Shown here: in pieces, positions 1 to 64,000 of the stretch
How the letters are laid out: every line of letters starts with the position of its first letter
How positions within the stretch are numbered: position 1 is the first letter of the stretch
Origin: Clostridia bacterium
GTDB lineage: Bacteria; Bacillota; Clostridia; TANB77; CAG-465
DNA: 64,000 nt
NCBI GenBank assembly: GCA_036660635.1
Contig: JAVXAF010000001.1
Coordinates: forward strand, 17,857-81,856
Direction: 5' to 3'
Made by a program: the position numbers and the translations under genes
Notes under the pieces: model-generated
What the model saw: the letters and a program-made list of their open reading frames with translations, nothing else
Databases searched by the model: none
What the model was told of the DNA's origin: nothing

Positions 1-965
1 ATCATAAAGATAATGTTTTCTCTTATTTACCATGTATACCTGAGTGGGTAAAGCATCTTAATAATCTTAGTGTTGTTCAAGAAGCAACTTATGGTGCAAC
101 TCTATCAAAGCATATACAGCATTGTTTTAGTGTAGATATACCCTATCATATTTCTTGTAAGCATTCACTTTTTATTCCGGTAATTGCACTAGAGAGAACC
201 TCATTAATTCTTTTAAACTTAAAAAAGTTACAAGATGATGGTAAACTTAACAAAGCTATTCCAATTTATCTAGATGGAAATTTAGCAATAACTTATTTTA
301 ATAAGTTTAAAAAGTATACAAGCGTAGATTTTATACCTGAAAATTTAATTATAGTTAATAAAGATATTAGAAAAGATGTTATCTTAGACAAACGGCAAAA
401 AATTATACTTTCTACATCAGGTATGGCAGATCATGGACCAGCACAAATATATTTAAAAGAGTTTATTGGAAGAAAAGACTTTTCAATATATTTTACTAGC
501 TATACAGCTGAGGGTACTCTTGGTAGAGAATTAATGTACTCTAACATTGATGATGAGGTGAAAATTGACAATATAAAATTCATCAGGAAATGTACTATAT
601 CAGCAACCCAAGAGTTTTCTTCACATGCAAAAGCTGATGAGCTAAAAGATTTTTTAACTCAATTTGAAAATATCTCTTGTCTACTAATAAATCATGGTGA
701 AATTTGGCAAAAGCAAATCTATTCTAAATATATTGCAAATAGCTTAAAAATAAAAAGCATTAAAATATTAGATAGAAGTACTTTTGTTAGAATTGATAGT
801 TATGGGTTTGTAAAATCATTTCCATCAAAATTTATTAGTGTCCAAGAGCAGCAAAAATTATCAGAAAGTATGAAAAAGCATTCTACAGTGCATAAAACAA
901 AAAAAGAAAAATTAAAACAACAAAAAACAAAAAAAAGATTTCCAGTTCATGCTTATAACTACTAA
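1..965 (+). CDS. 3' part (5'-truncated by window edge) of a beta-CASP family metallo-beta-lactamase-fold nuclease (RNase J / CPSF-like, RMMBL C-terminal region)
   Basis: Frame 3 is open from position 3 with no stop and joins the listed ORF at 423..965. Beta-CASP motifs are present: STSGMADHG, YTAEGTLGRELM, SSHAKADEL (motif B) and LINHGE (motif C). Confidence 0.6.
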   Translation, partial: HKDNVFSYLPCIPEWVKHLNNLSVVQEATYGATLSKHIQHCFSVDIPYHISCKHSLFIPVIALERTSLILLNLKKLQDDGKLNKAIPIYLDGNLAITYFNKFKKYTSVDFIPENLIIVNKDIRKDVILDKRQKIILSTSGMADHGPAQIYLKEFIGRKDFSIYFTSYTAEGTLGRELMYSNIDDEVKIDNIKFIRKCTISATQEFSSHAKADELKDFLTQFENISCLLINHGEIWQKQIYSKYIANSLKIKSIKILDRSTFVRIDSYGFVKSFPSKFISVQEQQKLSESMKKHSTVHKTKKEKLKQQKTKKRFPVHAYNY

Positions 966-974
966 CAAACTATC

Positions 975-1020
975 AAAGCCAAGAGTTAATTCTCTTGGCT
1001 TTGATTTATTGTTTTTTGTT
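975..1020 (+). terminator. Rho-independent terminator of the beta-CASP nuclease gene
   Basis: Perfect hairpin aaagccaagag-ttaatt-ctcttggcttt followed by a T-rich run (gatttattgttttttg). Confidence 0.6.
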
Positions 1021-1051
1021 TAATTCATAATTATAGCATCATTTTACTTTA

Positions 1052-2062
1052 TTAAAACGGTGTATTATCTGGTGAAAATCCTTTATCATCTAAATAATAA
1101 AACTCTGTATTTTCATAGTCAAATAAATACATGTTACTTAATAATAATCCCGTTTTTCCATCATTATGTTGTACACCATATGCATCAGTATAACTATTAT
1201 TGAAACACCAAGCAATTTCTCCTTCTTTTATTTTATGATCTGGATCTGCTAATATATTAATATTATCGCCTTGTTTTCCTTTAACTATTCCTATTTCTAT
1301 TTTTTGATTTCTTCCTGAGTTTACAAAATAGTAGAGCGTAGTCAAATCTATAAGAGGAGTTATTACAGTTGGAACAGTTATTCTTTGTCCTTTAAACATA
1401 TCCTTAAATCCACAAATTTTTTCACCTGTATACTGATCAACACGTCCATAAATATCCTCTTCGCCAAATATATAATATTTATTTCCTTTTTGATCAACAA
1501 GATACGGATTATTATGCGGATCCTCTACAATATATTTTTTAAAAGATGCAGAGAAATATAGTTGATCTAGTTTCTCCATATATATTTTTAACTCTGCTTT
1601 AGACATTACATACTCATCAGGCAAAATCAAAGCCAAGTCAAAATCGACAGCATTAGAATATCCATATGCTTCTAGTACATCATTAAATATTTTATATGTT
1701 GTTTCTATATCAAGTTCATTTAGAGCATTTTTTCCATATATATCTTTAGCTATTTTATCTGCTAAGTTAATAAAGTTAAAATTTGAAATCATACCTTCAT
1801 TATTTGTAACTTTTTTTAACGTATTTCCTGTATCTTCTTTAAACCAAGTTGCAATTTTACTTTCTTTTTCAAGTTTCCAGTTTATCTCTAATAATTGTTC
1901 TTGTTCTTTTTCAGTAGCCGTGTTCCATTTTTTTACTGCATCATTTGCCTTTGATATTGGATTATTTTTTAAAAATGTAACTATTACAGCAGTGGCTAAA
2001 ACAATAATAACAATTATCGTTATTACTAAAACTATTAAAGATATTCCTCTTTTGTTTTTCAT
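1052..2062 (-). CDS. Pilin-like surface protein, paralog A (337 aa). N-terminus MKNKRG|ISLIVLVITIIVIIVLATAV is a class-III-signal-like anchor without Glu5.
   Basis: Long ORF. The internal ATG at 2062 is preceded by aaggag with 7-nt spacing, so the listed 28-aa N-terminal extension is rejected. The N-terminus is shared with the pilA-position gene at 19341..19742. It is a near-duplicate of 3900..4925. Confidence 0.7.
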   Translation of the reverse strand: MKNKRGISLIVLVITIIVIIVLATAVIVTFLKNNPISKANDAVKKWNTATEKEQEQLLEINWKLEKESKIATWFKEDTGNTLKKVTNNEGMISNFNFINLADKIAKDIYGKNALNELDIETTYKIFNDVLEAYGYSNAVDFDLALILPDEYVMSKAELKIYMEKLDQLYFSASFKKYIVEDPHNNPYLVDQKGNKYYIFGEEDIYGRVDQYTGEKICGFKDMFKGQRITVPTVITPLIDLTTLYYFVNSGRNQKIEIGIVKGKQGDNINILADPDHKIKEGEIAWCFNNSYTDAYGVQHNDGKTGLLLSNMYLFDYENTEFYYLDDKGFSPDNTPF

Positions 2063-2092
2063 ATATTTTCTCCTTACATATGTTATACAAAC

Positions 2093-2149
2093 TAGTTGCA
2101 TAAGTTTCACTTTATATAGTTTAATATATATATGAAAATTATGCAACTA
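2093..2149. promoter_or_regulatory. 11-bp perfect inverted repeat (tagttgcataa ... 35 nt ... ttatgcaacta) bracketing the predicted promoter of pilin-like paralog A
   Basis: Seen directly. On the minus strand one half-site overlaps a TTGCAT -35-like hexamer and the other lies in the 5' UTR. It is duplicated identically at 4957..5012. Confidence 0.5.
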
Positions 2150-2328
2150 TTTTTTTGTTAAAAATACTATATAGTTTTTAATTATCTTTTTATAGATTTT
2201 TAAATATTGTTAAAATAACTAACCAATCTAATTGTGGGGCAAGTGACAAAGCAATAATTACATTTACAACTATAATGTTAGTATTACTCTTATAAAATAA
2301 CAAGTTACATGTAGCATATTTTATAAAA

Positions 2329-2339
2329 TGTGATATAAT
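2329..2339 (+). promoter_or_regulatory. Extended -10 promoter (TGaTATAAT) for the PHP-domain gene
   Basis: tgtgatataat lies about 55 nt upstream of an RBS (gaaggag) and the ATG at 2393. Confidence 0.45.
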
Positions 2340-2392
2340 ATACATAATTTCAAAAAAATAATTTATATAATTAGTGAAGGAGAATAAAAATA

Positions 2393-3151
2393 ATGAAAAT
2401 CGATTTTCATACACATGGAAAATTATCAAGTAAGTTTCCTTTTGATAGAGAAGAGTTTATGAATAAAATAAATGAAGCCAAGAATGAAGGAATTGATAGT
2501 TTAGCATTAACAGAACATTGTCATGCAATTAATTTTATTGAAATATATAATTTTTTAGCAGATAATTATAAATATATTAATGATTATTATGATGTAGATG
2601 GCTTTAAAGTTTTTACAGGTACAGAAGTAACTACAAATGAGAAACTAGATATTCTCCTTATAGGAAACAGAGAATATATAGTAGAACTAAGTAAGAAAGT
2701 AGAAACTACAAAAGGAAACCAAAAATTTATAGATATAATCGATTTATTTAATATTTTAGATTGTACTAAATTAATAATAATACTTGCTCATCCACTTAGA
2801 AGACATACACTATTTCCTGATATTGATAAAAACATAATAAAAAAAATTGATGCTATAGAATTTAATGCTACAGATTTATATAATAATGGTGTAAGTAATA
2901 TGAAAAATAAAATTGTTGAATTAGGAAAATTATTAAATATTCCAATTACTGGTGGAAGTGATTCACACTACTTTACACAAATTGGTAGTATAAAAAATTG
3001 TTTTAATGTAGAATGTAATACTATTTGTGAGATAAAAGAACAAATTAAAAAGAAAAATTTTATAGTTGAAATATCAGATAATTTGGAGATTAGAGTTAAA
3101 AGTTCAATAATTATAAAAAAACTTATAAAATCATTAGAAATTAATAGTTAA
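2393..3151 (+). CDS. PHP-domain metal-dependent phosphoesterase (histidinol-phosphatase/CpsB-YwqE-like fold)
   Basis: N-terminal IDFHTHGKLS followed by LALTEHCH, with further AHP and GGSDSH motifs typical of PHP domains. Strong RBS gaaggag. Confidence 0.6.
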   Translation: MKIDFHTHGKLSSKFPFDREEFMNKINEAKNEGIDSLALTEHCHAINFIEIYNFLADNYKYINDYYDVDGFKVFTGTEVTTNEKLDILLIGNREYIVELSKKVETTKGNQKFIDIIDLFNILDCTKLIIILAHPLRRHTLFPDIDKNIIKKIDAIEFNATDLYNNGVSNMKNKIVELGKLLNIPITGGSDSHYFTQIGSIKNCFNVECNTICEIKEQIKKKNFIVEISDNLEIRVKSSIIIKKLIKSLEINS

Positions 3152-3225
3152 ATGTAGTATAAGTTACTTAATTTATTACGAAATAAAATTAATATAATTC
3201 GTGTTTTGCCAAAAAACTAAAAAAT

Positions 3226-3313
3226 AAACTAACAAAAAACAAAAGAGATTTATCAGCTCCTGTATATAACTACTACCAAGATATTAAAGCAAAGAGTTGA
3301 TTTTCTTGGCTTT
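3226..3313 (+). pseudogene. Decayed remnant of the 3' end of the beta-CASP gene plus a degenerate copy of its terminator (duplication scar)
   Basis: aacaaaaaacaaaagagatttatcagctcctgtatataactacta ... aaagcaaagagttgattttcttggctttt is about 75% identical to 917..1003. The hairpin arms now mismatch. Confidence 0.45.
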
Positions 3314-3329
3314 TGCTCATTAAAAAAGT

Positions 3330-3362
3330 AAAGCAACTCCAAATTAATGAAGTTGCTTTGAT
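3330..3362 (-). terminator. Terminator for the 135-aa membrane protein gene
   Basis: Hairpin aaagcaactccaaattaatgaagttgcttt, with a T-run following on the minus strand. Confidence 0.5.
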
Positions 3363-3363
3363 T

Positions 3364-3771
3364 TTATTTTTTTCTCTTTTGCTTTTGCTTTTTAATTACT
3401 TTAATATTATTTGTAAAAATAATTAAAAACATTACTGTTGCAATAGAAGATACTATTACAACTATAGCGCTTCCTAACCCTAATAATACCTGAGTGGAAT
3501 CATTAGCATTAGTTATGTATCTTTCAATAGCGTTTCCACTATTAATAAGATCATTTCGCTGTTTTTTAGCTTTTAAGAAAGCTTCTGAAACAGCTTTTTC
3601 GCCTTCTGGAGAATTTGCTACAAGTTCTCTTGTAGTATTAACATTAGCAGAAATGTGCCAAAGTTCATTTGCAGAACTGGCAATTTCCAAAGAAAAAATA
3701 ACGCTCGTAATACTTAAAACAATAAGCATTACATTAATAACCATTTTAATTTTGATTTTTACTGAAGTCAT
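3364..3771 (-). CDS. Hypothetical small membrane protein with N- and C-terminal TM helices (135 aa); present only in copy B of the duplicated module
   Basis: ORF with SD aagga 7 nt upstream of the ATG. Two hydrophobic helices flank a polar middle, and the C-terminus is K/R-rich. Confidence 0.45.
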   Translation of the reverse strand: MTSVKIKIKMVINVMLIVLSITSVIFSLEIASSANELWHISANVNTTRELVANSPEGEKAVSEAFLKAKKQRNDLINSGNAIERYITNANDSTQVLLGLGSAIVVIVSSIATVMFLIIFTNNIKVIKKQKQKRKK

Positions 3772-3847
3772 TATTAAAACATCCTTCTTAATTTATTTTA
3801 TAATAATTATACCACTTTTTCTATGTTATGTCAAGTCAGTTGAAAAA

Positions 3848-3890
3848 TCCTTTTAAAAAAAGAGCTTATAAAAGCTCTTTTTAATTTTTT
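3848..3890 (-). terminator. Hairpin terminator downstream of pilin-like paralog B
   Basis: aaagagcttataaaagctcttt flanked by A/T runs on both strands. Confidence 0.5.
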
Positions 3891-3899
3891 TTTACTTTA

Positions 3900-4925
3900 T
3901 TAAAATGGTGTATTATCTGGTGAAAAGCCTTTGTCATCTAAATAATAAAATTCTGTATTTTCATAGTCAAATAAATACATATTACCTAAAAAGAATCCCT
4001 TTTTCCCCTCATTATGTTCTACGCCATATTCATCAGTATAAATGTCATTAAAACACCAAACAATTTCTCCTTCTTGTATTTTATGCTCTGGATTTGCTAT
4101 TATATTAATATTATCACCTTTTTTTCCTTTAACTATTCCTATTTCTTTTTTTTGATCTCTTGCTGCTTTTACAAAAGCATTGAAAAAAGTCATATCTCCA
4201 AGAGGCTCTATTACAGTTGGCTTAGTTATTCTTTGTCCTTGAAATATATCCTTAAATCCAGAAGTTATTTGACCTGTATACTTATCAACACTTCCATAAA
4301 CATCATTTATACCACATATATAATATTTATTTCCTTTTTGATCAACAAGATAGTCAATAAGTGGATCTGTAGCAATCTCTCGACAAAAGAATACAGAACC
4401 CTCTAGTTGATATTGCCTATCCTCATATTCTTTCAAATCTTTTTCAGGTATAGTATTACCAGGGGTATACTTATTAGGTAACTCCATATCAGCCCACAAC
4501 TCGTCAACATTAGAATATCCATATGCTTCTACTACATTATTAAGTATTTTATATGTTGTTTTTATATCAAGTTCATTTAGAGCTTTTTTTTCATATATAT
4601 CTGTAGCTATTTTAGTTGCTAAGTTAGTAAAGTTAAAATCTGAAATTTTATTATTATTACTATTTATAACTTTTTTTAACGTATCCCCTATAACTGGATC
4701 TTCAAACCAAGTTGCAATTTTACTTTCTTTTTCAAATTTCCAGTTTATTTCTAATAATTGTTCTTGTTCTTTTTCAGTAGCCGTGTTCCATTTTTTTACT
4801 GCCTCATTTGCCTTTGATATTGGATTATTTTTTAAAAATGTAACTATTACAGCAGTGGCTAAAACAATAATAACAATTATCGTTATTACTAAAACTATTA
4901 AAGATATTCCTCTTTTGTTTTTCAT
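3900..4925 (-). CDS. Pilin-like surface protein, paralog B (342 aa)
   Basis: The first ~100 aa and last ~26 aa are identical to paralog A, while the central region is about 60% identical. The upstream ~110 bp promoter/UTR is identical. Confidence 0.7.
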   Translation of the reverse strand: MKNKRGISLIVLVITIIVIIVLATAVIVTFLKNNPISKANEAVKKWNTATEKEQEQLLEINWKFEKESKIATWFEDPVIGDTLKKVINSNNNKISDFNFTNLATKIATDIYEKKALNELDIKTTYKILNNVVEAYGYSNVDELWADMELPNKYTPGNTIPEKDLKEYEDRQYQLEGSVFFCREIATDPLIDYLVDQKGNKYYICGINDVYGSVDKYTGQITSGFKDIFQGQRITKPTVIEPLGDMTFFNAFVKAARDQKKEIGIVKGKKGDNINIIANPEHKIQEGEIVWCFNDIYTDEYGVEHNEGKKGFFLGNMYLFDYENTEFYYLDDKGFSPDNTPF

Positions 4926-4956
4926 ATATTTTCTCCTTACATATGTTATACAAACT

Positions 4957-5012
4957 AGTTGCATAAGTTTCACTTTATATAGTTTAATATATATATGAAA
5001 ATTATGCAACTA
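4957..5012. promoter_or_regulatory. Second copy of the 11-bp inverted repeat bracketing the pilin-like promoter
   Basis: tagttgcataa ... ttatgcaacta, identical to 2093..2149. Confidence 0.5.
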
Positions 5013-5029
5013 TTTTTTTGTTAAAAAAG

Positions 5030-5054
5030 AAAAAACACGTAAATACGTGTTTTA
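5030..5054 (-). terminator. rpmA terminator
   Basis: Hairpin aaaacacgtaaatacgtgtttt followed by a T-run on the minus strand. Confidence 0.6.
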
Positions 5055-5060
5055 AAAATG

Positions 5061-5324
5061 TTATTTTTCTTCTACTGGATAAACGCTAACTTTTTTATCG
5101 CTTTTACCCTTTCTTTCAAATTTTACAATACCATGAACTAAAGAAAATAAAGTATCATCTTTTCCAATACCTACATTAGTGCCTGGATGTATTTTTGTTC
5201 CTCTTTGTCTATATAATATATTTCCTGCTAAAACAAACTGACCATCAGCTCTTTTAGCTCCTAATCTTTTTGATTCACTGTCTCTACCATTTCTAGTAGA
5301 ACCCATACCTTTTTTATGTGCCAC
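5061..5324 (-). CDS. rpmA: 50S ribosomal protein L27 (GTG start, N-terminus MAHKKG with no Prp-cleaved propeptide)
   Basis: [30 protein letters not shown]...FERKGK is canonical L27. SD aaaggagtg lies 7 nt before the GTG, and a TAA stop sits immediately upstream in frame. Confidence 0.95.
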
Positions 5325-5369
5325 TTAAATTCACTCCTTTTTAATCAATTTTATTTAGAAAACTTTATC

Positions 5370-5729
5370 TTAAGCTTCTTCTATTTTTTCTGTTTCAACT
5401 TTTTTAGCTTTTGTTGCTGTAGATATTTTTTCAATTTGTATTTTTGTATATGGCTGTCTATGTCCTCTTGTTTTTCTTTCATTTTTTTTAGCTTTGTATT
5501 TATATACAATAACTTTTTTTTCTTTTCCGTGTCCAATTATAGTAGCACTTATTTTAGCACCTTTAATAGTATCTTCACCAATAGTAACTTTTTTACCATC
5601 AGATATGAATAATACTTGATCAAAAGTAATTGTTTTTCCTTCTTGTGCTTCTTCAATTCTGTCTACAAAAACAATGTCTCCTTCTTGTACTTTATACTGT
5701 TTTCCACTAATTTCAACTATTGCGTACAT
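5370..5729 (-). CDS. rplU: 50S ribosomal protein L21
   Basis: MYAIVEISGKQYKVQEGDIV... Confidence 0.9.
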   Translation of the reverse strand: MYAIVEISGKQYKVQEGDIVFVDRIEEAQEGKTITFDQVLFISDGKKVTIGEDTIKGAKISATIIGHGKEKKVIVYKYKAKKNERKTRGHRQPYTKIQIEKISTATKAKKVETEKIEEA

Positions 5730-5836
5730 CTTTTTTCCTCCTTAAATTCTAACTTTTTCTCGCCATTAAGGTAGTAATAATACATTTTAAAACCTGTTTT
5801 GTGCGGAATACATTTCTTATTTTAGCACTTTTACTA

Positions 5837-6367
5837 CTATTTGTCAAGAAACTCTAACAATTTTTGCTCACAATCTGCAAATATGTGTTCTAGTTCATTT
5901 AATTCTGGTTTAGAAAATCTATCCAAAACAAAATCTAATATTTCTTGATTTTCGTGTTTTAGTCCTCCAAGTCCTATTCTTAGTCTTGGAATTTCAGTAG
6001 TCGATAGCATTTGTATAATATTTTTCATACCATTATGTGTACCACCACTCCCATTTTCTCTTATTCTAACTTTTCCAAATTCTATATCAACATCGTCAAA
6101 AACTATAAGTATATCTTTATTTTCAACTTTGTACCATTTTTTTAGTTTTTGTACTGCATTACCACTTAGATTCATATATGTAAGAGGTTTTGCAAATACA
6201 ACTTTTTCTCCATTTATATCAATTTCACATATTAGACTATCATGTTTTTTTCTATCTATTACAAAACCATACTTGCCTTCCATATATTCCAAAAATAGCC
6301 ATCCAGTATTATGTCTTGTTTTTTCGTATTTTTCGCCTGGGTTTCCAAGTCCAACTACTATTTTCAT
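5837..6367 (-). CDS. pth: Peptidyl-tRNA hydrolase
   Basis: MKIVVGLGNPGEKYEKTRHNTGW. The second ATG is chosen as the start because it is preceded by ggaagaagg. Confidence 0.9.
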   Translation of the reverse strand: MKIVVGLGNPGEKYEKTRHNTGWLFLEYMEGKYGFVIDRKKHDSLICEIDINGEKVVFAKPLTYMNLSGNAVQKLKKWYKVENKDILIVFDDVDIEFGKVRIRENGSGGTHNGMKNIIQMLSTTEIPRLRIGLGGLKHENQEILDFVLDRFSKPELNELEHIFADCEQKLLEFLDK

Positions 6368-6537
6368 TTTTTTACCTTCTTCCATTAATAGTGTATATTT
6401 ATTTTATCAGCTTTTTATATTACTACTTTGCTAAAAAAGCTTGAATTTTTCTTTTAATTATAGTATCATTATATATGAAAATTGGTAATATGTCAAACGA
6501 AAAACGTTTGTTATTTACTTGAAAGCGGTGATATTTT

Positions 6538-9036
6538 TTGATAGAAAATTTATTTAATAAATTACATATAAAGACTAAGCCAGATAAAATACTTACTTAT
6601 ATACTATATACCACACTTGCAATAGTTTGCTTTTTTGCAGTTAGTAAAATACTTATATTTATACTTGGAGATTCAAGGCTTACTAAAGCAGTTTCACCAT
6701 ATATAATTTCATTGCTATTTTTAATACCTTATTTGGCTTATTCGTTTTTTGTGAATTCAGGAATTCCAAAAAATGATATGGATAGATTAAAAATGTATAT
6801 TTTTTCATATACAGGCTTAATAATTATACTTTATTATTTGATTTGTAATTGGACAAGTACTGCTGCGTGGTTATTAATAGAAAAAATACCAAATTATACT
6901 GCTGTAATAAAAATGTATCCTCAGTTATTTGCACCAGCTATAAAATCTATTGGAATATTATTTCCTTTTATACTTACATTCCAAGTAGCTGATTATTTTC
7001 TATTTATATTAAGAGATGATGATTATTCTAAAGCAATTGCTGGTTATACAGGACTATCTCTTGTAAAATCTACTAAAGATAAAGGTCCTTTTTCTTGTGA
7101 AACTGTAATTTGTACAGAAAAAGGAACATCTCTTCCTGTTATTGTTCCAGAGAGTAAGCGTTACGAAGCCACTCTTGTTCAAGGTGCTACTGGTACTGGT
7201 AAAACTGCAACTGTTCTTTTACCAATGAGTGCTCTAGATTTGGAGAGAAAATTTTTCTTTAGAGAATTTTCTAAAAAAATCGGATATTCAATGCTAAAAA
7301 AAGGAATCGCATATATGACTGGTCCTTTTAATAATGAATATGTAAATAAAACTTTCACTCTAAACTATTTAAAACCTAGACGTGGAATGGAAGAGCAATT
7401 TTTAAATTGCGTTAAGCCTATGGTTCAATATATTGATAATTCTAGTGGTAAAATAACATATAGAGATATTGGTATAACAGTAATTGAAAATGATGGTGAC
7501 TTTATTTCTAAGTTTATTGGTGTTGCTAATAATTTTGGTATTGATATTTTATCTATTGATCCTGCCGCACCAGAGACTACCCTTAGTATAAATCCATTTG
7601 CAATTCCAGATCCAGCAAAAGTTGCTTCAATTGTTGCCGATGTTTTAAATGCAATGTATGAGAGCACAGGTGGTGGAAAAGCTGGCGATCCATTCTTTAC
7701 TCAAGTAACAATAGATGCGTTCCAAAACTTATCTATACTTCTTAAAGAAATGTTTCCATTGTTGCATAATGGTGAGATTGCTAGTTTAGAAGATATGTTA
7801 GAACTACTTTACAATTTTGATGCTGTTGAAGAAATGACAGAAGAAATGAAGAAAGTTCCAGAATTAGAACAAAAATATAAACTATTAATTAGATACTTTG
7901 AGAAAAATTTCTATAAACCTTCTTTAAATATTAACGGATATGAAATCCCTGGTACTCGTGGTAGTGGTAGAAAAGATACTGAAAAATTTTTATATGGTGC
8001 TATTACTCAACTTAATAACCTAGTTAGACACCCAGGTCTAAAAGCTGCTCTTTGTGGTAAAACTAACATAATCGATTTTGATAAAGCTCTTGATAATGGA
8101 AATATTATTACTGCTTGTTCTAGAAAAGGTGAACTTGGTATTATTCAATCTAAAGCATTTGGTATGTTTTTCATATTGCAATTCCAAGATGCAGTACTTA
8201 GAAGAAAAGGTAATGAAAATTCTAGAACTCCTCATTTTCTATATATTGATGAATTTCCAGAATATATAACAAAAGATATGGAAGTTTTATTTACACTATT
8301 TAGAAAGTATAGATGTGGTGTTACAATAGCAATACAAAACTTATCTCAACTTGAAAAAAGTGGAAAAGATTATTATAGACAAGTTGTACTTGCAAATACA
8401 AAAACACAAATTGTATTTGGTGATACCGTACCAGAAGATAGTGAATACTGGGAAAAAGCTTTTGGAAAAGAGAAAAAGCCAGATGAAACTAATACTTTTG
8501 ATTTAACTGATGGTCAAATGACTAAAAAAACAACTATTAAGATGGAGAAAAAATTAAGAGCAGAATGGTTTAAAGTAGCTGAACAAGGATTTGGAGCTGT
8601 CTTTTTCAAAACGAAAAATTCCTATGGTAAAACTATATTTGGTCAAGGTAAAACATCTTTCTTAGATGGTAAATATATGGAAAAATCTGATTTGTTAATG
8701 TTTAACTTTGAAAAATATATGATGAGCAAACCAGATGAACCTACAATAACAATTAATGATAGTGACAAAGATAGTGACTCTGATAAACTATTTGGCGTAA
8801 ATACTTCTAGCAGATTAAATGAAGAATTAAATAACATTTCTTCAAAAAAAGAACCACCTGTGGCAAATGACGAAACATTTGTAAACACAGTACCAACTAA
8901 TACAATGCCAGATACAAATATAGATGACTTTGAAATTATATTCGATGATGAGCCAAACTTAGAAGATGCAAATGTAGATGGCGGTGCAATTACAGAAACA
9001 TATGAAACCTCAGCAATTAAAAGAAATAAAAAATAA
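6538..9036 (+). CDS. Membrane-anchored P-loop ATPase of the VirD4/TraG/TraD (type IV coupling protein-like) family; 4 predicted N-terminal TM helices, acidic C-terminal tail
   Basis: Walker A TLVQGATGTGKTATVLLPM, Walker B-like FLYIDEFPEY, and a hydrophobic N-terminal ~170 aa. TTG start. No relaxase, VirB4 or other T4SS genes nearby. Confidence 0.6.
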   Translation: MIENLFNKLHIKTKPDKILTYILYTTLAIVCFFAVSKILIFILGDSRLTKAVSPYIISLLFLIPYLAYSFFVNSGIPKNDMDRLKMYIFSYTGLIIILYYLICNWTSTAAWLLIEKIPNYTAVIKMYPQLFAPAIKSIGILFPFILTFQVADYFLFILRDDDYSKAIAGYTGLSLVKSTKDKGPFSCETVICTEKGTSLPVIVPESKRYEATLVQGATGTGKTATVLLPMSALDLERKFFFREFSKKIGYSMLKKGIAYMTGPFNNEYVNKTFTLNYLKPRRGMEEQFLNCVKPMVQYIDNSSGKITYRDIGITVIENDGDFISKFIGVANNFGIDILSIDPAAPETTLSINPFAIPDPAKVASIVADVLNAMYESTGGGKAGDPFFTQVTIDAFQNLSILLKEMFPLLHNGEIASLEDMLELLYNFDAVEEMTEEMKKVPELEQKYKLLIRYFEKNFYKPSLNINGYEIPGTRGSGRKDTEKFLYGAITQLNNLVRHPGLKAALCGKTNIIDFDKALDNGNIITACSRKGELGIIQSKAFGMFFILQFQDAVLRRKGNENSRTPHFLYIDEFPEYITKDMEVLFTLFRKYRCGVTIAIQNLSQLEKSGKDYYRQVVLANTKTQIVFGDTVPEDSEYWEKAFGKEKKPDETNTFDLTDGQMTKKTTIKMEKKLRAEWFKVAEQGFGAVFFKTKNSYGKTIFGQGKTSFLDGKYMEKSDLLMFNFEKYMMSKPDEPTITINDSDKDSDSDKLFGVNTSSRLNEELNNISSKKEPPVANDETFVNTVPTNTMPDTNIDDFEIIFDDEPNLEDANVDGGAITETYETSAIKRNKK

Positions 9037-9083
9037 ATATTAAATTATTATTACAATTTATTTTATACGGATAATCAGTACCA

Positions 9084-9120
9084 AAAAGACATATAGATCT
9101 AATCTATATGTCTTTTTTTG
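9084..9120 (+). terminator. Terminator of the VirD4-like gene
   Basis: aaagacatatagat-ctaat-ctatatgtcttt followed by tttttt. Confidence 0.6.
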
Positions 9121-9269
9121 TTCTATAATAAATGTTGAGGTGTAAAGTTAAATAACTTTGCACTTCAGCATCATTAAATTATTAGGAATTCAAGAGAAAT
9201 TAGTAAAAAATATTCAAAAAGATGAAAATTATATCAATCATTACATCATCTCCTTCACTTTGATTTACG

Positions 9270-9306
9270 TATAAAAATAGAGTATACCTATATGATACAC
9301 TCTATT
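9270..9306 (-). terminator. secA terminator
   Basis: Imperfect hairpin aatagagtatacc / ggtatactctatt (read on the minus strand) followed by a T-run. Confidence 0.45.
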
Positions 9307-9408
9307 CATTTTTGGTTTTATCATCAATTTTATTACTTATTACTTTTAAAGTTTCTAAATATTCTTTTTCTACAGGACTTATTGTTTTAACTTTTCCCTT
9401 ATTTTTTG

Positions 9409-12153
9409 CTACTTTCCACAGCATTGTTTATATTTTTTTCCCGAACCACATGGGCAAGGTTCATTTCTTCCAACTTTTTTTGCGACCTTAATAGGTTCTT
9501 TTTTACCTTCATTGGACCCAGATTCGTTTGTAGTGACATTTCTTATTGTAGTTGTTACATTACCTGTATTTTGTTCATCTTTCTTTCTAACTGCAAATAC
9601 GGCTTTAGTAGCATCTGCTTGAATTGAAGAGATTAGTTCTTCAAACATTTCAAAGCTCTCTATTTTATATGCTTCAATTGGATTAGTTTGACCATATGCT
9701 CTAAGTCCTATTCCATCTTTTAGTTGAGATATTGCATCTATATGATCCATCCATTTTTCATTTACTATATTTAATATTAAATGTCTTTCGATCATATTTA
9801 AAACATCTTCTTTTTTAAGATTTCTAAACTCTTCATGCCTCTTGTTATACACATTTTCAACTTTTTTTATTAATATTTCTTCAATTTCTTCACTATCAAC
9901 TACTTCAATTTCTTCTTTTCTTAGCATTTCTTCTTGTGAAAATAGATTTAAAAGTAAAGCATTTATAGTTGTAAAATCTACATCTTCAATTATTTCAGCT
10001 TTTGAAAAATACTCATCTACAATTTTTCGTATGCATGCATTTGAAAGATTAAATACAATCTTAGAAATATCTTGTGTATTTAAAACTTCTCTTCTTTGAC
10101 CATATATTAATTCTCTTTGCTTATTTATAACATCATCATATTCTAAAACTGATTTTCTTATTGAAAAATTTCGTCCTTCTACTTTACTTTGTGCACTTGA
10201 AATTGCATTACTAAGCATACCTTGTTCTATTGGAACATCTTCTGGTAAACCTAATCTTGCAACCATACTTGCCATTCTATCTGTTCCAAATAGTTTCATC
10301 AAGTCATCATCTAGTGCAATATAAAATCTTGTAGAGCCAGGGTCTCCTTGACGCCCAGCACGTCCTTTTAACTGATTATCTATTCTTCTTGATTCATGAC
10401 GTTCACTACCAATTATTCTCAGCCCACCAGCTTCAACAACTTTTTTTCTATCTTCTTCTAATACACTTTTAAATTTCTTTTCTATTTCTACAATATCTTG
10501 TTTTGCTTTTTTTACTTCTTCATTATTATAGTTTATTGGAGTAATAGCCATTTCAATAACTTCAGGTGTATATCCTTTTTTTGATAATTCTTCTTTTATA
10601 ATATACTCTAAGTTTCCACCTAGCATAATATCCGTTCCACGTCCTGCCATATTAGTTGCTATTGTTATAGCTTTATACTTTCCTGCTTGTGCAATTATTT
10701 CAGCTTCTTTTTCATGGAATTTAGCATTAAGCACCTTATGTGGTATATTCTCTTTTTTTAATAAAGCACTTATTATTTCTGATTTATCAATTGATACTGT
10801 ACCTACTAAAACTGGTTGACCTTTTGCATAACACTCTTTTACATCTTCAACTATTGCGATATATTTTGCTTTTTGAGTTTGATATACAACATCATTGAAA
10901 TCTGTTCTTTGAACATCTTTATTTGTTGGTATTTCCACAACATCAAGTTTATATATTCCTTTAAATTCATCTTCTTCTGTTTTGGCAGTACCTGTCATAC
11001 CCGCAAGTTTAGAATATAGTCTAAAATAGTTTTGAAAAGTAATTGTAGCAAGTGTCTGACTCTCAGATGCAATTTTTACATTTTCCTTTGCTTCTATTGC
11101 TTGATGAAGTCCATCACTATATCTTCTGCCTTGCATAACACGTCCTGTAAACTCGTCAACAATTAAAACTTCTCCATCTTTTACTATATAATCTTTATCT
11201 TTTGCCATTAGCCCATATGCTCTTAAAGCTTGATTAATATGGTGTGACATTGCTAAATTGTCTACATCTGAGAGTGAAGTTATTTCGAATTTTTCTTCTA
11301 CTTTTTTTGTTCCATTCTCAGTAAGTGCAACAGTATGAGCTTTTAGATCTACTATATAATCAAAATTTTCATCTGTCTCATCTACTTCTTTATCATTAGC
11401 CTCAACTATAACCTTTGCTTTTAAAGTTTTTGCTATCTTATTTGCTTTTTCATATAAATCAGTTTGCTTATCAATCATACCTGATATAATAAGAGGAGTA
11501 CGCGCCTCATCAATTAAAATAGAGTCTATTTCATCTACTATAGCATAATTTAGATCTCTTTGAGTCATAGAGTCTTTGCTCATAGCCATATTATCTCTTA
11601 AATAGTCAAAACCAAATTCATTGTTTGTACCGTATGTTATATCGGCAGCATATGCTTCTTTTTTTTGCTCAGGAGACATTCCTGATATTACAAGACCTAC
11701 ACTAAGTCCTAAAAATCTGTATAGCTTACCCATCCAAATACTATCTCTTTTAGCAAGATAATCATTTACTGTTACAACATGTACGCCTTTTCCTGATAGT
11801 GCATTTAGATATACAGGCAAAGTTGCAACTAGAGTTTTTCCTTCACCTGTTTTCATTTCAGCTATTCTACCTTGATGAAGAATAATTCCTCCAATCAATT
11901 GAACTCTAAAATGCTTCATAGATAGTACTCTACTACTTGCTTCAGCTACAACTGCATATGCTTCTGGCAAAATATCATCTAGAGTTTCTCCTGCTTCTAA
12001 TCTTTTTTTAAATTCATTTGTTTTATTTTTTAATTCCTCATCACTAAGGCATTTTATTTTTTCTTCAATTTGTTCTATTTTATCCACTACAGGTATAATT
12101 CTTTTTATTTCTCTTTTGCTATATGATCCAAATATTTTTTCTATAACACTCAT
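9409..12153 (-). CDS. secA: Preprotein translocase ATPase SecA
   Basis: 914 aa with the DEAD-like motor and a C-terminal zinc-binding tail CPCGSGKKYKQCCG. Confidence 0.97.
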   Translation of the reverse strand: MSVIEKIFGSYSKREIKRIIPVVDKIEQIEEKIKCLSDEELKNKTNEFKKRLEAGETLDDILPEAYAVVAEASSRVLSMKHFRVQLIGGIILHQGRIAEMKTGEGKTLVATLPVYLNALSGKGVHVVTVNDYLAKRDSIWMGKLYRFLGLSVGLVISGMSPEQKKEAYAADITYGTNNEFGFDYLRDNMAMSKDSMTQRDLNYAIVDEIDSILIDEARTPLIISGMIDKQTDLYEKANKIAKTLKAKVIVEANDKEVDETDENFDYIVDLKAHTVALTENGTKKVEEKFEITSLSDVDNLAMSHHINQALRAYGLMAKDKDYIVKDGEVLIVDEFTGRVMQGRRYSDGLHQAIEAKENVKIASESQTLATITFQNYFRLYSKLAGMTGTAKTEEDEFKGIYKLDVVEIPTNKDVQRTDFNDVVYQTQKAKYIAIVEDVKECYAKGQPVLVGTVSIDKSEIISALLKKENIPHKVLNAKFHEKEAEIIAQAGKYKAITIATNMAGRGTDIMLGGNLEYIIKEELSKKGYTPEVIEMAITPINYNNEEVKKAKQDIVEIEKKFKSVLEEDRKKVVEAGGLRIIGSERHESRRIDNQLKGRAGRQGDPGSTRFYIALDDDLMKLFGTDRMASMVARLGLPEDVPIEQGMLSNAISSAQSKVEGRNFSIRKSVLEYDDVINKQRELIYGQRREVLNTQDISKIVFNLSNACIRKIVDEYFSKAEIIEDVDFTTINALLLNLFSQEEMLRKEEIEVVDSEEIEEILIKKVENVYNKRHEEFRNLKKEDVLNMIERHLILNIVNEKWMDHIDAISQLKDGIGLRAYGQTNPIEAYKIESFEMFEELISSIQADATKAVFAVRKKDEQNTGNVTTTIRNVTTNESGSNEGKKEPIKVAKKVGRNEPCPCGSGKKYKQCCGK

Positions 12154-12412
12154 AACCTTACCTCATTTCAATTTTTTTGTTATTAACTTGTGGTATTATA
12201 TCACATATATCTAGAAAATAAAATAGTATAGTTGATTATTCGCAGTAAAAACGCATAAAATACATCTTTAAAATACTATTTGTTTTATTTTTAATATTAA
12301 TCTTAAATAAAGATTAATATTTACTAAACTATATTATATTTTCAGGCAAACTATTTTCATAATTTTATATTTATTGAATATACTCTACTAGATATAAGGT
12401 TAGGTGGATTAT

Positions 12413-12904
12413 ATGTTTGTTGTTAACTTTAAGTTAAATGTCAAAAAAATATTAATTGTTTGTGTACTTATTGCCTTGCTTGCAGCGGCAATTATTGAAA
12501 GTGGATCAATTAAAACAAGTAGTGTAAATACGAAAAATTCCGATAACTATGACTATGTTATGAATGATGAAAATTTTACAAAAGTATTAAAAGATATTCA
12601 TGAAAATATTGATATGAACTTAGGTAAAACAATCAAAATATCCGGTTTTATCTTTAAAATGCCAGATTTTAAAGATAGTTATTTTGTTTGTGGTAGAAAT
12701 ACCATTGTAAATAATGAAGATACTGTGGCGGGCTTTTTGTGTCAAAGTACTGAGTTAAATAAATTTAAAGAAAATGAATGGATAGAGCTTTCAGGTGTAA
12801 TTATTAAAGGTGAATATAATGGTAATATGCCAATCATAAAAGTTGGAAATATAAAAAAAATAAATACACCCTCAAATACTTTTATTAAAAATATAAATGA
12901 ATAG
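12413..12904 (+). CDS. Hypothetical membrane-anchored protein (signal-anchor N-terminus)
   Basis: The ATG at 12413 is preferred over the listed GTG at 12404 because AGGTGG lies 5 nt upstream. N-terminal TM helix ILIVCVLIALLAAAII. Confidence 0.5.
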   Translation: MFVVNFKLNVKKILIVCVLIALLAAAIIESGSIKTSSVNTKNSDNYDYVMNDENFTKVLKDIHENIDMNLGKTIKISGFIFKMPDFKDSYFVCGRNTIVNNEDTVAGFLCQSTELNKFKENEWIELSGVIIKGEYNGNMPIIKVGNIKKINTPSNTFIKNINE

Positions 12905-12959
12905 TTTTTTAAATCATACATTTTATATTATGCATAAGCAATTTAATTTACATAACAGG

Positions 12960-12988
12960 TTGACATCTATTTTGTTTCGTGCTATAAT
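12960..12988 (+). promoter_or_regulatory. Consensus sigma-A promoter TTGACA-17-TATAAT (orphan transcription unit 1)
   Basis: ttgaca tctattttgtttcgtgc tataat. Confidence 0.6.
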
Positions 12989-12995
12989 ATTTTCA

Positions 12996-13232
12996 AAGCA
13001 TTATATAAGCTTTGAAAAATTTTAAGGCTATGTAAAAATTTTATTAAAGCTTTAATGCAAAAAAATAAAGGAGGCATTGTATTTTTAGGATTTTTACCTA
13101 CTAAGCAAAGTCTAAAAATATCCTTATTCCGTAACATAAGGATACACATTTAGTTGGTTAAACGCTTGTGACAAAGTAAGTTTATCAAAAAGAAGCAGTA
13201 TGAAAATATTCATACTGCTTCTTTTTATACAT
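12996..13232 (+). ncRNA. Candidate small RNA / micro-ORF transcript 1 (~235 nt), promoter to terminator, no annotated gene
   Basis: Bounded by a perfect promoter and the terminator gaagcagtatgaaaatattcatactgcttc+ttttt. Contains internal hairpins (caaagc..gctttg; atcctta..taaggat), an aaggagg motif, and a possible 32-codon ORF MQKNKGGIVFLGFLPTKQSLKISLFRNIRIHI that lacks a good SD. Confidence 0.4.
13195..13232 (+). terminator. Terminator of unit 1
   Basis: gcagtatgaaaatattcatactgc stem followed by ttctttttat. Confidence 0.65.
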
Positions 13233-13306
13233 ATCAATTAATTTGTTTCAATTATTTATAAATTAACATATATGAATGATTTTAAAGTAATATTTTACAT
13301 AATATA

Positions 13307-13335
13307 TTGACTTTTATCAATTATTATTGTATAAT
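13307..13335 (+). promoter_or_regulatory. Consensus sigma-A promoter TTGACT-17-TATAAT (orphan unit 2)
   Basis: ttgact tttatcaattattattg tataat. Confidence 0.6.
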
Positions 13336-13341
13336 ATGCAC

Positions 13342-13536
13342 ATAGGATTTATTAAAACCCAAAATAATTTTTTGGCTATGCCTTAAATTTTTTGAGTTTC
13401 TTAAACCTAAATAAAATGGAGGTAATATTTTAACATGTTTCGGCACTATTTTACTATATATTATATATTAAAATAGTTTATAAAATTCTTATCCCATAAA
13501 GCAGTATGAATCTATTCATACTGCTTTTTGGCATCT
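13342..13536 (+). ncRNA. Candidate small RNA / micro-peptide transcript 2 (~190 nt) carrying a 13-codon ORF MFRHYFTIYYILK (13435..13476) with a GGAGG SD
   Basis: Promoter, then ggagg 12 nt upstream of the ATG, then a terminator aagcagtatgaatctattcatactgcttttt that is nearly identical to the unit-1 terminator. Confidence 0.4.
13500..13536 (+). terminator. Terminator of unit 2 (may also act bidirectionally for pilC)
   Basis: gcagtatgaatctattcatactgc followed by tttttgg. Confidence 0.6.
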
Positions 13537-13539
13537 TTT

Positions 13540-14871
13540 TTAAGGAATTTGTATAAATGATCCCATATATACATTGATAAGTGGTACCATTACAGTAATC
13601 ATAAAGAATATAAGTGCAATACCAACAAAAATATATGTTATATCTGGAAGCCACTTAACAAATTTAGCAATAGACTCATCTATTTCCATTACAATATATT
13701 CATTTACTTTTTCCATCATCTCGGCAAGATCTGTTTTCATTCCTATATCAATCATTTCTGTAACCATTGGTTTAAATAGCTTTTTTTCTTCAAATGGTAT
13801 CATCCAAGATCCACCTGATAAAGCGTTAACTTTACCTGCTTCAATTACAGATAAGAAATAGTAATTTTTAGTTACATTTTTTGAAATATCTAAACTTTCT
13901 TGTATTCTCATACCATTTTTTAAATTAAGCAACATAGCTTGAAAAAATTTACTAATTGTTATATTAATATTTAATGGTCCTATAACCGGTATTTTCATAA
14001 TAAGTCTATCAAAATTATATTTTCCTTTTGGTGTATTAATATATGCAAAAAATCCTAAAACTAATAAACCTATTGCTGCTACAACAAAATACCAATTTGC
14101 TACAAACCACTTTGCAATATTTAGACCAATCATAGTTGCAGCTGGTATTTTTTCATTAGAGTCAAACATATCATATACTGATTGTAAAAGTGGAACACCA
14201 ATAATAAGCGCTGCAAACATTGCGATTATAATTCCAAAAAATTGTAACAGTCTTGGAATTACTGCAGATGTAATTTTTTTTCTTAATTTTGTAGATGATT
14301 CTACATAATCTCTTGCGTAAAGTAATGCTGTATCTAGAGTTCCAGACTCTTCACCAACTTTTACGAAGTTTATATACATAGTTGGAAATACTCTGGGATA
14401 ATTTTCCATTACAGCGTACATTCTCTCACCTGATTGAACACCAATTAGTATATCCTCAATTACATTTTTAAAATATTTGTTTTCAGTACCATCATGCACA
14501 GCTTCTAAGGCTTGAATATTATTAAATTTAGCTTTTTTCAATATATATATATTATTTGAAAATATTATTAAATCTTTTGCGCTTACATAATTTATAAATG
14601 TAATCCCATTTTTTGCTAAATCTTTAAATTTCAGATTTTTAAAATTAATTTTACCACTTTCTTTAACTCTTTGCTTTTTGTCTTCTTTTATTAATTTTTC
14701 ATAATCTAGTCTTTTATATTTCTTTTTATTATCTTTCATTTTTTCTACAAAAATTGGTTGAGTGCCATCTTTTTTTAAACTATCAATGGCTAGTGACTTA
14801 TTTAATGCCATGATTCTTCCTCTACCTAATTTTCCATCTTGATATATAACTCTATATTTGTAACTTGGCAA
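13540..14871 (-). CDS. pilC: Type IV pilus assembly platform protein PilC (GspF family, two GspF repeats)
   Basis: 443-aa polytopic protein with the architecture and location typical of PilC/GspF. Confidence 0.85.
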   Translation of the reverse strand: MPSYKYRVIYQDGKLGRGRIMALNKSLAIDSLKKDGTQPIFVEKMKDNKKKYKRLDYEKLIKEDKKQRVKESGKINFKNLKFKDLAKNGITFINYVSAKDLIIFSNNIYILKKAKFNNIQALEAVHDGTENKYFKNVIEDILIGVQSGERMYAVMENYPRVFPTMYINFVKVGEESGTLDTALLYARDYVESSTKLRKKITSAVIPRLLQFFGIIIAMFAALIIGVPLLQSVYDMFDSNEKIPAATMIGLNIAKWFVANWYFVVAAIGLLVLGFFAYINTPKGKYNFDRLIMKIPVIGPLNINITISKFFQAMLLNLKNGMRIQESLDISKNVTKNYYFLSVIEAGKVNALSGGSWMIPFEEKKLFKPMVTEMIDIGMKTDLAEMMEKVNEYIVMEIDESIAKFVKWLPDITYIFVGIALIFFMITVMVPLINVYMGSFIQIP

Positions 14872-14891
14872 TTAAATCGCACCTCCTTTTA

Positions 14892-15992
14892 CTAGTCTGA
14901 TAAAGATCCACCCTCGCCTATTATAATACTTTTAATTATTTGAAATCTATCCGGATCTACATTAGCTTTTACTGTAGCTATATCTATAAGTCCTTTTAAA
15001 TATAAATCTGCAAATGAGTTTTCAAAGCTTAAACATCCCTTTTCTCTTTGACTATGAATAGTATCTTCTATATCTGAGACGTTAAACTTTTCTTGTCTCA
15101 TTTGAGCAGCTATTGTATTATTTACTAACATAACTTCTGGAACCATTAAAAGTTCACCTTTTGTGCTAACAACTAATTTTTGTGAAACTACCATTTTTAA
15201 CACTGAAGACACTGCATTTTTTATAGTTTGTTGATCTGAAGGAGAATACATACTTATTATTCTTTCTACTGTCTCACCACAAGAACGTGTATGTAATGTT
15301 CCAATAACAAGGCCACCTGACTCTGCAAGATCAATAGCAACATCCATAGTTTCTTTGTCTCTTATCTCTCCTAAAACAGCTATATCTGCGTCTTCTCTTA
15401 GTAGATTTATTAATCCATCATGGAAACTTACAACATCAGACTCAGCACCAATTTCTTTTTGTATAATTATTGATTTATCTGATACATGCTCATACTCAAC
15501 TGGATCTTCCAAAGTTACTATTTTTTTATTACTTTCTCTGTTTACCTCTTGAACAAATCCATTCATAGTTGTTGATTTACCAGAGTTTACTTTACCAGTA
15601 ACAAGTATAAGGCCATTTGAAATACTTTTCATTCTTTCAATTATTTGTCTAAGTCCCATACTATTTACATCAATATCTCCATTAGGTATTACCCTCATTG
15701 AAAATGTAGGTAGACCCTTAGTAAGTGATATGTTTATTCTAAATCTATGCTCAGAATATGTATATGAAAAGTCAATTTGTTTTTTTATTTTAAAGTTAGA
15801 ACTTAAGGCTGGAAACCTCTTATAGAAAAAGTTTAATATTTCTTCTAGTGAGATATCTGAGAGTGCAAGTCTAGTCTGATCAAAAAACAACTTTTTTTTC
15901 ACTCTAAAAACTGGAGTTTGTCCTGGTGCCAAATGAATATCTGTAGCTCCTAAACTTATTCCTTTATCAAGTATTGAATGTAATAGTTCCAT
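14892..15992 (-). CDS. pilT: Type IV pilus retraction ATPase PilT
   Basis: LVTGKVNSGKSTTM Walker A, GEIRD, and a ~366-aa PilT-size secretion ATPase. Confidence 0.85.
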   Translation of the reverse strand: MELLHSILDKGISLGATDIHLAPGQTPVFRVKKKLFFDQTRLALSDISLEEILNFFYKRFPALSSNFKIKKQIDFSYTYSEHRFRINISLTKGLPTFSMRVIPNGDIDVNSMGLRQIIERMKSISNGLILVTGKVNSGKSTTMNGFVQEVNRESNKKIVTLEDPVEYEHVSDKSIIIQKEIGAESDVVSFHDGLINLLREDADIAVLGEIRDKETMDVAIDLAESGGLVIGTLHTRSCGETVERIISMYSPSDQQTIKNAVSSVLKMVVSQKLVVSTKGELLMVPEVMLVNNTIAAQMRQEKFNVSDIEDTIHSQREKGCLSFENSFADLYLKGLIDIATVKANVDPDRFQIIKSIIIGEGGSLSD

Positions 15993-16033
15993 ATTTTTTC
16001 CCCTTATTTTAATTATATATTATTTTTATCATA

Positions 16034-17671
16034 TTATATTGTTATTTTTCTTTTTAATTCTGGTATTGTAGTAACACCACTTAATACTTTTTTTACACCA
16101 TCTACTACAAGTGGTTTGTATTCTGTATTTTTAATTGCATATTCTTTTAGCTCCAAATTAGGTTTTCCATCTGCTATCATATCTTTCATATAGTCATCTA
16201 TACAAAGTATCTCAAACACGCCTATTCTCTCGTAATATCCTATATCATTGCAATATTTACATCCAACTGGTTCAAATGGATGAGAATTTTTAATGTCAAA
16301 CTCAGTTCCTGTAAGCTTAGTTACTTTATCAATATACTTTAGTTCTTCTTCTGTAAAATCATGAGGTTTTTTACATTTGTCACATAATCTTCTTACAAGC
16401 CTTTGTGATATTGTAGTAACAACACTAGACGATACATCGTAGCTTGATACTCCCATTTTTCTCATTCTTGTTATTGCTTCAATTGCATCAATTGTATGTA
16501 GAGTAGATAATACTAAGTGACCAGTTTGACCTGCTTCTACAGCTGTTTTTGCTGTTTCTTCGTCTCTTATCTCACCTACTAGTATAATATCTGGATCTTG
16601 TCTTAGAACTGTTCTAAGAGCTGATGCAAATGTTATATTAGGGCCTATTTCAACTTGGTTAATACCTGGTATTCTACGTTCAACTGGATTCTCAATTGAA
16701 ATAATATTTATTGATGGCTTGTCTAAGTACTCAAGCACGCTATACAAAGTTGTAGTTTTACCCTCACCTGTTGGAGCACATACTATAATCATACTGTTTC
16801 TTTTATCAAATGCTCTTTCAACAAGCTCGGAATCTTTTTCAAAACCAAGTTCAAATAAATCTCTTGCTTCTGCATTTTTTCTTAAAAGTCTTAATACAAA
16901 TTTTTCTCCAAAAACATTTTTTTGAGTAGATACACGAATACTAAAATTATCATATGTATCAATACTTCCATCTTGATCATATGCAATTTCTTGATGCATA
17001 TTTGATATTGATTTTAACCTTCCTGTTATGATTTCTTGTCTATTTTTAGGAAGTTCAGTTATTGGTATTAGTTCTCCATCAATTCTATATCTTATCCTTA
17101 TTTTTGTATCCATTGGTTCTACATGTATATCTGATGCTCTTTTATCAATTGCGGTCATTATTATATTATCAATAAGCTTAGAAATATCTTTTTCTTCTTT
17201 ATTTACAAATCCTGATTCAACAGTTTTAATACTAGAAATTTGTTTCATTATAGAAGTATATAGAGTTGCATATATTTCCATATTAAATCCTTGATTCATA
17301 AGTAAAAGTTCTATTTCTTTTACTTTACTTGCATTTTGTGGATCTGCAAATGCAACTTTTAGCGTATTTCCATCTAGAGCAAAAGGGAAAGCTTTATAGT
17401 TTATTATTATATCTCTTGGAAGATATTGAACTGGATTTATTTCAACATCATCTTGTAAAAGTGTTGAATTAATTTGTATTTTAAATGAAAGTACTTCAAG
17501 TAACTGCTCTTTATCACACATATCTAATATATCAACAATTTCACCAAACTTCAAATCTTTGTGCTCTTTTTGATATTCAAGAACTCTATCTACTTGACTT
17601 TCACTTAAAAGTCCCCTTTTTATAAACTCAATGCCAATTGGTGTTTTTCTAGATTTAACATTTTCAAACAT
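16034..17671 (-). CDS. pilB: Type IV pilus assembly ATPase PilB (GspE family)
   Basis: VCAPTGEGKTTTLYS, VGEIRDEETA, and the CxxC...CxxC zinc motif of GspE-type ATPases. Confidence 0.9.
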   Translation of the reverse strand: MFENVKSRKTPIGIEFIKRGLLSESQVDRVLEYQKEHKDLKFGEIVDILDMCDKEQLLEVLSFKIQINSTLLQDDVEINPVQYLPRDIIINYKAFPFALDGNTLKVAFADPQNASKVKEIELLLMNQGFNMEIYATLYTSIMKQISSIKTVESGFVNKEEKDISKLIDNIIMTAIDKRASDIHVEPMDTKIRIRYRIDGELIPITELPKNRQEIITGRLKSISNMHQEIAYDQDGSIDTYDNFSIRVSTQKNVFGEKFVLRLLRKNAEARDLFELGFEKDSELVERAFDKRNSMIIVCAPTGEGKTTTLYSVLEYLDKPSINIISIENPVERRIPGINQVEIGPNITFASALRTVLRQDPDIILVGEIRDEETAKTAVEAGQTGHLVLSTLHTIDAIEAITRMRKMGVSSYDVSSSVVTTISQRLVRRLCDKCKKPHDFTEEELKYIDKVTKLTGTEFDIKNSHPFEPVGCKYCNDIGYYERIGVFEILCIDDYMKDMIADGKPNLELKEYAIKNTEYKPLVVDGVKKVLSGVTTIPELKRKITI

Positions 17672-17683
17672 ATAACTTCCTCC

Positions 17684-17905
17684 TTACCTATTTTCATTTA
17701 TTTTAATTATTGTTTTTTCATAAAATCCATTTATATCTTCTACTGATTTACTATATTTTTCTACTATGTTTTTTTCATATTTATTAGTTAGTATGTCAAA
17801 ATGTTCTTGCTCAGAAAAAGTTGACATTGCATATATGGAAAAAGTAACAGAAGTTAAAATAACCAATAATACTCCTGAGCCTTTTAATCTATTTTTTTTA
17901 CTCAT
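17684..17905 (-). CDS. Small pilin-like protein (73 aa; KGSG|VLLVI N-terminus)
   Basis: Short ORF overlapping the upstream gene by 8 nt. Basic residues, then Gly, then a hydrophobic helix. Confidence 0.4.
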   Translation of the reverse strand: MSKKNRLKGSGVLLVILTSVTFSIYAMSTFSEQEHFDILTNKYEKNIVEKYSKSVEDINGFYEKTIIKINENR

Positions 17906-18377
17906 TTAATTCATCTCCTAGTGCAAAGAAAAACTCACAACTTTTTTCTTCCTTATATTTTAAAAACTTGATTTTTGTTGCAAAACTCTTAGATGCACTA
18001 TCTATTTTTGCTAAAGTTTCAGCATTAATTGAAGTAAGATTAGAAGGTAAAATATCAAATTTACACTCTTCTACTGACTTTACTAATACGCCACCATTTT
18101 TAAAAATAGTTTTTTTTGTACTATCATATGTATATATATCATTATTTGAAAAAGTGATTTTATCTGCTGTTGTCTCTACCCACTGACTTGACTTTGCACT
18201 ACTTAATAGATTTACTTGTAGTTTATCTCTTTGCTCATTAATGTATATATTTCCCTTCTCAGTCATAATTTTATAATTCATATTAGCACTCATTGCAACT
18301 GCAAAAGTAGTAAACAAAAAGAATAACACAACATACAAAACTATTGAAACCATTGTAAGACCAGAAGCTTTTTTCAT
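17898..18377 (-). CDS. Minor pilin-like protein (159 aa; KKASG|LTMVS)
   Basis: Class-III-like N-terminus without Glu5, located in the pilus operon. Confidence 0.5.
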   Translation of the reverse strand: MKKASGLTMVSIVLYVVLFFLFTTFAVAMSANMNYKIMTEKGNIYINEQRDKLQVNLLSSAKSSQWVETTADKITFSNNDIYTYDSTKKTIFKNGGVLVKSVEECKFDILPSNLTSINAETLAKIDSASKSFATKIKFLKYKEEKSCEFFFALGDELNE

Positions 18378-18380
18378 ATG

Positions 18381-19178
18381 TTACACCTTCCCTTTTAAAG
18401 TATCTAAACTAAATTCTTTTGGTTTACCATCTACCATATACTCTACCTTAACATTTACTTTTTTTACAATATCTTCTTTTGACAAATCCTCATCACAATA
18501 TTTTGAAACACTAGTGCTTACCATATAAGTTATATTATCCATTTTTTCTGATGTGGTAGACGAATCCAGTAAATCATACTTTGTTGCAAGTGACACTTCA
18601 ATATTTTTTGTAGCTATCGCAATAGCATTGCTCTTAGCAATGTTTATTATAGACTTCTTTTGATAATTTAAACTCATAATATATGAAGATACTAAAAAAA
18701 GTGTAAACATTATCATAGCTACAACAAGCTCAGATAAAAATACTCCGCTCTTTTTACTTAGTTTTTTTTTATTTAGTTCTACTTTTTCTTCTTCACTCAT
18801 TTTAGATTTCATAATTAAAGATCCTGCTATAGTAAATATAACAGCATATACAAGGCATACAACAAGCAAAGTAAAAGTATAACCAAATATAAAATATAGC
18901 AAAACAAATACTATACCATTAGAAAGCTCTAAAAGTATATATCTAGGACTTATTTGAGAACCACAATACTTGCATTTTCCTCCTCTTATAACAAAACTTA
19001 AAATTGGAATTAAATCGAAAAATCCAAGTCTATGTTTACAACTTGTACAATATGATCTCGTAGCCACTATGTCCTGATGTCTTGGAAGTCTATAGGTAGC
19101 AAGTGAGAAGAAACTTCCAAATAAAGTACCAATTACAAATATACAAAATACAACAAATATATTTAAAAATACTAACAC
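18381..19178 (-). CDS. Fusion ORF: PilD N-terminal domain (TM1, 4-Cys loop, TM2-3; no A24 peptidase catalytic domain) fused in frame to a canonical pilin domain (KKSG|VFLSE)
   Basis: The first ~120 aa match the prepilin peptidase N-terminus (CTSCKHRL...GGKCKYCGSQISPRYILLEL). Then come MKSKMSEEEK...KKSGVFLSELVVAMIMFTLF and a soluble pilin-like C-terminus. No other ORF of 60 aa or more in this interval could supply the peptidase domain. Confidence 0.6.
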   Translation of the reverse strand: MLVFLNIFVVFCIFVIGTLFGSFFSLATYRLPRHQDIVATRSYCTSCKHRLGFFDLIPILSFVIRGGKCKYCGSQISPRYILLELSNGIVFVLLYFIFGYTFTLLVVCLVYAVIFTIAGSLIMKSKMSEEEKVELNKKKLSKKSGVFLSELVVAMIMFTLFLVSSYIMSLNYQKKSIINIAKSNAIAIATKNIEVSLATKYDLLDSSTTSEKMDNITYMVSTSVSKYCDEDLSKEDIVKKVNVKVEYMVDGKPKEFSLDTLKGKV

Positions 19179-19189
19179 TAGCTCACCTC

Positions 19190-19260
19190 CATGAATAATA
19201 TTTACATTTTACAATATACTTAAGTATACTCTAAAATATATATATAGTGGTTAGACCATA
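19190..19260 (-). terminator. Possible attenuator/terminator hairpin downstream of the major pilin gene
   Basis: gaccatatacacagcagagtatatatggcc stem, flanked by A/T-rich sequence. Confidence 0.3.
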
Positions 19261-19340
19261 TACACAGCAGAGTATATATGGCCTTTCCATTTAATCGTAT
19301 TTTAAAATTTTAATTTATTTAATTACTACACTCTAGTAGT

Positions 19341-19742
19341 TTATTTTGTGATTGTAAGTGAACCATCTACTACTGTATATGTGGCTACTTTTCCTTTCAT
19401 TTCAGGTAATCCAATCTCTGACCATTCTACTCTTAATACTACTATACCACTTGCAATCAAGTCCGCAGGTAATGCATCTGTTTTTTTATCTGATATATAA
19501 ACATGAGTCTTACCCTCTAGTAGTGACTTATAGTCTGCAGCCTCTGCTTGTTTAGATGCTAAATATAATGATAATGCAGACTTAACTTCAGCCTTATCGT
19601 TAGCTGTTACTGCATCTCCTGCTTTTGCAATTGGATTGTTTCCATTATTAAATGATAGAATAACTGCTGCTGCTAAAATGATTATAACGATTATTGTTAT
19701 AACTAATACGATTAAAGAAATACCTTTTTTGTTTGCTTTCAT
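19341..19742 (-). CDS. Major pilin candidate (133 aa), N-terminus MKANKKG|ISLIVLVITIIVIIILAAAV without Glu5
   Basis: Sits at the pilA position in the locus. Shares its N-terminal 40 aa with the two 340-aa paralogs at the left end of the window. Confidence 0.65.
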   Translation of the reverse strand: MKANKKGISLIVLVITIIVIIILAAAVILSFNNGNNPIAKAGDAVTANDKAEVKSALSLYLASKQAEAADYKSLLEGKTHVYISDKKTDALPADLIASGIVVLRVEWSEIGLPEMKGKVATYTVVDGSLTITK

Positions 19743-19818
19743 AAAAGCTCCTCCTTATAAAAATATATTTATCAAAACAATTATCTTATTTTAATTGACA
19801 AATTGTTTTAACCTAAAG

Positions 19819-20325
19819 TTATTTGCCTATTTTAAGGCAATCTAAATCAGATGTCCACCAAGATGGAGATCCTTCCACTCTAAGATATTGACCATCTTGA
19901 ATATACCATGTGATACCTTCATATTCTGGTAAAGTTACCTTGAGTATTTTTGAAAAATTCTTTGGTAATGCTTCATAGCATACTTTTGAATTTTCTTCTT
20001 TTTTCTTTTCTTTATTTGCTAGAGGAGTAATTTCTTCTTTGCTATTTTCCTCTTTTGTTATTTTTGTTTCTTTTTTGTTTTCATTTGTATTTTCTTTTTT
20101 AGGTGTAACACCTAGTATTATTTCATCTTTGTTGTATATTCCAAAAGTTTCAGAATATGTATTTCCTACATAATATGAAAGCTTTGCTTGAATATCTATT
20201 ACATTTTTTAAGAACTCTGCTTTTGTATGTTCATCTTTACTTCCTACTTTTGTCATTATTAATAGTGTAGCAAGAATAACTAGTATAATAACAAGAATTG
20301 TTATTATTATAGAGTTTTTTTTCAT
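19819..20325 (-). CDS. Pilus-associated membrane-anchored protein with a C-terminal Cys pair (168 aa)
   Basis: N-terminal hydrophobic anchor without Gly. A C...C pair near the C-terminus resembles a pilin D-region. Confidence 0.4.
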   Translation of the reverse strand: MKKNSIIITILVIILVILATLLIMTKVGSKDEHTKAEFLKNVIDIQAKLSYYVGNTYSETFGIYNKDEIILGVTPKKENTNENKKETKITKEENSKEEITPLANKEKKKEENSKVCYEALPKNFSKILKVTLPEYEGITWYIQDGQYLRVEGSPSWWTSDLDCLKIGK

Positions 20326-20337
20326 ATGTCTTCCCCC

Positions 20338-20745
20338 TTATTTATTTGTTGAAGGTGGATTTGGTGTTCCACCATTACTATTTGTTGTTTTATCAGTTGT
20401 TGAAGTAGAGCCTCCGCCGTTTGTGTTGTTATTAGTATTACCACTATTATCATTTCCAGTTTGACTAGAAGCAAACGGATCTGAGTTTCCAGCTTTATAT
20501 TGATTAGTTTTTTTGAAGTTTGTTATATCTTCACTAGTTATTATATATTCATGAATAAGAGCATCAGTTGATATATCTTTTGTACTTACAAATTGGTAAT
20601 CTGATTTTTTTATATTTTCATAGTCTTCTACGTTAGTTTTTGCTATATGTGCTTTTTGAGGCAACATTAACATAAAAGCTATTATTGCAACTGAAAAAAG
20701 TACTAAAACACTCATACTAAACGTTATTGCAAATGTTTTTTTCAT
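20338..20745 (-). CDS. Pilus-assembly-associated membrane protein with a low-complexity N/G/S/T-rich tail (135 aa)
   Basis: TM helix followed by a low-complexity tail; located in the operon. Confidence 0.4.
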   Translation of the reverse strand: MKKTFAITFSMSVLVLFSVAIIAFMLMLPQKAHIAKTNVEDYENIKKSDYQFVSTKDISTDALIHEYIITSEDITNFKKTNQYKAGNSDPFASSQTGNDNSGNTNNNTNGGGSTSTTDKTTNSNGGTPNPPSTNK

Positions 20746-20772
20746 ATTTCAACTTCATCTCCTTTTTATATA

Positions 20773-21507
20773 TTATTTGTTTATTGTTAGATTTTTAACA
20801 TTAAAGGTAGCTTTTATTGTTGTTCCTTCAACATATTCCATAACAATATTATCAAGTTTAAATCTTAATTCTTTATCATTTTCTACTTCAAATACAAAAC
20901 TTGAAACATCTATATAGCTTCCTGATACTTGTATTTTAAATATTGTATCTTCTATATTGTTACCACTTCCAATATTTGGAAACTCTAGACTTGGTAGCTT
21001 TGGTGCTGTCTCTTTTTGAGATGTCTCTTGAGTTGTAGTAGTTGTAGTAGTTGTAGTATCAGAAGTGGCAGCTTTAGTTTCATCTTTTTTATCTATAACA
21101 GTATTTTCTTTTCCACCTGGCTCAACAACTATTATTGATAAATTGTTTACCCTAGCGTAGTTTCCAAGTCTTATCCACATATATTCAATGCTATATTTTT
21201 CTTTTGTAGTTGCATCTTTTATTATATCTATAGTTTCATTGCTTATTGCTTCATATTTTTGTTTTTCTTTTGAGTAATTTAATTTTTCATCTTCTAAACT
21301 TTTTTTTGTAGTTTTATATGAATCTTCTGCCTTTATTAATGTTTCTTCTGCTTGGCTTACTATACTATGATTATCTATTAAAGATTTAATCGAAGAAAAT
21401 TTAATTATTCCTAAATTTACATCTACAAGGCAAAAAAGTATAAATAAACCTAAAGCTACAATACTTATTATTATGAATATTATCAACTTTTTTTTATTAT
21501 TTAACAT
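20773..21507 (-). CDS. pilO: PilO-like pilus assembly protein (TM + coiled coil)
   Basis: Topology and its position after pilMN. Confidence 0.55.
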   Translation of the reverse strand: MLNNKKKLIIFIIISIVALGLFILFCLVDVNLGIIKFSSIKSLIDNHSIVSQAEETLIKAEDSYKTTKKSLEDEKLNYSKEKQKYEAISNETIDIIKDATTKEKYSIEYMWIRLGNYARVNNLSIIVVEPGGKENTVIDKKDETKAATSDTTTTTTTTTQETSQKETAPKLPSLEFPNIGSGNNIEDTIFKIQVSGSYIDVSSFVFEVENDKELRFKLDNIVMEYVEGTTIKATFNVKNLTINK

Positions 21508-23141
21508 TATGGCAATTCACCGCCAATCTCCACAATAGTAGTAGTTGCATTTTTAACATTATTTATTTTAACATTATTTAATACGCCATCTATTTTTAAT
21601 TGTGCTACAAAATATCCAAGATCAGCATAACTTGCAGATTGTGCTACTATTTTAATATGTTTGTTATCATCTGAGCTTATAGTCTTTAGTTGAATATTTT
21701 TTGGTATTACTTTTATAATATTTTGTAAAAATGATGCCACATTATATGTTGTATATTTTTTTATTTGATTATTTTCAATTTGTGAAGCTATTTTTGATAC
21801 TTCGTCATTTATTTCTTTATATTTTTTTGTATTAGAGTTTATATAATTAAAATCGTTTTCTATTTCTTTAGTTTTTAATTCTGTATCTTCTTTTTCACGA
21901 TTTAAGTCTTTTTTCATTGATTCCACTTTTGAAGTATATAGTCCAGTAAATCCTAGATACGTAATTAAAATCAAAGAAATTACAATTGCAGATGATCCAA
22001 ATAAATTAACTACTTTTTCAGATGTAAAATCCGTTGTAATGCTTTTATTTTTTAATCTACTCTCTTTTTCGTCTCCTCTTTGTTCTGTATTTCCACTTTT
22101 TTGTCTGCTTTCAAATAAGCTACTTAAAGTTTTTTTAATTTTTGAAGTTGAAGTAAGAAACTCAAGATTTCTATTTTCGTGTGTCAATCCCTCATAAGCT
22201 AGTGTAATAGCAGCGGTAGTTTCTAATATTTCCGCAATATTTCTAACATTACTTGTATCAGTTACAAACTTTGGCTTTAGTATTTCGCATTTTATTTCTA
22301 AATATTCTCGAAATAAAATATCAATATTTGTAAATACAACTCCAGTTCCAGTAAGTATTACTTTGGAAACGTCTTTTCTATGCTTTGTTACTTGCATAGA
22401 AACATATTTTAAAACCTCTTGTAAAATGGGTTCTGTTATTCCTTCTAGTGCTTTATCATTTATAGATTCACCCTCGGTAAATACATTCATTTGTTTACAA
22501 GCTTCGTACGCTTTTTGATAACTTCCAAGTCTTACCGTAAAATCAGCTAAAATAGATTTCATTCCAACATTATATGATCTAAACTCAGCAAGTTTGCCAT
22601 CTATTACTACAGTTATAGTTAGATCGTCATCCAAATTTACAAGTATATAATTTGTTTCGTCTAAGCTAACTAAGTTTTCTAAAAGAAGAGGAGATGGGTA
22701 AATATTTGATATTTTTACGCCATTTATTGTACTATATTCCTCTATTGTAGATTTTTCAGCTATATTAATTACAGCATCTTTTTTATTTTCACTATTTTTT
22801 AAATCCGATACTCTATATACATATGAATATTTATCTGGTGATTTTGCATTTTTTTCGCACCACGCTTCAAACTCCATTTTCATTACATCAGCTGCGTAGT
22901 TTTTTGTTTGAGCCTGATCATACATTTGGGCAGTTATATATTTATCATCTTGAGAGTTAAGTACAATAGCACAGTCTTTGGAATTGGTATGTTCTATTAT
23001 TTCAGAAATTAAAGCTTTTTTATTTGTACTTGCAAATCTAACGCCATATTGTTCAAGCTTTATATTAGCGTTATTATCGCTAGATACTTTAGCATATTTT
23101 ACAATATTGTCATTTAGATATATTCCTAAACAATTTGCCAT
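21507..23141 (-). CDS. pilMN: PilM-PilN fusion (actin-like ATPase domain + TM + coiled-coil periplasmic domain)
   Basis: 544 aa. The N-terminal ~370 aa are PilM-like, with a TM helix near residue 385 and a PilN-like tail. The same fusion is known in clostridial type IV pilus loci. Confidence 0.7.
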   Translation of the reverse strand: MANCLGIYLNDNIVKYAKVSSDNNANIKLEQYGVRFASTNKKALISEIIEHTNSKDCAIVLNSQDDKYITAQMYDQAQTKNYAADVMKMEFEAWCEKNAKSPDKYSYVYRVSDLKNSENKKDAVINIAEKSTIEEYSTINGVKISNIYPSPLLLENLVSLDETNYILVNLDDDLTITVVIDGKLAEFRSYNVGMKSILADFTVRLGSYQKAYEACKQMNVFTEGESINDKALEGITEPILQEVLKYVSMQVTKHRKDVSKVILTGTGVVFTNIDILFREYLEIKCEILKPKFVTDTSNVRNIAEILETTAAITLAYEGLTHENRNLEFLTSTSKIKKTLSSLFESRQKSGNTEQRGDEKESRLKNKSITTDFTSEKVVNLFGSSAIVISLILITYLGFTGLYTSKVESMKKDLNREKEDTELKTKEIENDFNYINSNTKKYKEINDEVSKIASQIENNQIKKYTTYNVASFLQNIIKVIPKNIQLKTISSDDNKHIKIVAQSASYADLGYFVAQLKIDGVLNNVKINNVKNATTTIVEIGGELP

Positions 23142-23453
23142 GTTTCTCTCCTTTTTTGTTTATTTCGTGATGATTTTTAAAAAATCAATCTATTGCCATT
23201 CTTATCTTTTGTAATTTTTTTATAATTATTTAACAATTACAGCAATATTACATACGTAGGTATTGTAAATACAATTTATCATATTTTGCTCCATTATTCA
23301 ACAATTCATCACAGTGTAATTTTATTTTAATTAATATGTAATATTTTTGTAACAAAGCCTTACGTTCCTTATAACAGCTGAAACAGACAGGTTTTAACAT
23401 ATGATTAAAACCTGTCTGTTTTTGTCGAATTTTTCTTTAATACGTACTTATTG

Positions 23454-24056
23454 TTACTTTTTTACAGTTATACTAAGTTTTTCTGCTTTTGCACCAAGTT
23501 GATCTACTAATATTTGTTGTATTTGTGCAATTTGTTCTTTTTTTAATTCTTCACGTGAGCTTACAACAACATTAATATTATAATTATCTGTAGGTATTAT
23601 CACTATATCTTTGATTCCTTTTGACTTAATAACATTTTCTACCATATTAATTAAATTTTTTTGTTTAATTAGTTCATTTAGCTTTACTTGATATTCGGTT
23701 ATTTTTTCTTGAGATGTTTTTTCATTTTTAATTATATTTGAATAATTTTCACTTAACTCTGAGAACATATTATCTCTATCATATTTAAATACTGCTATTG
23801 AATTTTGTTCTATAGTACTATTCACACCTTTTGTACTATTTTTATCATCAGAAGTGTGTTTTTTCTGATTTTCTTTTTCCTCTTCCTCGTATATGCTGAC
23901 GTCTTGGTATGTAAAACTGTCTTTTCCATTAACATACATTGTCTGTCCTAGATTTTTTTCTCTTTCAGGATTATATTTGTAATTTATATATCCTGCAACT
24001 ACTGCCATTAAACTAATCGATAAAATAGCAATCTGTCCTCTTTTTATTACTGTCAT
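23454..24056 (-). CDS. spoIIIAH: Stage III sporulation protein AH
   Basis: Last gene of the spoIIIA operon. Signal anchor followed by a YscJ/FliF-like domain. Confidence 0.75.
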   Translation of the reverse strand: MTVIKRGQIAILSISLMAVVAGYINYKYNPEREKNLGQTMYVNGKDSFTYQDVSIYEEEEKENQKKHTSDDKNSTKGVNSTIEQNSIAVFKYDRDNMFSELSENYSNIIKNEKTSQEKITEYQVKLNELIKQKNLINMVENVIKSKGIKDIVIIPTDNYNINVVVSSREELKKEQIAQIQQILVDQLGAKAEKLSITVKK

Positions 24057-24064
24057 TTTTTCAC

Positions 24065-24637
24065 CTACCCTTGTTTTTCAAAAACTTGTACTTTATATAT
24101 AGGAACACTTGTAATTGACGATACAGCTGAAGCAATCTTTGATCTGGTATCAACTGAGTTTGCGCCTTTGGCTACGATTATAACACCTTCTATTTTAGGC
24201 ATTTCAATTGTTTCAATTATAGCTTTTTTACCGCTTCCTTCTTCATTGTATGCTACTGTTTTTTCTGTTGTTTTTTCACTATTTTTCTCTAGCTCTTTAG
24301 TATTATATATAGGAGTTTTTTTACTATCTTGGCTATATGTAATCAATGCCGAAACTTCACTTATGCCAGATATTTGAGAAAGTATATTTGATAACTTATT
24401 TTCTAAGTTAGAATTTATATTAGCTGTATTTGTATCAACATTGCCCTTACTATTACTATTTATATTCTTATCCTTGCTTGTACTATTACTAGTCTCACCT
24501 TTTTTTGTGGTATCAGTCTTGAAAATATAGTTTCCTGCTATAAGTAAAATAACGATAAGTACTAAAAGCAGCACTAAGTTTTGAGTTCTTTTTTCTTTAT
24601 TTTTGGTCATATCTTTTATCACTGTTAAATAATTCAT
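24065..24637 (-). CDS. spoIIIAG: Stage III sporulation protein AG
   Basis: Operon position, and a conserved C-terminal ring-forming domain (VIIVAKGANSVDTRSKIASAVSS). Confidence 0.8.
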   Translation of the reverse strand: MNYLTVIKDMTKNKEKRTQNLVLLLVLIVILLIAGNYIFKTDTTKKGETSNSTSKDKNINSNSKGNVDTNTANINSNLENKLSNILSQISGISEVSALITYSQDSKKTPIYNTKELEKNSEKTTEKTVAYNEEGSGKKAIIETIEMPKIEGVIIVAKGANSVDTRSKIASAVSSITSVPIYKVQVFEKQG

Positions 24638-25164
24638 TTTTTTGCCTCCTCTGTCACGGATATTTTTGAGTATTTTATTCCATATTCTTTATTTATATAA
24701 TTTATAACACTATTTACATTTATTATATTTGTATTTTTTTTGTTTATATTTTCTATATTTATATCAATGTTTTCCACATTATAGTTTTCATCAAGTGCAA
24801 TATCAATATTATTTACATTTACTTTTTGTTCTTCTAACTTTGTTTTTATATCTTCTTTCATACTAAGTATCATATTTTGTTCTATTGTTTCTTTAGTTGC
24901 CTCTTTATATTTTGTGCTTTCATTTTGGTTTATATGGTTTTCTTCAATAGATATGTTTGCTATTACTTCTTTTATCCCATCTTCAATGCTATTTTCTTTA
25001 AGTAGCTTTATAACTGGCGATACAATAGTAAGGATTGTAACTATTCCAATTAAAGAATAAATGTATTTTTTTAAATTTGTTTTAGGTATTATAAGCTGTA
25101 CAAAAGTTATAAATATTCCAATACAGAGCATAGAGCTTATCCATATTTTAAAAACTTCTACCAT
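24634..25164 (-). CDS. spoIIIAF: Stage III sporulation protein AF
   Basis: Operon position; two N-terminal TM helices. Confidence 0.7.
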   Translation of the reverse strand: MVEVFKIWISSMLCIGIFITFVQLIIPKTNLKKYIYSLIGIVTILTIVSPVIKLLKENSIEDGIKEVIANISIEENHINQNESTKYKEATKETIEQNMILSMKEDIKTKLEEQKVNVNNIDIALDENYNVENIDINIENINKKNTNIINVNSVINYINKEYGIKYSKISVTEEAKK

Positions 25165-25174
25165 ATTTCCTCCT

Positions 25175-26350
25175 TTATTTTACGACTGCATTTGTTAAAT
25201 TTAAGATTATTCCAGTTGATATTATAAAAATAATATCAACTCCTATTAAGATTCCAAATATTGTTTTATATGTGTTTAAAAAGCCATTAATAAACTTATT
25301 AATATTATCATCTTTAATTATAGGTTCAATTACAATGCTAAGTAAAAAATATATTATTACAACACTTCCTATTTTAATTATAGGTAGTATGCTAACTAAA
25401 ATTATACCAATTATTCCAATTGTCCCTCCAACATTGCTGACCACTTTGCTAGCCCCTACTACCGCTTCAAAGCTATCAGAGAAGAACTTTCCTACTACTG
25501 GTACAAAGTTAGACACAGCTGCTTGTGTTGTCTTTACAGCAAGTGAATCTACTGAACTTGTAAGAGATGTTTCAAGCGATAAAACCCCTAAAAAAATCGT
25601 CAAGCTAACTCCTATTATCCACATTGCAGCTAAGTTAAAAGCTTTTGCAGCTTTACTTAGCCTTATATTTTCTGATACTGAACATATAACGTTAATTGCA
25701 ACCGATATGCTAAGAAATGGTATTACTACATAGTTAATCAAAAGTCCAATAAAACTAGCTAAAAACAATAGCATTGGTTGTATTATGCCTATGCTTGTTA
25801 TTGCTCCTGTTGCAACTAACATTCCCATCATAAAAGGTGATATTACTTGCATTAATGTTGTAAGTGACAATACTACATTTTTAAATACATTTACCACCTC
25901 TACAAAACTAGTTATTGTTATAGTGGAGAGTACTAAAAAGCATGCTAAATTGGCTATTTTTGTAATATCGCTATTTTTTTCTATTTCAAAGCTTGAGATA
26001 AGAGCCATTATAACAAAAATCAAAAATATTGTTATTGCACCTCTTGCTGCTACTACCACTTCCTTAAAAAATAAAGCAATAAACTTCGAAAATATATTGC
26101 CACAGTCTAATTTGTTTTGACTAAATAATCCTTTAGAAATATCTACTATATCTATATCTTTTATTCCTTGCTTTTTTACATACTCATCTATTTTACTTAT
26201 ATATTCATTTATTTCATAGTCTTGTCCTACTTTTTTTGTTGTATTTTCTAAAAGTGCGTTTGAATCGTTATTTACGTCCTCATTTGCTTTAACTGTTTGC
26301 ATACAAAGCAAAATAATTATTAACAAAAAAGATATGATTTTTTTCTTCAT
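25175..26350 (-). CDS. spoIIIAE: Stage III sporulation protein AE
   Basis: 391-aa polytopic membrane protein at the expected operon position. Confidence 0.8.
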   Translation of the reverse strand: MKKKIISFLLIIILLCMQTVKANEDVNNDSNALLENTTKKVGQDYEINEYISKIDEYVKKQGIKDIDIVDISKGLFSQNKLDCGNIFSKFIALFFKEVVVAARGAITIFLIFVIMALISSFEIEKNSDITKIANLACFLVLSTITITSFVEVVNVFKNVVLSLTTLMQVISPFMMGMLVATGAITSIGIIQPMLLFLASFIGLLINYVVIPFLSISVAINVICSVSENIRLSKAAKAFNLAAMWIIGVSLTIFLGVLSLETSLTSSVDSLAVKTTQAAVSNFVPVVGKFFSDSFEAVVGASKVVSNVGGTIGIIGIILVSILPIIKIGSVVIIYFLLSIVIEPIIKDDNINKFINGFLNTYKTIFGILIGVDIIFIISTGIILNLTNAVVK

Positions 26351-26353
26351 ATT

Positions 26354-26746
26354 TTATACCAGTCCCGTCAATACATTTACAAGTGCACTAATAAGAGGAA
26401 TAGAAAGACTTACTATTAAAACTTTACCAGTCATTTCTAGTTTTGTTGCTATTGCACTTTGCCCTGAGTCTATGCAGATATTTTTCCCAAATTCAACTAT
26501 ATAAGCTATAGCAGTTACTTTTAAAATTATATTTAAAAACTCTTTATTCATTCCGGATTTTTCAACTAGCTCATTTAACATGTCTATAATAGGTAGCATT
26601 TTTGAAAGAGCAAATATCATTATTCCAAGACAAGCAAAAATAGTAAGAATAAGTGCCATTTCTTTTTTTTGTTCATTTAAAATAATTATTAATACAACTG
26701 ATATTATAGCAAATCCTACTACTTTTAATATTTCCATTTTTTTCAC
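26354..26746 (-). CDS. spoIIIAD: Stage III sporulation protein AD
   Basis: 130-aa, 4-TM protein at the expected operon position. Confidence 0.8.
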   Translation of the reverse strand: MKKMEILKVVGFAIISVVLIIILNEQKKEMALILTIFACLGIMIFALSKMLPIIDMLNELVEKSGMNKEFLNIILKVTAIAYIVEFGKNICIDSGQSAIATKLEMTGKVLIVSLSIPLISALVNVLTGLV

Positions 26747-26941
26747 CTACAACTTAAATACTGTTCTAACAGTTTCAAATAAATCACTTATCTTAGTTAT
26801 TACAAGCATCAGTACAATAATTAAACCTGTAAGAGTCGTCATCATAGCTTGGTCTTCCCTACCTGCTTTTGTAAGTACTTGTGATAAAACTGCAACTAAA
26901 ATTCCAATTCCAGCTATTTTAAATAACAAATCAATATCCAT
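26747..26941 (-). CDS. spoIIIAC: Stage III sporulation protein AC
   Basis: 64-aa, 2-TM protein. Confidence 0.8.
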   Translation of the reverse strand: MDIDLLFKIAGIGILVAVLSQVLTKAGREDQAMMTTLTGLIIVLMLVITKISDLFETVRTVFKL

Positions 26942-26953
26942 GTTTTTCCTCCA

Positions 26954-27493
26954 TTATATAAATACAACAACTATCATAAGACCAGTTATCATTCCAACCG
27001 TCTTATATACTTTAGAGCTTTTAAGTTTGATCTCATTTGCTTCGGCTATTTGATTTTCTATTATAGTTATAGTGTTTTCTATAATATTTATTTGCCCATC
27101 CACATCACTTCTGCCTAGGTTTTTAAGTGTAGCTGAAAATATATTTTTGTCATAATTGCTAAGGCTGTCGATACTATAAACATTATTTACAATGCTTGTT
27201 TCTATAAAATTTAATGAGTTTTCATATTTTAACATATCAATTACAATATTAGATATTTTTAAATTAAGTTCACTGCTTAATTTATGTCTGGCTGACTCAT
27301 AAGCATTGGGTAAGATTGCTCTCATATACAAAATTTCATTTTTAACAAGTTTTAAAAAACTTACCATATCCCTTAAAATATATTCTCTATTTTTAAGTTT
27401 TTCTGCCTTCATATTTCCAATATATGTAGTTATAGCAATTATTCCAACTGATAGTACTATTTTATATATTAACACTAAACCGCCTCCAAACAT
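26954..27493 (-). CDS. spoIIIAB: Stage III sporulation protein AB
   Basis: Operon position; GspF-like fold protein. Confidence 0.75.
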   Translation of the reverse strand: MFGGGLVLIYKIVLSVGIIAITTYIGNMKAEKLKNREYILRDMVSFLKLVKNEILYMRAILPNAYESARHKLSSELNLKISNIVIDMLKYENSLNFIETSIVNNVYSIDSLSNYDKNIFSATLKNLGRSDVDGQINIIENTITIIENQIAEANEIKLKSSKVYKTVGMITGLMIVVVFI

Positions 27494-28386
27494 TTATTAG
27501 TTATTCTATGAATTTTTTCAATTGTTCCGGGACCATTTTTATTTGATAATATTACAACAACGTCAAAAAGACCTTCACTAAATAATTCTTTTATACCATC
27601 TTTTTTAATTACATCTTCTAAATTTCTTCCATGCATTGTAAATATAAGTCCTACCCCACTAAGGCTTGCATATTTTATAGCTTCAAGATCATTTTTAGAT
27701 CCTATCTCATCAGTTGCAATAACGTTAATTCCCATACTTCTAACTAACATTTCCATACCAATATATTTAGGACAATTCGAGATTACATCTGTTCTTACCC
27801 CAACATCTAAATTTATCCTTCCATTATTAACACAAGCAAGTTCTCCTCTTTCGTCTACTAAACCAATATTCATGCCATCGAATTCAAGTCTTTTAACACC
27901 AGAGCTTATTTGCCTTATTGTGTCTCTTAGCATAGTGGTTTTTCCACATCCCGGAGGAGATACAATAAGAGTATTTAAAACCTTTCCTTCATTTATTATA
28001 TTATTAACTAAAATATCAGCACATCCAATAAGCTGTCTTGCCACTCTTATATTCATACTATTTATATTTTTAATATTTTTTACTTTCTCATCTTGTAAAA
28101 TAACTTCTCCGCAAATACCAATTCTATGTCCTCCGTTTATAACAACAAATCCATTATTTATATCATTTTGTATGGCATATATAGAATTTCTAGAAACTTT
28201 TACTAAAATCTCAAGTAAATCTTTAAGTTCTATAATATACTCTAAAAAAATCTCAATATTAGCAGTAAGCACAACTGTACGTCTTCCTACTCTTAATCTA
28301 ATTTCTGTTATATAGTCTGTTGTACCAATATTATTTACCTGATATGCAAGCTTTTCTGGTAAAACTTTTAAAATTTCATTTAACAT
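27475..28386 (-). CDS. spoIIIAA: Stage III sporulation protein AA (secretion-ATPase-like)
   Basis: Walker A SPPGCGKTTMLRD; first gene of the operon. Confidence 0.85.
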   Translation of the reverse strand: MLNEILKVLPEKLAYQVNNIGTTDYITEIRLRVGRRTVVLTANIEIFLEYIIELKDLLEILVKVSRNSIYAIQNDINNGFVVINGGHRIGICGEVILQDEKVKNIKNINSMNIRVARQLIGCADILVNNIINEGKVLNTLIVSPPGCGKTTMLRDTIRQISSGVKRLEFDGMNIGLVDERGELACVNNGRINLDVGVRTDVISNCPKYIGMEMLVRSMGINVIATDEIGSKNDLEAIKYASLSGVGLIFTMHGRNLEDVIKKDGIKELFSEGLFDVVVILSNKNGPGTIEKIHRITNKCLEAV

Positions 28387-28580
28387 ATTATCACCTTTTA
28401 TTTATATATACTTTATATAATATTTTACTTACAATAATTGTAGAAATATGCATAGCTATTTTAAAAATATTATCTAGTTTTAGCAAAAAATGTTTTTTGA
28501 TTTTAGACACCAAAAAAGTGGCTTTTTGCAAAGCCACTTTTAAATTTACTTTTTCATATTCTTTTTTATTTTAATTAGTT

Positions 28581-31500
28581 TTACATTTCAAACAAATCCA
28601 TTATTTCTTCTTTACTCATTTTATTAATAAAAGTTTCACCTTCTTGTATAATAGAATTTGTTAGATCCATTTTCTTTTCTTGAATTGACTGTATCTTTTC
28701 TTCTATACTATTTTGTACAATAAGTTTAAATACTTGTACATTACTCCTTTGACCTATTCTATACGCTCTATCAGTTGCTTGATTTTGTACAGATAAATTC
28801 CACCAAGGATCATAATGTATTACTATATCTGCCCCAGTCAAGTTAAGGCCTGTTCCACCTGCTTTTAATGATATTAAAAATACAGATATTTCTTTATTTT
28901 TATTGAATTCATCTACAATTGCACTTCTTGTATCTGCTTTAGTTTGCCCAGTAAGCACAGAAAAAATAATATCTCTTTTCTCAAATTCTTCAATTATAAT
29001 ATTTAGCATTGAAGTAAATTGTGAAAACAACAATATTTTATGACCTGATTTTATAGCCTCTTCAACAAGTTCTATACACTGATTTAATTTAGACGATTCC
29101 AAATCATAGTCATCTAAAAAAAGTGATGGATGACAACATATTTGTCTAAGTCTTGTGATAAGTGAAAGAATTTTCATTTGACTTTTCTCAAAACCATTTA
29201 TTTCAATTTCTTGTTTCATTTCTTCTTTTGCTTTAGCCAAGAATACCTTATACAATTTTTCTTGTGCCTCACCCATTTTACTGTATAAAACAGTTTCTGT
29301 CTTTTCTGGAAGCTCTTTTAAAACTTCTTTTTTTATTCTTCTTAAAATAAATGGAGCAACCAACTTTTGAAGTCTTTGCATTGCACTTGAATCATTTTCT
29401 TTTATTATTAACGTTTCAAATTCATCTTTAAACTTTTTATAGCTAAATAAATATCCTGGCATTATATAATCAAATATAGACCAAAGTTCAGATAGAGAAT
29501 TTTCAATTGGGGTTCCTGTAAGTGCAAATCTATTTTTTCCTTTAATTTTCTTTAAAGCTTTAGCATTTTTTGTATTGTTATTTTTTATATACTGAGCTTC
29601 GTCAGCAATAACATACTTAAATGTAATATCTTTATATTCTTCTATATCTCTTTTTAATAAATCATACGACGTAATTACAATATCACATGATTTACATTTT
29701 TTAATCAGATCAGCTCTTTGAGATGTAGTGCCCGATACTACAAGTATATCAAGTTGTGGTGCAAATCTATTTATTTCTTTTTGCCAATTTATGTATAGTG
29801 AACTTGGGCATACAACAATTGAACTTTGACCAGATTGTTTTTTTTCATCTAGTAAAAGTGCTATAACTTGAATTGTTTTTCCAAGTCCCATATCATCGGC
29901 AAGTATGCCTCCAAGACCAAATGAACTTAAAGTTTTAAGCCAGTTGTAGCCTGTTTTTTGATATCCTCTAAGTACATTTTCAAGAGACTTAGGTACATCA
30001 AAATTAGTTTCAAAAACGTTATTTATACTATCAACTAATTCATTAAACTCATCATCTTTTTTTATTTCGATTTTTTCTTTATTAATTATATTGTCAAAAT
30101 ATACGGCTCTATATTTTGGTACACTTATTTTACCATCTATTATATCTTTTTCACTAAGATCTAAATTATCAGCTATAGACACTAATGTATCAACAACAGG
30201 AGAGTCTAAATTTATAAAATCTCCAGATTTTAATCTATAATATTTTTTCTTTAGCTTGTACTTTTTAAATATTTCTTTTAAATCATTTTCTTCAAATCTT
30301 AGCTCGCCTAAATCCACATCTAATAAATCATTTTCTATTCTTACACCCATATTAAGCATTCTAGGATTAAGTATTTTTCTATTTCTTAATTTATCAGTAA
30401 CTAAAACTTCAAAATTTTCAGTAAACTCCGTTACGCCTTCTTTTAAAAAATTGTATATATCTTCTTCATTACTTATATATATAATATTTTTAGTAAAATT
30501 AATCATAAATTTATATTTTTTAAATAAATTTTTAGCCTTTGCCTCTTTTAATTTATTTCTATTGCACTTTATAATAGCTACTTTATCAAATGGATTAAAC
30601 TCAAAGTCTCCATATATAAAGTTTACTTGAGAAATAATATCAGCCTTTGAATTTGTATCTAAATATACTTTTACTCTGAGATTTTCAGCTTTGAACTTAT
30701 CTAGTAGTTCATCTTTTACAGAAAGTCTTGTATATTTTCTAAGATTAGGAACAATATACTCACAAAAGCTAGTAGCATTATTGTTAGAAATTTTTAATAT
30801 TTCTTCTTTTTTTGTAATAAACTCCCTAAGGACAGGAATTACTTTTTCTAAATAATCGTTACTGCATCTATGTAGTTTATCTTTATATAATATGTATGAG
30901 TAATCTTGACCATCAAATATATAATACTCTTGAATATCTCTTATAATTTTAATTCCATCCTCATCAGAATCCATCTCAATTTCTATACTTGGATTTTCAT
31001 TAATAAGAGTTACAGCACCATAACTTTTTTCATAGTCATAACCAAATATTTGTATCTTTGTATTTAGCATTATATCAAAAAACTCATCTAATGCTCCATA
31101 TTTTATTTTAAGATAACTTTTATATCTTTTTGGTGTAGTTAACTGAGTAGTAGAAAGTTTAGTAAACTCCATATATTCTGAAATTTTCTTTGTTATATAT
31201 TTTGCAATATTTTTAGAGTCTTCCTCAAAAGCATCAATAGAATGTATAAATTCCAAATTTTTGCCATACTTTACTTTTTCGCCTTGTCTCATAGCTTGCG
31301 CAAATTTATATATATCATGTAAAATATACATCTTATCTGTACCTATTTTAAAAGATATTTCTAAATCTTTATCCATATTTGAAAGTTCAATCATTGGTTC
31401 AATCTTAACTCTTTTATCTTTTAAATTACTACTCATTTCTAAGTTTTCATAATAGGCCACTAAACCATCATTTTCGATTTTTTCATTTTTAATATCTTTA

Positions 31501-31868
31501 TATGATTTACTTTGCATAACTTCATCATCAAATTTACCATACTTGCTATTTTTTGAATAATTAATATAATCATCTTGATTTATATACATATTAAAAGCTA
31601 CAGCAATTACATGTTTACAAGGTGTAAGCTTTTTGCAAGCTCCTGGGCACTCACATTTATATGATAGAATTCCTTTTTGCTTTTTAAACTCAATTTCATA
31701 TATATATGTTCCCTCGACATATGACTTTGCAATGTAGTTATCATCAGATATATAATTAAAATATGCAATTTTAACTCTCGACTGCTCAAAATATTTTTTA
31801 CCTCTATTAGTTACGTCATTTCCAGCATTATTTATTAGTTTATTTATCTCTTCTGCAGTTATTAACAT
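28581..31868 (-). CDS. SNF2-family helicase with an N-terminal SWIM zinc finger
   Basis: CECPGACKKLTPCKHVIAV (SWIM), then LADDMGLGKTIQ and the helicase C motifs. Confidence 0.85.
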   Translation of the reverse strand: MLITAEEINKLINNAGNDVTNRGKKYFEQSRVKIAYFNYISDDNYIAKSYVEGTYIYEIEFKKQKGILSYKCECPGACKKLTPCKHVIAVAFNMYINQDDYINYSKNSKYGKFDDEVMQSKSYKDIKNEKIENDGLVAYYENLEMSSNLKDKRVKIEPMIELSNMDKDLEISFKIGTDKMYILHDIYKFAQAMRQGEKVKYGKNLEFIHSIDAFEEDSKNIAKYITKKISEYMEFTKLSTTQLTTPKRYKSYLKIKYGALDEFFDIMLNTKIQIFGYDYEKSYGAVTLINENPSIEIEMDSDEDGIKIIRDIQEYYIFDGQDYSYILYKDKLHRCSNDYLEKVIPVLREFITKKEEILKISNNNATSFCEYIVPNLRKYTRLSVKDELLDKFKAENLRVKVYLDTNSKADIISQVNFIYGDFEFNPFDKVAIIKCNRNKLKEAKAKNLFKKYKFMINFTKNIIYISNEEDIYNFLKEGVTEFTENFEVLVTDKLRNRKILNPRMLNMGVRIENDLLDVDLGELRFEENDLKEIFKKYKLKKKYYRLKSGDFINLDSPVVDTLVSIADNLDLSEKDIIDGKISVPKYRAVYFDNIINKEKIEIKKDDEFNELVDSINNVFETNFDVPKSLENVLRGYQKTGYNWLKTLSSFGLGGILADDMGLGKTIQVIALLLDEKKQSGQSSIVVCPSSLYINWQKEINRFAPQLDILVVSGTTSQRADLIKKCKSCDIVITSYDLLKRDIEEYKDITFKYVIADEAQYIKNNNTKNAKALKKIKGKNRFALTGTPIENSLSELWSIFDYIMPGYLFSYKKFKDEFETLIIKENDSSAMQRLQKLVAPFILRRIKKEVLKELPEKTETVLYSKMGEAQEKLYKVFLAKAKEEMKQEIEINGFEKSQMKILSLITRLRQICCHPSLFLDDYDLESSKLNQCIELVEEAIKSGHKILLFSQFTSMLNIIIEEFEKRDIIFSVLTGQTKADTRSAIVDEFNKNKEISVFLISLKAGGTGLNLTGADIVIHYDPWWNLSVQNQATDRAYRIGQRSNVQVFKLIVQNSIEEKIQSIQEKKMDLTNSIIQEGETFINKMSKEEIMDLFEM

Positions 31869-31883
31869 TTTTTTCTCCTAATC

Positions 31884-33524
31884 TTATTTTAAATTTGCTT
31901 TTATTACATCCCATATATCATTTGTCTCAAAACCTTTTCTCCAACCAGTTATTCCAGCAAGATTATATTTATTTACAGTTTCAACCCTTTTTTTAACAGA
32001 GTTTGAATCTTCTATCCAAAGTTTATATTTTAAATTTCCTTTTGTAGTCTCAACATAATTTTGACCTGCATCTTCATCCCATACCGGAGTTACATTATAT
32101 TTGTCAATAAACTCTAGACAATTTTTCATAGTATATATATTGGTAGATAATGAGCCATCATCTATTTTTTCGCTCCATAATCTAGTATAAAATGGTATTC
32201 CCAAAATTATTTGTTTAGGATTAATACCTGAGTCTTTTATAAGAGAATCTATATTTGATTCAACCCAAGATACCTCGGCTATTGATCCTGCCTCAGATGA
32301 CCAAGCACCTCTATGATCATATCCCATTAATACTATATAGTCTGTTGCCTGTCCTATATTTTTTCTATCTATGTAAGCAACAAAATACATATCAACAGAA
32401 ACTTTAACTCCCTGAGTCCTTAACATAGGTGCAAGCTCTTTTATAAACTGAGTATAAATATCTCTATCTTCTGTTTTCATTGCTTCAAAGTCAATATTAA
32501 TTCCTTCAAACTTATTTTCTTTTGCTATAGCCACAAGATTTTTGATAAATTGCTCTCTATTATATTCACTATTTAACATTGCTGATGTATCATCAGATGA
32601 ATATGTAGTAGAATCAATGCCATTTGTTATTATAGGCCAAATTTGATATCCCATTTCTTTAGCATGAGATGCATAATCTTTACTATACTTAGAAGATATG
32701 TCACCTTTTGAATTTTTAAGCTCATACCATGTAGGTGATACCACATCTACCCCTTCAATTTTTTTTGCTCCTAAAGTATCCAAATCGCTTCCATATTGCC
32801 AAAACATTGTAATTTTCTCATCTTGTTTTAAATCTTTTTTACTATCAGATTTTTCATCCTCTTTTGCCAGTAAATTTCCATCTATATTATTTTTAGCTAT
32901 ATATCCAATAACGCCTGAATCTGTTTTTATTTTATACCATCTATTATGTTTAAAGCTTTGTGTATATACTGTTACTTTATTATTTTTGTTAATTGTTTGT
33001 AGTACTGGAGATTTTGTATTATAGTCTTTATATACATTCACCATATTATATAATATATTAATATCACCTGCAGAAATCTTATCAATAGATACTGTATTAG
33101 TTTCTTCATTATATGAAATTTTTATATTATATATATCTTTTAAAAGATTAATATCAACATATGGTTGTCCATTTTTCAACTTTGCTGGAGTATTAATATC
33201 TGAGTACTCAAAGTTTTTAGACATCTTATTTTCATTTATTTTAAACTTAACAACATCAGTTTTGGTAGTTACTATTACTTTAGTTGCAATTTTATCATAA
33301 AAGATTTCTTCATCTATTACCTTTGAAATTGTATCAACTCCAATATATATTCCACCATTTTCAATAAATGGATTATACTCTGTTAGTATATTATCTCCAA
33401 AAACGACAAGATTTGATGCTTCTTTCACACTTGATTTTCCATCTATTTTTATACACAAAAATATAATTAAAATAAGTATTAATAACACACCTGCATATTT
33501 TAATCTTTTTAAATTTTCTACCAT
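31884..33524 (-). CDS. Membrane-anchored glycoside hydrolase family 18 protein (possible spore peptidoglycan hydrolase)
   Basis: GH18 catalytic motif FEGINIDFEAM; N-terminal signal anchor. Confidence 0.6.
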   Translation of the reverse strand: MVENLKRLKYAGVLLILILIIFLCIKIDGKSSVKEASNLVVFGDNILTEYNPFIENGGIYIGVDTISKVIDEEIFYDKIATKVIVTTKTDVVKFKINENKMSKNFEYSDINTPAKLKNGQPYVDINLLKDIYNIKISYNEETNTVSIDKISAGDINILYNMVNVYKDYNTKSPVLQTINKNNKVTVYTQSFKHNRWYKIKTDSGVIGYIAKNNIDGNLLAKEDEKSDSKKDLKQDEKITMFWQYGSDLDTLGAKKIEGVDVVSPTWYELKNSKGDISSKYSKDYASHAKEMGYQIWPIITNGIDSTTYSSDDTSAMLNSEYNREQFIKNLVAIAKENKFEGINIDFEAMKTEDRDIYTQFIKELAPMLRTQGVKVSVDMYFVAYIDRKNIGQATDYIVLMGYDHRGAWSSEAGSIAEVSWVESNIDSLIKDSGINPKQIILGIPFYTRLWSEKIDDGSLSTNIYTMKNCLEFIDKYNVTPVWDEDAGQNYVETTKGNLKYKLWIEDSNSVKKRVETVNKYNLAGITGWRKGFETNDIWDVIKANLK

Positions 33525-33735
33525 ATATCCACCTATACTTTCTTATACATTAATCAACTTTTATTATACACTATTTTTCATGATTTGTGAACAGCTTTGA
33601 GCAAATTTTGCATATAATTTAAGAATCTGTTTTCAACTACTTAAAAATCAATCTGTACTATAATTATAAATTATAGAAAGCATTTTAAAGGTTATATTTA
33701 TTAAACCTTCAAAATGCTTTGTTTTTTACTTTATA

Positions 33736-34770
33736 TTATAATTCATTTTCTATCAATTGAGATATAATTTTACTATACGATAATCCACTATTTACTAACA
33801 TCATAGGATACATACTACTATTTGTAAATCCTGGCATTGTATTTACTTCATTAAAATATATATTTTCTCCTTGTACAAAAAAGTCTATTCTTGATAGTGA
33901 AGAAAGATTTAATATTTCAAATATTTTTTTTGAGTACTCCCTTATTTTTTCCACTTGCTCATTAGATATATTAGCCAATATATCTACATGCGATTTTCCA
34001 TTATTATACTTCGCATTAAAGTCATAAAGTTCATTTGCAGAAGTTATTTCACCTGGAAGTGAAACAAAAATAGTGTCATTTTTAATATCTTGTAAAACGG
34101 CACACTCAACCTCTTTTCTATCATCTATATACTTTTCAATTAATATGCTATTATCAAAATTTAGTGAATAGCTAATTGCCTCTTTAAGTTTTGAAACTTC
34201 ATTCACTTTTACAAGTCCATAGGAAGATCCTTCTTTATTTGGCTTTACTATTAATGGGAAATTCAACTTTTTTTCTACACTAGATGCAAAGTCTTTATAT
34301 TCTTGTTTATTCAATTTACTAAACTTTGCTTTACTAATTTGAATATAATTGACTACTTTTATACCTGTATTTTCAACAAGTTTTTTTGTCAAAGTTTTAT
34401 CAATGGCTATTGCACTTCCTAAGACTTTGCATCCAACATAATTTATTTTAGCAAGTTCAAATAATCCTTGTATAGTACCATCTTCGCCATATTTTCCATG
34501 AAGTACAGGAAAAGCAACTCTATATTTTTTTAAATGTGTTAATATATCATTGATTTTTATTTTATTTTTAACATCACTCATCCATTTATTTTCTTTTATA
34601 TTTAATAAATCACCTGTATATACATACCAAATTCCATCTTTATCTATCCCAATTTTATCAACATTATATTTTTCCATATCAATATTTTGTAGTATGCTTG
34701 CTGCTGAAATACAAGACACTTCATGCTCTGAGGACATAGAACCGAAAATTATTGCAATATCTATTTTCAT
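33736..34770 (-). CDS. ddl: D-alanine--D-alanine ligase
   Basis: MKIDIAIIFGSMSSEHEVSCISA, with an ATP-grasp C-terminal half. Confidence 0.9.
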   Translation of the reverse strand: MKIDIAIIFGSMSSEHEVSCISAASILQNIDMEKYNVDKIGIDKDGIWYVYTGDLLNIKENKWMSDVKNKIKINDILTHLKKYRVAFPVLHGKYGEDGTIQGLFELAKINYVGCKVLGSAIAIDKTLTKKLVENTGIKVVNYIQISKAKFSKLNKQEYKDFASSVEKKLNFPLIVKPNKEGSSYGLVKVNEVSKLKEAISYSLNFDNSILIEKYIDDRKEVECAVLQDIKNDTIFVSLPGEITSANELYDFNAKYNNGKSHVDILANISNEQVEKIREYSKKIFEILNLSSLSRIDFFVQGENIYFNEVNTMPGFTNSSMYPMMLVNSGLSYSKIISQLIENEL

Positions 34771-34793
34771 TTATATATCTCCTTTTTAATAAA

Positions 34794-37088
34794 TTATATG
34801 ATATCAAGAGGCGTATAATTTGCCATAAGTCTTTTAAACCCAGCATTTTCAAAGGTGATTTCTAATTTATAATCATCGCCTTCTTCTTCTATTTTATTAA
34901 TTATGCCAATGCCAAATTTTTTATGCTTAACCTTCATACCAACTTTATAACTAGAAGCTTTTTCTTTGTTTTCACTTTTTATAACATTACTTTGTCCTGT
35001 TACATTTTTTAAGAAACTATCTACACTAAGTCCAAACGAAGACTTAGTTGCTATTTTTTTATCAATGCTGCCAAATTTACCACCTGTTTTTGCAATAAAT
35101 CCTTCAACTTTTGTATATTCCTTGTCAAGATATGTTAAAGATGATTTTGATTTAATATTTTCTTTTGGATCTTTTTCGAAAAGTTCTACTGGAACTTCAT
35201 CCACAAATCTAGATGGCATAGTATACGTAGTAGAGCCATACATAGTTCTCTTAGAAGCATTTGTTATATACAGCTCCTCTTTTGCACGAGTTATACCAAC
35301 ATAGCAAAGTCTTCTTTCTTCTTCAACCGATTCATCTTCATCCATTGCTCTTTTTGATGGGAAAAGTCCTTCTTCCATACCTACTAAAAATACAATGTTA
35401 AATTCTAAACCTTTAGCACTATGCATTGTCATTAAAGTTACAGCCTCATCATTTTCTTCTAATTTATCAACATCAGATACTAATGCTATACTATCTAAAA
35501 AATCGGCCAAATCATTATCAGCATTTTCTTTTTCAAACTCCATTGCAACACCAATAAATTCCAATAAATTTTCAAATCTCATTTCGTTTTCTTTTGTTTG
35601 CTCATCATTTAACATAGCCTCATATCCAGATTCTTTAAGTATTAACTTCATAAGCTCAGATACAGATATCTTATCTTTTTTCTCGATTAATTTAATTATC
35701 ATTTCCCTAAAAATTAATATATTCCCTGCACTTCTTATACCTGTTAAGTTGTTGCTATCTTTCATTGCTTCAAACATTGATATGTTTTTTTTACTTGCCA
35801 CATCATCTAATTTCTCTAATGCGCTATCTCCTATCCCTCTTTTAGGTTCATTAATAATTCTTTTTAACGATATATTATCATTTGTGTTTTGAATAAACTT
35901 CATATAGCTTGTTAAATCTTTTATTTCTTTTCTAGAATAAAATTTTAGTCCTCCAATTAGTCTATATGGCGTGCCTGATCTCATAAAAACTTCTTCCAAT
36001 ACACGTGCTTGTGCATTTGTTCTAAACAGCACAGCAAAATCAGAATATGTTTTTCTTTTACTTTTACATATTTGATCTATCTTATCTACTATGTATTCAA
36101 CCTCTTCATATTCATTATTTAGCGTTGCATACTCAATTAATTTTCCATCACTTTTCCCTGTCCATAGATTCTTATCAATCTTTGATTTGTTATTTTTAAT
36201 AACTTCATTTGCTGCTTTTAAAATATTCCCCGTACTTCTATAATTTTCTTCAAGTTTTACAATTTTAGCATTTGGAAATTCTTTTTCAAAATTTAATATA
36301 TTAGCAATATCTGCTCCTCTAAATCCATAAATGCTTTGTGATTCATCACCTACAACGCATATTTTCCCATGTGAAGCTGAAAGTAGACTAATAAGTAAAA
36401 ATTGAATTTTATTTGTATCTTGATACTCATCTACAAGTATATATTTGAATTTATTTTGGTAATATGCCAATCTATCTGGATTTTCTAAAAGCATCTTTAC
36501 AGTTAGCATTATTATATCATCAAAATCTATAGCATTGTTTTTTTTCAACGTTTGTTGATACATACTATAAATTTTAGCCACCTGTTCTTTTCTAAAGTCA
36601 CCCATTGAATCTATAGCATATTTGTTATACTCAATCATTGAATCTTTTGCTTTACTTATTTCATATTTTACATATGAAACAGGATATTTTTTATCATCAA
36701 CTTCAAGTTTTTTCATAACTTCTTTTATAACTTTTTCTTTATCTAGTTCATCGAATATATTAAAATCTCTAGTATACCCAATAAGTTCTATATCCCTTTT
36801 TAAAATTCTAACACATACTGAGTGAAAAGTTCCAAGCCAAATATCACTTGCATTTTCTTTAACTAAGTTTTCAACTCTAGATTTCATTTCTTTTGCCGCT
36901 TTATTTGTAAAAGTAATGGATAAAATTTCCCATGGTTTTACAATATTTTTCTCAAGTAAATATGCTATTTTATATGTAAGTACTCGTGTTTTACCACTTC
37001 CTGCTCCAGCTAGAATTAAAAGAGGTCCCTCTATATATGCTGCGGCCTCTTTTTGTTTATCATTTAGCTCATCTAATAAATTGTTCAT
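34794..37088 (-). CDS. pcrA: ATP-dependent DNA helicase PcrA/UvrD
   Basis: ILAGAGSGKTRVLT, UvrD motifs and length. Confidence 0.9.
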   Translation of the reverse strand: MNNLLDELNDKQKEAAAYIEGPLLILAGAGSGKTRVLTYKIAYLLEKNIVKPWEILSITFTNKAAKEMKSRVENLVKENASDIWLGTFHSVCVRILKRDIELIGYTRDFNIFDELDKEKVIKEVMKKLEVDDKKYPVSYVKYEISKAKDSMIEYNKYAIDSMGDFRKEQVAKIYSMYQQTLKKNNAIDFDDIIMLTVKMLLENPDRLAYYQNKFKYILVDEYQDTNKIQFLLISLLSASHGKICVVGDESQSIYGFRGADIANILNFEKEFPNAKIVKLEENYRSTGNILKAANEVIKNNKSKIDKNLWTGKSDGKLIEYATLNNEYEEVEYIVDKIDQICKSKRKTYSDFAVLFRTNAQARVLEEVFMRSGTPYRLIGGLKFYSRKEIKDLTSYMKFIQNTNDNISLKRIINEPKRGIGDSALEKLDDVASKKNISMFEAMKDSNNLTGIRSAGNILIFREMIIKLIEKKDKISVSELMKLILKESGYEAMLNDEQTKENEMRFENLLEFIGVAMEFEKENADNDLADFLDSIALVSDVDKLEENDEAVTLMTMHSAKGLEFNIVFLVGMEEGLFPSKRAMDEDESVEEERRLCYVGITRAKEELYITNASKRTMYGSTTYTMPSRFVDEVPVELFEKDPKENIKSKSSLTYLDKEYTKVEGFIAKTGGKFGSIDKKIATKSSFGLSVDSFLKNVTGQSNVIKSENKEKASSYKVGMKVKHKKFGIGIINKIEEEGDDYKLEITFENAGFKRLMANYTPLDII

Positions 37089-37092
37089 ATTT

Positions 37093-37812
37093 TTACCCCT
37101 CTAACTCTAACATGCCACCATAATCAATAACATCTAATCCTTTAAAATCAATTATGTGCAATCCTTTTTTTTCAATATATTCTCTTATTTTATCATTTTT
37201 GTCTATCTTTTTCAAATCTCCACTAATAAAAATATTATTGCCTATTTTAGAAATTGCTCCACCTATAAATCCATTCATGTTAGAATAAGAGCCACTTTTA
37301 TCTAGTAATTTAATATCCATTTTTTCAGAAATACAAAGTACATCAATACAGCTTTTTTGTAATGCTTCAGCTATTTTTTTATCACACACAATACAACTGT
37401 TTGCCTCAACAACTGCAATACTGCATTTACTATATCCTTGATTTATATTTATTTTATTCATATTATTTTCTTGTATAATCTCAAGTATTCTTTCATCTGT
37501 ATATTTAAAATTATGTACTACATTTTCGCCTATGTTGCATACATTATATGCTATATCTTCTGGATATGAAAAGCCAACGCTTTTTACGCCTTTTAAAATG
37601 TTTCTACTATTTGTACTATTTATTATATTTTCATATTCTATAGGATCAATAATCAACTTATTTTTTATTTTCGTACAAAATATATCAACATGTGATGCTA
37701 TTTCAAAATATAATTTTTCTCTAGCCTTAATCTCTACTATTTTATAGCCTAAATTTTCCAACGTTTGTTTTTCAATTTTTCTCATCTTCTCGTCAATAAT
37801 TAGATACTTCAA
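37093..37812 (-). CDS. Hypothetical protein (239 aa) occupying the position upstream of pcrA
   Basis: ORF with no recognisable motif. It is not PcrB-like by sequence. Confidence 0.45.
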   Translation of the reverse strand: MKYLIIDEKMRKIEKQTLENLGYKIVEIKAREKLYFEIASHVDIFCTKIKNKLIIDPIEYENIINSTNSRNILKGVKSVGFSYPEDIAYNVCNIGENVVHNFKYTDERILEIIQENNMNKININQGYSKCSIAVVEANSCIVCDKKIAEALQKSCIDVLCISEKMDIKLLDKSGSYSNMNGFIGGAISKIGNNIFISGDLKKIDKNDKIREYIEKKGLHIIDFKGLDVIDYGGMLELEG

Positions 37813-38183
37813 CTAATACCTCAATTCTAATCATATATTTAGTTCATATGTATTCTCTTTAATTTATAACTAGATTTATTATACTATATATATGTAGTAT
37901 TTTTCAAGTAAATCCTTATAATTCATGCTATCTCCAAATAACTGATTCAAAAAATCTTTCTTGAAATTCAGTTAATGCTTTTTTCTCTTTATTTTGAATA
38001 TAGCTTGTCTTCTATACTTTGCTACCAATACTATATCGTACTTGTAATTATATCTTGTATGTTAAACTATTTACATCAAGTTGTACCTTAATTACTTCCA
38101 TTATAATTTTTAGCTATTGTCGAATTTCGATTTTATTTTATAATAAAGAATATTCTTTGTATAGCTGTAAGCTTTTTTAAAAT

Positions 38184-39104
38184 TTATTGTACTGATATAT
38201 TTATACCTTTAGCTATTATTTTGGCAACTATTGAAACAACTTCATCTATTTCTTTTGGTGTAACTATATAGTTTTGTGTATCAAGTATATTTGCAATAGT
38301 TTCATATCTATTTGATTCTTCTTCTTGAGTTAATTCTACTTTTTTATCTTTTAAAATTTTATTTATAGCTTCATTTGTAATTGTTGCCATATCCACAACA
38401 GTTGGAACTCCAATTGCTATTACAGGTATTCCTAAAGTTTCTTTATTTATCCCTTCTCTTTTATTTCTAACACCAGCGCCAGGGGTTATTCCTGTATTAC
38501 TAAGTTGTACAGTGTTTCCTATTCTACTGATACTTTGAGAAGCAAGAGCGTCTATTACTATGACCATACTAGCATTAATTTTTTTGACAATAGAAAATAC
38601 TATTTCTGAGGTTTCTATTCCAGTAGTACCAAGTACACCTGGTGAAATAGCACTGATTTCTCTTGTATCTGGAGTAGCCAACTCTTTTGCAAAATTTAAT
38701 ATATGTCTTGTTATTTCTATATTTTGTGCAACTTTAGGTCCAAGCGAATCTGGTGTAACTTGTTCATTTCCAAGACCTACTACAAGTATTGACTTTTCCT
38801 TTTCGTCTCCAATTAACTCTTTTAAGACTTTTGATAGAGCACTACTTATTTTTTCTTCTTCTTCTACTTCTAAACAATCAATATCATCTATTTGTATGGT
38901 AATATATTTTCCAATTTGTTTAGATACAGCTTTTTGTCCATTCTCATTTAAAACCTCAACAATAGTTGTAGATATTTTTTCATCAGAAAATGTACTTATC
39001 TTTACGCCATCAATTTCTGTCAAGTTGTGATATTTCTTATACGTATCTACTCTTTCGTCCGCCATGTCGGTTCTAAAATTTAGTTCTTTTATTTTTTGAC
39101 TCAT
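38184..39104 (-). CDS. gpr: Germination protease GPR
   Basis: NFRTDMADERVD near the N-terminus, and a size and sequence typical of spore endopeptidase GPR. Confidence 0.8.
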   Translation of the reverse strand: MSQKIKELNFRTDMADERVDTYKKYHNLTEIDGVKISTFSDEKISTTIVEVLNENGQKAVSKQIGKYITIQIDDIDCLEVEEEEKISSALSKVLKELIGDEKEKSILVVGLGNEQVTPDSLGPKVAQNIEITRHILNFAKELATPDTREISAISPGVLGTTGIETSEIVFSIVKKINASMVIVIDALASQSISRIGNTVQLSNTGITPGAGVRNKREGINKETLGIPVIAIGVPTVVDMATITNEAINKILKDKKVELTQEEESNRYETIANILDTQNYIVTPKEIDEVVSIVAKIIAKGINISVQ

Positions 39105-39191
39105 ATTAATACCTCATAATTTCTATATCTATATTATTAACCATATTTTTGATTTTAATCAAAATTAAATTATGAGATATTAATATTTTTT

Positions 39192-40109
39192 CTACATTGT
39201 TGCTATTATTTTTTTTAGTCCCACTTCAAAATCCATTTCACCATTTTTTGTTTTTTCATCATATAAATCAAATTCATAAATTATATTTTTTAGTTTTTCT
39301 AAAGTATATTTATTAGCCGAAATATTTAGGTTTTTAAATACAAATGGATGTATTTTAAGTTCTTGAGCAATATTTGGAACATTTTTTGAATTTAAGTATT
39401 TTATCATATAAATTTGCTTTACTTGCTTGTATAGCATTATATATATTTTTATTATAGATTCTTTTTGTTCTAAAAGTTCATCTAGCATCAAAATAGCGCT
39501 TTCTTTTTGTTTATTTACTATTTTACTAAGTAGATCAAATATTTTTGCATTTAAAGTTTTAGAGCATACTTTGTCTATTATTTCTTTTGTTACTTTTTTT
39601 TCGCCATCTTCTCCATCTAAATATATTACTAATTTTTGTAGTTCGTTTATATTATTAGATTTATCATTACCACAAACATTTTGAAAATACTCAGCGTCCT
39701 CACTTGTTATATCTACTTTATACCTTCTTAGCATATTAATGATATATGATGCCATTTGTTTATCATCTAAATGTTTGAATTCTCTACACTCAGCTATTTT
39801 TGATATTGTTTTATACTCACTAGTTCTTTTATCTATATTATCTTCTAATATTATAACCTTAATATCCTGATCTAAATTAGATATATATGATATGTTGAAC
39901 TTTAATTTTGTGTCTTTTATTATCACAAGTTTTTCTGATCCAAAAAATGTGACACCTTGAGTAATACTTTCTAGCTCATCAATACTTTCTTTACTTACAT
40001 AAAAAAGATTTACGCCTATTTCAAGATTTGAAAATTCTTTTTTGATTTTTTCAACTTGCATATTGATATCATATTTTTCTTCACCATAAAATAAATAAAT
40101 ATTTGACAT
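39192..40109 (-). CDS. holA: DNA polymerase III delta subunit
   Basis: IYLFYGEE start region. The internal ATG at 40109 is chosen because AGAAGG lies 8 nt upstream. Confidence 0.8.
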   Translation of the reverse strand: MSNIYLFYGEEKYDINMQVEKIKKEFSNLEIGVNLFYVSKESIDELESITQGVTFFGSEKLVIIKDTKLKFNISYISNLDQDIKVIILEDNIDKRTSEYKTISKIAECREFKHLDDKQMASYIINMLRRYKVDITSEDAEYFQNVCGNDKSNNINELQKLVIYLDGEDGEKKVTKEIIDKVCSKTLNAKIFDLLSKIVNKQKESAILMLDELLEQKESIIKIYIMLYKQVKQIYMIKYLNSKNVPNIAQELKIHPFVFKNLNISANKYTLEKLKNIIYEFDLYDEKTKNGEMDFEVGLKKIIATM

Positions 40110-40129
40110 TTTAGTGCCTTCTTTCAAAA

Positions 40130-41458
40130 TTAAATACTATTTTGTTTTTTAAACTCTTTAATACTGTTTATTGCAATATCAGCTAGTAATGTATATTTTT
40201 CTTTTTTATCTTTAATTCTTTTTTCTAATGGTTTTAATATACCAAAATTTGCATTCATAGGTTGATAATTTTTATTAATTGTCGATACATACTTTGACAG
40301 ACTTCCAAGCATAGTTTCTTCTGGAAACGTAAGAATTTTATCATTTAGTCTTGCAATGATATTATACGCTACAATTAATCCTGAAGCTGCAGACTCAACA
40401 TATCCTTCTACTCCCGAGACTTGTCCTGCAAAATATATATTACCATTTTGCTTTAAAGAAAAATCACTATTTAGCAATTTACCTCCATTAATATATGTGT
40501 TTTTATGCATTACACCATATCGTACAAAATTTGCTTCTTTAAGACCTGGTATCATACTAAATACTCTTTTTTGTTCTTTAAAGTTAAGGCTGGTTTGAAA
40601 TCCAACTAAATTATATAATGTTTTTTCTTTGTTTTCTGCTCTTAATTGAACTACTGCATACATTTTTTCACCCGTTTTAGGATTATCCAAACCAACTGGT
40701 TTTAAAGGCCCAAAAGTAAGCGTTTTTTCTCCTCTTTTAGCCATTTGTTCAATTGGCATACATCCTTCAAAAAGTACTAATTTATCGAATTCATGTCTAG
40801 TAGCCTCTTTAGCATTAATTAACTCGTTATAAAAATCAAAATATTCTTTTTTATTCATCGGTAAATTTATATAATCACCTTTTTTTTCTGTCGAATATCT
40901 ATCCATTACATAGGCAATACTCATATCAATACTCTCAGCTTCAACAATTGGTGCTGCAGCATCGTAAAAATACATCCCTTCATCTCCAACCAATTTTTGT
41001 ATGTTTTGAAAAAGTTTTTCTGATGTAAGCGGTCCTGTTGCAATTACCGTGATCCCTTCTAACTCATTTATATCTATTATTTCTTTATTTATAACATGTA
41101 TGTTTTTTTCTTGCATTATAGTTTTTGTTATATAATTTGAAAACTCATCTCTATCTACTGCTAAAGCTTGACCGGCAGGAACCTTTGACATATATGCAGA
41201 TTCAACAAATAAGCTGCCAAGTAATCTCATTTCCTCTTTTAAAAGTCCACATGCATTAGTAAGCGACTCAGACTTTAAAGAATTGCTACACACAAGTTCT
41301 GCCATATTATCACTAGTATGAGCAGGAGACTTTTTAATAGGTTTCATATCATATAGATTTACTTCCACTCCATTTTTTGCAAGTATAAAAGCGCATTCTG
41401 TCCCCGCAAGGCCTGCACCTATTATATTAATTTTTTCTGTTTTTTTTATACTAATCAC
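40130..41458 (-). CDS. trmFO: Methylenetetrahydrofolate--tRNA-(uracil-5-)-methyltransferase TrmFO
   Basis: INIIGAGLAGTECAF FAD-binding N-terminus and overall similarity. Confidence 0.9.
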   Translation of the reverse strand: MISIKKTEKINIIGAGLAGTECAFILAKNGVEVNLYDMKPIKKSPAHTSDNMAELVCSNSLKSESLTNACGLLKEEMRLLGSLFVESAYMSKVPAGQALAVDRDEFSNYITKTIMQEKNIHVINKEIIDINELEGITVIATGPLTSEKLFQNIQKLVGDEGMYFYDAAAPIVEAESIDMSIAYVMDRYSTEKKGDYINLPMNKKEYFDFYNELINAKEATRHEFDKLVLFEGCMPIEQMAKRGEKTLTFGPLKPVGLDNPKTGEKMYAVVQLRAENKEKTLYNLVGFQTSLNFKEQKRVFSMIPGLKEANFVRYGVMHKNTYINGGKLLNSDFSLKQNGNIYFAGQVSGVEGYVESAASGLIVAYNIIARLNDKILTFPEETMLGSLSKYVSTINKNYQPMNANFGILKPLEKRIKDKKEKYTLLADIAINSIKEFKKQNSI

Positions 41459-41623
41459 TCCATTACAAAAATATACAAAATTAGTGTATATTCTTGCAAA
41501 AGCTTTACAAGAATATACATTTTTCTTACCTATATTATATTATAATATATTTGTATTTACAATACATTATCCCAAATTCCTTTATTTTAAAATATAATAT
41601 ATTTAACTTAAATAAAAAGCAAG

Positions 41624-41656
41624 AAATTAAATTCTTGCTTTTTATTTTAATAGGCA
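41624..41656 (-). terminator. topA terminator (palindromic, likely bidirectional)
   Basis: aaagcaagaaattaaattcttgcttt flanked by A/T runs. Confidence 0.55.
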
Positions 41657-41669
41657 TCTAACTTGCAAT

Positions 41670-43673
41670 TTAGCCTTGCTCGCCTGTTTCTTTATTATCA
41701 TTTTTTTCTTCTTGCTTTGGCTTATTCCATGAAATATAATCACATTTACTATCTTCTTTGTTAGTATTGTTTTCACATACGTAAAATATTTTCTTAGCTT
41801 TAGTTTTTCTTATTACTACTTTCCCACCACATTTTGGGCAAGGAATATCAATTGCTTGAACTATTGCTTTAGTATTTTTACACTCAGGGTATCCTGGACA
41901 TGCCAAGAACTTTCCAAATCTTCCTTGCTTTATAACCATGTTTTTTCCACACAATTCACATTTTTGATCTGTAACTTCTTCTGGAATTTTGACCCTTTCA
42001 ATTTTATCTTCAACTTCATTAAATTTTTGTATAAAAGGATCATAAAAGTCATGTAACATAGCAATATAATTTTCTTTATTTTCTGCTACTTTATCCAATT
42101 TACTCTCCATATTTGCTGTAAACTTAACATCAACAATATTTTGAAAATTATCTTCCATTAAAGTATTTACAATATCTCCTAAATCTGTTGGAAGTATATA
42201 TTTTTTTTCTTTTTCAATATATACTCTGTCTTCTAATGTTGATATTGTGGGAGCATATGTACTAGGTCTACCTATTCCTTTTTCTTCCATAACTTTAACT
42301 AAACTTGCCTCTGTATATCTAGCAGGCGGTTCTGTAAATTTTTGCTCTTTGATTAATTTCACTTGTTTTAATATATCTCCTACTTTTATATCAGGTAACA
42401 TTGAGTTTTGATCATCATCTTCTGTTTTATTTTTTTCATCTTTTCCTTCGATATATAGTTTCATAAAACCGTCAAACTTCATAATACTTCCATTAATATT
42501 AAATACATATTCTTCAACTTCTACTCTTATTTTTGTAGTATCATAAATAGCTATAGCCATCTGGCTTGCTAAAAATCTATTAAGTATTAAAGTATATAAT
42601 TTTTGTTCATCTTTTGAAATACTCTCTAAAATTTTATTTATATTTAAAAGATTACTTGGCCTTATAGCTTCATGGGCATCTTGAGCTGTATCTTTTGTTT
42701 TATAGAACCTATTTGAATAATATTCTTTTCCATATTTTTCTTCAATATACTCTTTTGCCATATTTCTTGCATCTTCTGAAATTCTAGTCGAGTCAGTTCT
42801 CATATATGTTATATATCCAGCCTCATACAGTCTTTGTGCAACCATCATTGTCTTTTTAACGGAAAATCCAATTTTTCTTGAAGCTTCTTGTTGAAGTGAA
42901 GATGTTGTAAAAGGTGGTGCTGGATTTTTCTTTCTCTCACTTTTTTTTACATCTGTTACAATATATTGTTTATTGTCTATTTTATCTACAATCTCTTTAA
43001 CTTGCTCTTGGTTTGTAAGTTCTATTTTGTGAGATTTATCACCGTAAAACTTTGCAACCACATTACTTTTTCCACTTTTTAAAAGAGCACTAAGAATCCA
43101 ATATTCTTTTGATACAAAACTTTTAATTTCACGTTCCTTATCTATAATTATTTTAAGTGTAACAGACTGTACTCTTCCAGCACTTAATCCTTTTTTTATT
43201 TTTTTCCAAAGTAGCGGGCTTAAAGTATATCCTACTAATCTATCTAGAATTCTTCTAGCTTGCTGTGCGTCAACTAAATTTTGATCAACTGTTCTAGCAT
43301 TCTTAACAGCTTTTTTTATTGCAGTTTCTGTTATTTCATTAAATTCTATTCTACATTTTTGATTATCTTTTATTTTTAAAACATTTTTTATATGCCACGC
43401 AATAGCTTCTCCCTCACGATCTGGATCGGTAGCAAGATATACAATATCTTTATCTTTTGCGTTATCTTTTATTAGTTTAACTATTTTTGCTTTGCCCTTC
43501 ATTGTTTTATACTCAGGTTTAAAATCATTTTGTGTATCAACCCCTAGTTTACTACTAGGTAAATCTATTATATGACCTTGCGAAGCAATTACTTCGTAAT
43601 CTTTTCCTAAATATTTTTTAATTGTTTTTGCCTTCGATGGTGACTCTACTATTACTAATTTCACAAATATCAA
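41670..43673 (-). CDS. topA: DNA topoisomerase I
   Basis: VIVESPSKAKTI Toprim start and C-terminal Zn ribbons. Confidence 0.95.
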   Translation of the reverse strand: MIFVKLVIVESPSKAKTIKKYLGKDYEVIASQGHIIDLPSSKLGVDTQNDFKPEYKTMKGKAKIVKLIKDNAKDKDIVYLATDPDREGEAIAWHIKNVLKIKDNQKCRIEFNEITETAIKKAVKNARTVDQNLVDAQQARRILDRLVGYTLSPLLWKKIKKGLSAGRVQSVTLKIIIDKEREIKSFVSKEYWILSALLKSGKSNVVAKFYGDKSHKIELTNQEQVKEIVDKIDNKQYIVTDVKKSERKKNPAPPFTTSSLQQEASRKIGFSVKKTMMVAQRLYEAGYITYMRTDSTRISEDARNMAKEYIEEKYGKEYYSNRFYKTKDTAQDAHEAIRPSNLLNINKILESISKDEQKLYTLILNRFLASQMAIAIYDTTKIRVEVEEYVFNINGSIMKFDGFMKLYIEGKDEKNKTEDDDQNSMLPDIKVGDILKQVKLIKEQKFTEPPARYTEASLVKVMEEKGIGRPSTYAPTISTLEDRVYIEKEKKYILPTDLGDIVNTLMEDNFQNIVDVKFTANMESKLDKVAENKENYIAMLHDFYDPFIQKFNEVEDKIERVKIPEEVTDQKCELCGKNMVIKQGRFGKFLACPGYPECKNTKAIVQAIDIPCPKCGGKVVIRKTKAKKIFYVCENNTNKEDSKCDYISWNKPKQEEKNDNKETGEQG

Positions 43674-43718
43674 CCTTCCATTCTGATTTTGTATTATATC
43701 ATATAGTTTTTGTTATAG

Positions 43719-44879
43719 TCAATCTTTATATATGATATTTAGCAAATTAGTAAGGCATCTTGTAGCAAGTTTAGCCTCATCTATTGTGTTTCCTGTTGCT
43801 CCTACTTCCACTAAAAGTGAATATTTATTCAAATCTTGATTATATACTGAGTTTCTTATTATCATTGATCTAAATAATCCAGGATAAATTTTATTTGCTA
43901 AATGTTGAATTTTAATAGCTAGTGCTAAATTATCCTCATAATACATATTTTTTGTAGTATCGCTCCCTACACCCATTACAAACATCAATTGTGCAACTTG
44001 TACTCCATTTATTGTTACAATAGGTCTAAAATCTAAATTAGATGATGCATCTCTGTGTACATCTATTGATATTCCAGCTCCACCTAAGCTATGTAAAGCC
44101 TCTTTTACAGTAATTCTAGACTTAGAATACGCGCTTGTATAAGTTCCATAATCATGTGGAGTTGTATTTTGAATAGGAGAAATTCCTTTATCTAAAAGAT
44201 TATTATTTAACTCTTTTGCAATACATAACATATTATAGTTTGCATCTGTTGTCCTTGAAGTACCTGTATATTCAAATTTATATTTTTCACTATTTGCATA
44301 GGTCTCTGAAGTATGGGTATTATATATTAAAACCTTATCACTTTTTTTTGCAAGATTTATATTTTTAGAAAGTAATCCATTAAAATCAATTTCTCTTTTT
44401 GTTGAATAATTTAATATTTTCATATTATTTATACTTATTCTTTGAATTTTCTTTGAATTTTCTGTTATATCAATAGTTGGAGCAAATTTCAAAAATACTT
44501 CCTCTATGTTTTCTTTATTTGCTAATGCGTCTATTTTTTCATAATTTGTTTTATTATCCATCTTAGTATTTTTTGTATCTATATCTTTAAAATTTTCTTT
44601 ACTTTTTTCCATCACATAATTTTTTTCGTTAAATATATTATATACAGCAACCAAATTTTTAGCTTCAAATTTTTCATCTTCTGCTTGTCTAAAATTGGTT
44701 GCAAAATTTAAAATTTTAGCATTAATTTTCACTTTTGTTAAAACAAAAATAGCTACTAAAAAAATGCAAATAATAGCTAAAAAATATGATATATTAAAAT
44801 TATAACTTTCACTACTTCTTTTATGTATTTTTGTTCTTTTATTATTTTTATCCATTAAAAAAACGGTCGTAATTTTCAT
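43719..44879 (-). CDS. spoIIP: Stage II sporulation protein P
   Basis: IYNTHTSETY...DVHRDAS motifs of SpoIIP. Confidence 0.8.
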   Translation of the reverse strand: MKITTVFLMDKNNKRTKIHKRSSESYNFNISYFLAIICIFLVAIFVLTKVKINAKILNFATNFRQAEDEKFEAKNLVAVYNIFNEKNYVMEKSKENFKDIDTKNTKMDNKTNYEKIDALANKENIEEVFLKFAPTIDITENSKKIQRISINNMKILNYSTKREIDFNGLLSKNINLAKKSDKVLIYNTHTSETYANSEKYKFEYTGTSRTTDANYNMLCIAKELNNNLLDKGISPIQNTTPHDYGTYTSAYSKSRITVKEALHSLGGAGISIDVHRDASSNLDFRPIVTINGVQVAQLMFVMGVGSDTTKNMYYEDNLALAIKIQHLANKIYPGLFRSMIIRNSVYNQDLNKYSLLVEVGATGNTIDEAKLATRCLTNLLNIIYKD

Positions 44880-44927
44880 AAACGTTCTCCTTCGTTTAAT
44901 TTTATTACGACCTAATAAAATATATTC

Positions 44928-45347
44928 CTAATCTAGTAGTGTATTCATCTCTTCGCTATATTTATCTAACAACCTTATTGCTTTTTCTTTAAGATCAATC
45001 ACTTCTTTTTTCATATCAAGTAGTTTTTCTTTTTCCATTTCTATTAAATGCTCTATTCTATCTTTTTCTTGCATAGCTTCATTTCTTGAATTTTCTATTA
45101 TTTTTTTAGCTTGATCTTCTGCTGTAATAAGCGCATTAGCAACTTTTTCTTGTCTTAATACATAATCTGTTTCATATCTTTCAAGTTTTTTCTTAACTAT
45201 TGTAAGTTCATTAGCTACTCTATTTGCATCAGAACGTTCTGCTTGAAGTTTACTTTCATACTCAGCTTTCATAGCTTTTACATAGTCTTCAACTTCTTTT
45301 TTATCATAACCGAACATTTCACTTCCAAACTTCTTTTCATTCTCCAT
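44928..45347 (-). CDS. DivIVA-domain protein (GpsB/DivIVA-like)
   Basis: FGYDKKEVEDYV N-terminal DivIVA motif followed by a coiled coil. Confidence 0.75.
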   Translation of the reverse strand: MENEKKFGSEMFGYDKKEVEDYVKAMKAEYESKLQAERSDANRVANELTIVKKKLERYETDYVLRQEKVANALITAEDQAKKIIENSRNEAMQEKDRIEHLIEMEKEKLLDMKKEVIDLKEKAIRLLDKYSEEMNTLLD

Positions 45348-45563
45348 TTAAACTACCTCCATTACTGCGTTTTTTTATGACATGCCTATTATATCAAATT
45401 TTTCTCTACTTTTCAACTTTTTTTAATAAAAGTAGTTATTTTGGTTAAAAGTTAACAATATTAAAATATAATTAAAAAAATTAATATTGTTTAGCCTATA
45501 ACTTTGTTTGACTTTTTATTATATTTTTAAAAAATATGCTAATACTAACTTTAGGTGATAATA

Positions 45564-46022
45564 ATGAGTTCAAATATTTCTATGTCAAATCAAGAATATT
45601 CAGATTATGTAGATTCTAAAGCAAAAAATAGTCCGGTTTTAAAAGATATATTACTTGCTTTTTTAGTTGGAGGATTAATCTGTACTATAGGTCAACTAAT
45701 AACAAATGGTTTTTTAGCAATGGGATACCAAAAAGAAATCGCGAGTACTATTACAACGATCATTTTGATATTTCTTGGCGCATTTTTAACTGCAATAAAT
45801 TTATATTCCAAAATAGGTAAATTTGCAGGTGCCGGTTCTATCGTTCCAATAACTGGATTTTCAAACTCCATTGTAGCTCCAGCTATTGAATTTAAGACAG
45901 AAGGCTATATACTCGGTCTAGGTGCAAATATGTTTAAAATAGCAGGTCCAGTATTAGTATATGGTATTACCTCTTCAGTAATTGTTGGATTTGTCTATTG
46001 GATAATTAAATTATTTATTTAA
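45564..46022 (+). CDS. spoVAC: Stage V sporulation protein AC
   Basis: The ATG at 45564 has an aggtga SD; the protein is polytopic SpoVAC-like. Confidence 0.85.
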   Translation: MSSNISMSNQEYSDYVDSKAKNSPVLKDILLAFLVGGLICTIGQLITNGFLAMGYQKEIASTITTIILIFLGAFLTAINLYSKIGKFAGAGSIVPITGFSNSIVAPAIEFKTEGYILGLGANMFKIAGPVLVYGITSSVIVGFVYWIIKLFI

Positions 46023-46034
46023 CGGAGGTATAAA

Positions 46035-47051
46035 ATGAAGATAGGAAAACAAACTATACAACTTAAAAATACGCCAAAAATCCTTACTACTTCTAGTATT
46101 GTAGGTCCAAAAGAAATGCAAGGCCCCCTTAGCATATACTTTAGTATGCACACTGATGATCCATACTTTGGCGAAAAAACTTTTGAAAAGGCTGAGAGTA
46201 GTATGCTAAAAAAGTGCATTGAAAATTTAATTTCTTCAGTTCCTACAGATAACGAAAGTATTGATTACATATTTGCAGGTGATTTACTAAATCAATGCAT
46301 TTCTTCTGGATATTGTATAAGAGATCTTGGAATTCCTTTTATTGGGCTTTATGGTGCATGCTCCACTTTTTGTGAATCACTAATGCTTGCTTCTTTATTT
46401 ATAGACACAAATAATGCATCCAAAACTATAGCAGCAACATCCTCTCATTTTTGCAGTGCAGAAAAACAGTTTAGGATGCCTTTAGAGCATGGAAATCAAA
46501 AAAGTCCAACTGCTCAATGTACTGTGACAGGAAGTGGAGCTGCAATTGTAGTCCAAAAAGATATTGGCTTAAAAGGTCCCTATATAACATATATAACACC
46601 AGGGAAAATTATAGATCTTGGAATAAGTGATATAACAAATATGGGAGCTGCAATGATGCCTGCTGCTTTTAATACTATAATGACACATTTAAAAGATACA
46701 GGCAGAAAAGCAAATTATTATGATGCAATTGTAACAGGAGATTTAGGGGTTTTAGGATCTGAGCTTTTAGTGGAACAATTTAAAAAAGAGGGCGTTAATA
46801 TTCAAGGTATACACGCAGATTGCGGAGCTTTGATTTATGATCCTAAAACACAAGACACTCATTGCGGTGGAAGTGGATGTGGATGCATGGCTAGTGTATT
46901 TAGTGGATATTTTTTCGAAATGTTAAAAACTAAAAAAATGAATAAAATTTTAATTGTTGCAACAGGTGCATTAATGAGTCCAATATCTTCTATGCAAGGT
47001 GAAACTATACCTGGTATTGCACACGCTGTTGCAATAGAAAACGAGGTATAA
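46035..47051 (+). CDS. spoVAD: Stage V sporulation protein AD
   Basis: 338-aa thiolase-like fold protein at the operon position. Confidence 0.85.
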   Translation: MKIGKQTIQLKNTPKILTTSSIVGPKEMQGPLSIYFSMHTDDPYFGEKTFEKAESSMLKKCIENLISSVPTDNESIDYIFAGDLLNQCISSGYCIRDLGIPFIGLYGACSTFCESLMLASLFIDTNNASKTIAATSSHFCSAEKQFRMPLEHGNQKSPTAQCTVTGSGAAIVVQKDIGLKGPYITYITPGKIIDLGISDITNMGAAMMPAAFNTIMTHLKDTGRKANYYDAIVTGDLGVLGSELLVEQFKKEGVNIQGIHADCGALIYDPKTQDTHCGGSGCGCMASVFSGYFFEMLKTKKMNKILIVATGALMSPISSMQGETIPGIAHAVAIENEV

Positions 47052-47052
47052 T

Positions 47053-47418
47053 ATGAATATGTTTGTCGAACTTTTAAAAGTATTTTTCACAGGTGGAATT
47101 ATATGTATGATTGCACAAATATTAATTGATAAGACAAAAATGACTCCTGCAAGAATACTAGTACTTTTTGTAACACTAGGCGTTATATTAACAGCAATAG
47201 GTATATATGAACCATTAGTACAATTCGGAGCAGCAGGTGCTACAGTTCCAATATCTGGATTTGGATATTCACTTTCTAAAGGTGTAATAAACGAAATTGA
47301 TAAAATAGGATTTTTAGGTATATTTACAGGTGGAGTTAAAGCCACCTCTGCTGGAATAGCAGCAGCTGTTGTATTTGGATACATGTCATCTTTAATAGCA
47401 AAACCTACAATAAAATAA
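47053..47418 (+). CDS. spoVAEB: Stage V sporulation protein AEb
   Basis: 121 aa, paralogous to SpoVAC (GFLAMGY/GAAGATVPISGFG). Confidence 0.8.
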   Translation: MNMFVELLKVFFTGGIICMIAQILIDKTKMTPARILVLFVTLGVILTAIGIYEPLVQFGAAGATVPISGFGYSLSKGVINEIDKIGFLGIFTGGVKATSAGIAAAVVFGYMSSLIAKPTIK

Positions 47419-47479
47419 AAAAAAGGTATAAACTTATATATTTTACACAGAATAATTTTATATGATTTAAGGAGGTTAT

Positions 47480-47662
47480 ATGGATAGTTTAAATCAAATA
47501 GAGTTGCAAAATATTAGACATATATGTTCGCATAGTACAAATTTTTGCAATAAAATAAATTATTATAAAACGTTAACAAACGATAAAAATGCAACGGAGG
47601 TTTTAGATGAAATTTGTACACAGTGTACTAATATTAAGCAAGACCTATCAAACATGATTTAG
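47480..47662 (+). CDS. Small Cys-rich sporulation-associated protein (60 aa)
   Basis: Has an SD (aaggagg). Contains 4 Cys, which may form a zinc ribbon. Confidence 0.4.
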   Translation: MDSLNQIELQNIRHICSHSTNFCNKINYYKTLTNDKNATEVLDEICTQCTNIKQDLSNMI

Positions 47663-47673
47663 GAGGTATTAAA

Positions 47674-47916
47674 ATGACAGAAAAAGCAGGATTAGATGAT
47701 GTTTTATCTACACTTAATTCAACAATAACTTTAATTAATTATTCAATTGAGCAATCTAACAATAAAATCTTTAGAGATACTTTAATCTCATCTAGAGATG
47801 AGTTAGAAAACTCTCAGTGGCAATTATACTTAATTGCAAAAGAAAAAGGATATTATGTTCCAGCCGCGCCAGCAGGTAAAGCGGATATTGAACAAGTAAA
47901 AAAATCAATTTGTTAA
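47674..47916 (+). CDS. Small spore-coat-F-like protein (80 aa)
   Basis: SD aggagg; a weak Coat-F-like pattern (QWQLYLIAKEKGYY). Confidence 0.4.
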   Translation: MTEKAGLDDVLSTLNSTITLINYSIEQSNNKIFRDTLISSRDELENSQWQLYLIAKEKGYYVPAAPAGKADIEQVKKSIC

Positions 47917-47979
47917 CAAAATAAATTCCTACAATATATTTTTATACTGTAGGAATTTATTTTATATCTTTTTTATTTT

Positions 47980-49005
47980 TTATTGTTCTTGTTTATACAC
48001 AAAATTAACTTTATTATTTTCTGGAACAATTTGAACATATGTTATACCATCGTTTAAAACAATTTCTTCACCTTTTTGGTTTAACCATATAGTTTTAGAT
48101 TTAATACTATCTTTTTTCCAAGTTATATCAATACATTTTCCATTTGTAAGATAATAACCCATTCCTGTTGCTACATTATCTAATTCTTGTCTTCCTTTAT
48201 TTTCGCTATCAATTAACGCATAATTTTTCACATACATAATGACAATATTTTTAGCAAAATACTGTTCTTTTGTTTCTCTATCTATATCTTTTATACTTCT
48301 CATACTTCTTAAGAAAACTTTTTTTGTTTCATCATAATCATATGATGTATTATGGAGATTAGAATATGTAATATTTAAACTTTCAACGTTTTTTTCGCTT
48401 TCAAGATTAACCTCATTAACGCTATATTTATACTTTGGCTCACTACTGCCAATAGTCAAATATCCTTTTTTATTAGCCATATTAGTTATATTTTTTATAC
48501 TTGAAAAAGCATTATGATATCCCCCACCAACTCTCCAAAAATAATCATCATATATACCATTTATATTATTTGCACCCATTGACTTTATTGTACTTTCTGC
48601 TTTAGGGCTCCAACCAAAATGTGTATAAATTGCTCCTTGCTCTAATGCATAATGTACAAAATAATGTCTTGCACTTCTTATCGGACCAATTTTTGCCGTA
48701 TCTTTATTCTTAAATAAAGCCATCATTCTTGATTCTCCACCCTCAATCAAAATTTCATATATCATATATGCATCTGATAGCCCCGAATGTGGCCAAGCTG
48801 GTTTTTCATTATCTATCATGACTGCAATTGGTCTGTCTTCTCCAGAATATATTTGTAATTTTTTCTTTTCAACTGGTTTGACTTCTTCAGTTTTATTTAA
48901 ATTAGGATTTTTTATTTGTTTATTATTAAAATAATAAATCGATGCAAGCGTTAAAAGTGCAATAATTAAAATAGTTAATATAGTAATAAAAATTCTTTTT
49001 TTCAT
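47980..49005 (-). CDS. DUF3048-family (YerB-like) membrane-anchored protein
   Basis: Signal anchor, then DRPIAVMIDNEKPAWPHSGLSDAYMIYE. Confidence 0.65.
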   Translation of the reverse strand: MKKRIFITILTILIIALLTLASIYYFNNKQIKNPNLNKTEEVKPVEKKKLQIYSGEDRPIAVMIDNEKPAWPHSGLSDAYMIYEILIEGGESRMMALFKNKDTAKIGPIRSARHYFVHYALEQGAIYTHFGWSPKAESTIKSMGANNINGIYDDYFWRVGGGYHNAFSSIKNITNMANKKGYLTIGSSEPKYKYSVNEVNLESEKNVESLNITYSNLHNTSYDYDETKKVFLRSMRSIKDIDRETKEQYFAKNIVIMYVKNYALIDSENKGRQELDNVATGMGYYLTNGKCIDITWKKDSIKSKTIWLNQKGEEIVLNDGITYVQIVPENNKVNFVYKQEQ

Positions 49006-49007
49006 GT

Positions 49008-49478
49008 TTACCTCATCAAATCATTATCTTTTTTCTTTACAGTTTTAGTTACTTTTTTTTCAATATTTTCTTTTTTGACAACTTCTTTTTCTTTCTTGTT
49101 CTTTTTTAATATATTTTTAGAAATTGTCTTAACCATACCATGAATTTCTTTTTGCTTTAAAATCGGATTTAATTGATATTTAATAAAATATTCAATATAT
49201 AGATCTCTTGCTTCTGACTTCTTTTTCTTCTTTTTCTTCTTCTTTTTATCTATAGTATCTTCAATAAAAAACTCACCATTTTCGTATATAAGTTCTTCAT
49301 TTCCATCCACAAATATAACATATTTATCCATTTTAAGATTTATTTCATCTATTTTTTTATTAAAATCTAATCTTTCATTAATTTCTATTATAATTTTATT
49401 TATTTCATCTTTACTTAATGGTTTGGCTTTATTAATATTTTTAAGCATATCTTTTAAGTTTCCATCTATATCTGACAT
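49008..49478 (-). CDS. Lys-rich hypothetical protein with a K11 run
   Basis: ORF of unknown function containing a K11 run. Confidence 0.45.
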   Translation of the reverse strand: MSDIDGNLKDMLKNINKAKPLSKDEINKIIIEINERLDFNKKIDEINLKMDKYVIFVDGNEELIYENGEFFIEDTIDKKKKKKKKKKSEARDLYIEYFIKYQLNPILKQKEIHGMVKTISKNILKKNKKEKEVVKKENIEKKVTKTVKKKDNDLMR

Positions 49479-49482
49479 AATG

Positions 49483-49887
49483 TTAAACCTCCTTATTAAA
49501 ACTTTCTATACAAATTTTTACTATTTCATCTAACCTTTGATTTTCTCCATTTAAGTATAAATATCCAAGTAAAGCTTCAAATCCTGTTGCTTTTTTATAG
49601 CTTATAACATCAACATTTTTCGATACTGTTACAATATTGGTATTTCTTCCTCTTTTATATATATTTTTTTCTTGTTCTGTTAAATCTTCAAATATTTTAT
49701 CTATGGTGTCTGATTGCCCTCTTGCGCTTACATATTTAATTGACTCAACATGTAGTTTTCCAGTTTTTTTATCACTTATAGACGCCAAGTATGTTCTTAT
49801 ATATACATTATATATTGCATCTCCTATAAAGGCTAAAGTTTGCATTGATATTTTTGATAAATCAATGTTTTTTATATATTCTTCCAT
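49483..49887 (-). CDS. mrnC: Mini-ribonuclease III
   Basis: LAFIGDAIYNVYIR RNase III-like signature; ~134 aa. Confidence 0.85.
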   Translation of the reverse strand: MEEYIKNIDLSKISMQTLAFIGDAIYNVYIRTYLASISDKKTGKLHVESIKYVSARGQSDTIDKIFEDLTEQEKNIYKRGRNTNIVTVSKNVDVISYKKATGFEALLGYLYLNGENQRLDEIVKICIESFNKEV

Positions 49888-50010
49888 TTTATCCCCTTTT
49901 TTTATAATTATATCTCATTTTCATGTGTTTTGCAATAACTAATATATATTATTTTAAAATGCAAAAACCTTATATATGATATAAATCGATATATAAGGTT
50001 AATTACTAAT

Positions 50011-50262
50011 TTAGTGATTATAAAACTCTTCATACTTTGATAAGTTCCAATCTATGGTACCCCAAGCATTTTTAAGCATCAATTCAAGTTTATGAACTCT
50101 AATTCCCGTATCACAAAATTTAGAGCATAAACTTCGGTCAAGTATCATATTAATTTTTTCGTAATCTTTCAGGCATTTTATACATTTTTTGTTTTCCTCA
50201 TCCATTAATTTTACGATATTTTCTTGCTGTTTTTCTAACTTTTTCATAAATACCACTCCCAT
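50011..50262 (-). CDS. Hypothetical small Cys-containing protein
   Basis: ORF with an aggagg-type context. Its function cannot be recognised. Confidence 0.35.
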   Translation of the reverse strand: MGVVFMKKLEKQQENIVKLMDEENKKCIKCLKDYEKINMILDRSLCSKFCDTGIRVHKLELMLKNAWGTIDWNLSKYEEFYNH

Positions 50263-50394
50263 TTAAATTATTATTTGGAATAAAATAAATGATATTATTA
50301 TATCATTTTTTTTGCTAATTTCAAGTGTTTACTAAATTATATGTTGTATTACTCATATATATGTAATATAATCAAAATATATAGGAGGCTTTAA

Positions 50395-50670
50395 ATGGAA
50401 AAAGTTTTAAATGAAAAATCAAACAAACCTTATTCATCTACCAAGGCAATTGTATCATTTGTTTTAGGTTTAATTGGCCTTATTGCTTGGTTTATACCAA
50501 TATTTTCTTATGTAGCATGTATTCCTGGTCTTATCTTTGGATTACAATCAAAAAAAATTAAACATTCCTGGCAATCAACTGCTGGAATAACTTTAAATAT
50601 AATTTCAATATGCTTAGCCGTAATAAATTCAATAATTGGAGTAATAATTAATTTAAATAGCATATTTTAA
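50395..50670 (+). CDS. DUF4190-like small membrane protein
   Basis: SD (aggagg); two TM helices. Confidence 0.5.
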   Translation: MEKVLNEKSNKPYSSTKAIVSFVLGLIGLIAWFIPIFSYVACIPGLIFGLQSKKIKHSWQSTAGITLNIISICLAVINSIIGVIINLNSIF

Positions 50671-50720
50671 TTAATATTTTTCAAAAAACATTGCACTCTA
50701 TCATTAAAGTGCAATGTTTT

Positions 50721-51539
50721 TTAATCCAATATACCAGATAAATCAATATTCCCGTTTTTATTTTCATTTTTATATACATTAATATCTGAAAATAAATAAT
50801 CTTGATTTACAGATACTTCTTTTAACTTACTTAACTCTAAAACCCCAAGAAATGCTGTAACAACTTCTATATTATCACATGAGTTTATATTAAACATATT
50901 ATTAAATACCATTTGATCATTTGTTTTTAAATAACTTACTATTTGTTTTACTTTATCTTTAACCGTATATTTTTCATACATAGCAAGTTTTTCTATTTGT
51001 GCTGATTTTTTATTTATTTTATTTTCATTTCTTTGTAATATATTAATATATATGTCATATATCTGGGACGGAATAATTGCTTGTCCAGAATATTCACTCT
51101 TTTTATTATATTTAATCTTTTCAAATGGTTTTGAAAAACTTCCAAAGTTTTGTTTATATTTTTCATTAATTAATAAAGATATTTCCTTATATTTTTTATA
51201 TGCTATAATTTTTTCTATAATATCTCTTTCGGTAAGAATCTCTTCTTCATCTTCTTTTTGTTCTATTTCAGGAAGCAATTTTCTTGCTTTTATATCTAGC
51301 AATGTTGCAGCCATTAATATAAATTCACTTGCCAAATCAATATTTTTTTCTGTAAGCACATTTATATATTTTATATATTCATCGGTTAATTCACTAATAG
51401 AAATATCAAATATATTCATCTTATTTTTTCCAATTAAATATAATAACAAATCAAGTGGCCCTTCAAAATTTTCTAATGTAAAAGTGAATTTTGACCTGTT
51501 GTTTAAAATAGTATCTTGCATCTTTTTTACCTCTAACAT
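50721..51539 (-). CDS. scpA: Segregation and condensation protein A
   Basis: FEGPLDLLLYLI kleisin motif. Confidence 0.85.
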   Translation of the reverse strand: MLEVKKMQDTILNNRSKFTFTLENFEGPLDLLLYLIGKNKMNIFDISISELTDEYIKYINVLTEKNIDLASEFILMAATLLDIKARKLLPEIEQKEDEEEILTERDIIEKIIAYKKYKEISLLINEKYKQNFGSFSKPFEKIKYNKKSEYSGQAIIPSQIYDIYINILQRNENKINKKSAQIEKLAMYEKYTVKDKVKQIVSYLKTNDQMVFNNMFNINSCDNIEVVTAFLGVLELSKLKEVSVNQDYLFSDINVYKNENKNGNIDLSGILD

Positions 51540-52270
51540 TTTATTGCCAACTCTAAAGCTAGCTTTATCATTTTATCAAATCCAATCTGTCTTTCTGAAA
51601 TAGAAATCGCCTTATTTAATATTGGATTGTCTGAAACAGTAAATATTGCTATAGCATTCTTTTTTGCTATAGCTGCATTAGTATATAGCGATAAAGTTTC
51701 CATTTCAACTCCAATTATATCTTTTTTTGACATTTCTATAAGATCTTCTTTATCCATATAAAACAGATCTGAAGTATATATTTTACCAGCCTTAATAGCT
51801 AAATTCAATTGCTTTGAAATTTCAAACAATTTGCTTAATAAACCTTCTGATACATCAGGGCTAATAATTTTATCTTTTTTTATAATATTTAAATAATTTG
51901 AATCAGTATCCACAGTTTTTGCTACTAATATATCTCTTAGTTTAATTTCATTTGCCTCTTTACTAGCTACAGTATTAGCTAGTGATCCCGCACTTCCTAT
52001 TCTTATAATATTTTCAACATTATAAAAATTAAAAAGTTCATATGAATAAATACCCATTGAAGGGACTCCCATTCCACTACCTTGTATTGATATTTTAATA
52101 CCTTTGTAATATCCAGTAAAGCCAAGCATTCCTCTAACTGTGCTATAACAAGTATAATCTTCTAGAAAATTTTCTGCGATATATTTTGCCCTTAGTGGAT
52201 CTCCCGGCATTAAAACAGTTTTTGCAATTTCTCCTAATTTTGCTGCATTATGAGGTGTTGGTGTATTCAT
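51533..52270 (-). CDS. deoD: Purine nucleoside phosphorylase (DeoD type)
   Basis: TPHNAAKLGEIAKTVLMPGDPLRAKYIAE. Confidence 0.85.
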   Translation of the reverse strand: MNTPTPHNAAKLGEIAKTVLMPGDPLRAKYIAENFLEDYTCYSTVRGMLGFTGYYKGIKISIQGSGMGVPSMGIYSYELFNFYNVENIIRIGSAGSLANTVASKEANEIKLRDILVAKTVDTDSNYLNIIKKDKIISPDVSEGLLSKLFEISKQLNLAIKAGKIYTSDLFYMDKEDLIEMSKKDIIGVEMETLSLYTNAAIAKKNAIAIFTVSDNPILNKAISISERQIGFDKMIKLALELAIKC

Positions 52271-52686
52271 ATATCCTCCCTATTTACAATGTATATACCT
52301 CTTCGATATATATATTGCTTTTTCTTTAATTCATCCATATTTTTACATTTTCCATTAATTAATTTTTTAACTAAATCAGATTCATATCCGTTATTTTTTA
52401 AAATTTCTAACTTTTTTTCAATTATACACTTTTTAATACCCTTTTGCAATAGCTTTTGTTTTATTTCATATATTGAATAATTTAGTAGACGCATACATTG
52501 TCTAATATATGCGTCTACATAGTCCTCATCATCAATATATTTAATTTTCTTTAAATATTCTAATACCTCTTCTATTATCTTTTCTTCAAACCCTGATTTT
52601 AGAAGCTTTTTCCTTACTTCAAATTCTGTTTTTTTAGCTACTACTAAATATTTTACTGCTTTTTCTTTGGCTAATTCAAAACTCAT
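52267..52686 (-). CDS. recX: RecA regulator RecX
   Basis: Follows recA, and is of matching size and helical-repeat composition. Confidence 0.7.
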   Translation of the reverse strand: MSFELAKEKAVKYLVVAKKTEFEVRKKLLKSGFEEKIIEEVLEYLKKIKYIDDEDYVDAYIRQCMRLLNYSIYEIKQKLLQKGIKKCIIEKKLEILKNNGYESDLVKKLINGKCKNMDELKKKQYIYRRGIYIVNREDI

Positions 52687-52707
52687 AAATATATCTCCTA
52701 TATACTA

Positions 52708-53757
52708 TTATTCTTCTACTATGTCTTCATCATCCAAACCAGAAATATCGCCCATACTTTTTTCAAATGCTACACTAAAGTTATCTTTTACTTTAGTTTC
52801 TATTTCTTTCATAATAGTAGGATTATCTTTCAAATATTGCTTTGCATTTTCCCTTCCTTGTCCAATTTTTTGTCCTTCATATGCAAACCAAGCTCCACTT
52901 TTATTAATTATATCTAAATCACTGGCTATGTCTAAAACACATCCTTCATTTGATATACCTTTACCATATTCAATATCAAAAATTGCTTCTCTAAATGGTG
53001 GTGCTACTTTATTTTTAACAACTTTAACTTTTGTTTTAGTCCCTGTTACTTCACCATTAGTTTTAATTGCTTCTTGTTTTCTAACATCTAATCTTACTGA
53101 TGAATAAAACTTAAGAGCCCTACCACCAGGAGTAACTTCTGGATTTCCAAACATAACTCCAACTTTTTCTCTTAATTGATTTATAAAAATAGCAACTGTT
53201 CTAGATTTACTAAGCACTCCTGCTAATTTTCTTAAAGCTTGAGACATAAGTCTAGCTTGCAAACCAATATGACTATCTCCCATTTCTCCATCTATTTCTG
53301 CTTTTGGAACTAAAGCAGCAACAGAATCAATTGTTATTATATCTACAGCTCCGCTTCTTATTAATTGCTCCGCAATTTCCAAAGCTTGCTCCCCTGTATC
53401 TGGTTGAGATACTATTAAATTGTCTATATCCACTCCTAGATTTCTAGCATATACTGGGTCTAATGCATGTTCAGCATCAATAAATGCAGCAATTCCTCCT
53501 AGTTTTTGTGCTTCTGCAATTGCATGTAGTGCAACAGTAGTTTTTCCAGATGACTCTGGTCCAAAAACTTCAATTATTCTTCCTCTTGGAAAACCTCCTA
53601 TACCAAGAGCAATATCTAAACTTAATGCTCCACTTGGTATTGCATCAACACTTACATTTCCAACTTCACCTAATTTCATAACTGCACCCTTACCAAAGTT
53701 TTTTTCTATTTGTGCCATAGCTATGTCTAATGCTTTTTTTCTTTCTTCTGATATCAT
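52708..53757 (-). CDS. recA: Recombinase RecA
   Basis: [12 protein letters not shown] and an unmistakable RecA sequence. Confidence 0.97.
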
Positions 53758-53776
53758 AATCCATCCTCCTACACTT

Positions 53777-53791
53777 CAAACATTTGTTCGA
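53777..53791 (-). promoter_or_regulatory. Cheo/LexA box (CGAACAAATGTTTG) overlapping the recA transcription start
   Basis: Matches the Gram-positive SOS box CGAACRNRYGTTCG with 2 mismatches. It lies immediately downstream of the -10. Confidence 0.6.
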
Positions 53792-53795
53792 GACA

Positions 53796-53824
53796 ATTGT
53801 ACTACAATATTATTGAGTTGTCAA
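53796..53824 (-). promoter_or_regulatory. recA sigma-A promoter TTGACA-17-TACAAT
   Basis: Read on the minus strand: ttgaca actcaataatattgtag tacaat. Confidence 0.6.
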
Positions 53825-53848
53825 TACTTTTTTACTTTTTTTTAATTT

Positions 53849-55471
53849 TTATAATATCATATCATCCCCACTACTCTCTACTAGCGATGGAATAGTAGTA
53901 TTAATCTCATTTATACCAATATATGGCTTACCAAAATAATATCCTTGCATATATCTAATTCCTATTTTTTTTAGAACATTCATTGTTTCTCTATCTTCTA
54001 CTCCAACAACTATTATTATAATTTCTTTAGATAAAGCATATGTTACTAAATTAGCTAAATAATTTTGTTTTTCATCACTTTTTTTAATATCTTTTATTAA
54101 AGATATATCGGGAATTATATAATCAATATCTAATAAATTTACATCTTCTATTTCTAATGTTCCAACACCAAAATTATCAATTGCAATCTTACCTCTATTT
54201 TTATGAATGGTTGAAAACATCTCTTGAATATGCGAAATATCATTTTTATCGTAATTTTGAAATTCGATTACTACTCTACTTTTATCTAACATGTCATAAA
54301 TTCTTGGCTTATTTATATATTTATCATAACTATGTATATCTGAGTTTACAAACATAAGATCTGCTTCTTTTTTTCGTATATTTTGGAAGGTTTCAATTCC
54401 ACTTATTAACATTGTTTGTTGTATATTATCATATCTACCCATATCTTTTGCATGATTTATAATATCTAGAATATTAACTTTTTTTGCATAATCAACAGCC
54501 GTAAACACTTCATATCCATAAACAGCTTTTTCTTTTACGTCAATAATTGGTTGAAATTTAAATCTTATATTTTTCTTATCTAAAATCCCCTCTACAATTG
54601 AAGTCATCTCTGAGGATGTGATTTCAGTATCATTAATCTGATTTGCCTCATCTATATCTGTATAATCTTTATTTTTTATTCCTGCTAAGATTTCTTGATT
54701 ATCAGTAAAATTAAAATATGTATTAACAAATTCCAAATATTTGGTTTTTACTAATTTATATTTATTATATACCTCCATGCTCTTAGATTTTGAGTCTGCA
54801 TCTTTTACATCTATTAATAAACAAAAGAGCTCTTTACTGTTTTCCAACTCATTTGCGAGAAATTTTAAATTATCATATGTAATTTCGCCTTCATTTATAT
54901 ATTTATCATGATATTTAATTAAAGTAAGTATTATTTTCTTTTCTTCATCAGAAAAATAAAATCTATTTAATATTTCTTTAGATAATTCTACAGACTTATC
55001 ATCATGTCCAGCAAAACTTTCTATTTCATTTTCAGATATAGTTTTAACAAAAGGTTTTCCTAAATCATGTAAAAACATAGTCCATTTTAATAATTTTTTT
55101 TGCCAATCACCTATTGGCATCTGTGGATTTCCAACAGCCTCAATTGTTGTAAGAATATGTTTAAACACACCATATTTATGATATGATGAGTTTTGCTGAC
55201 AATTGATTACGTTTTCTCCATATTCATTTTTAATATAAAATTCTGGAAACAATCTGCAAAAAATCTGATTTTGACTTATTCTTGTTAAAAGATAGGCTAC
55301 ATTCTCATCAAAAAAAATAGCTGTCATAATTTCTGTTAATTCTTTAGGATTGTTTTCATAAAGCTGCAAATTTGAAATAATTGTTTTTAATTTTGCCGCT
55401 TCTTTTAAATCCATTAGATCTGTTTCGATACTCACAGTCTCTAAATCAAAAATACTTTCTTTTAAATCCAT
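53849..55471 (-). CDS. HD-domain + EAL-domain protein (putative c-di-GMP phosphodiesterase)
   Basis: FLHDLGKPF (HD) in the N-terminal half. EAL-like C-terminal half (QPIIDVKEKAVYGYEVF ... IDNFGVG ... YMQGYYFGKP). Confidence 0.65.
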   Translation of the reverse strand: MDLKESIFDLETVSIETDLMDLKEAAKLKTIISNLQLYENNPKELTEIMTAIFFDENVAYLLTRISQNQIFCRLFPEFYIKNEYGENVINCQQNSSYHKYGVFKHILTTIEAVGNPQMPIGDWQKKLLKWTMFLHDLGKPFVKTISENEIESFAGHDDKSVELSKEILNRFYFSDEEKKIILTLIKYHDKYINEGEITYDNLKFLANELENSKELFCLLIDVKDADSKSKSMEVYNKYKLVKTKYLEFVNTYFNFTDNQEILAGIKNKDYTDIDEANQINDTEITSSEMTSIVEGILDKKNIRFKFQPIIDVKEKAVYGYEVFTAVDYAKKVNILDIINHAKDMGRYDNIQQTMLISGIETFQNIRKKEADLMFVNSDIHSYDKYINKPRIYDMLDKSRVVIEFQNYDKNDISHIQEMFSTIHKNRGKIAIDNFGVGTLEIEDVNLLDIDYIIPDISLIKDIKKSDEKQNYLANLVTYALSKEIIIIVVGVEDRETMNVLKKIGIRYMQGYYFGKPYIGINEINTTIPSLVESSGDDMIL

Positions 55472-55632
55472 ATTTTAACCCCTTAAAGATAACTTCTTAT
55501 CTTATAACATCTTACTATAAAAATAATAAAAATTCAAGCTTTATTATTTTAAATTGATATTTGTACAATAACTTTTTCCACTTTGTATCAAAAACTACTT
55601 ATCAAGTATTTTTACTTTTTTATGTATATTTA

Positions 55633-55661
55633 TTGACTTTTGCTTTGTTTAAAGGTATAAT
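55633..55661 (+). promoter_or_regulatory. rplM-rpsI promoter TTGACT-17-TATAAT followed by an ~80-nt leader (possible L13 leader)
   Basis: ttgact tttgctttgtttaaagg tataat. Confidence 0.55.
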
Positions 55662-55743
55662 GTATAAGTATCATATAATGGCGATAAAATATGACCCGGA
55701 AATATTTTTATTGCTAATTTAAATTCAGGAGGAAAAATTAGTT

Positions 55744-56178
55744 ATGAACAATACTACACATAGCGTAAAAGCTAAAGAAATAGAAAGAAAATGGTACATA
55801 ATCGATGCTAATGGAAAGCCTTTAGGAAGAGTTGCTACAGAAGTAGCTAAACTTTTAAAAGGGAAACATAAAACAACTTATTCTACGCATTTAGATTGTG
55901 GTGATCATGTAATAGTTATCAATTCAGATAATATAATTTTAACAGGTGATAAATTAAATCAGAAATTATATAGACATCATTCAGGTTATATTGGTGGAAT
56001 GAAAGAAATGGCATATAGTGATTTAATGAAAAAGGCTTCAGACAAAGCAGTTATGCTTGCAGTTAAAGGTATGCTACCAAAAAATGCTCTAGGAAGACAA
56101 ATGATTGCAAAATTAAAAATATGTAAGGGTGCTGAGCACAGTCATGAAGCTCAAAAACCTGAACTATGGAATTTTTAG
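55744..56178 (+). CDS. rplM: 50S ribosomal protein L13
   Basis: KWYIIDANGKPLGRVATEVAKLLKGKHK. Confidence 0.95.
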   Translation: MNNTTHSVKAKEIERKWYIIDANGKPLGRVATEVAKLLKGKHKTTYSTHLDCGDHVIVINSDNIILTGDKLNQKLYRHHSGYIGGMKEMAYSDLMKKASDKAVMLAVKGMLPKNALGRQMIAKLKICKGAEHSHEAQKPELWNF

Positions 56179-56191
56179 GGGGAATTAAGAT

Positions 56192-56587
56192 ATGGCAAAA
56201 AAAGAATATATTTACGCAACAGGAAAAAGAAAATCTTCTATAGCAAGAGTTAATATTATTCCTGGAACTGGTAAAATAACAATCAACAAAAAAGACATGA
56301 ATGAATTATATAGCTTAGATACATTGAAAGCTATCGTTTTAAAACCATTCAATGTAGCAAACTTGATGGAAAAATATGATGTTGTTGCTACAGTACATGG
56401 TGGTGGATTTTCTGGTCAAGCTGGTGCAATAGCACATGGTATAGCAAAAGCTTTATCTACAACTGATCTAGAGATTCGTACTATATTAAAAAGAAATGGT
56501 CTTTTAACTAGAGATTCTAGAACAAAAGAAAGACACAAATACGGTCTTAAAAAAGCTAGAAAAGCTCCTCAATTTTCAAAGAGATAA
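56192..56587 (+). CDS. rpsI: 30S ribosomal protein S9
   Basis: C-terminal RKAPQFSKR. Confidence 0.95.
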   Translation: MAKKEYIYATGKRKSSIARVNIIPGTGKITINKKDMNELYSLDTLKAIVLKPFNVANLMEKYDVVATVHGGGFSGQAGAIAHGIAKALSTTDLEIRTILKRNGLLTRDSRTKERHKYGLKKARKAPQFSKR

Positions 56588-56615
56588 TAACAGAGCTAAA
56601 TTTAAAAATATTAAC

Positions 56616-56660
56616 AAAACCAGTAATAGAGCTACAAAGCTTAGTATTACTGGTTTTTTA
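56616..56660 (+). terminator. rpsI terminator 1
   Basis: aaaccagtaata...tattactggttt followed by ttt. Confidence 0.6.
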
Positions 56661-56742
56661 ATATATTACTAAAATTAAATTAGACTAAATACGTAATACA
56701 CATAAATACTTATAATCACTGATAAATATGCATCTATAATTT

Positions 56743-56779
56743 ACAACTCCATAGTACTTAGTACTATGGAGTTGTTTTA
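56743..56779 (+). terminator. Second tandem hairpin terminator
   Basis: caactccatagtac-ttag-tactatggagttg followed by tttt. Confidence 0.5.
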
Positions 56780-56819
56780 TATTTTATTAATATTTTAATT
56801 TAAACTATTTATTATTTTT

Positions 56820-57509
56820 CTAATTTGTCATATTTAGTAAATCTTTTTGGGTTAAATCTTCTATACCTCTTATATTATAATAAGTAGAAGGTGGCTTTCC
56901 TATTATTACTGTTTCTGCTACAGTTAAATAGTTTATATACTCTTCTGCTTTAGAAAAAATTGGTGAAATAGTCTTTACATTCGTTATAATTTCTGCGACT
57001 ATTCTGTGTCTTGTTTGATTTACCCCTGCCTCATCAAAATACGATTTGAATTTTACTTTAATTCCTCCAGTAGATATTGTTTTTACTTTAATTTTTGGTC
57101 CATATCCACCAAACATTTTTGCTCCGACAAAGCTTCCAAATGGAATTGTTATATTTCCAAAAGATTTTTTTTCAATTTCTAATTGAATATTTTTAGCTAT
57201 ATCAGAAGCAAGACTATTCATCTGTATAACGTTAGCACTAATAGATTGTATAGTCCCATCGGATGTTTTATCAATACTTACTAAATCTTTATAATTTATT
57301 TTTTTTATATATTCGTTAACAACTGTTTCTGTAGAATTTAGAGCTATAGCTCTTGCGTTAGAACTGCATAAAGATTCTAATGTTGGCTTTAAATTTTTAT
57401 ACATAACGCTAAGAAATATTGTTAGTAATACTAAGCTTGTAGCTAAAAAGACAAATGTCTTTTTAAAATTCATTTGCCTTAATGTAAGCATATAATACTT
57501 AAGTCTCAT
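56820..57509 (-). CDS. yunB: Sporulation protein YunB
   Basis: Signal anchor and YunB-like sequence. Confidence 0.65.
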   Translation of the reverse strand: MRLKYYMLTLRQMNFKKTFVFLATSLVLLTIFLSVMYKNLKPTLESLCSSNARAIALNSTETVVNEYIKKINYKDLVSIDKTSDGTIQSISANVIQMNSLASDIAKNIQLEIEKKSFGNITIPFGSFVGAKMFGGYGPKIKVKTISTGGIKVKFKSYFDEAGVNQTRHRIVAEIITNVKTISPIFSKAEEYINYLTVAETVIIGKPPSTYYNIRGIEDLTQKDLLNMTN

Positions 57510-57512
57510 ATC

Positions 57513-59045
57513 TTACCTTATTATTAATATCTTTTGCCCAACAGATATGACATCAGGATTTTGTATATCGTTAGTTTTAACTATCTTTTCAACACTTGTT
57601 TTATATTTTCTTGCAATATTCCATAAAGTGTCACCTGCTTTAACTATATATATATTAATACTATCAATGGAAGATCCATCAATTGGAGTTTCTTCAATTT
57701 CTTCTACTATATTTAATTTTGATATATCTTCAATATGATTATTAATTTTTAAAACAATTTTAACTTCAATATCTGTTCCATTTTGAGTAACAATTGCTCG
57801 TTCATCAATTATATCTATATTTACCACAGCATTATTATATATTTTGTCTACCTCAAAATTTTCATTTATTAATATTTCTATAACCTTTGTATCTATTTCC
57901 ATTGTTTCTACATTTTGTAAAATTAACGTAATTTTTGCATTTCCTTCCAAGTTAACATTGTTATTTGTAACTTTAGGAATTATATAATTTGTATCTAAAA
58001 AATATTCTACTACTTTTGTATTTTGAGGTAATATATTAGTAATATTTTCCTTAATATCTATCGCTTTTTCAAAAATAATGTCTTTTTTAACTAAATCTAC
58101 TTTTCGATTAGTATATTCTAATTCTTTGTTTTGGCTATAGAAATCTTCAACATAATTTTCTTCTAGTTCTTCATACATAGTTATGTCAGCTTCTATTTGA
58201 TAATCTATATTCATTGTTTTTGATGTGGTATCAGGGTTTACACTTAAATTTAGATCTCTTGTCATATAATTCATATTAAATTTTGATATATCTTTTATAT
58301 TTTCAAAATCAACCATAGCAGAAAAAGGAATTAAAACATTAAACTTCTTTACGCTTTCTCCTTCTTCATCTGATAAATAAACAACATTGATATCTATATC
58401 TCCTTTTAACATTATTTTGTTATAACTTTCTTTAAATTCAGTATTTTTGATCTTGTTAGTTACATTTAGTATTTCGTAAATATCATCTGCTTCTTTTGGT
58501 ATCATAACATTTTCTTTTGATGCAATTATACTTTTTTTATTTTCAATTATATTGTCAAATTTATCTGTACACATTTTCTTTTCAATATTAACATCTTCAT
58601 CAAATCCTGTTATTATATTTACTTCTTTTGAATTTCTAGCTTTAACTTTAAACATGATTTCAGCTTTAATAGCCATTTTTCTCTCATTTGGTAAAGAATG
58701 TATAATATTTTTAGTTATCGGATTAATTATTACAAATGAATCTTTATCTGCACCTTTAACATCTAAAATTTCTGTAAAAGGGTAAGATACACTAAGTCCC
58801 CTAGTTGTAAACTTTTCATCATTAACTTTGTAAATTATAAAATAATTTAGTTTTCCCATAACTTTGATTTTAGAATCTAGGGGTTCAGTATCCGTTACAT
58901 ATGGGTTGACAGTTACATTTATAATTTTTATAGCATCAGGCTTTGTATCTGGTACAATTATATCTTGTTCAATCCATTTACTTATATTTTCATTTATGCA
59001 TGACATATTTAGTTTTATTTTTTTTCTTTCCGTATTTACGCTCAT
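57513..59045 (-). CDS. DUF3794 (SPOCS) domain protein with a C-terminal LysM (sporulation/coat-assembly-associated)
   Basis: IVPDTKPDAIKI near the N-terminus; LysM YIVKAGDTLWNIARKY...GQKILI at the C-terminus. Confidence 0.65.
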   Translation of the reverse strand: MSVNTERKKIKLNMSCINENISKWIEQDIIVPDTKPDAIKIINVTVNPYVTDTEPLDSKIKVMGKLNYFIIYKVNDEKFTTRGLSVSYPFTEILDVKGADKDSFVIINPITKNIIHSLPNERKMAIKAEIMFKVKARNSKEVNIITGFDEDVNIEKKMCTDKFDNIIENKKSIIASKENVMIPKEADDIYEILNVTNKIKNTEFKESYNKIMLKGDIDINVVYLSDEEGESVKKFNVLIPFSAMVDFENIKDISKFNMNYMTRDLNLSVNPDTTSKTMNIDYQIEADITMYEELEENYVEDFYSQNKELEYTNRKVDLVKKDIIFEKAIDIKENITNILPQNTKVVEYFLDTNYIIPKVTNNNVNLEGNAKITLILQNVETMEIDTKVIEILINENFEVDKIYNNAVVNIDIIDERAIVTQNGTDIEVKIVLKINNHIEDISKLNIVEEIEETPIDGSSIDSINIYIVKAGDTLWNIARKYKTSVEKIVKTNDIQNPDVISVGQKILIIR

Positions 59046-59321
59046 GACTTTTCCTCCTTAATATTTTCTATTACAATATATGTAATAATAAAAAAAGTAT
59101 GAATAATTTTACTTTTTTGTAACTTGTTTTTTACTTATTCATAATATATATTAGTTAAGCTTAAATTATAGCTTAGCATAGATTATTTATCTAAATAACT
59201 AATATTTTTATTATAATTAATACTATATAATCTCCTTAAAAAAAGAGATATTCATTTTTTGAATATCTCTTTTTAATATATAAAAGCAGGTGTTAAACAC
59301 CTGCTACCTCTTATAACCACC

Positions 59322-59609
59322 TTATAGTCTTGTATATTTTGGCGTTGAAAAATCATAATTTGTAAGCATCTCACCAGTCGGTAAACTAAGTTGTAAATTA
59401 TTAGTAACTAAATCAGTATAACTATATGATAATTTATTATCAGTGTCACTTTCTTTAAATACAAATAAATTAGGATATGTACTATCGATAACACCTTTTC
59501 TAAAAATGCATTTATTTCTTCCGATGTTTGCTTTAACACAAATCTCTTGTCCAACGTAACTTTCTACGTCTTGTTTTATCTTTAGTAGCGAATCTTTTGA
59601 AACCATCAT
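59322..59609 (-). CDS. veg: Veg protein
   Basis: VKANIGRNKCIFRKGVIDSTYPNLFVF...SYSYTDLVT matches Veg. The ATG after the aggtga SD is chosen as the start. Confidence 0.75.
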   Translation of the reverse strand: MMVSKDSLLKIKQDVESYVGQEICVKANIGRNKCIFRKGVIDSTYPNLFVFKESDTDNKLSYSYTDLVTNNLQLSLPTGEMLTNYDFSTPKYTRL

Positions 59610-59788
59610 TATCACCTATCCATAAGCCTCTCTACATGTCAAATTATAGCATTTTATAGCTTAAAAGTCAAAGTACTTTAATTATAGTATGTGCTTTTAT
59701 TTCAAAAATATGTAAACTTTACTTGGAAAGTATATACATTATTAAAGTGTTGTATAGTTTGATATTACAATTATATAATATTTGTGTT

Positions 59789-61027
59789 TCATTTATTTTG
59801 TGACATTATATATTCAATCGCTTTTTGCAATTGTGTATCTTTAGACTTTTCTATTACCACTTCATTTTTAAGTTCTTCAGGCAGATCTACAGCAATATTG
59901 GGTTCAATCCCATTTTTATGTATTTCAATTCCACTAGGTGTATAATACTTTGATGTAGTAATAGAAAGAGCCCCGTATCCTCCAAGACCTTCAATACTTT
60001 GTACAATTCCTTTTCCATATGTAGTATTTCCAACTACAACACCTTTTTTAGAATCCTTAATCGCGCTAGCTAATATCTCTGATGCACTAGCACTTCTAGA
60101 ATTTGTTACAACAGCAAGTGGAATATTTATTTCATTTTTTCCATCACATTTATATATTTTTTGATTTCCAGTTTTATTTACGAGTTTTAATATATCGCAT
60201 TTCGGTAACATTAAATTTAAAATGTTGACAGTATCTTTAACTAATCCGCCCGGATTATTCCTTACATCAATAATTAGTCCTTTAATATTTTTAGAGATTA
60301 ATATATCATATTGTTCTTTAAATTGTTTATATATATCGTTGTCAAAAGACCATATTTTAACATATCCAATATTATTTTCTAAAATTTCAGATTCAATATT
60401 ATTAGGTGTAATAGCTTCTCTTTTAACTGATTTTTCTATAATTTCACCTTTTCTTTTAATTAAGATCTTTGCTTCGGTTTCTGCTTTTCCTTTTAATTTA
60501 TCTATAGCCTCATAATAGTTTTCATAAGTTACAACCATCTCATCAACTTGAACAATAACATCTCCAGCTTTAATTTCTGCTTTCATCGCTGGAGAATTTG
60601 GCATAAGTCCAAGGACTAGTATACCAGACTCATCCTTGTCATATGTAATATGAACTCCTATTCCATTGTATACTTCTGTACCAGAGTTTAACATTTCTTT
60701 ATATTCTTCTTCTGATATATACCTAGTATATCTATCTCCTGTTGCATTTGCTATTCCAGATATTGCTCCTTCAACTAGTTTTTCCATTTCAACATCATCT
60801 ATATAGGTATTTGAAACTTTTGATAAAGCATCTTGAATTCTTTCTAAATATTTAGCCATTTCCGGAGATGCTTTAACATTAGAGGCCTCATTTTTCATCA
60901 TTGGTATAATAACTATTGATAACGCAACAATTATAGTCAAACTAACTATAATTGTTATAGTTGCAGTAATTGTATTTGCTATTATTTTAGATTTATCTAT
61001 TTTAATTTTTTCTTTTTTTTCTTCCAT
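59789..61027 (-). CDS. Carboxy-terminal processing protease (S41 family, PDZ-containing; CtpA/CtpB-like)
   Basis: Signal anchor, a PDZ region, and the S41 catalytic core. Confidence 0.8.
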   Translation of the reverse strand: MEEKKEKIKIDKSKIIANTITATITIIVSLTIIVALSIVIIPMMKNEASNVKASPEMAKYLERIQDALSKVSNTYIDDVEMEKLVEGAISGIANATGDRYTRYISEEEYKEMLNSGTEVYNGIGVHITYDKDESGILVLGLMPNSPAMKAEIKAGDVIVQVDEMVVTYENYYEAIDKLKGKAETEAKILIKRKGEIIEKSVKREAITPNNIESEILENNIGYVKIWSFDNDIYKQFKEQYDILISKNIKGLIIDVRNNPGGLVKDTVNILNLMLPKCDILKLVNKTGNQKIYKCDGKNEINIPLAVVTNSRSASASEILASAIKDSKKGVVVGNTTYGKGIVQSIEGLGGYGALSITTSKYYTPSGIEIHKNGIEPNIAVDLPEELKNEVVIEKSKDTQLQKAIEYIMSQNK

Positions 61028-61175
61028 TTTACCACCTTAATTCACTTTATTATACTCATATAATTATATATTAATTACATACTTTAGTCAATATATTGTT
61101 ATTTAATTTTCAAAGCTTTTGTATCTACATTTTTTTACTTTATACCTTATTTTTCAGTTTTTTAAAGGCTTAAGC

Positions 61176-61204
61176 TTGACTTATTAGTCAATTCATTGTA
61201 TAAT
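61176..61204 (+). promoter_or_regulatory. rpsU promoter TTGACT-17-TATAAT
   Basis: ttgact tattagtcaattcattg tataat. Confidence 0.55.
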
Positions 61205-61282
61205 TTAATAGTAAATTTAGAAATACTTATTTTTAACATATAGAGTAAAAGTATTTCCCACTGGAAGGGGGGAAACAATAAA

Positions 61283-61456
61283 ATGCCAGAGATAAAAATT
61301 AAAGATAATGAAAGTTTAGATAACGCACTTGCCAGATTTAAAAAGCAATGTGCAAGATATGGTGTGCTTGCTGAAATTAGAAAAAGAGAACATTATGAAA
61401 AACCAAGTGTGAAGAGGAAGAAAAAATCTGAAGCAGCAAGAAAAAGAAAACATTAA
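61283..61456 (+). CDS. rpsU: 30S ribosomal protein S21 (57 aa; absent from the ORF track because it is shorter than 60 aa)
   Basis: Manual translation: [59 protein letters not shown] ggggggaaac. Confidence 0.9.
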
Positions 61457-61473
61457 ATTATCATATATATATA

Positions 61474-61497
61474 AAGCAACTGTAAAGTTGCTTTTTA
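61474..61497 (+). terminator. rpsU terminator
   Basis: gcaactgtaaagttgc followed by ttttt. Confidence 0.55.
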
Positions 61498-62220
61498 TTT
61501 ATTTATATTCTTATTTCTTTTAATTGAATCTAATTCTTTTTTGCTTAAAAATTTATATTTTCCTACTTCAAGTGTTCCAAGTGCTAATTCGCCAACTTTT
61601 ACTCTTTTTAAGTTTCTCAAATTAATTTCAACTGTTTCACACATCTTTCTTATTTGCCTATTTTTGCCCTCACTAATAGTCATCTCAAAAGATGTACTAT
61701 TTAGTCTTTTAACTTTAGCAGGTTTTGTAGTATACTCTCCTATATCAACTCCATTTTTCAAACTTTCTATTTGTTCTTTACTAAGCTGGCCTGCATATGT
61801 TACAATATATACTTTTTCCACATTATTTTTTGGATGCATTAATTCATTTGCAAATTTGCCATCATTTGTAAGTATAAGCAGCCCCTCTGTATCCATATCT
61901 AGCCTACCAACTGGGAATACTCTTACTTTTTCATGTATTAAATCTAATGTACATTTTCTTCCAAATTGTTCATCATTTGTAGTAATATATCCAATTGGCT
62001 TATTTAACATTATATATACTTTCTTTTCATTTATCAAAATCTTTTTTTCATCTATTTTTACAATATCTTTGTGATTTACAAGTGTTGCCAAATCTGTCAC
62101 TATATTTCCATTAATACTAACCTTTGAAGATTTTACAAGTTCATCTGCTTTCCTTCTTGAACAAACTCCAGCGCTTGCAATATATTTATTTATTCTAATC
62201 ATTTTATTCCTTTCATACAC
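61495..62220 (-). CDS. rluB: rRNA pseudouridine synthase (RsuA/RluB family, S4 domain)
   Basis: IRINKYIASAGVCSRRKADELV S4 domain plus the catalytic core. Confidence 0.85.
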   Translation of the reverse strand: MYERNKMIRINKYIASAGVCSRRKADELVKSSKVSINGNIVTDLATLVNHKDIVKIDEKKILINEKKVYIMLNKPIGYITTNDEQFGRKCTLDLIHEKVRVFPVGRLDMDTEGLLILTNDGKFANELMHPKNNVEKVYIVTYAGQLSKEQIESLKNGVDIGEYTTKPAKVKRLNSTSFEMTISEGKNRQIRKMCETVEINLRNLKRVKVGELALGTLEVGKYKFLSKKELDSIKRNKNINK

Positions 62221-62300
62221 ATTAAATATCTATTATACATATTATATATTATCATAAGCTTATGTTAATATATATTTTCTCTTTACCTAGCAATAAATTG

Positions 62301-63227
62301 CTAGGTATTATTTTCTTTTGCTTTTAATTTTTTAATAATGTCTTCAAACTCTTGTGGAATTTCTTTTACAAATTCCATATATTTTCCAGTTGAAGGATGT
62401 ATAATTCCTAGTACTTTTGCATGTAATAATTGTCCCTCAATTTTAAATTTAGGATCTTTTTTACCATAAACAAGATCTCCTACAAGTGGATGGCCTATAT
62501 ATGCCATATGAACTCTAATTTGATGTGTTCTACCGGTTTTTAACTCAGCCTCTACTAATGTAGTGTTTGAAGAGTAAAATCTTTCTAGTACCTCAATATG
62601 TGTCATTGCATCCTTAGAATTCTTATCAGTTACCGCCATTTTTTTCCTGTCTTTAGGGTTTCTTCCTATTGGTTTTTGTATATCAGTTTTATCTTCTTTA
62701 ATAATTCCTTTTACTAAAGCTATATATTTTCTAGTTATACTGTGTACTTTAAACTGTTCAGATAGACTTTTGTGAGCAATATCATTTTTAGCCACAACTA
62801 ATATGCCTGTTGTATCTTTATCTATTCTATGTACTATTCCAGGTCTTATAACACCATTTATACTTGAGAGTTTAGTTGCATGTGAATACATTAAAGAATT
62901 AACTAAAGTACCTGTATAATTTCCGTTTGCAGGATGAACTACCATACCTTTTTTCTTGTTTACTATTATAATATCTTTGTCTTCATAAATAATATCTAAA
63001 TCTATATCTTCAGCCTTGATATCAGGCATTTTATCTTCAATTTTAGCTATACTTACTATATCATTTTCTTTTAAGCTGTACCCTGCCTTTTTAACATTTC
63101 CATTAACTAATATTTTGCCTTCATCATTTAAAGTTTTAATATAGCTTCTAGTATATTGTTCATTTATTTTACTAAGATAAATATCAAGTCTATTTCCTAT
63201 ATTTTCTTTATCTACAATATATTCCAT
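62301..63227 (-). CDS. rluD: RluA-family pseudouridine synthase (RluD-like)
   Basis: HRIDKDTTGILVVAKN; N-terminal S4-like region. Confidence 0.85.
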   Translation of the reverse strand: MEYIVDKENIGNRLDIYLSKINEQYTRSYIKTLNDEGKILVNGNVKKAGYSLKENDIVSIAKIEDKMPDIKAEDIDLDIIYEDKDIIIVNKKKGMVVHPANGNYTGTLVNSLMYSHATKLSSINGVIRPGIVHRIDKDTTGILVVAKNDIAHKSLSEQFKVHSITRKYIALVKGIIKEDKTDIQKPIGRNPKDRKKMAVTDKNSKDAMTHIEVLERFYSSNTTLVEAELKTGRTHQIRVHMAYIGHPLVGDLVYGKKDPKFKIEGQLLHAKVLGIIHPSTGKYMEFVKEIPQEFEDIIKKLKAKENNT

Positions 63228-63318
63228 TTTTTCACCTACCTTTATATTTTAACAGAATTTGTTCATATTTTCAACTTGTTCCCATATATATTTATGAAAT
63301 TATGTATAATAACAAGAA

Positions 63319-63360
63319 AGTCTAATAGTTTTATTTAACTATTAGACTTTTTCTTTCTTA
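63319..63360. terminator. Palindromic hairpin overlapping the spoIIAB stop codon (agtctaatagtt-ttattt-aactattagact), T-rich on the plus side and A-rich on the minus side
   Basis: Perfect 12-bp stem, followed on the plus strand by ttttctttcttattttttttt. It lies upstream of the rluD promoter (TTGAAA-17-TAAAAT on the minus strand). Confidence 0.5.
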
Positions 63361-63790
63361 TTTTTTTTATAAGGGTAACATGGGTACCTTCATTTTTATT
63401 TGAATCTATTATTATTTCATCCATAAATGTCTCCATAATTGTAAATCCCATACCAGCATGTTCTAGCTCTGGCTTTGATGTATATGTTGGTGTAGTTGCA
63501 ATTTCAATATCTTCTATTCCTATGCCACTGTCTATAACTTCAATTCTCACAATACTGTTTTCATCTTTATTAATAATTTTTGCTTTTACTTGTACAATAC
63601 TTTCTTCTGTTAATATATTTTCGTATCCGTGTTCTATAGAGTTAGTAACTGCCTCAGATACTGATGTCTTTATATCCATAAGTTCATCTATTGTAATATC
63701 TAAATTAGATACAAATGAAGAAATAGCTACTCTAACTGTAGATACATTTTCAAGTGTAGCTTTTATATATATTTCAAAAAAATTCTCCAT
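63335..63790 (-). CDS. spoIIAB: Anti-sigma F factor (GHKL serine kinase)
   Basis: DELMDIKTSVSEAVTNSIEHGY and PELEHAGMGFTIMETFMDE match SpoIIAB. Confidence 0.85.
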   Translation of the reverse strand: MENFFEIYIKATLENVSTVRVAISSFVSNLDITIDELMDIKTSVSEAVTNSIEHGYENILTEESIVQVKAKIINKDENSIVRIEVIDSGIGIEDIEIATTPTYTSKPELEHAGMGFTIMETFMDEIIIDSNKNEGTHVTLIKKIRKKKSNS

Positions 63791-63791
63791 A

Positions 63792-64000
63792 TTAACTACA
63801 CCTCATTATAATATCTTTAGAAATATTAGAAAGTTCTAATACTCTTTTTATACTATCCGTAGGATTTTGTAAAATCATATTTGAATCTAAAAGTTTTACA
63901 AGGTTATATCTTCCAATAATAAGACCAATCCCACTGCTATCCATAAAGTTCACATCACTTAAATCAAGTATAAATTCTTTCGGCTGATATCTCATAATAT
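63792..64000 (-). CDS. spoIIAA: Anti-sigma F factor antagonist (STAS domain), N-terminus beyond the window edge
   Basis: DLSDVNFMDSSGIGLIIGRY STAS motif. The frame stays open to the window end. Confidence 0.75.
   Translation of the reverse strand, partial: IMRYQPKEFILDLSDVNFMDSSGIGLIIGRYNLVKLLDSNMILQNPTDSIKRVLELSNISKDIIMRCS

What the first reader, a model, noticed from the sequence alone, without database searches (positions are those of the whole stretch)
915..5030. Tandem duplicated module encoding two diversified pilin-like surface proteins with identical termini and identical promoters
Two ~340-aa proteins, encoded at 1052..2062 and 3900..4925, are 100% identical over the first ~100 aa (anchor plus proximal domain) and the last ~26 aa (..MYLFDYENTEFYYLDDKGFSPDNTPF). 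Their central ~200 aa are only about 60% identical and contain several indels. The ~110 bp upstream promoter/5' UTR is base-for-base identical between the copies. Homogenised ends with a divergent core is the pattern expected for gene conversion or diversifying selection on a surface-exposed variable domain, for example antigenic or receptor-binding variation. Copy B additionally carries a 135-aa two-TM membrane protein gene that copy A lacks. The module lies in an accessory-looking segment next to rpmA.
Basis: seen in the sequence. Interest (0 to 1): 0.75.

Follow-up and report, generated by a model that had tools for sequence, protein, structure and literature searches.

The report
Duplicated pilin-like surface protein genes
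Two neighbouring genes in an uncultured gut Clostridia genome encode surface proteins that share a pilin-like anchor with the cell's own pilus subunit; their front ends were recently copied onto each other while their outer domains drifted apart, which is normal gene-family evolution in a large, undescribed family.

Summary
Two minus-strand genes (1052..2062, 336 aa; 3900..4925, 341 aa) share a 102-nt identical upstream block and near-identical first 74 codons (2 substitutions, not "100% over ~100 aa"). The core is 61% identical with indels, and the last 26 residues are identical.

The two ends have different causes. The 5' block has almost no silent change (1/148 silent sites vs 28/165 elsewhere, p=1e-7), which indicates recent gene conversion. 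The C-terminal tail carries 4 synonymous differences and is conserved in distant homologues, which indicates purifying selection. Core dN/dS is 1.3-2.0 but not significantly above 1.

The N-terminus (MKNKRG|ISLIVLVITIIV...) is 74% identical to that of the 133-aa candidate major pilin (assigned by size and position) in a type IV pilus operon in the same window. It lacks Glu5 and hits no pilin signature.

The same leader heads ≥100 genes in gut Clostridia MAGs, with varied C-terminal domains and frequent neighbouring copies; the closest pairs show the same mosaic. The globular domain here has only three other homologue clusters (one an allelic pair) and no fold match.

Best reading: paralogous modular pilin-like display proteins. 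Ordinary evolution in an undescribed family.

The parts
898..1002 (.). 3' flank of copy A: the last ~68 nt of the convergent beta-CASP gene (423..965, +) plus a bidirectional terminator hairpin (972-1005). It is duplicated at 3210-3313.
   Evidence: blastn gives 80% identity over 106 nt. Terminator scan. Beta-CASP/RMMBL Pfam hits.
1052..2062 (-). Copy A: a 336-aa pilin-like protein. It has leader MKNKRG, a hydrophobic helix, an amphipathic helix to about residue 73, and an orphan globular domain.
   Evidence: ORF and translation. It equals NCBI MEG2645417.1, a hypothetical protein. No family hit.
2063..2164 (-). Upstream block of copy A, identical to 4926-5027. It contains the RBS AAGGAG and a 57-nt inverted repeat/hairpin (2093-2149, TAGTTGCATAA...TTATGCAACTA).
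   Evidence: Identity over 102 nt. RNA fold -26.3 kcal/mol, z = -5.3. The inverted repeat is unique to the two copies.
2393..3151 (+). PHP-domain protein gene (252 aa) lying between the copies. It is not duplicated.
   Evidence: Pfam PHP_C/PHP and NCBIfam PHP domain hits. It is absent from the repeat pairs.
3210..3313 (.). Relic copy of the beta-CASP 3' end and terminator region. It marks the distal end of duplicated unit B.
   Evidence: blastn against 898-1002 gives 80% identity.
3364..3771 (-). 135-aa ORFan with two hydrophobic segments, inside a 576-nt stretch (3314-3889) that corresponds to only 39 nt beside copy A. It has its own consensus promoter at 3834..3806 (TTGACA-17-TATAAT, TG-extended).
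   Evidence: ORF. Promoter 12/12 match. The only homologue among 5.8e9 clusters is itself. No family hit.
3857..3882 (.). Terminator-like hairpin directly after the stop codon of copy B. It separates copy B from the 135-aa gene.
   Evidence: Terminator scan.
3900..4925 (-). Copy B: a 341-aa pilin-like protein, paralogue of copy A (71% aa identity overall).
   Evidence: ORF and alignment. AF2 model with pLDDT 72: helix 4-73, linker, helical subdomain 96-186, beta-rich C-terminus.
4926..5027 (-). Upstream block of copy B, identical to 2063-2164 and carrying the same hairpin (4956-5012). It starts 4 nt after the rpmA terminator (5053-5032).
   Evidence: In MAG GCA_036657795.1 this block differs at 3 positions.
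19341..19742 (-). 133-aa candidate major pilin of the type IV pilus operon (assigned from its size, N-terminus and position in the operon). Its N-terminus is MKANKKG|ISLIVLVITIIVIIIL, the same leader and anchor type as A and B.
   Evidence: Motif scan. BLASTP gives 74% identity over 42 aa. DNA is 74% identical over 137 nt.
13540..23141 (-). Type IV pilus gene cluster: PilC-like (13540-14871), PilT-like (14892-15992), PilB-like (16034-17671), pilin-like ORFs, an A24_N-only 'prepilin peptidase' (18381-19178) and a 544-aa protein with a weak PilN hit (21507-23141). The PilT and PilB labels come from size and domain make-up; both hit the same T2SSE family.
   Evidence: Pfam T2SSF, T2SSE x2, MshEN, A24_N_bact, PilN.

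Best explanation
Copies A and B are paralogous members of a lineage-specific family of modular, type-IV-pilin-like surface proteins.

Each has a non-canonical class-III-type leader and anchor (MKNKRG|ISLIVLVITIIVIIVL..., no Glu5) of the same type as the cell's own candidate major pilin. This is followed by a long helix, a linker and an orphan ~250-aa globular domain ending in a conserved ...Y..D.G......PF tail.

Inferred mechanism: the leader targets the protein to the membrane. There it is either processed and presented on or by the type IV pilus encoded 9-18 kb away, or retained as an N-terminally anchored protein. Either way the globular domain is displayed outside the cell as a binding module.

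Evolutionary history, as shown by the sequence:
- A ~1.2-kb unit (relic of the neighbour's 3' end and terminator, the gene, and 102 nt upstream) was duplicated into the gap between rpmA and a PHP gene.
- Silent divergence since then is about 0.2-0.4.
- The 5' 325 nt (upstream block plus codons 1-74) were later homogenised by gene conversion.
- The exposed core accumulated mostly amino-acid-changing substitutions and indels (dN/dS 1.3-2).
- The C-terminal tail stayed fixed by purifying selection.

Both copies keep an intact identical upstream block, RBS and ORF. Both are therefore probably expressed, giving two display variants rather than one expressed gene plus a silent cassette.
For: Duplication extents and flank relic.

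Mosaic divergence and its significance. The 5' dS is 0.02. The core dS is 0.14-0.18 overall (0.10-0.51 by segment) with ω 1.3-2.0. The tail has dN 0 and dS ~0.3. Fisher p is about 1e-7.

The leader is shared with the operon's candidate major pilin, and PilB/PilT/PilC-type genes plus a weak PilN hit are in the window.

The leader family is large and modular. About 400 proteins hit only residues 1-70 and carry FGE-sulfatase, LRR, dockerin or GH18 domains. There are 167 confirmed stretches in GTDB genomes (80 kept, 77 loci), all labelled as Clostridia/Clostridium gut bacteria. In the 77 loci there are 104 genes of 56-923 aa, and 22 loci hold ≥2 genes. Pfam finds BspA-LRR in 16 of 98, GLUG in 4, and nothing in most. 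JGI annotates some members as PilE/PulG.

The same pattern of a conserved 5' end and a diverged body occurs in other neighbouring pairs. In L080 the upstream, 5' and remaining identities are 94%, 99% and 66%. L076 gives 96/94/71, L079 gives 61/94/71 and L027 gives 61/93/67.

The C-terminal motif is conserved in all five globular-domain homologues. The orthologues P0002 and P0003 vary most in the same central patch (ω 1.14, against 0.10 at the N-terminus).

The arrangement is confirmed by independent contigs.

The concept of modular pilins comes from Raynaud et al. 2021, PMC8179133.
Against: - No pilin signature is met. There is no PF07963/TIGR02532 hit at E≤1, Ile rather than Phe/Met at +1, and Val rather than Glu at +5.
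- The 'prepilin peptidase' in the operon has only the A24 N-terminal domain. No catalytic domain or G.GD.K motif is found in the window, so cleavage is unproven.
- The AF2 models are only moderate (pLDDT 69-72 from 5 sequences). They do not show a classical pilin alpha-beta roll.
- Ten or more such genes per genome is many for true pilus subunits.
- dN/dS >1 is not significant (p=0.08). It was computed on a single pair in a 27% GC genome.
- The promoter itself was not located by the consensus scan.
- The exact promoter identity could partly reflect assembly consensus in a repeat.
Confidence: 0.6

Rival explanations
1. A and B are plain N-terminally signal-anchored (type II membrane) surface proteins. 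The GISLIVL segment is an uncleaved transmembrane anchor typical of this lineage. The proteins are never processed by a prepilin peptidase or incorporated into a pilus. The duplication and conversion history is the same as in the best explanation.
For: - No Glu5 and no pilin HMM hit.
- The operon's A24 homologue lacks the protease domain, and this is conserved in >120 homologues.
- There are ten or more paralogues per genome with very diverse cargo.
- The predicted 70-residue helix is followed by a linker rather than a pilin fold.
Against: - The candidate major pilin gene inside a PilB/PilT/PilC-type operon carries the same leader, including the invariant Gly.
- G-I-S-L-I-V-L is invariant across 98 members. 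That is more constraint than a generic transmembrane anchor needs.
- A peptidase could be encoded outside the 64-kb window.
Confidence: 0.27
2. The pair is an antigenic-variation system of the Neisseria pilE/pilS type. One copy is the expression locus and the other a donor cassette, and programmed gene conversion shuffles the variable core.
For: - Conserved ends flank a variable core, with evidence of gene conversion.
- The near-identical strain differs at three positions within the converted block.
Against: - Both copies have complete, identical upstream blocks, RBS, start codons and intact ORFs.
- The converted tract is the conserved 5' end, not the variable core.
- Only two copies exist in the 64-kb window, with no further core cassettes.
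- Homologues in relatives are single-copy.
Confidence: 0.05
3. The identical 5' blocks are an assembly artefact: repeat collapse or consensus in a short-read MAG. The real copies would be uniformly diverged.
For: - The window comes from a MAG (RSA08).
- Other assemblies break exactly at this repeat.
- Another MAG shows 3 differences in B's upstream block.
Against: - Even with those 3 differences the 5' block would be about 98% identical, against 79% for the core.
- Contig 4 of the other MAG independently reads through the shared block, and its product is 100% identical to B residues 1-113.
- The same mosaic is seen in several unrelated MAGs.
Confidence: 0.05

Closest known systems
Modular type IV pilins (e.g. 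Streptococcus sanguinis PilB/PilC; Raynaud et al. 2021, PMC8179133)
   Same: An N-terminal pilin-type leader and hydrophobic helix acts as a carrier, with an unrelated bulky module grafted C-terminally for display. There are many architectures, and the cargo is often a binding domain (LRR, lectin-like). T4P machinery is encoded in the genome.
   Different: - The defining IPR012902/PF07963 motif and Glu5 are absent.
- No separate small pilin alpha-beta module is discernible before the cargo.
- The cargo of A and B is an orphan domain.
- The family is expanded to ten or more genes per genome, often in tandem.
- Incorporation into pili is untested.
Archaeal class III signal-peptide proteins outside pili (Sulfolobus sugar-binding proteins / bindosome). 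Recalled from general knowledge, not tested here.
   Same: A pilin-type leader without Glu5 is used as a general export and anchoring device for many functionally diverse extracellular proteins.
   Different: That system is archaeal and uses a PibD peptidase with a dedicated Bas assembly system. Here the organism is a bacterium with PilB/PilT/PilC-type genes. The only trace is a weak BasB hit (E=0.026) on a neighbouring ORF.
Neisseria pilE/pilS antigenic variation
   Same: Pilin-type genes with conserved and variable segments, and gene conversion between copies.
   Different: Here both copies are complete and have upstream blocks. The conversion homogenises the conserved 5' end rather than shuffling the variable core. 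There is no cassette array.
TANB77 'pilin-like proteins' of a conserved Tad/CpaF-type pilus cluster (Kim et al. 2024, PMC11680825)
   Same: Uncultured low-GC gut Clostridia with lineage-specific pilin-like proteins that standard signatures do not recognise. The link to this window's lineage is only a lead: Clostridium sp. CAG:465 carries the leader family, and its GTDB placement is recalled from memory.
   Different: That cluster has a CpaF-type ATPase and 143-236-aa pilins. The window has a PilB/PilT/PilC-type cluster, and A and B lie outside it.

Membership tests
Type IV pilins (class III signal peptide proteins) | Short, positively charged leader ending in Gly at -1 | tested here: met
   The leader is MKNKRG|I.... 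Gly6 is invariant in 98 family members.
Type IV pilins (class III signal peptide proteins) | A stretch of about 20 hydrophobic residues forming alpha1-N directly after the cleavage site | tested here: met
   ISLIVLVITIIVIIVLATAVIVTF (24 aa). It is predicted helical over residues 4-33.
Type IV pilins (class III signal peptide proteins) | Glu at +5 and Phe/Met at +1 (N-methylation site) | tested here: not met
   Position +1 is Ile and +5 is Val (G|I-S-L-I-V). The same holds for the operon's candidate major pilin.
Type IV pilins (class III signal peptide proteins) | Match to the PF07963 N_methyl / TIGR02532 signature | tested here: not met
   No such hit at E≤1. The only pilin-related hits are sub-threshold: PilA_Myxo at E 0.017-0.048 and GspG at E 0.1.
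Type IV pilins (class III signal peptide proteins) | Cognate machinery in the genome (assembly ATPase, platform protein, prepilin peptidase) | tested here: inconclusive
   PilB-, PilT- and PilC-type genes and a weak PilN hit are present at 13540-23141. The A24 homologue has only the N-terminal domain and no catalytic domain. The rest of the genome was not available.
Type IV pilins (class III signal peptide proteins) | Cleavage by prepilin peptidase and polymerisation into filaments | not testable with these tools
   This needs N-terminal mass spectrometry and pilus purification.
Modular pilins (Raynaud et al. 2021) | A complete pilin module linked by a short loop to an additional module | tested here: inconclusive
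   The AF2 model (pLDDT 72) has a helix 4-73, a low-confidence linker 76-91, then a helical plus beta domain. No clear pilin beta-sheet packs on alpha1-C.
Modular pilins (Raynaud et al. 2021) | [quoted passage not shown] | tested here: inconclusive
pilE/pilS-type antigenic variation loci | Silent donor copies lacking promoter and 5' coding region | tested here: not met
   Both copies carry the identical 102-nt upstream block, RBS, ATG and full ORF.
pilE/pilS-type antigenic variation loci | Conversion tracts fall within the variable region | tested here: not met
   The homogenised tract is the conserved 5' end (1840-2164). The variable core shows dS 0.14-0.18 overall and no long identical runs.

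The most novel reading that the evidence does not exclude
In an uncultured clade of low-GC gut Clostridia, the invariant Glu5-less leader K-G|ISLIVLVITIIV could be a general display or secretion tag that depends on type-IV-filament machinery. It would be attached to dozens of different cargo domains per genome (LRR, GLUG, FGE-sulfatase-like, dockerin, GH18 and orphan domains such as those of A and B). Its DNA would be kept uniform among paralogues by recurrent gene conversion while cargo domains diversify. Processing would be unusual, because the conserved 'PilD' of these operons is an A24 N-domain fused to a canonical pilin and has no aspartyl-protease domain. That would be a bacterial counterpart of the archaeal bindosome-type use of pilin signals.
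Probability: 0.2. Interest if true: 0.7.

Novelty: new variant of a known kind. Interest (0 to 1): 0.4.

Why it matters
The pair itself is a textbook example of duplication, partial gene conversion and divergence of an exposed domain, so it is of modest interest.

What it points to is more useful. A large surface-protein family carries a pilin-like but signature-negative leader in uncultured gut Clostridia. Its members are currently annotated as hypothetical proteins and are missed by surveys based on IPR012902.

If these proteins are displayed by type IV filaments, they would define much of the adhesive and antigenic surface of this clade. The recurrent 5' homogenisation would show how a shared export module is maintained across a diversifying family.

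The repeats also explain why short-read assemblies of these genomes fragment at such genes.

Tried and rejected
- **Family searches.** Pfam, NCBIfam and PHROGs scans of A, B and the 135-aa ORF gave nothing above threshold.
- **PDB sequence search.** A profile of the globular domain against PDB sequences gave 0 hits at E≤10.
- **AFDB search.** The afdb50 library was unavailable.
- **Searches for more globular-domain homologues.** GTDB genomes and JGI metagenomes gave none. An HMMER scan of 1.84e9 representatives found only P0001 (= copy A), P0121 (= copy B fragment), P0002 and P0122; P0003, is the orthologue of P0002.
- **Exact look-up of full-length A and B.** Not on record, although A is in NCBI as MEG2645417.1.
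- **Promoter scan.** No sigma-70 match of ≥9/12 was found inside the 102-nt block. The best hand-read candidate is TTGCAT-17-TAAACT (8/12).
- **Invertible-promoter idea** for the 11-bp inverted repeat. Rejected because the arms are only 35 nt apart and form a simple hairpin.
- **Phage or mobile-element origin.** There are no PHROG hits, and the flanks are housekeeping genes (rpmA, rplU, pth, secA, obg side).
- **Resemblance of the C-terminal tail (FYYLDDKG) to cell-wall/choline-binding repeats.** This was recalled from memory. No PF01473-type hit appeared at E≤1, so it is not claimed.
- **Literature search for the leader motif.** No papers.

Full report
**What is in the sequence**

The window has 27% GC. 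The two genes lie on the minus strand. Copy A is 1052..2062 (336 aa) and copy B is 3900..4925 (341 aa).

Directly upstream of each ATG, 102 nt are identical (2063-2164 = 4926-5027). Identity stops abruptly at 2164/2165.

A codon alignment shows the following:
- Residues 1-74 differ at only two positions (98.2% nt identity).
- Columns 76-318 are 61% aa and 79% nt identical, with four indels.
- The last 26 residues are identical in protein. Four synonymous nucleotide differences fall within the last 24 codons.

The overall pattern is right.

**Extent of the duplication**

blastn of the modules against the window pairs 1042-2164 with 3890-5027 at 85.7% identity. It also pairs 898-1002 with 3210-3313 at 80%.

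The 898-1002 segment is the 3' end of the convergent beta-CASP gene plus its bidirectional terminator. The duplicated unit was therefore [neighbour's 3' end and terminator][gene][102 nt upstream].

The copies are not strictly tandem. A PHP-domain gene (2393..3151, +) lies between them and is not duplicated.

Beside copy B, a 576-nt stretch (3314-3889) replaces 39 nt at copy A. It holds a 135-aa ORF with two hydrophobic segments. A terminator hairpin (3857-3882) follows copy B's stop codon. A perfect TG-extended TTGACA-17-TATAAT promoter (3834..3806) precedes the 135-aa ORF. The ORF is therefore a separate transcription unit. It is also an ORFan, since its only database hit is itself.

**Is the arrangement real?**

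The window belongs to a 106-kb contig of MAG "Clostridia bacterium RSA08". Copy A is MEG2645417.1 and the 135-aa protein is MEG2645419.1.

Three independent pieces support the arrangement:
- In a near-identical MAG (GCA_036657795.1), contig 12 matches window 1-1844 and ends where the shared block begins.
- In the same MAG, contig 4 runs from the rpmA side through the shared block into B-specific sequence down to 4585.
- A Logan contig covers 2126-4345 at 100% identity.

In that MAG, B's upstream block differs from the window at 5013, 4967 and 4929, while only one other difference occurs in 3.3 kb. Differences between strains are thus concentrated in the repeat. That fits ongoing conversion, but it could also be assembly noise.

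**Why the ends are conserved: two different reasons**

*The 5' end.* Silent change in the 5' block is 1 in about 148 sites (102 non-coding plus 45.5 synonymous). Across the rest of the gene it is 28 in 165 synonymous sites (Fisher p=1.4e-7). Upstream non-coding DNA is 0/102 diverged, against 21/106 for downstream non-coding DNA (p=3.4e-7). The longest exact run is 224 nt. Purifying selection on protein cannot erase synonymous and non-coding differences. The 5' 325 nt were therefore homogenised recently, by gene conversion.

*The C-terminal end.* The tail has dN=0 but dS of about 0.3. Its motif (N.Y...D.....[FI].Y..D.G......PF-COOH) is conserved in homologues only 26-36% identical. This is purifying selection, not conversion.

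*The core.* Nei-Gojobori dN/dS is 1.3-2.0 depending on kappa (segments 2.1, 0.9, 2.9 and 0.6), but it is not significantly above 1 (binomial p=0.08). Two orthologues from another species (P0002 and P0003) have ω=0.10 at the N-terminus and ω=1.14 in a central patch (aa 131-175). That patch aligns with the most variable, indel-rich part of A and B. The data fit relaxed or diversifying selection on an exposed region. They do not prove positive selection.

**What the proteins are**

There is no Pfam, NCBIfam or PHROG family for A or B.

The N-terminus is MKNKRG|ISLIVLVITIIVIIVLATAVIVTF. It has the form of a class III (prepilin) signal: a basic leader, a Gly, and a hydrophobic helix.

The window contains a type IV pilus cluster at 13540-23141:
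- T2SSF (PilC-like)
- two T2SSE ATPases, labelled PilT-like and PilB-like from size and domain make-up
- an A24_N protein
- a 544-aa protein with a weak PilN hit
- several small pilin-like ORFs

Its 133-aa candidate major pilin, assigned from size and position, begins MKANKKG|ISLIVLVITIIVIIIL. That is 74% identical to A and B over 42 aa and 74% identical at the DNA level.

The canonical pilin features are missing, however. Position +1 is Ile and +5 is Val (no Glu5). The N_methyl/TIGR02532 signature does not hit A, B or any pilin-like ORF of the operon.

**The wider family**

About 400 proteins match only residues 1-70 of A. They carry unrelated C-terminal domains, including FGE-sulfatase, BspA-LRR, dockerin and GH18. 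Some are annotated by JGI as PilE or PulG.

In GTDB species representatives, the pattern K[RK]GISLIVL gave 167 confirmed stretches, of which 80 (77 loci) were kept. All kept loci are labelled as Clostridia/Clostridium gut bacteria (mostly "Clostridia bacterium" MAGs, plus Clostridium sp. CAG:465), with about ten or more loci in several genomes.

In the 77 loci I found 104 such genes of 56-923 aa, and 22 loci hold two or three. G-I-S-L-I-V-L is invariant in 98 aligned members. Pfam recognises LRR_5 in 16 and GLUG in 4; most of the rest have no recognised domain.

The closest neighbouring pairs in other genomes show the same mosaic as A and B:

| Locus | Upstream identity | First 180 nt | Rest of gene |
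|---|---|---|---|
| L080 | 94% | 99% | 66% |
| L076 | 96% | 94% | 71% |
| L079 | 61% | 94% | 71% |
| L027 | 61% | 93% | 67% |

**The globular domain of A and B**

The domain is very narrowly distributed. In 1.84 billion representatives, only P0001 (= A), P0121 (= a B fragment), P0002 and P0122 match it; P0003, found, is the orthologue of P0002. None is found in GTDB representatives or JGI metagenomes. In the relatives the gene is single-copy and sits in different housekeeping contexts.

**Upstream block**

The identical 102 nt contain AAGGAG 8 nt before the ATG. They also contain a 57-nt inverted repeat (TAGTTGCATAA-35 nt-TTATGCAACTA) that folds at -26.3 kcal/mol (z=-5.3) and occurs only at these two places in the window.

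No ≥9/12 sigma-70 match lies inside the block. The role of the hairpin is open; it could be a 5'-UTR stabiliser or an operator.

**Context**

The surrounding genes are core chromosome of a spore-former: rpmA, rplU, pth, secA, spoIIIA operon, gpr, spoIIP, spoVAD, recA, topA, pcrA and ddl. Beyond the window start lie a class I tRNA synthetase and obg.

The segment [B, 135-aa ORF, PHP, A, beta-CASP, tRNA synthetase] therefore sits between rpmA and obg. These two genes are commonly adjacent (general knowledge). This fits a small variable island in a conserved neighbourhood.

**Verdict**

The finding is real and explained. It is a duplicated pair from a large, unrecognised family of pilin-like display proteins.

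- Shown: the duplication, conversion of the 5' end, purifying selection on the tail, and fast amino-acid divergence of the core.
- Inferred: pilus-dependent display.
- Main rival: simple N-terminal membrane anchoring. It is strengthened by the missing Glu5 and by the protease-less "PilD".

The closest known concept is the modular pilin (PMC8179133), but membership of the type IV pilin family fails two defining tests. I found no paper mentioning this leader.

Noticed in passing
window 18381..19178 (-): The ORF annotated in NCBI as 'prepilin peptidase' (265 aa) has only the A24 N-terminal Cys-rich domain (PF06750, aa 15-97) and no aspartyl-protease domain. Its C-terminal half starts with an invariant canonical class III motif K.G|VFxxE (G145, E150), followed by a ~110-aa globular part. 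It therefore looks like an A24-N::pilin fusion. More than 120 homologues (50-70% identity, full coverage) share the architecture, so it is not a frameshift.
   Followed up: partly
L080 5992-10458; L076 8119-11358; L079 76-4446; L027 5986-7807: Tandem pairs of GISLIVL-leader genes in other gut Clostridia MAGs show the same mosaic as A and B. The first 180 nt are 93-99% identical (the upstream 100 nt 94-96% in two pairs), but the rest of the gene is only 66-71% identical. This suggests recurrent 5' homogenisation across the family.
   Followed up: partly
L001 1-30, L002 ~35-65, L003 1-26: An (AC)13-14 dinucleotide microsatellite lies inside a tiny ORF (MKKLHTHTHT...) just upstream of the P0002/P0003 orthologues. 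Two of the four Logan contigs (L001, L003) break at the repeat and the other two (L002, L004) end within about 40-60 nt of it. It may be a phase-variable tract or merely an assembly breakpoint.
   Followed up: no
window 5061..5729 (-): rplU and rpmA are adjacent, with no Prp (ysxB) protease gene between them. L27 starts MAHKKG with no N-terminal extension. From general knowledge, this is unusual for a genome labelled Clostridia. The island carrying A and B separates rpmA from obg.
   Followed up: no
window 6538..9036 (+): A lone 832-aa VirD4/TraG-like coupling-protein homologue (T4SS-DNA_transf, TraG-D_C) with N-terminal membrane segments lies between pth and secA. No other conjugation genes are nearby.
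   Followed up: no
window 423..965 (+) and L005 880-2421: The neighbouring 513-aa metallo-beta-lactamase/beta-CASP protein also hits the Anti-Pycsar Apyc1 family (precomputed) and, weakly, Cas14 (type VII CRISPR-associated MBL/beta-CASP protein). It is probably an RNase J/CPSF-like enzyme. Its 3' end was co-duplicated with the pilin-like gene.
   Followed up: no
window 17898..18377, 19819..20325, 20338..20745 (-): The small ORFs of the pilus operon have N-terminal hydrophobic segments that differ from the GISLIVL leader (MKKASG|LTMVS..., MKKNSIIITIL..., MKKTFAITFSM...). None hits a pilin signature. The whole system seems to use non-canonical pilins.
   Followed up: no

Follow-up and report, generated by a model that had tools for sequence, protein, structure and literature searches.

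A type IV pilus locus of uncultured gut Clostridia whose pilin shares an almost invariant N-terminus, with valine in place of glutamate-5, with many other surface proteins

An uncultured lineage of gut Clostridia carries a full set of type IV pilus genes in one cluster (PilM/N, PilO, PilB, PilT and PilC), and its pilin has a pilin-type N-terminus with Val instead of Glu5 that is common to dozens of other surface proteins in each genome. We analysed a window, by which we mean the whole stretch of 64,000 nt examined, from a Clostridia bacterium (TANB77; CAG-465; GCA_036660635.1, contig JAVXAF010000001.1, positions 17,857-81,856 of the forward strand). Comparison with related loci and database proteins confirmed that the E5-less N-terminus is a feature of a whole family and not of the window alone. 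Glu5 has been reported to be absolutely conserved in bacterial pili, and the almost invariant Val5 N-terminus makes this lineage a natural test of what Glu5 is for. Our best reading is that the Val5 proteins belong to a new variety of type IV filament, independent of Glu5 and with many modular pilins. Cleavage and polymerization are presumed here, since the DNA searched showed no domain of a prepilin peptidase.

Table 1. Pilus-related features of the window (↓, leader/helix junction).
Coordinates	Strand	Feature	Length	Identifying evidence
1052..2062	-	Paralog 1, E5-less module	336 aa	MKNKRG↓ISLIVLVITIIVIIVLATAV
3900..4925	-	Paralog 2	341 aa	MKNKRG↓ISLIVLVITIIVIIVLATAV
13540..14871	-	PilC platform protein		Pfam T2SSF 6.5e-30, two stretches
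14892..15992	-	PilT-type retraction ATPase	366 aa	Pfam T2SSE 2.8e-35
16034..17671	-	PilB extension ATPase		Pfam T2SSE 2.3e-98 and MshEN
17684..17905	-	Pilin-like protein	73 aa	KGSG↓VLLVI, +5 is Ile
17898..18377	-	Minor-pilin-like protein	159 aa	MKKASG↓LTMVS, +5 is Ser
18381..19178	-	PilD homolog without peptidase domain, with GspI-like pilin module		A24_N_bact, KKSG↓VFLSE
19341..19742	-	pilA-slot gene, candidate major subunit	133 aa	MKANKKG↓ISLIVLVITIIVIIILAAAV
19819..20745	-	Pair of small proteins with one TM helix each	135 and 168 aa	Conserved between pilO and pilA
20773..21507	-	PilO-position protein, bitopic	244 aa	Position and conservation
21507..23141	-	PilN-domain protein	544 aa	Pfam PilN 2.7e-5, residues 471-533; in all loci

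Read directly from the sequence, the pilA-slot protein and both large paralogs begin with K-K/R-G↓ISLIVLVITIIVII, which places Gly at -1 and Val at +5, as the initial annotation of this DNA had described. Its further observations also held, namely that neither small pilin-like ORF has Glu5 and that the only Glu5 at the locus lies in the pilin module carried by the PilD homolog. The TTG starts that the ORF finder called for the paralogs (364 and 369 aa) are spurious, and the true products are those in Table 1. Shine-Dalgarno sequences are found 7 nt upstream of the pilA-slot ATG (AAGGAGG) and 8 nt upstream of the ATG of paralog 1 at 2062 (AAGGAG). The thought that a corrected start might restore Glu5 did not hold, as the start codons are sound and no longer ORF would bring in a glutamate. 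The paralogs form a tandem duplication with a spacing of about 2.85 kb and share 70% identity, and their genes are 99% identical over the 5' 300 nt versus 87-88% over the remainder. Their C-terminal ~290 residues contain no recognisable domain and gave nothing significant in Pfam or NCBIfam, and paralog 1 has only its first ~45 residues in common with its homologs. The erroneous TTG starts, together with the origin of the sequence in a MAG, are what an annotation or assembly artefact could invoke, whether through wrong starts, frameshifts or the decay of a pilus locus in one MAG. Yet strong Shine-Dalgarno sequences precede the proposed starts, two independent MAGs encode identical proteins, and the same architecture recurs in six loci, which come from different species, and across thousands of proteins in the databases. 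We assign this explanation a negligible probability, and family-level conservation effectively refutes it.

The conservation of the Val5 N-terminus is far beyond chance. The pilA-slot protein has 553 homologs with an invariant N-terminus; among the 120 that were scored, all have Val at +5 and none carries a precomputed Pfam domain. The GISLIVL block is identical in 119 of 119 homologs of the large paralog, and Gly -1 is invariant in both sets (120/120 and 119/119). An exhaustive profile search returned 2,426 cluster representatives at E<=1e-10, and the residue at +5 in the 123 top representatives scored was Val in 114, Thr in 6, and Met, Ile and Ser in 1 each, with Glu or Asp in 0 of 123. Residues I1-L24 are nearly invariant (I1 S2 L3 I4 V5 ... 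T9) and hydrophobic save S2 and T9; this 24-residue helix is followed by a hinge rich in Asn (NNNNP) and then by a predicted second helix and small beta-sheet. The family-wide invariance of Gly -1 and the alpha-1N block, with Val at +5, favors a genuine pilin module. The leaders are short and basic and differ in length (3-22 residues), but the block of conservation begins at Gly throughout, as is expected of a prepilin cleavage site, which also favors this interpretation. The 18-residue core is encoded by 86 distinct DNA sequences among 101 gene copies, and Ser2 is specified by both TCN and AGY codons. Because synonymous sites vary freely, we conclude that the N-terminus is under purifying selection on the protein and was not recently copied, which likewise argues for a genuine pilin module.

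Based on this evidence, we consider the chances slightly better than even that the N-termini of the Val5 proteins are a divergent form of the class III (type IV pilin) signal and polymerization module, with Val in the place of Glu5. The AF2 model of the pilA-slot protein (pLDDT 81) comprises a helix at residues 5-32 (pLDDT 94-97), a break at NNNP, a second helix at 37-67 and four strands. The N-terminal helix and four-stranded sheet are in favor of a pilin module, whereas the break at NNNP speaks against one, as the canonical alpha-1 is continuous. A Foldseek search with this model gave no pilin match. When the profile of the protein was compared with the PDB, the few matches were weak, and all were type IV pilins (Geobacter PilA-N and S. 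sanguinis PilE1 among them), aligned in register with Val5 opposite Glu5. Consistent with this alignment, hhalign paired KKG↓ISLIV of the Val5 module with KKG↓VFISE of the E5-bearing pilin module, and both comparisons favor a pilin identity. With respect to the definition of type IV pilins (IPR012902/PF07963/TIGR02532), the Val5 proteins have the basic leader ending in Gly and ~20 hydrophobic residues, and lack Glu or Asp at +5 and a match to the curated N-terminal motif model. Neither N_methyl nor TIGR02532 matched the window proteins even at E<=0.1, which counts against a pilin identity, and no archaeal flagellin/pilin or Class_IIIsignal Pfam family matched at E<=0.1. Also against it is the effect of E5V in canonical major pilins, in which assembly is abolished or severely reduced, as reported for ComGC (PMC3694846) and as cited for TcpA in PMC5207764.

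Such results would also fit uncleaved signal anchors of type II topology, whose helix would recruit them to a membrane partner such as PilMNO and which would not be functional pilins. In favor of anchoring, Val5 is the classic assembly-dead substitution, N_methyl and TIGR02532 gave no match, Foldseek returned no pilin for the model of the pilA-slot protein, and no peptidase domain was seen near any locus examined. However, a plain anchor needs no 22 invariant residues under cross-species purifying selection, nor does it call for a Gly that is invariant precisely at the leader/helix junction while leaders vary in length and sequence, for in-register alignment with pilin alpha-1N or for a gene in the pilA position; moreover, the peptidase search covered a small part of each genome. 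We regard anchoring as quite unlikely. The choice posed by the initial annotation between an E5-independent filament and uncleaved anchors is still the right one, and the evidence leans to genuine pilin modules.

The genomic setting of the Val5 proteins was evaluated in six loci from different species, comprising the window and L001, L002, L047, L084 and L085, all five of which repeat the gene order of the window. The pilA slot beside PilB/PilT/PilC/PilMN/PilO holds an E5-less pilin in 6/6 loci, which favors a genuine pilin module and suggests, by genomic association, that the Val5 proteins are served by type IV machinery. The occupant is always small (113-230 aa) and in some loci is present in tandem copies. 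Orthologs of the 159-aa protein (L001, L002, L084 and L047) keep Gly -1 and are without Glu5, and those of the 73-aa protein (L001, L002, L084 and L085) read V/I..VI/V after the Gly. The presence of PilT implies a dynamic filament. The PilN-domain protein is probably a PilM-PilN fusion, the PilM part being assigned from size and position, and the protein at the PilO position has no Pfam match. Neither of the small proteins between pilO and pilA has Gly -1. As a curiosity only, a neighbouring small protein shows weak NCBIfam similarity to bindosome BasB (E 0.026).

The supposed PilD fragment proved to be a full-length protein, a conserved fusion of a methylase domain to a GspI-like minor pilin, with the same architecture in at least 120 homologous clusters. 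The order along the protein is an A24_N_bact Zn-finger methylase domain (Pfam 4.5e-28), two TM helices, a linker and the pilin module, and C44, C47, C69, C72, G145 and E150 are invariant among homologs. AF2 and Foldseek together define residues 145-265 as the pilin module, which is modelled as a helix (145-198) with four strands and has XcpV/EpsI (GspI) as its top Foldseek matches. Peptidase_A24, the C-terminal domain whose two catalytic Asp would be expected of a PilD, has no Pfam match in this protein. The methylase-only fusion with its Glu5-bearing minor pilin adjoins the E5-less pilin in 6/6 loci. A canonical pilD, a search for which had been proposed genome-wide, was sought in part of the genomes: Peptidase_A24 was absent from the window, from the 10-kb flanks of five other loci and from ~1.2 Mb of related loci, which argues against the Val5 proteins being pilins, and the homolog that did emerge was the conserved methylase-only one.

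The family extends well beyond the pilus locus. Gut MAGs encode at least 12-18 E5-less genes each, many with adhesin-type domains, and the family consists mostly of large cargo proteins, with a median length of about 390 aa. Long members, of up to 923 aa, have C-terminal domains that resemble adhesins or enzymes, and their genes lie dispersed through the genome. Domains detected include FGE-sulfatase, dockerin, LRR_5 (x12), GH18, LamG, GLUG (x6), GDSL and M26_N, so that members join a pilin module to a non-pilus functional domain. Cargo such as LRR_5, GLUG, LamG, dockerin, GH18 and M26 is typical of modular pilins and adhesins, which favors a modular-pilin reading. The dispersal of these genes, their number and the size of their products could also be accommodated if the class III signal served surface display or secretion and not long filaments. 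Proteins cleaved and handled by the PilB/PilC machine would then end as short pseudopilus- or bindosome-like assemblies or as released or wall-retained monomers, as with type II secretion pseudopilins and archaeal sugar-binding proteins with pilin-type signals, and, under the model in PMC5207764, processive docking should be weaker where Glu5 is absent. This possibility, which we consider unlikely, sits poorly with a pilA slot that always holds a small member, with a PilT retraction ATPase encoded in the locus and with conservation of all 24 hydrophobic residues, which exceeds what peptidase recognition alone needs.

If the Val5 proteins are pilins, they would insert in the membrane, a prepilin peptidase encoded at another site would cleave them after Gly -1, and the PilB/PilC machine would extract them into a filament with a wholly hydrophobic core. 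Packing would resemble that of archaeal and Tad pili, with their continuous alpha-1 helix. In place of the Glu5 salt bridge, the N-terminal amine could be satisfied by the invariant position-2 hydroxyl (Ser2, equivalent to Thr2) and perhaps also by Thr9. The major subunit would be the 133-aa protein, and the large paralogs, among them both of those in the window, would be modular pilins presented by one machine through the same alpha-1N. The GspI-like minor pilin that bears Glu5 and is joined to the methylase domain of PilD may act at priming or docking. We propose more tentatively, as a possibility short of probable, that the lineage dropped the salt bridge between Glu5 and the N-terminal amine and builds a retractile Val5 filament with an archaeal- or Tad-like core, using one machine for an exchangeable repertoire of modular pilins and a split PilD. 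If so, a dozen to several dozen exchangeable adhesin or enzyme pilins per genome would share one invariant alpha-1N, and the methylase domain of PilD would be joined to the sole Glu5-bearing minor pilin while a separate peptidase cleaves.

Among known systems, the type IVa pilins of monoderms (C. difficile/C. perfringens PilA, S. sanguinis PilE1) share with the Val5 family a short basic leader ending in Gly, a hydrophobic alpha-1N in register (xS/TLIxLxVxIxII.ILA), a globular domain predicted to be small and of alpha/beta type, and a setting among genes for PilB, PilT, PilC, PilO and a PilM/N fusion, the last probable in the window. The Val5 family differs in having Val for Glu5 and Ile for Phe1, in its absence of Gly14 and Pro22, in an Asn-rich hinge with Pro at +25 to +29, in leaving the N_methyl/TIGR02532 models unmatched and in a locus PilD without a peptidase domain. 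Archaeal pilins, archaellins and other class III substrates resemble it in having Gly/Ala at -1 of the leader, a +5 position at which Glu is not conserved and a continuous hydrophobic alpha-1, and the Sulfolobus bindosome sugar-binding proteins likewise place many unrelated cargos behind one signal per genome. Unlike these, the Val5 family matches no archaeal pilin or flagellin model, its alpha-1N is nearest that of bacterial pilins, and its locus encodes bacterial T4aP-like machinery with PilT and PilMNO.

To our knowledge, no well-known bacterial pilin-like proteins other than the GspK/PilX-type tip minor pilins lack Glu5 by nature, and like Val5 members these can be large. They occur one per system, cap the tip and are never in the major-pilin slot. 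The pattern here is inverted, with the major-slot pilin and nearly all others lacking Glu5 and one GspI-like minor pilin keeping it. We rejected a GspK/PilX identity for proteins that occupy the pilA slot, sometimes in tandem, and number at least 12-18 per MAG. Tad/Flp (type IVc) pili also have a continuous alpha-1 without Pro22, and their peptidase TadV stands apart from any methylase domain, whereas Flp pilins, of 40-60 aa, retain Glu5 and Tyr6 and are handled by TadA/B/C without PilT. In the solved Caulobacter Tad filament, Glu5 is free of inter-subunit contacts and the N-terminus of each neighbour is bonded by Thr2 (PMC10710030), which makes an E5-free core structurally plausible. Modular type IV pilins, such as S. 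sanguinis PilB (vWA) and PilC (lectin), similarly graft a functional or adhesin domain onto an N-terminal pilin module (PMC8179133). The Val5 family was invisible to the catalogue of Raynaud et al. (2021), because that survey was built on IPR012902, a Glu5-containing motif (PMC8179133). The cargo types of modular pilins resemble those of the Val5 family (lectin/LamG, LRR and M26 peptidase), and the copy number per genome of the Val5 family is far above that of known modular pilins.

The window (GC ~27%), from a MAG of an uncultured, spore-forming Clostridia bacterium, encodes a complete type IV pilus-like locus on the minus strand immediately after the spoIIIAA-AH operon. Its pilA slot holds a 133-aa protein of the E5-less family, whose pilin-type N-termini have Gly at -1 and Val rather than Glu at +5 of the predicted cleavage site, and in all six pilus loci compared (the window, L001, L002, L047, L084 and L085) this slot is filled by one or two short E5-less genes. 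The spoIIIAA-AH genes also lie directly upstream on the same strand in L001, L002, L084 and L085, that is, in all loci of the window clade that were compared, which may reflect mere synteny or expression linked to sporulation. Asn/Gly/Thr-rich low-complexity tails or linkers, for example GNDNSGNTNNNTNGGGSTSTT and a nine-Thr run, occur in the TM protein of 20338-20745 and in the PilO-position protein, and may be wall-spanning spacers.

Features of the pilus locus, related genes and compared loci (window positions unless a locus is named).
Feature	Position	Strand	Basis
spoIIIAA-AH	23454-28386	-	
Pilus locus	13540-23141	-	
PilN-domain protein, 544 aa	21507-23141	-	Pfam PilN 2.7e-5
PilO-position protein	20773-21507	-	position
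Small single-TM protein	20338-20745	-	sequence
Small single-TM protein	19819-20325	-	sequence
pilA-slot protein, 133 aa	19341-19742	-	sequence, homologs, AF2, position
PilD homolog, 265 aa	18381-19178	-	A24_N_bact only, 4.5e-28
Small pilin-like ORF, 159 aa	17898-18377	-	sequence
Small pilin-like ORF, 73 aa	17684-17905	-	sequence
PilB	16034-17671	-	T2SSE 2.3e-98
PilT	14892-15992	-	T2SSE 2.8e-35
PilC	13540-14871	-	T2SSF 6.5e-30
Large paralog, 336 aa	1052-2062	-	
Large paralog, 341 aa	3900-4925	-	
PilD fusion ortholog	L001 11041-11853		A24_N + minor-pilin fusion
PilD fusion ortholog	L002 10637-11440		A24_N + minor-pilin fusion
PilD fusion ortholog	L047 10489-11352		A24_N + minor-pilin fusion
PilD fusion ortholog	L084 10001-10810		A24_N + minor-pilin fusion
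PilD fusion ortholog	L085 10001-10825		A24_N + minor-pilin fusion
TraG/VirD4-like protein, 832 aa	6538-9036	+	T4SS-DNA_transf 2e-9, TraG-D_C, TrwB_AAD_bind (Pfam)
HD + EAL domain protein	53849-55471	-	
Sortase gene	L080 7451-8212		
E5-less LRR_5 protein, 368 aa	L086 17468-18574		
E5-less protein, 440 aa	L086 10001-11323		

The pilA-slot protein begins MKANKKG/ISLIVLVITIIVIIILAAAV, where the slash marks the predicted cleavage site, and both large paralogs, which are 70% identical, begin MKNKRG/ISLIVLVITIIVIIVLATAV. The sites of the 159-aa and 73-aa ORFs read G/LTMVS and G/VLLVI, and the PilD homolog contains an internal KKSG/VFLSE. Because the re-read N-termini and starts agree with it, the initial annotation described these sequences correctly throughout. 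It had allowed that a corrected start site might restore Glu5, which we can rule out: good Shine-Dalgarno sequences precede the proposed ATGs, and the pilA gene has no longer ORF. Longer TTG-initiated ORFs for the large paralogs are ORF-finder artefacts.

The large paralogs form a tandem duplication (1042-2135 and 3890-4998, ~2.85 kb apart), between whose copies lie genes for a PHP-domain protein and a 135-aa membrane protein. The 5' 300 nt of the duplication, comprising the promoter region and N-terminal module, are 99% identical and the remainder 87-88%, which suggests local gene conversion or stronger 5' constraint.

We found that the E5-less N-terminus defines a large family. With the 133-aa protein as query, 553 unannotated proteins were retrieved, whose first ~35 residues are almost invariant and whose remainder is ~40% identical; positions +1 to +6 read ISLIVL in 120 of the 120 matches listed, and +9 is always Thr. 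A large paralog retrieved 478 proteins, 190-600 aa long, which have only the N-terminal ~45 residues in common and end in diverse domains (FGE-sulfatase, dockerin, LRR_5/LRR_8, GH18, LamG and others); one MAG alone accounts for at least 20 of them. When 1.84 billion representatives were searched exhaustively with a profile, 15,847 proteins passed E<=1e-3 and 2,426 passed the stricter E<=1e-10. The +5 residue could be scored in 123 of the newly retrieved top representatives and was Val in 114, Thr in six, and Met, Ile or Ser in one each, and in none Glu or Asp. Scanning GTDB species genomes gave 174 confirmed stretches, all in gut MAGs that bear the label Clostridia, Clostridium sp. CAG:465 among them, with at least 12-18 E5-less genes per MAG and products of 113-923 aa. 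Pfam analysis of 97 of these proteins identified BspA-type LRR_5 (12), GLUG (six), LRR_8 (three), DUF6273 (three), a GDSL lipase, an M26 peptidase N-domain and a beta-helix, and left ~70 with no known domain. Because the family is so conserved, an artefact is excluded as an explanation, and we assign it a negligible probability.

Among 101 copies, 86 distinct DNA sequences encode the 18-residue core, with both TCN and AGY codons for Ser2; because of this synonymous diversity, recent gene conversion is excluded as the source of the cross-species identity. Judged from the codons, the N-terminal conservation reflects selection rather than copying, and the paralogs of the window may nevertheless exchange sequence locally by gene conversion. 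The core of most gut MAGs reads TIIVMIILA, with Met at +13, and that of the window clade has Ile; these versions appear to be sub-variants of the module that are specific to lineages. In the GTDB loci L004-L079 (e.g., L028, L035, L008 and L020), E5-less genes are often arranged in short tandem arrays, two or three at a time. The sibling MAG GCA_036657795.1, from the same organism, encodes further E5-less proteins in L086, beyond the window: a BspA-type LRR_5 protein and one with no fold assigned, whose genes adjoin FtsX/MacB-type ABC transporter and D-Ala-D-Ala carboxypeptidase genes.

The initial annotation had left open whether these N-termini belong to an unusual filament or are signal anchors that are never cleaved, and the pilA-slot position in all six loci, together with sequence evidence, favors a pilin module. 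The conserved block opens precisely at the invariant Gly -1, while the leaders range from 3 to 22 residues with variable sequence; this is the behavior of a prepilin cleavage site rather than of a generic anchor. A family profile matched only three PDB sequences, weakly (E 0.06-0.77), and all are type IV pilins: S. sanguinis PilE1 and two PilA-N entries from Geobacter, whose alignments both cross the cleavage site in register with Val5 opposite Glu5. By hhalign, the module with Glu5 in the PilD fusion aligned in the same register. However, the N_methyl/TIGR02532 models that had been proposed as a check gave no match to E5-less proteins in Pfam and NCBIfam scans, and Foldseek with the AF2 model of the pilA-slot protein returned no significant match. 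That model (62-sequence alignment, pLDDT 81) counts on both sides: the predicted helices 5-32 and 37-67 and four strands speak for a pilin module, and the NNNP break between the helices, which canonical pilins lack, speaks against it. We consider uncleaved anchors unlikely. By its residues the family carries a class III-like module, with an invariant Gly at -1, an invariant hydroxyl at +2, Val5, Thr9 and no Gly14 or Pro22, and this module is associated with a PilB/PilT/PilC machine and has many cargo-bearing paralogs.

The PilD homolog had been taken for a fragment, a reading that does not hold, as its 265-aa architecture is conserved at full length. At least 120 homologous clusters (255-299 aa, 49-69% identity, full coverage) have A24_N_bact as their only domain, with four Zn-finger cysteines, Gly145 and Glu150 invariant; the site of the most distant locus reads G/GLNVD, still acidic at +5. 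The AF2 model (pLDDT 82) shows an unbroken helix over residues 145-198 and then four strands, and GspI-type minor pseudopilins head its Foldseek list and recur further down (XcpV in 9a1f_R, TM 0.65; EpsI in 2ret and 3cfi, TM 0.57-0.69; XcpV in 5bw0 and 5vtm). Judged by this domain content, these invariant residues, the predicted fold and the GspI matches, the protein unites the methylase half of PilD with a GspI-like minor pilin. Between the A24_N Zn-finger domain and the module with the canonical G/VFxSE site lie two TM helices and a linker rich in Lys. The Glu5 of this module is the only one in the pilus locus, and the protein lacks the peptidase half.

Peptidase_A24 was not found in the window, the 10-kb flanks of the other five loci, the contig right flank, two further sibling-MAG regions or ~1.2 Mb of loci around E5-less genes, which is no evidence of absence because this covers a small part of each genome. 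The search drew on neighbor Pfam lists for the five other pilus loci and further sibling-MAG E5-less genes, a GxGD-type motif scan of the ~1.2 Mb, and 35 polytopic membrane ORFs in the same loci, none of which resembled a prepilin peptidase in its listed N-terminus. A scan of these loci turned up no canonical Glu5 pilins; the suggested search for a canonical pilD and E5 pilins found neither in the regions it covered. We rate the locus as a probable type IV filament system whose pilins lack Glu5 and whose PilD is split. A prepilin peptidase encoded elsewhere would cut after Gly, and the subunits would be extracted into a filament, in which the 133-aa protein would be the major subunit and the large paralogs would serve as modular pilins.

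An Rfam scan of the whole 64-kb window gave no matches, including no c-di-GMP riboswitch ahead of the pilus genes, and a promoter/terminator scan around pilA did not rise above shuffled background on the coding strand. The HD + EAL protein is a possible c-di-GMP phosphodiesterase. A sortase gene lies just past the right end of the window. The orphan TraG/VirD4-like coupling protein, with N-terminal TM segments, is encoded between pth and secA, in a neighborhood that has no further conjugation genes.

Databases call the E5-less proteins hypothetical, bar a few automatic PilE/PulG labels at JGI, and no curated library (Pfam, NCBIfam) models the motif. Finders based on IPR012902 or PilFind-type patterns overlook the whole family, an annotation blind spot that leaves the surface proteome of abundant uncultured gut Clostridia annotated as "hypothetical"; the published modular-pilin census would have missed it because it is keyed on IPR012902 (PMC8179133). 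No paper containing the motif strings came up in a full-text literature search. If the filament reading is true, this Val5 lineage, the pilA-slot protein and thousands of relatives, would allow direct experiments on the need for Glu5 and N-methylation, on how archaeal-like and bacterial packing are related, and on how many cargo domains one pilus machine can display, which would be of high interest to pilus specialists.

Docking models of pilus assembly, retraction and N-methylation rest on Glu5. The bacterial type IV pilus literature states that this residue is absolutely conserved, and on Glu5-less major pilins our search yielded nothing beyond E5 mutants and tip minor pilins. E5V is a standard assembly-dead mutation (PMC3694846, PMC5207764) that abolishes ComGC pilus assembly (PMC3694846), and Glu5 substitutions cut or eliminate TcpA assembly, as cited in PMC5207764. 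Display or secretion via the machine, with no long filaments, is an alternative that we regard as rather improbable. Glu5 is dispensable for tip pilins (PMC5207764, PMC10191384), and in the Tad pilus of Caulobacter it contacts no other subunit, Thr2 bonding the neighbor's N-terminus (PMC10710030). The E5-less filament would pack an uncharged hydrophobic core with a continuous alpha-1N, like archaeal and Tad pili, and in light of this literature appears plausible but unusual.

Follow-up and report, generated by a model that had tools for sequence, protein, structure and literature searches.

A coupling-protein homologue fixed beside pth on the chromosome of uncultured spore-forming Clostridia, with a candidate relaxase-like partner

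Coupling proteins and relaxases are normally taken as hallmarks of mobile elements, by annotation pipelines and mobility predictors as well. The coupling proteins TrwB and VirD4 usually have two membrane helices. Coupling proteins of the VirD4/TraG/TrwB kind, for which structures such as those of TrwB from plasmid R388 (PDB 1E9S) and Cagbeta (PDB 8DOL) have been solved, combine an N-terminal membrane anchor with a P-loop ATPase core that bears both Walker motifs and a helical insertion, and with a disordered tail rich in acidic residues. The Pfam family Replic_Relax (PF13814) corresponds to the MOBC relaxases, for which a VirD4-type coupling protein is the typical partner (PMC5357655; PMC12857230). 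Such a coupling protein and Replic_Relax/MOBC protein, with no adjacent mating-pair genes, are found in CloDF13 (MobB/MobC) and in class 8 of the streptococcal IMEs (PMC5357655). By analogy, chromosomal or stand-alone conjugation-type ATPases serve DNA export in Thermus TdtA transjugation (PMC5365140), with Streptomyces TraB and in the Neisseria GGI; these ATPases either fall into different families, being FtsK/HerA-like, or are encoded within complete T4SS islands. In our literature searches we came across no account of a coupling protein that is vertically inherited in clostridia. A published paper on a TANB77 pilin deals with a Tad/Cpa-type pilus and is unrelated to the gene considered below.

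The coupling-protein-like (T4CP) membrane ATPase gene lies at positions 6538-9036 on the + strand of the window, i.e. the whole 64-kb stretch of DNA that was analysed, and encodes an 832 aa protein from a TTG start codon, while the antisense strand of this ORF is full of stops. An identical protein from a Clostridia MAG (GCA_036657795.1) is named 'TraM recognition domain-containing protein'. The original prediction of a VirD4/TraG-like protein was borne out by three Pfam families that scored above their cut-offs, namely T4SS-DNA_transf (PF02534, 37.1 bits, cut-off 20.1), TraG-D_C (PF12696, 33.5 bits, cut-off 22) and TrwB_AAD_bind (PF10412, 25.0 bits, cut-off 20.5), all three matches spanning residues ~543-673 only. 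Neither FtsK_SpoIIIE nor HerA/DUF87 gave a Pfam match even at E values up to 1, and among the named equivalogs (VirD4 PRK13850, the CD1115 family, TraD and Bacteroides MobC) the best NCBIfam score, 39.7 bits, stayed far short of its cut-off (250). Searching the PDB by sequence returned nothing relevant and a fold search was therefore needed. With the AlphaFold model (pLDDT 78.9), the best Foldseek match was TrwB (1e9s, E 1.4e-11, target TM-score 0.68) followed by Cagbeta (8dol), both alignments spanning about 560 columns at a sequence identity to solved coupling-protein structures of only 12-14%. These two ranked ahead of DndH, HerA, DotL and VirB4; the HerA structures appeared below TrwB with E values of 5e-7 to 2e-5 and no FtsK structure was present within the top 50 fold matches. 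Judging from the profile matches and the modelled fold, the gene is a real and intact VirD4/TraG/TrwB-type coupling protein homologue and is predicted to be functional. A PADLOC scan gave a single match, to mad8 (4.3e-9, 34 bits), and the other MADS genes were not found nearby; a role in anti-phage defence was set aside as improbable, the mad8 match being weak and reflecting generic P-loop similarity.

The features first read from the letters (protein length, four N-terminal hydrophobic helices, Walker A and B motifs, acidic tail and TTG start) were all recovered by direct reading, hydropathy or the AlphaFold model, and the overall layout is that of TrwB and Cagbeta. The N-terminal membrane domain (residues ~1-170, 6538..7047, + strand) was delimited from hydropathy peaks, AlphaFold helices and conservation. 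It contains four hydrophobic segments, rather than the usual two membrane helices, at about residues 26-44, 54-72, 84-104 and 130-158, with counterparts in the long AlphaFold helices 15-43, 54-74, 80-115 and 128-158, and no other folded part of the protein is so poorly conserved (mean identity 0.46 within the clade). The Walker A motif GATGTGKT (residues 216-223, 7183..7206, +) and the Walker B region FLYIDEFPEY (residues 567-576, 8236..8265, +), on which the Pfam coupling-protein matches centre, were compared in 33 homologues, the most distant of which is 21% identical; G216 is invariant, while K222, T223 and D571 are nearly invariant. AlphaFold secondary structure, per-region conservation and the Foldseek alignment define, within the ATPase core, an inserted helical domain (residues ~359-520, 7612..8097, +), which sits where coupling proteins have their all-alpha domain and has the highest conservation of the whole protein (0.88). 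The C-terminal tail (residues 731-832, 8728..9033, +) is predicted to be disordered (pLDDT < 50) and holds 24 acidic and 10 basic residues, including the acidic stretch DDFEIIFDDEPNLEDANVDGGA at residues 796-817, the end itself being basic. Two short tail motifs, DDFEIIFDDE (nt 8923-8952) and GGAITETYETSAIK (nt 8980-9021), are conserved in the clade, so that the tails of about 49 clade orthologues have DDFEI(I/V)F and GGAITExYE(T/S)PxIK in common with a variable linker between them. In some distant relatives the tail ends with the short and loosely similar motifs DAI(V/T)...L and GPI(K/Q)Y.

Conserved sequences also precede the gene. Alignment of the upstream 40 nt from 47 loci identified a Shine-Dalgarno sequence, GAAAGCGGTGAT, followed by the TTG (6521..6540, +), with GAAAG(C/T)GGTGAT as the conserved form. 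The TTG start is genuine. It is preceded by this conserved Shine-Dalgarno and was obtained for 38 of the 50 extracted clade genes, at least some of the remainder being start-calling artefacts. Further upstream, a consensus scan and the clade alignment revealed a conserved region (6441..6496, both strands) that would act as a divergent promoter. The predicted promoter of the T4CP gene is TTGAAT-17-TATCAT on the + strand (6441-6469), the predicted pth promoter is a perfect TTGACA-17-TATAAT on the - strand (6496-6468), and their -10 boxes overlap; the blocks CTTGAA..TTTATAGTAT..ATTATATATGAA..ATATGTCAA are kept across the clade alignment. Expression of the T4CP gene is probably low and constitutive, since its promoter is a weak one of the sigma-A type that the perfect pth promoter overlaps, and since its start codon is TTG. 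An intrinsic-terminator-like hairpin with a perfect 16-bp stem and a T-run lies 3' of the gene (9083..9117, +). Directly 3' of the gene the sequence differs greatly from species to species, and very large ORFs are frequent there, e.g. of 910 aa (RCC1-repeat), 1476 aa and 1970 aa. These downstream genes are convergent to the T4CP gene and are not conserved, therefore they do not form an operon with it. The T4CP gene appears to be monocistronic.

In agreement with the housekeeping context originally described, pth (5837-6385, - strand) and secA (9409-12153, - strand) flank the gene. We examined whether this position is conserved in related genomes, where the gene was traced in at least 49 species. 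In 48 of the 49 loci the T4CP gene points away from pth-L21-L27, with which it is divergent, and for the remaining locus no upstream sequence exists. Beyond the clade, pth adjoins the gene in homologues of 37% (P0123) and 45% (P0122) identity, and lies 9 kb away from it in a third (P0121). Within the clade the T4CP protein is 64-73% identical, as compared with 51-69% for Pth and 67-77% for SecA, and the dN/dS of the gene is 0.02-0.13, indicating strong purifying selection. The comparison of base composition and codon bias, which had also been proposed as a check, showed that GC, GC3 (0.137) and codon use are equal to those of the host genes. Thus, the T4CP gene is a fixed, vertically inherited chromosomal gene of a clade of low-GC, spore-forming, uncultured Clostridia, and many sporulation genes are present in the window itself. 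In these respects it differs from the VirD4, TraG and TrwB genes, being chromosomal, vertically inherited, apparently monocistronic and without transfer genes nearby.

The gene had been presented as an orphan, with no relaxase, VirB4, mating-pair-formation or integrase genes nearby. This was confirmed within the window, where none of these families was matched in a Pfam scan that took in every ORF of at least 100 aa not nested in a longer gene (several of which had no match at all), and where tblastn found no RR (see below), S1-domain or VirB4 protein nor any other transfer protein of C. botulinum or of the relative L055. Nor did the window contain tRNA genes or Rfam matches. Searches for oriT-like repeats 3' of the T4CP gene, and between T4CP and RR genes, yielded only terminator hairpins. 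In relatives, in contrast, the gene is no orphan, as a co-diverging MOBC-like protein, RR, and an S1-domain protein are kept elsewhere. RR is a Replic_Relax (MOBC-relaxase-like) protein of ~310-340 aa with a predicted winged-helix and a putative nuclease-like part, and the S1-domain protein is often present too. The RR gene lies convergent next to the T4CP gene in four distant chromosomal lineages (L052, L054, L055 and L063) and in one clade member (L033). Elsewhere in the clade, including Clostridium sp. CAG:921, RR is retained at 74-84% identity and is unlinked, T4CP and RR being at least ~20 kb apart in one case. Among 49 clade loci no RR, S1, VirB4 or transfer genes were found within 10 kb of the T4CP gene, except for RR and S1 in L033. 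The identities of T4CP and RR vary together in 10 lineage pairs. In CAG:921, the S1 and RR genes follow genes for giant cell-wall hydrolases.

The assignment of RR to PF13814 is marginal as judged from its sequence. All four RR proteins scanned matched the family, with a best E-value of 4.3e-7, and several homologues have precomputed PF13814 matches, one of them being named 'replication-relaxation family protein'; the clade form from L033 reaches 19.4 bits, which is below the cut-off of 25.3. The RR model (pLDDT 82.8) gave weak fold matches to FokI, Bax1, Can2, XisH and many winged-helix proteins, all with E values of 8.5e-3 or worse. In the C-terminal domain only R212 and E253 are invariant between the chromosomal and plasmid forms, and no clear PD-(D/E)XK catalytic triad is common to the two. 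In comparison with the CloDF13 and IME class 8 pairs, the present pair comes without integrase or plasmid backbone, stands in core chromosomal contexts with deep conservation, is unlinked in the clade of the window, and often has the S1-domain protein as a third member next to an RR that is marginal in PF13814.

The closest plasmid coupling proteins, at 31-34% identity, are encoded on C. botulinum (pFWSKR40E1-type), C. beijerinckii (p1) and Thermoanaerobacterium plasmids; no other PLSDB plasmids have RR homologues. On the two Clostridium plasmids the S1 gene is adjacent too, i.e. the whole trio of T4CP, RR and S1 is present, with RR and S1 at 22-31% identity. The C. botulinum coupling protein gene stands beside DUF87/VirB4-like, T4SS-pilin-like and C39 peptidase genes and recombinases. 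The megaplasmid coupling proteins are longer (923-1001 aa) and fall into a sister group, which is found on plasmids and on an integrase-bearing contig, rather than into the chromosomal group. The phylogeny called for originally separates chromosomal from mobile-element homologues, albeit in a rough neighbour-joining tree without support values. Among the chromosomal loci examined, only L055 has TraC-like and VirB4-like genes near the T4CP gene, at 7-8 kb. Their orthologues were found at 46% identity, the same divergence as for T4CP, on a 4.9-kb metagenome contig of 26.6% GC (L065); this contig is the only one recovered in a metagenome scan for VirB4-like relatives and its clade membership is not assignable.

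The constant locus of the T4CP gene and its co-divergence with RR point therefore to domestication, over a long period, of that half of a Gram-positive conjugation system which processes the DNA. The reading that we favour, to which we tentatively give somewhat less than an even chance, is that of a chromosomally fixed DNA-processing and coupling set that derives from a clostridial conjugation module and whose channel would be encoded elsewhere. T4CP, RR and S1 would then be the DNA-processing/coupling half of a clostridial conjugation system, fixed on the chromosome long ago. RR, aided by the S1 protein, would bind and nick a specific DNA site; the T4CP would form a hexamer in the membrane and recruit the RR-DNA complex via its conserved helical domain and the two C-terminal tail motifs; and, driven by ATP, it would move the DNA towards or across the membrane. 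The DNA would thereby most likely enter a type IV secretion channel that other parts of the chromosome encode, L055 being a relative that has such genes 7-8 kb away. Against the favoured reading stand the absence of RR, S1, VirB4 and transfer genes from the 64-kb window, the marginal assignment of RR and the lack of an oriT-like repeat. The deep vertical conservation at a core locus also counts against it, as this is unusual for transfer genes and may reflect a different, exapted role.

Such a role could take the form of a motor, T4CP and RR with or without S1, that outlasted the lost remainder of the conjugation system and now serves the host without a mating channel, either in channel-independent DNA export or donation like the single-ATPase donors, or in DNA handling during sporulation or genome maintenance. 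We consider this unlikely, yet a serious possibility. It accommodates the lack of channel genes in the window and within 10 kb to either side of the gene at the 49 clade loci, as well as purifying selection and core-locus conservation that are at housekeeping level across deep divergence. With Thermus TdtA there is already an ATPase known to act on its own in DNA donation (PMC5365140), the organism forms spores, numerous sporulation genes being present in the window, and the four modelled membrane helices, instead of two, might indicate a larger membrane assembly. It is weakened by L055, the closest chromosomal outgroup, which retains VirB4-like and TraC-like genes nearby, by their equally diverged orthologues on L065, and by the cell-wall hydrolases preceding S1-RR in CAG:921, which are of the kind used by Gram-positive T4SSs; besides, the predicted promoter looks sigma-A-type and not sporulation-specific. 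With a similarly limited probability, the trio might have been exapted as a core system of reduced-genome gut Clostridia, either for host-encoded donation of chromosomal DNA ("sex") from a fixed transfer origin or as a channel-free DNA-handling motor, in both cases a vertically inherited function and not a selfish element. Export of protein instead of DNA is improbable in our view: the two conserved linear motifs of the tail could recruit effectors or toxins, as with VirD4 and DotL in effector-translocating systems, and very large, species-variable ORFs lie directly 3' of the gene, but these are convergent, unconserved and outside any operon with it, while the sole co-diverging partners found are a DNA-binding, nuclease-like protein (RR) and a nucleic-acid-binding one (S1).

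Neither the neighbouring pilus genes nor a mobile element offers a better account. The suggestion that the protein works with the type IV pilus machinery drew on pilC, pilT, pilB and pilD (13540-19178) and pilin-like genes, which lie 4.5-14 kb downstream and are near the T4CP gene in some clade members too. It found no support, since clade members differ in this distance, which insertions break up, no pilus genes are near the homologues of six distant chromosomal lineages (L050, L052, L054, L055, L063 and L070), and strands and transcription units differ, which leaves the link very doubtful. Equally hard to sustain is a housekeeping chromosome translocase of the FtsK/SpoIIIE or HerA type that merely resembles a coupling protein; it would share the ATPase superfamily, the four N-terminal membrane helices of FtsK and the core context in a spore-former, but neither assignment emerged from Pfam or the fold search, where TrwB and Cagbeta rank well above HerA, and the partner is a relaxase-family protein. 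Finally, the notion of a relic of an integrated element finds no support as a case of simple decay, and an integrative conjugative or mobilisable element that is still mobile, or that decayed only recently, is largely refuted and has, in our estimate, hardly any probability. The family is otherwise typical of mobile elements, with its sister group on plasmids and an integrase-bearing contig; however, the gene keeps its place at 48 of the 49 species loci and even where the protein is only 37-45% identical, its dN/dS is about 0.05, its GC3 is host-like, and the 64 kb show no integrase, tRNA gene or compositional anomaly.

In contrast to the usual equation of coupling proteins and relaxases with mobile elements, this T4CP stays at one housekeeping address down to 37% identity and diverges in step with a relaxase-family partner. 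If it does serve chromosomal DNA exchange, this would bear on the recombination of reduced-genome, uncultured gut bacteria, and if it works free of a channel, this would be a new use for such a motor. Concomitantly, genes for both a coupling protein and RR were found on clostridial megaplasmids that are scored as "non-mobilizable", together with a VirB4-like transfer set on that of C. botulinum. The uncultured Clostridia concerned have been recovered largely from gut and faecal metagenomes.

The coupling-protein gene (6538–9036, + strand) is one uninterrupted ORF of 832 codons with a TTG start, and the strand opposite is stop-rich throughout. The protein displays a Walker A motif (GATGTGKT, residues 216–223), a Walker B motif (FLYIDEFPEY, residues 567–576) and an acidic stretch, DDFEIIFDDEPNLEDANVDGGA (residues 796–817), all read from the sequence, and four hydrophobic segments in the first 160 residues correspond to the four long helices of its AlphaFold model; each of these features, listed in the original prediction, was confirmed. 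The VirD4/TraG-type family call was likewise borne out: the protein scores above the curated Pfam cut-offs of T4SS-DNA_transf, TraG-D_C and TrwB_AAD_bind, with coverage only of residues ~543–673, and in a Foldseek search of the PDB the model (built with 33 homologues; mean pLDDT 78.9; residues 731–832 disordered) retrieves TrwB first (E 1.4e-11, target TM-score 0.68), followed by Cagbeta and then DndH, HerA, DotL and VirB4. Public annotation already gives this family ("TraM recognition domain-containing protein"). Since the Pfam cut-offs are passed and the NCBIfam equivalogs (CD1115 family, MobC, TrbC, VirD4, TraD) all stay far under theirs, the protein is, as judged by these profiles, a divergent coupling protein outside every named subfamily.

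In the clade of the window's relatives (49 species loci), conservation is lowest in the membrane domain (0.46), about 0.73 in the ATPase core and best in an inserted helical domain (about residues 361–520; 0.88). The disordered tail consists of a variable linker and strongly conserved DDFEI(I/V)F and GGAITExYE(T/S)PxIK motifs, then a basic end, and the C-termini of some distant relatives carry short motifs loosely similar to these. Characterised coupling proteins such as TrwB and TraD contact the substrate and the relaxosome through their all-alpha domain and C-terminal tail.

The TTG start is genuine: a GAAAG(C/T)GGTGAT Shine-Dalgarno sequence is conserved 5–7 nt before it in essentially all orthologues, and ORF extraction gave TTG in 38 of 50 genes, part of the remainder being start-calling artefacts. 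Two divergent promoter-like elements lie within 6441–6496, a perfect TTGACA-17-TATAAT facing pth (- strand) and a weaker TTGAAT-17-TATCAT facing the coupling-protein gene (+ strand); the block is conserved clade-wide and its overlapping -10 boxes suggest that transcription of the two genes could be mutually exclusive or coupled. This promoter arrangement and the TTG start together suggest that the coupling-protein gene would be expressed at a low, constitutive level.

The housekeeping setting was correctly described, with pth (5837–6385), L21 and L27 upstream and divergent and secA (9409–12153) downstream and convergent. An identical protein is on record from a "Clostridia bacterium" MAG, and a scan in which each species was represented by one genome yielded the 49 clade loci, including Clostridium sp. 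CAG:465, CAG:921 and CAG:1219. When position conservation was followed across them, L27-L21-pth was found divergent and immediately upstream in 48 of the 49; in the last, L017, the contig begins 107 bases before the gene, leaving no room for pth. In the window, the interval between the gene and secA (9037–9408) is 372 bp long, non-coding, and contains two hairpins (9083–9117, 9132–9171); across the clade secA lies 0.4–7 kb off behind species-specific insertions, such as genes for a 910-aa RCC1-repeat protein (L057), a 1476-aa ORF (L042) and a 1970-aa ORF (L027). As this downstream side is variable and mainly convergent, the gene appears to be monocistronic. Its orthologues are 64–73% identical, within the range of pth (51–69%) and secA (67–77%), and dN/dS is 0.02–0.13 over twelve close pairs; the gene is therefore no decaying relic, as the original prediction had supposed it might be. 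An exhaustive profile-free search returned 3,901 relatives, 137 of them at E up to 1e-30, and full-length relatives at 29–47% identity are likewise chromosomal: pth is again adjacent and divergent for P0123 (37%) and P0122 (45%), mfd-pth lies 9 kb upstream of P0121 (47%), and P0124, P0125 and P0129 neighbour ribosomal-protein, tRNA-synthetase and pseudouridine-synthase genes.

At four loci of distant chromosomal lineages (L052, L054, L055, L063) and one of the clade (L033), a gene for a 307–340 aa protein, which we call RR, lies convergent just downstream of the coupling-protein gene, and a gene for an S1-domain protein (S1) precedes RR in L033, L055, L063 and CAG:921. All four RR proteins scanned match Replic_Relax (PF13814; best E 4.3e-7), the L033 form under the gathering score; precomputed PF13814 matches exist for many RR homologues, one of which is named "replication-relaxation family protein". 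PF13814 is a winged-helix and PD-(D/E)XK family (PMC3424549) corresponding to MOBC relaxases, the class accompanied by a VirD4-type coupling protein in streptococcal mobilisable elements (PMC5357655; PMC12857230). Because the RR model (pLDDT 82.8) matches known folds only weakly (FokI, Bax1, Can2, XisH and many winged-helix proteins) and a clear catalytic motif common to chromosomal and plasmid forms is not conserved, we treat relaxase activity as a putative property of RR.

The description of the coupling protein as an orphan holds for the window, which like the 48 clade loci other than L033 has no RR, but not for the clade, where homologues of the L033 RR abound at 74–84% identity, one of them from Clostridium sp. 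CAG:921. On CAG:921-type contigs, S1 and RR are flanked on one side by giant NlpC/P60-glucosaminidase-M23 hydrolase genes and on the other by the glycolysis operon; directly upstream (L066–L068, 1–7800) are genes for an NlpC/P60 protein, a 506-aa protein and a ~1880-aa NlpC/P60-glucosaminidase-M23 peptidase protein. Multi-domain wall hydrolases of the latter kind are used by Gram-positive conjugation systems, and these genes might be the sign of a transfer cluster, remnant or active, beside the glycolysis operon. In another clade organism, the coupling protein and RR are each recorded on a contig of 134,019 bp, equal in length, and appear unlinked, at least ~20 kb apart. Over ten lineage pairs the identities of the two proteins co-vary, RR being the more conserved every time.

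The nearest plasmid coupling proteins (31–34% identical) are those of C. botulinum pFWSKR40E1-type plasmids, a C. beijerinckii plasmid and Thermoanaerobacterium megaplasmids, the only PLSDB plasmids that have RR homologues. S1 directly precedes RR on both Clostridium plasmids, and the C. botulinum one adds DUF87/VirB4-like, T4SS-pilin-like and C39-peptidase genes. MOB-suite labels these plasmids non-mobilizable, as it does the MOBC prototype CloDF13; since the large Clostridium plasmids carry a coupling protein, S1 and RR, MOBC-type systems seem to be missed by this typing. In a rough NJ tree, a chromosomal group of 725–865-aa forms, with the window's clade and every pth- or RR-linked form, stands apart from a sister group of 770–1130-aa forms. 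To the latter belong the plasmids and the contig L064, which also encodes an integrase, an actin-like partition protein and a DnaA_N protein. In L055, the closest chromosomal outgroup, TraC-like and VirB4-like genes lie 7–8 kb from the coupling protein. Orthologues of these, a TraC-like protein of 460 aa (38% identical) and a VirB4-like ATPase of 676 aa (46%), are encoded with two small membrane proteins on the metagenomic contig L065 (1–4906, 26.6% GC). An origin in the window's clade would be consistent with its GC and divergence, but the contig is not tied to that clade.

Altogether, these results fit a functional, chromosomally fixed and vertically inherited coupling protein, member of a three-gene DNA-processing/coupling set with RR and S1; among mobile elements, the closest relatives of this set are the transfer modules of clostridial megaplasmids. 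RR and S1 would prepare a DNA substrate, which the membrane-anchored ATPase would recruit via its helical domain and tail and whose transfer it would energise, the most likely destination being a type IV secretion channel with genes elsewhere. The principal competing reading is that the set was exapted without a channel. Literature searches returned no description of deep vertical inheritance at the pth locus, of co-diverging MOBC-like and S1 partners or of the set's dispersal within this clade.

The housekeeping ATPase identity that had been weighed against the family call is disfavoured, since no FtsK/SpoIIIE or HerA/DUF87 profile matches the protein and Foldseek puts HerA below TrwB. That the gene belongs to a current or decaying ICE is disfavoured as well. 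As predicted, no ORF of the 64-kb window matches integrase, relaxase or VirB4 families in Pfam (several ORFs match nothing), and tRNA genes are absent; GC is flat at about 0.27, and the GC3 (0.137) and codon usage of the gene match those of host genes, with no compositional anomaly; the position, moreover, is shared by 48 of the 49 loci. The results also disfavour the proposed cooperation with the type IV pilus machinery, whose complete-looking gene cluster (13540–23141) follows secA and a DUF1980 gene and comprises pilC, pilT, pilB, a 159-aa ORF, pilD, several small unassigned ORFs as possible pilins, and a gene for a 544-aa PilN-domain protein. Published pilin work in TANB77 concerns a different system, a Tad/Cpa-type pilus (PMC11680825).

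The remainder of the window holds housekeeping and sporulation genes. The full spoIIIA operon (AA to AH, 23454–28386), with spoIIP, spoVAC/AD/AE, gpr, yunB, sipL, ctpB and a spoIIAB-like gene scattered to 64 kb, indicates that the uncultured, low-GC source organism appears to be a spore-former. DNA and chromosome functions are represented by an SNF2 helicase gene, pcrA, holA, topA, scpA, recA and recX, and further housekeeping genes include ddl, trmFO, divIVA, L13/S9 and two pseudouridine synthases. At the opposite end, the similarity of an ORF at 423–965 to an RNase J-type enzyme is confined to the RMMBL domain and the last part of the Beta-Casp domain; the ORF has relatives only 23–43% identical and resembles a C-terminal fragment or a gene with a wrongly called start. 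Two paralogous predicted membrane proteins of ~365 aa (1052–2146 and 3900–5009, both - strand), with the same weak matches and no significant Pfam family, flank a PHP-domain gene (2393–3151). Together with a 135-aa ORF (3364–3771) they occupy a stretch between the RNase J-like fragment and L27, which has a counterpart in none of the 49 related loci and is a variable insertion beside the conserved block. Finally, the S4-domain pseudouridine synthase genes are neighbours (61495–63227, - strand); the same pair directly adjoins the S1-RR-coupling-protein block in L052, L054 and L063, and in the window, 52 kb from the coupling-protein gene, it may be what is left of the ancestral synteny.
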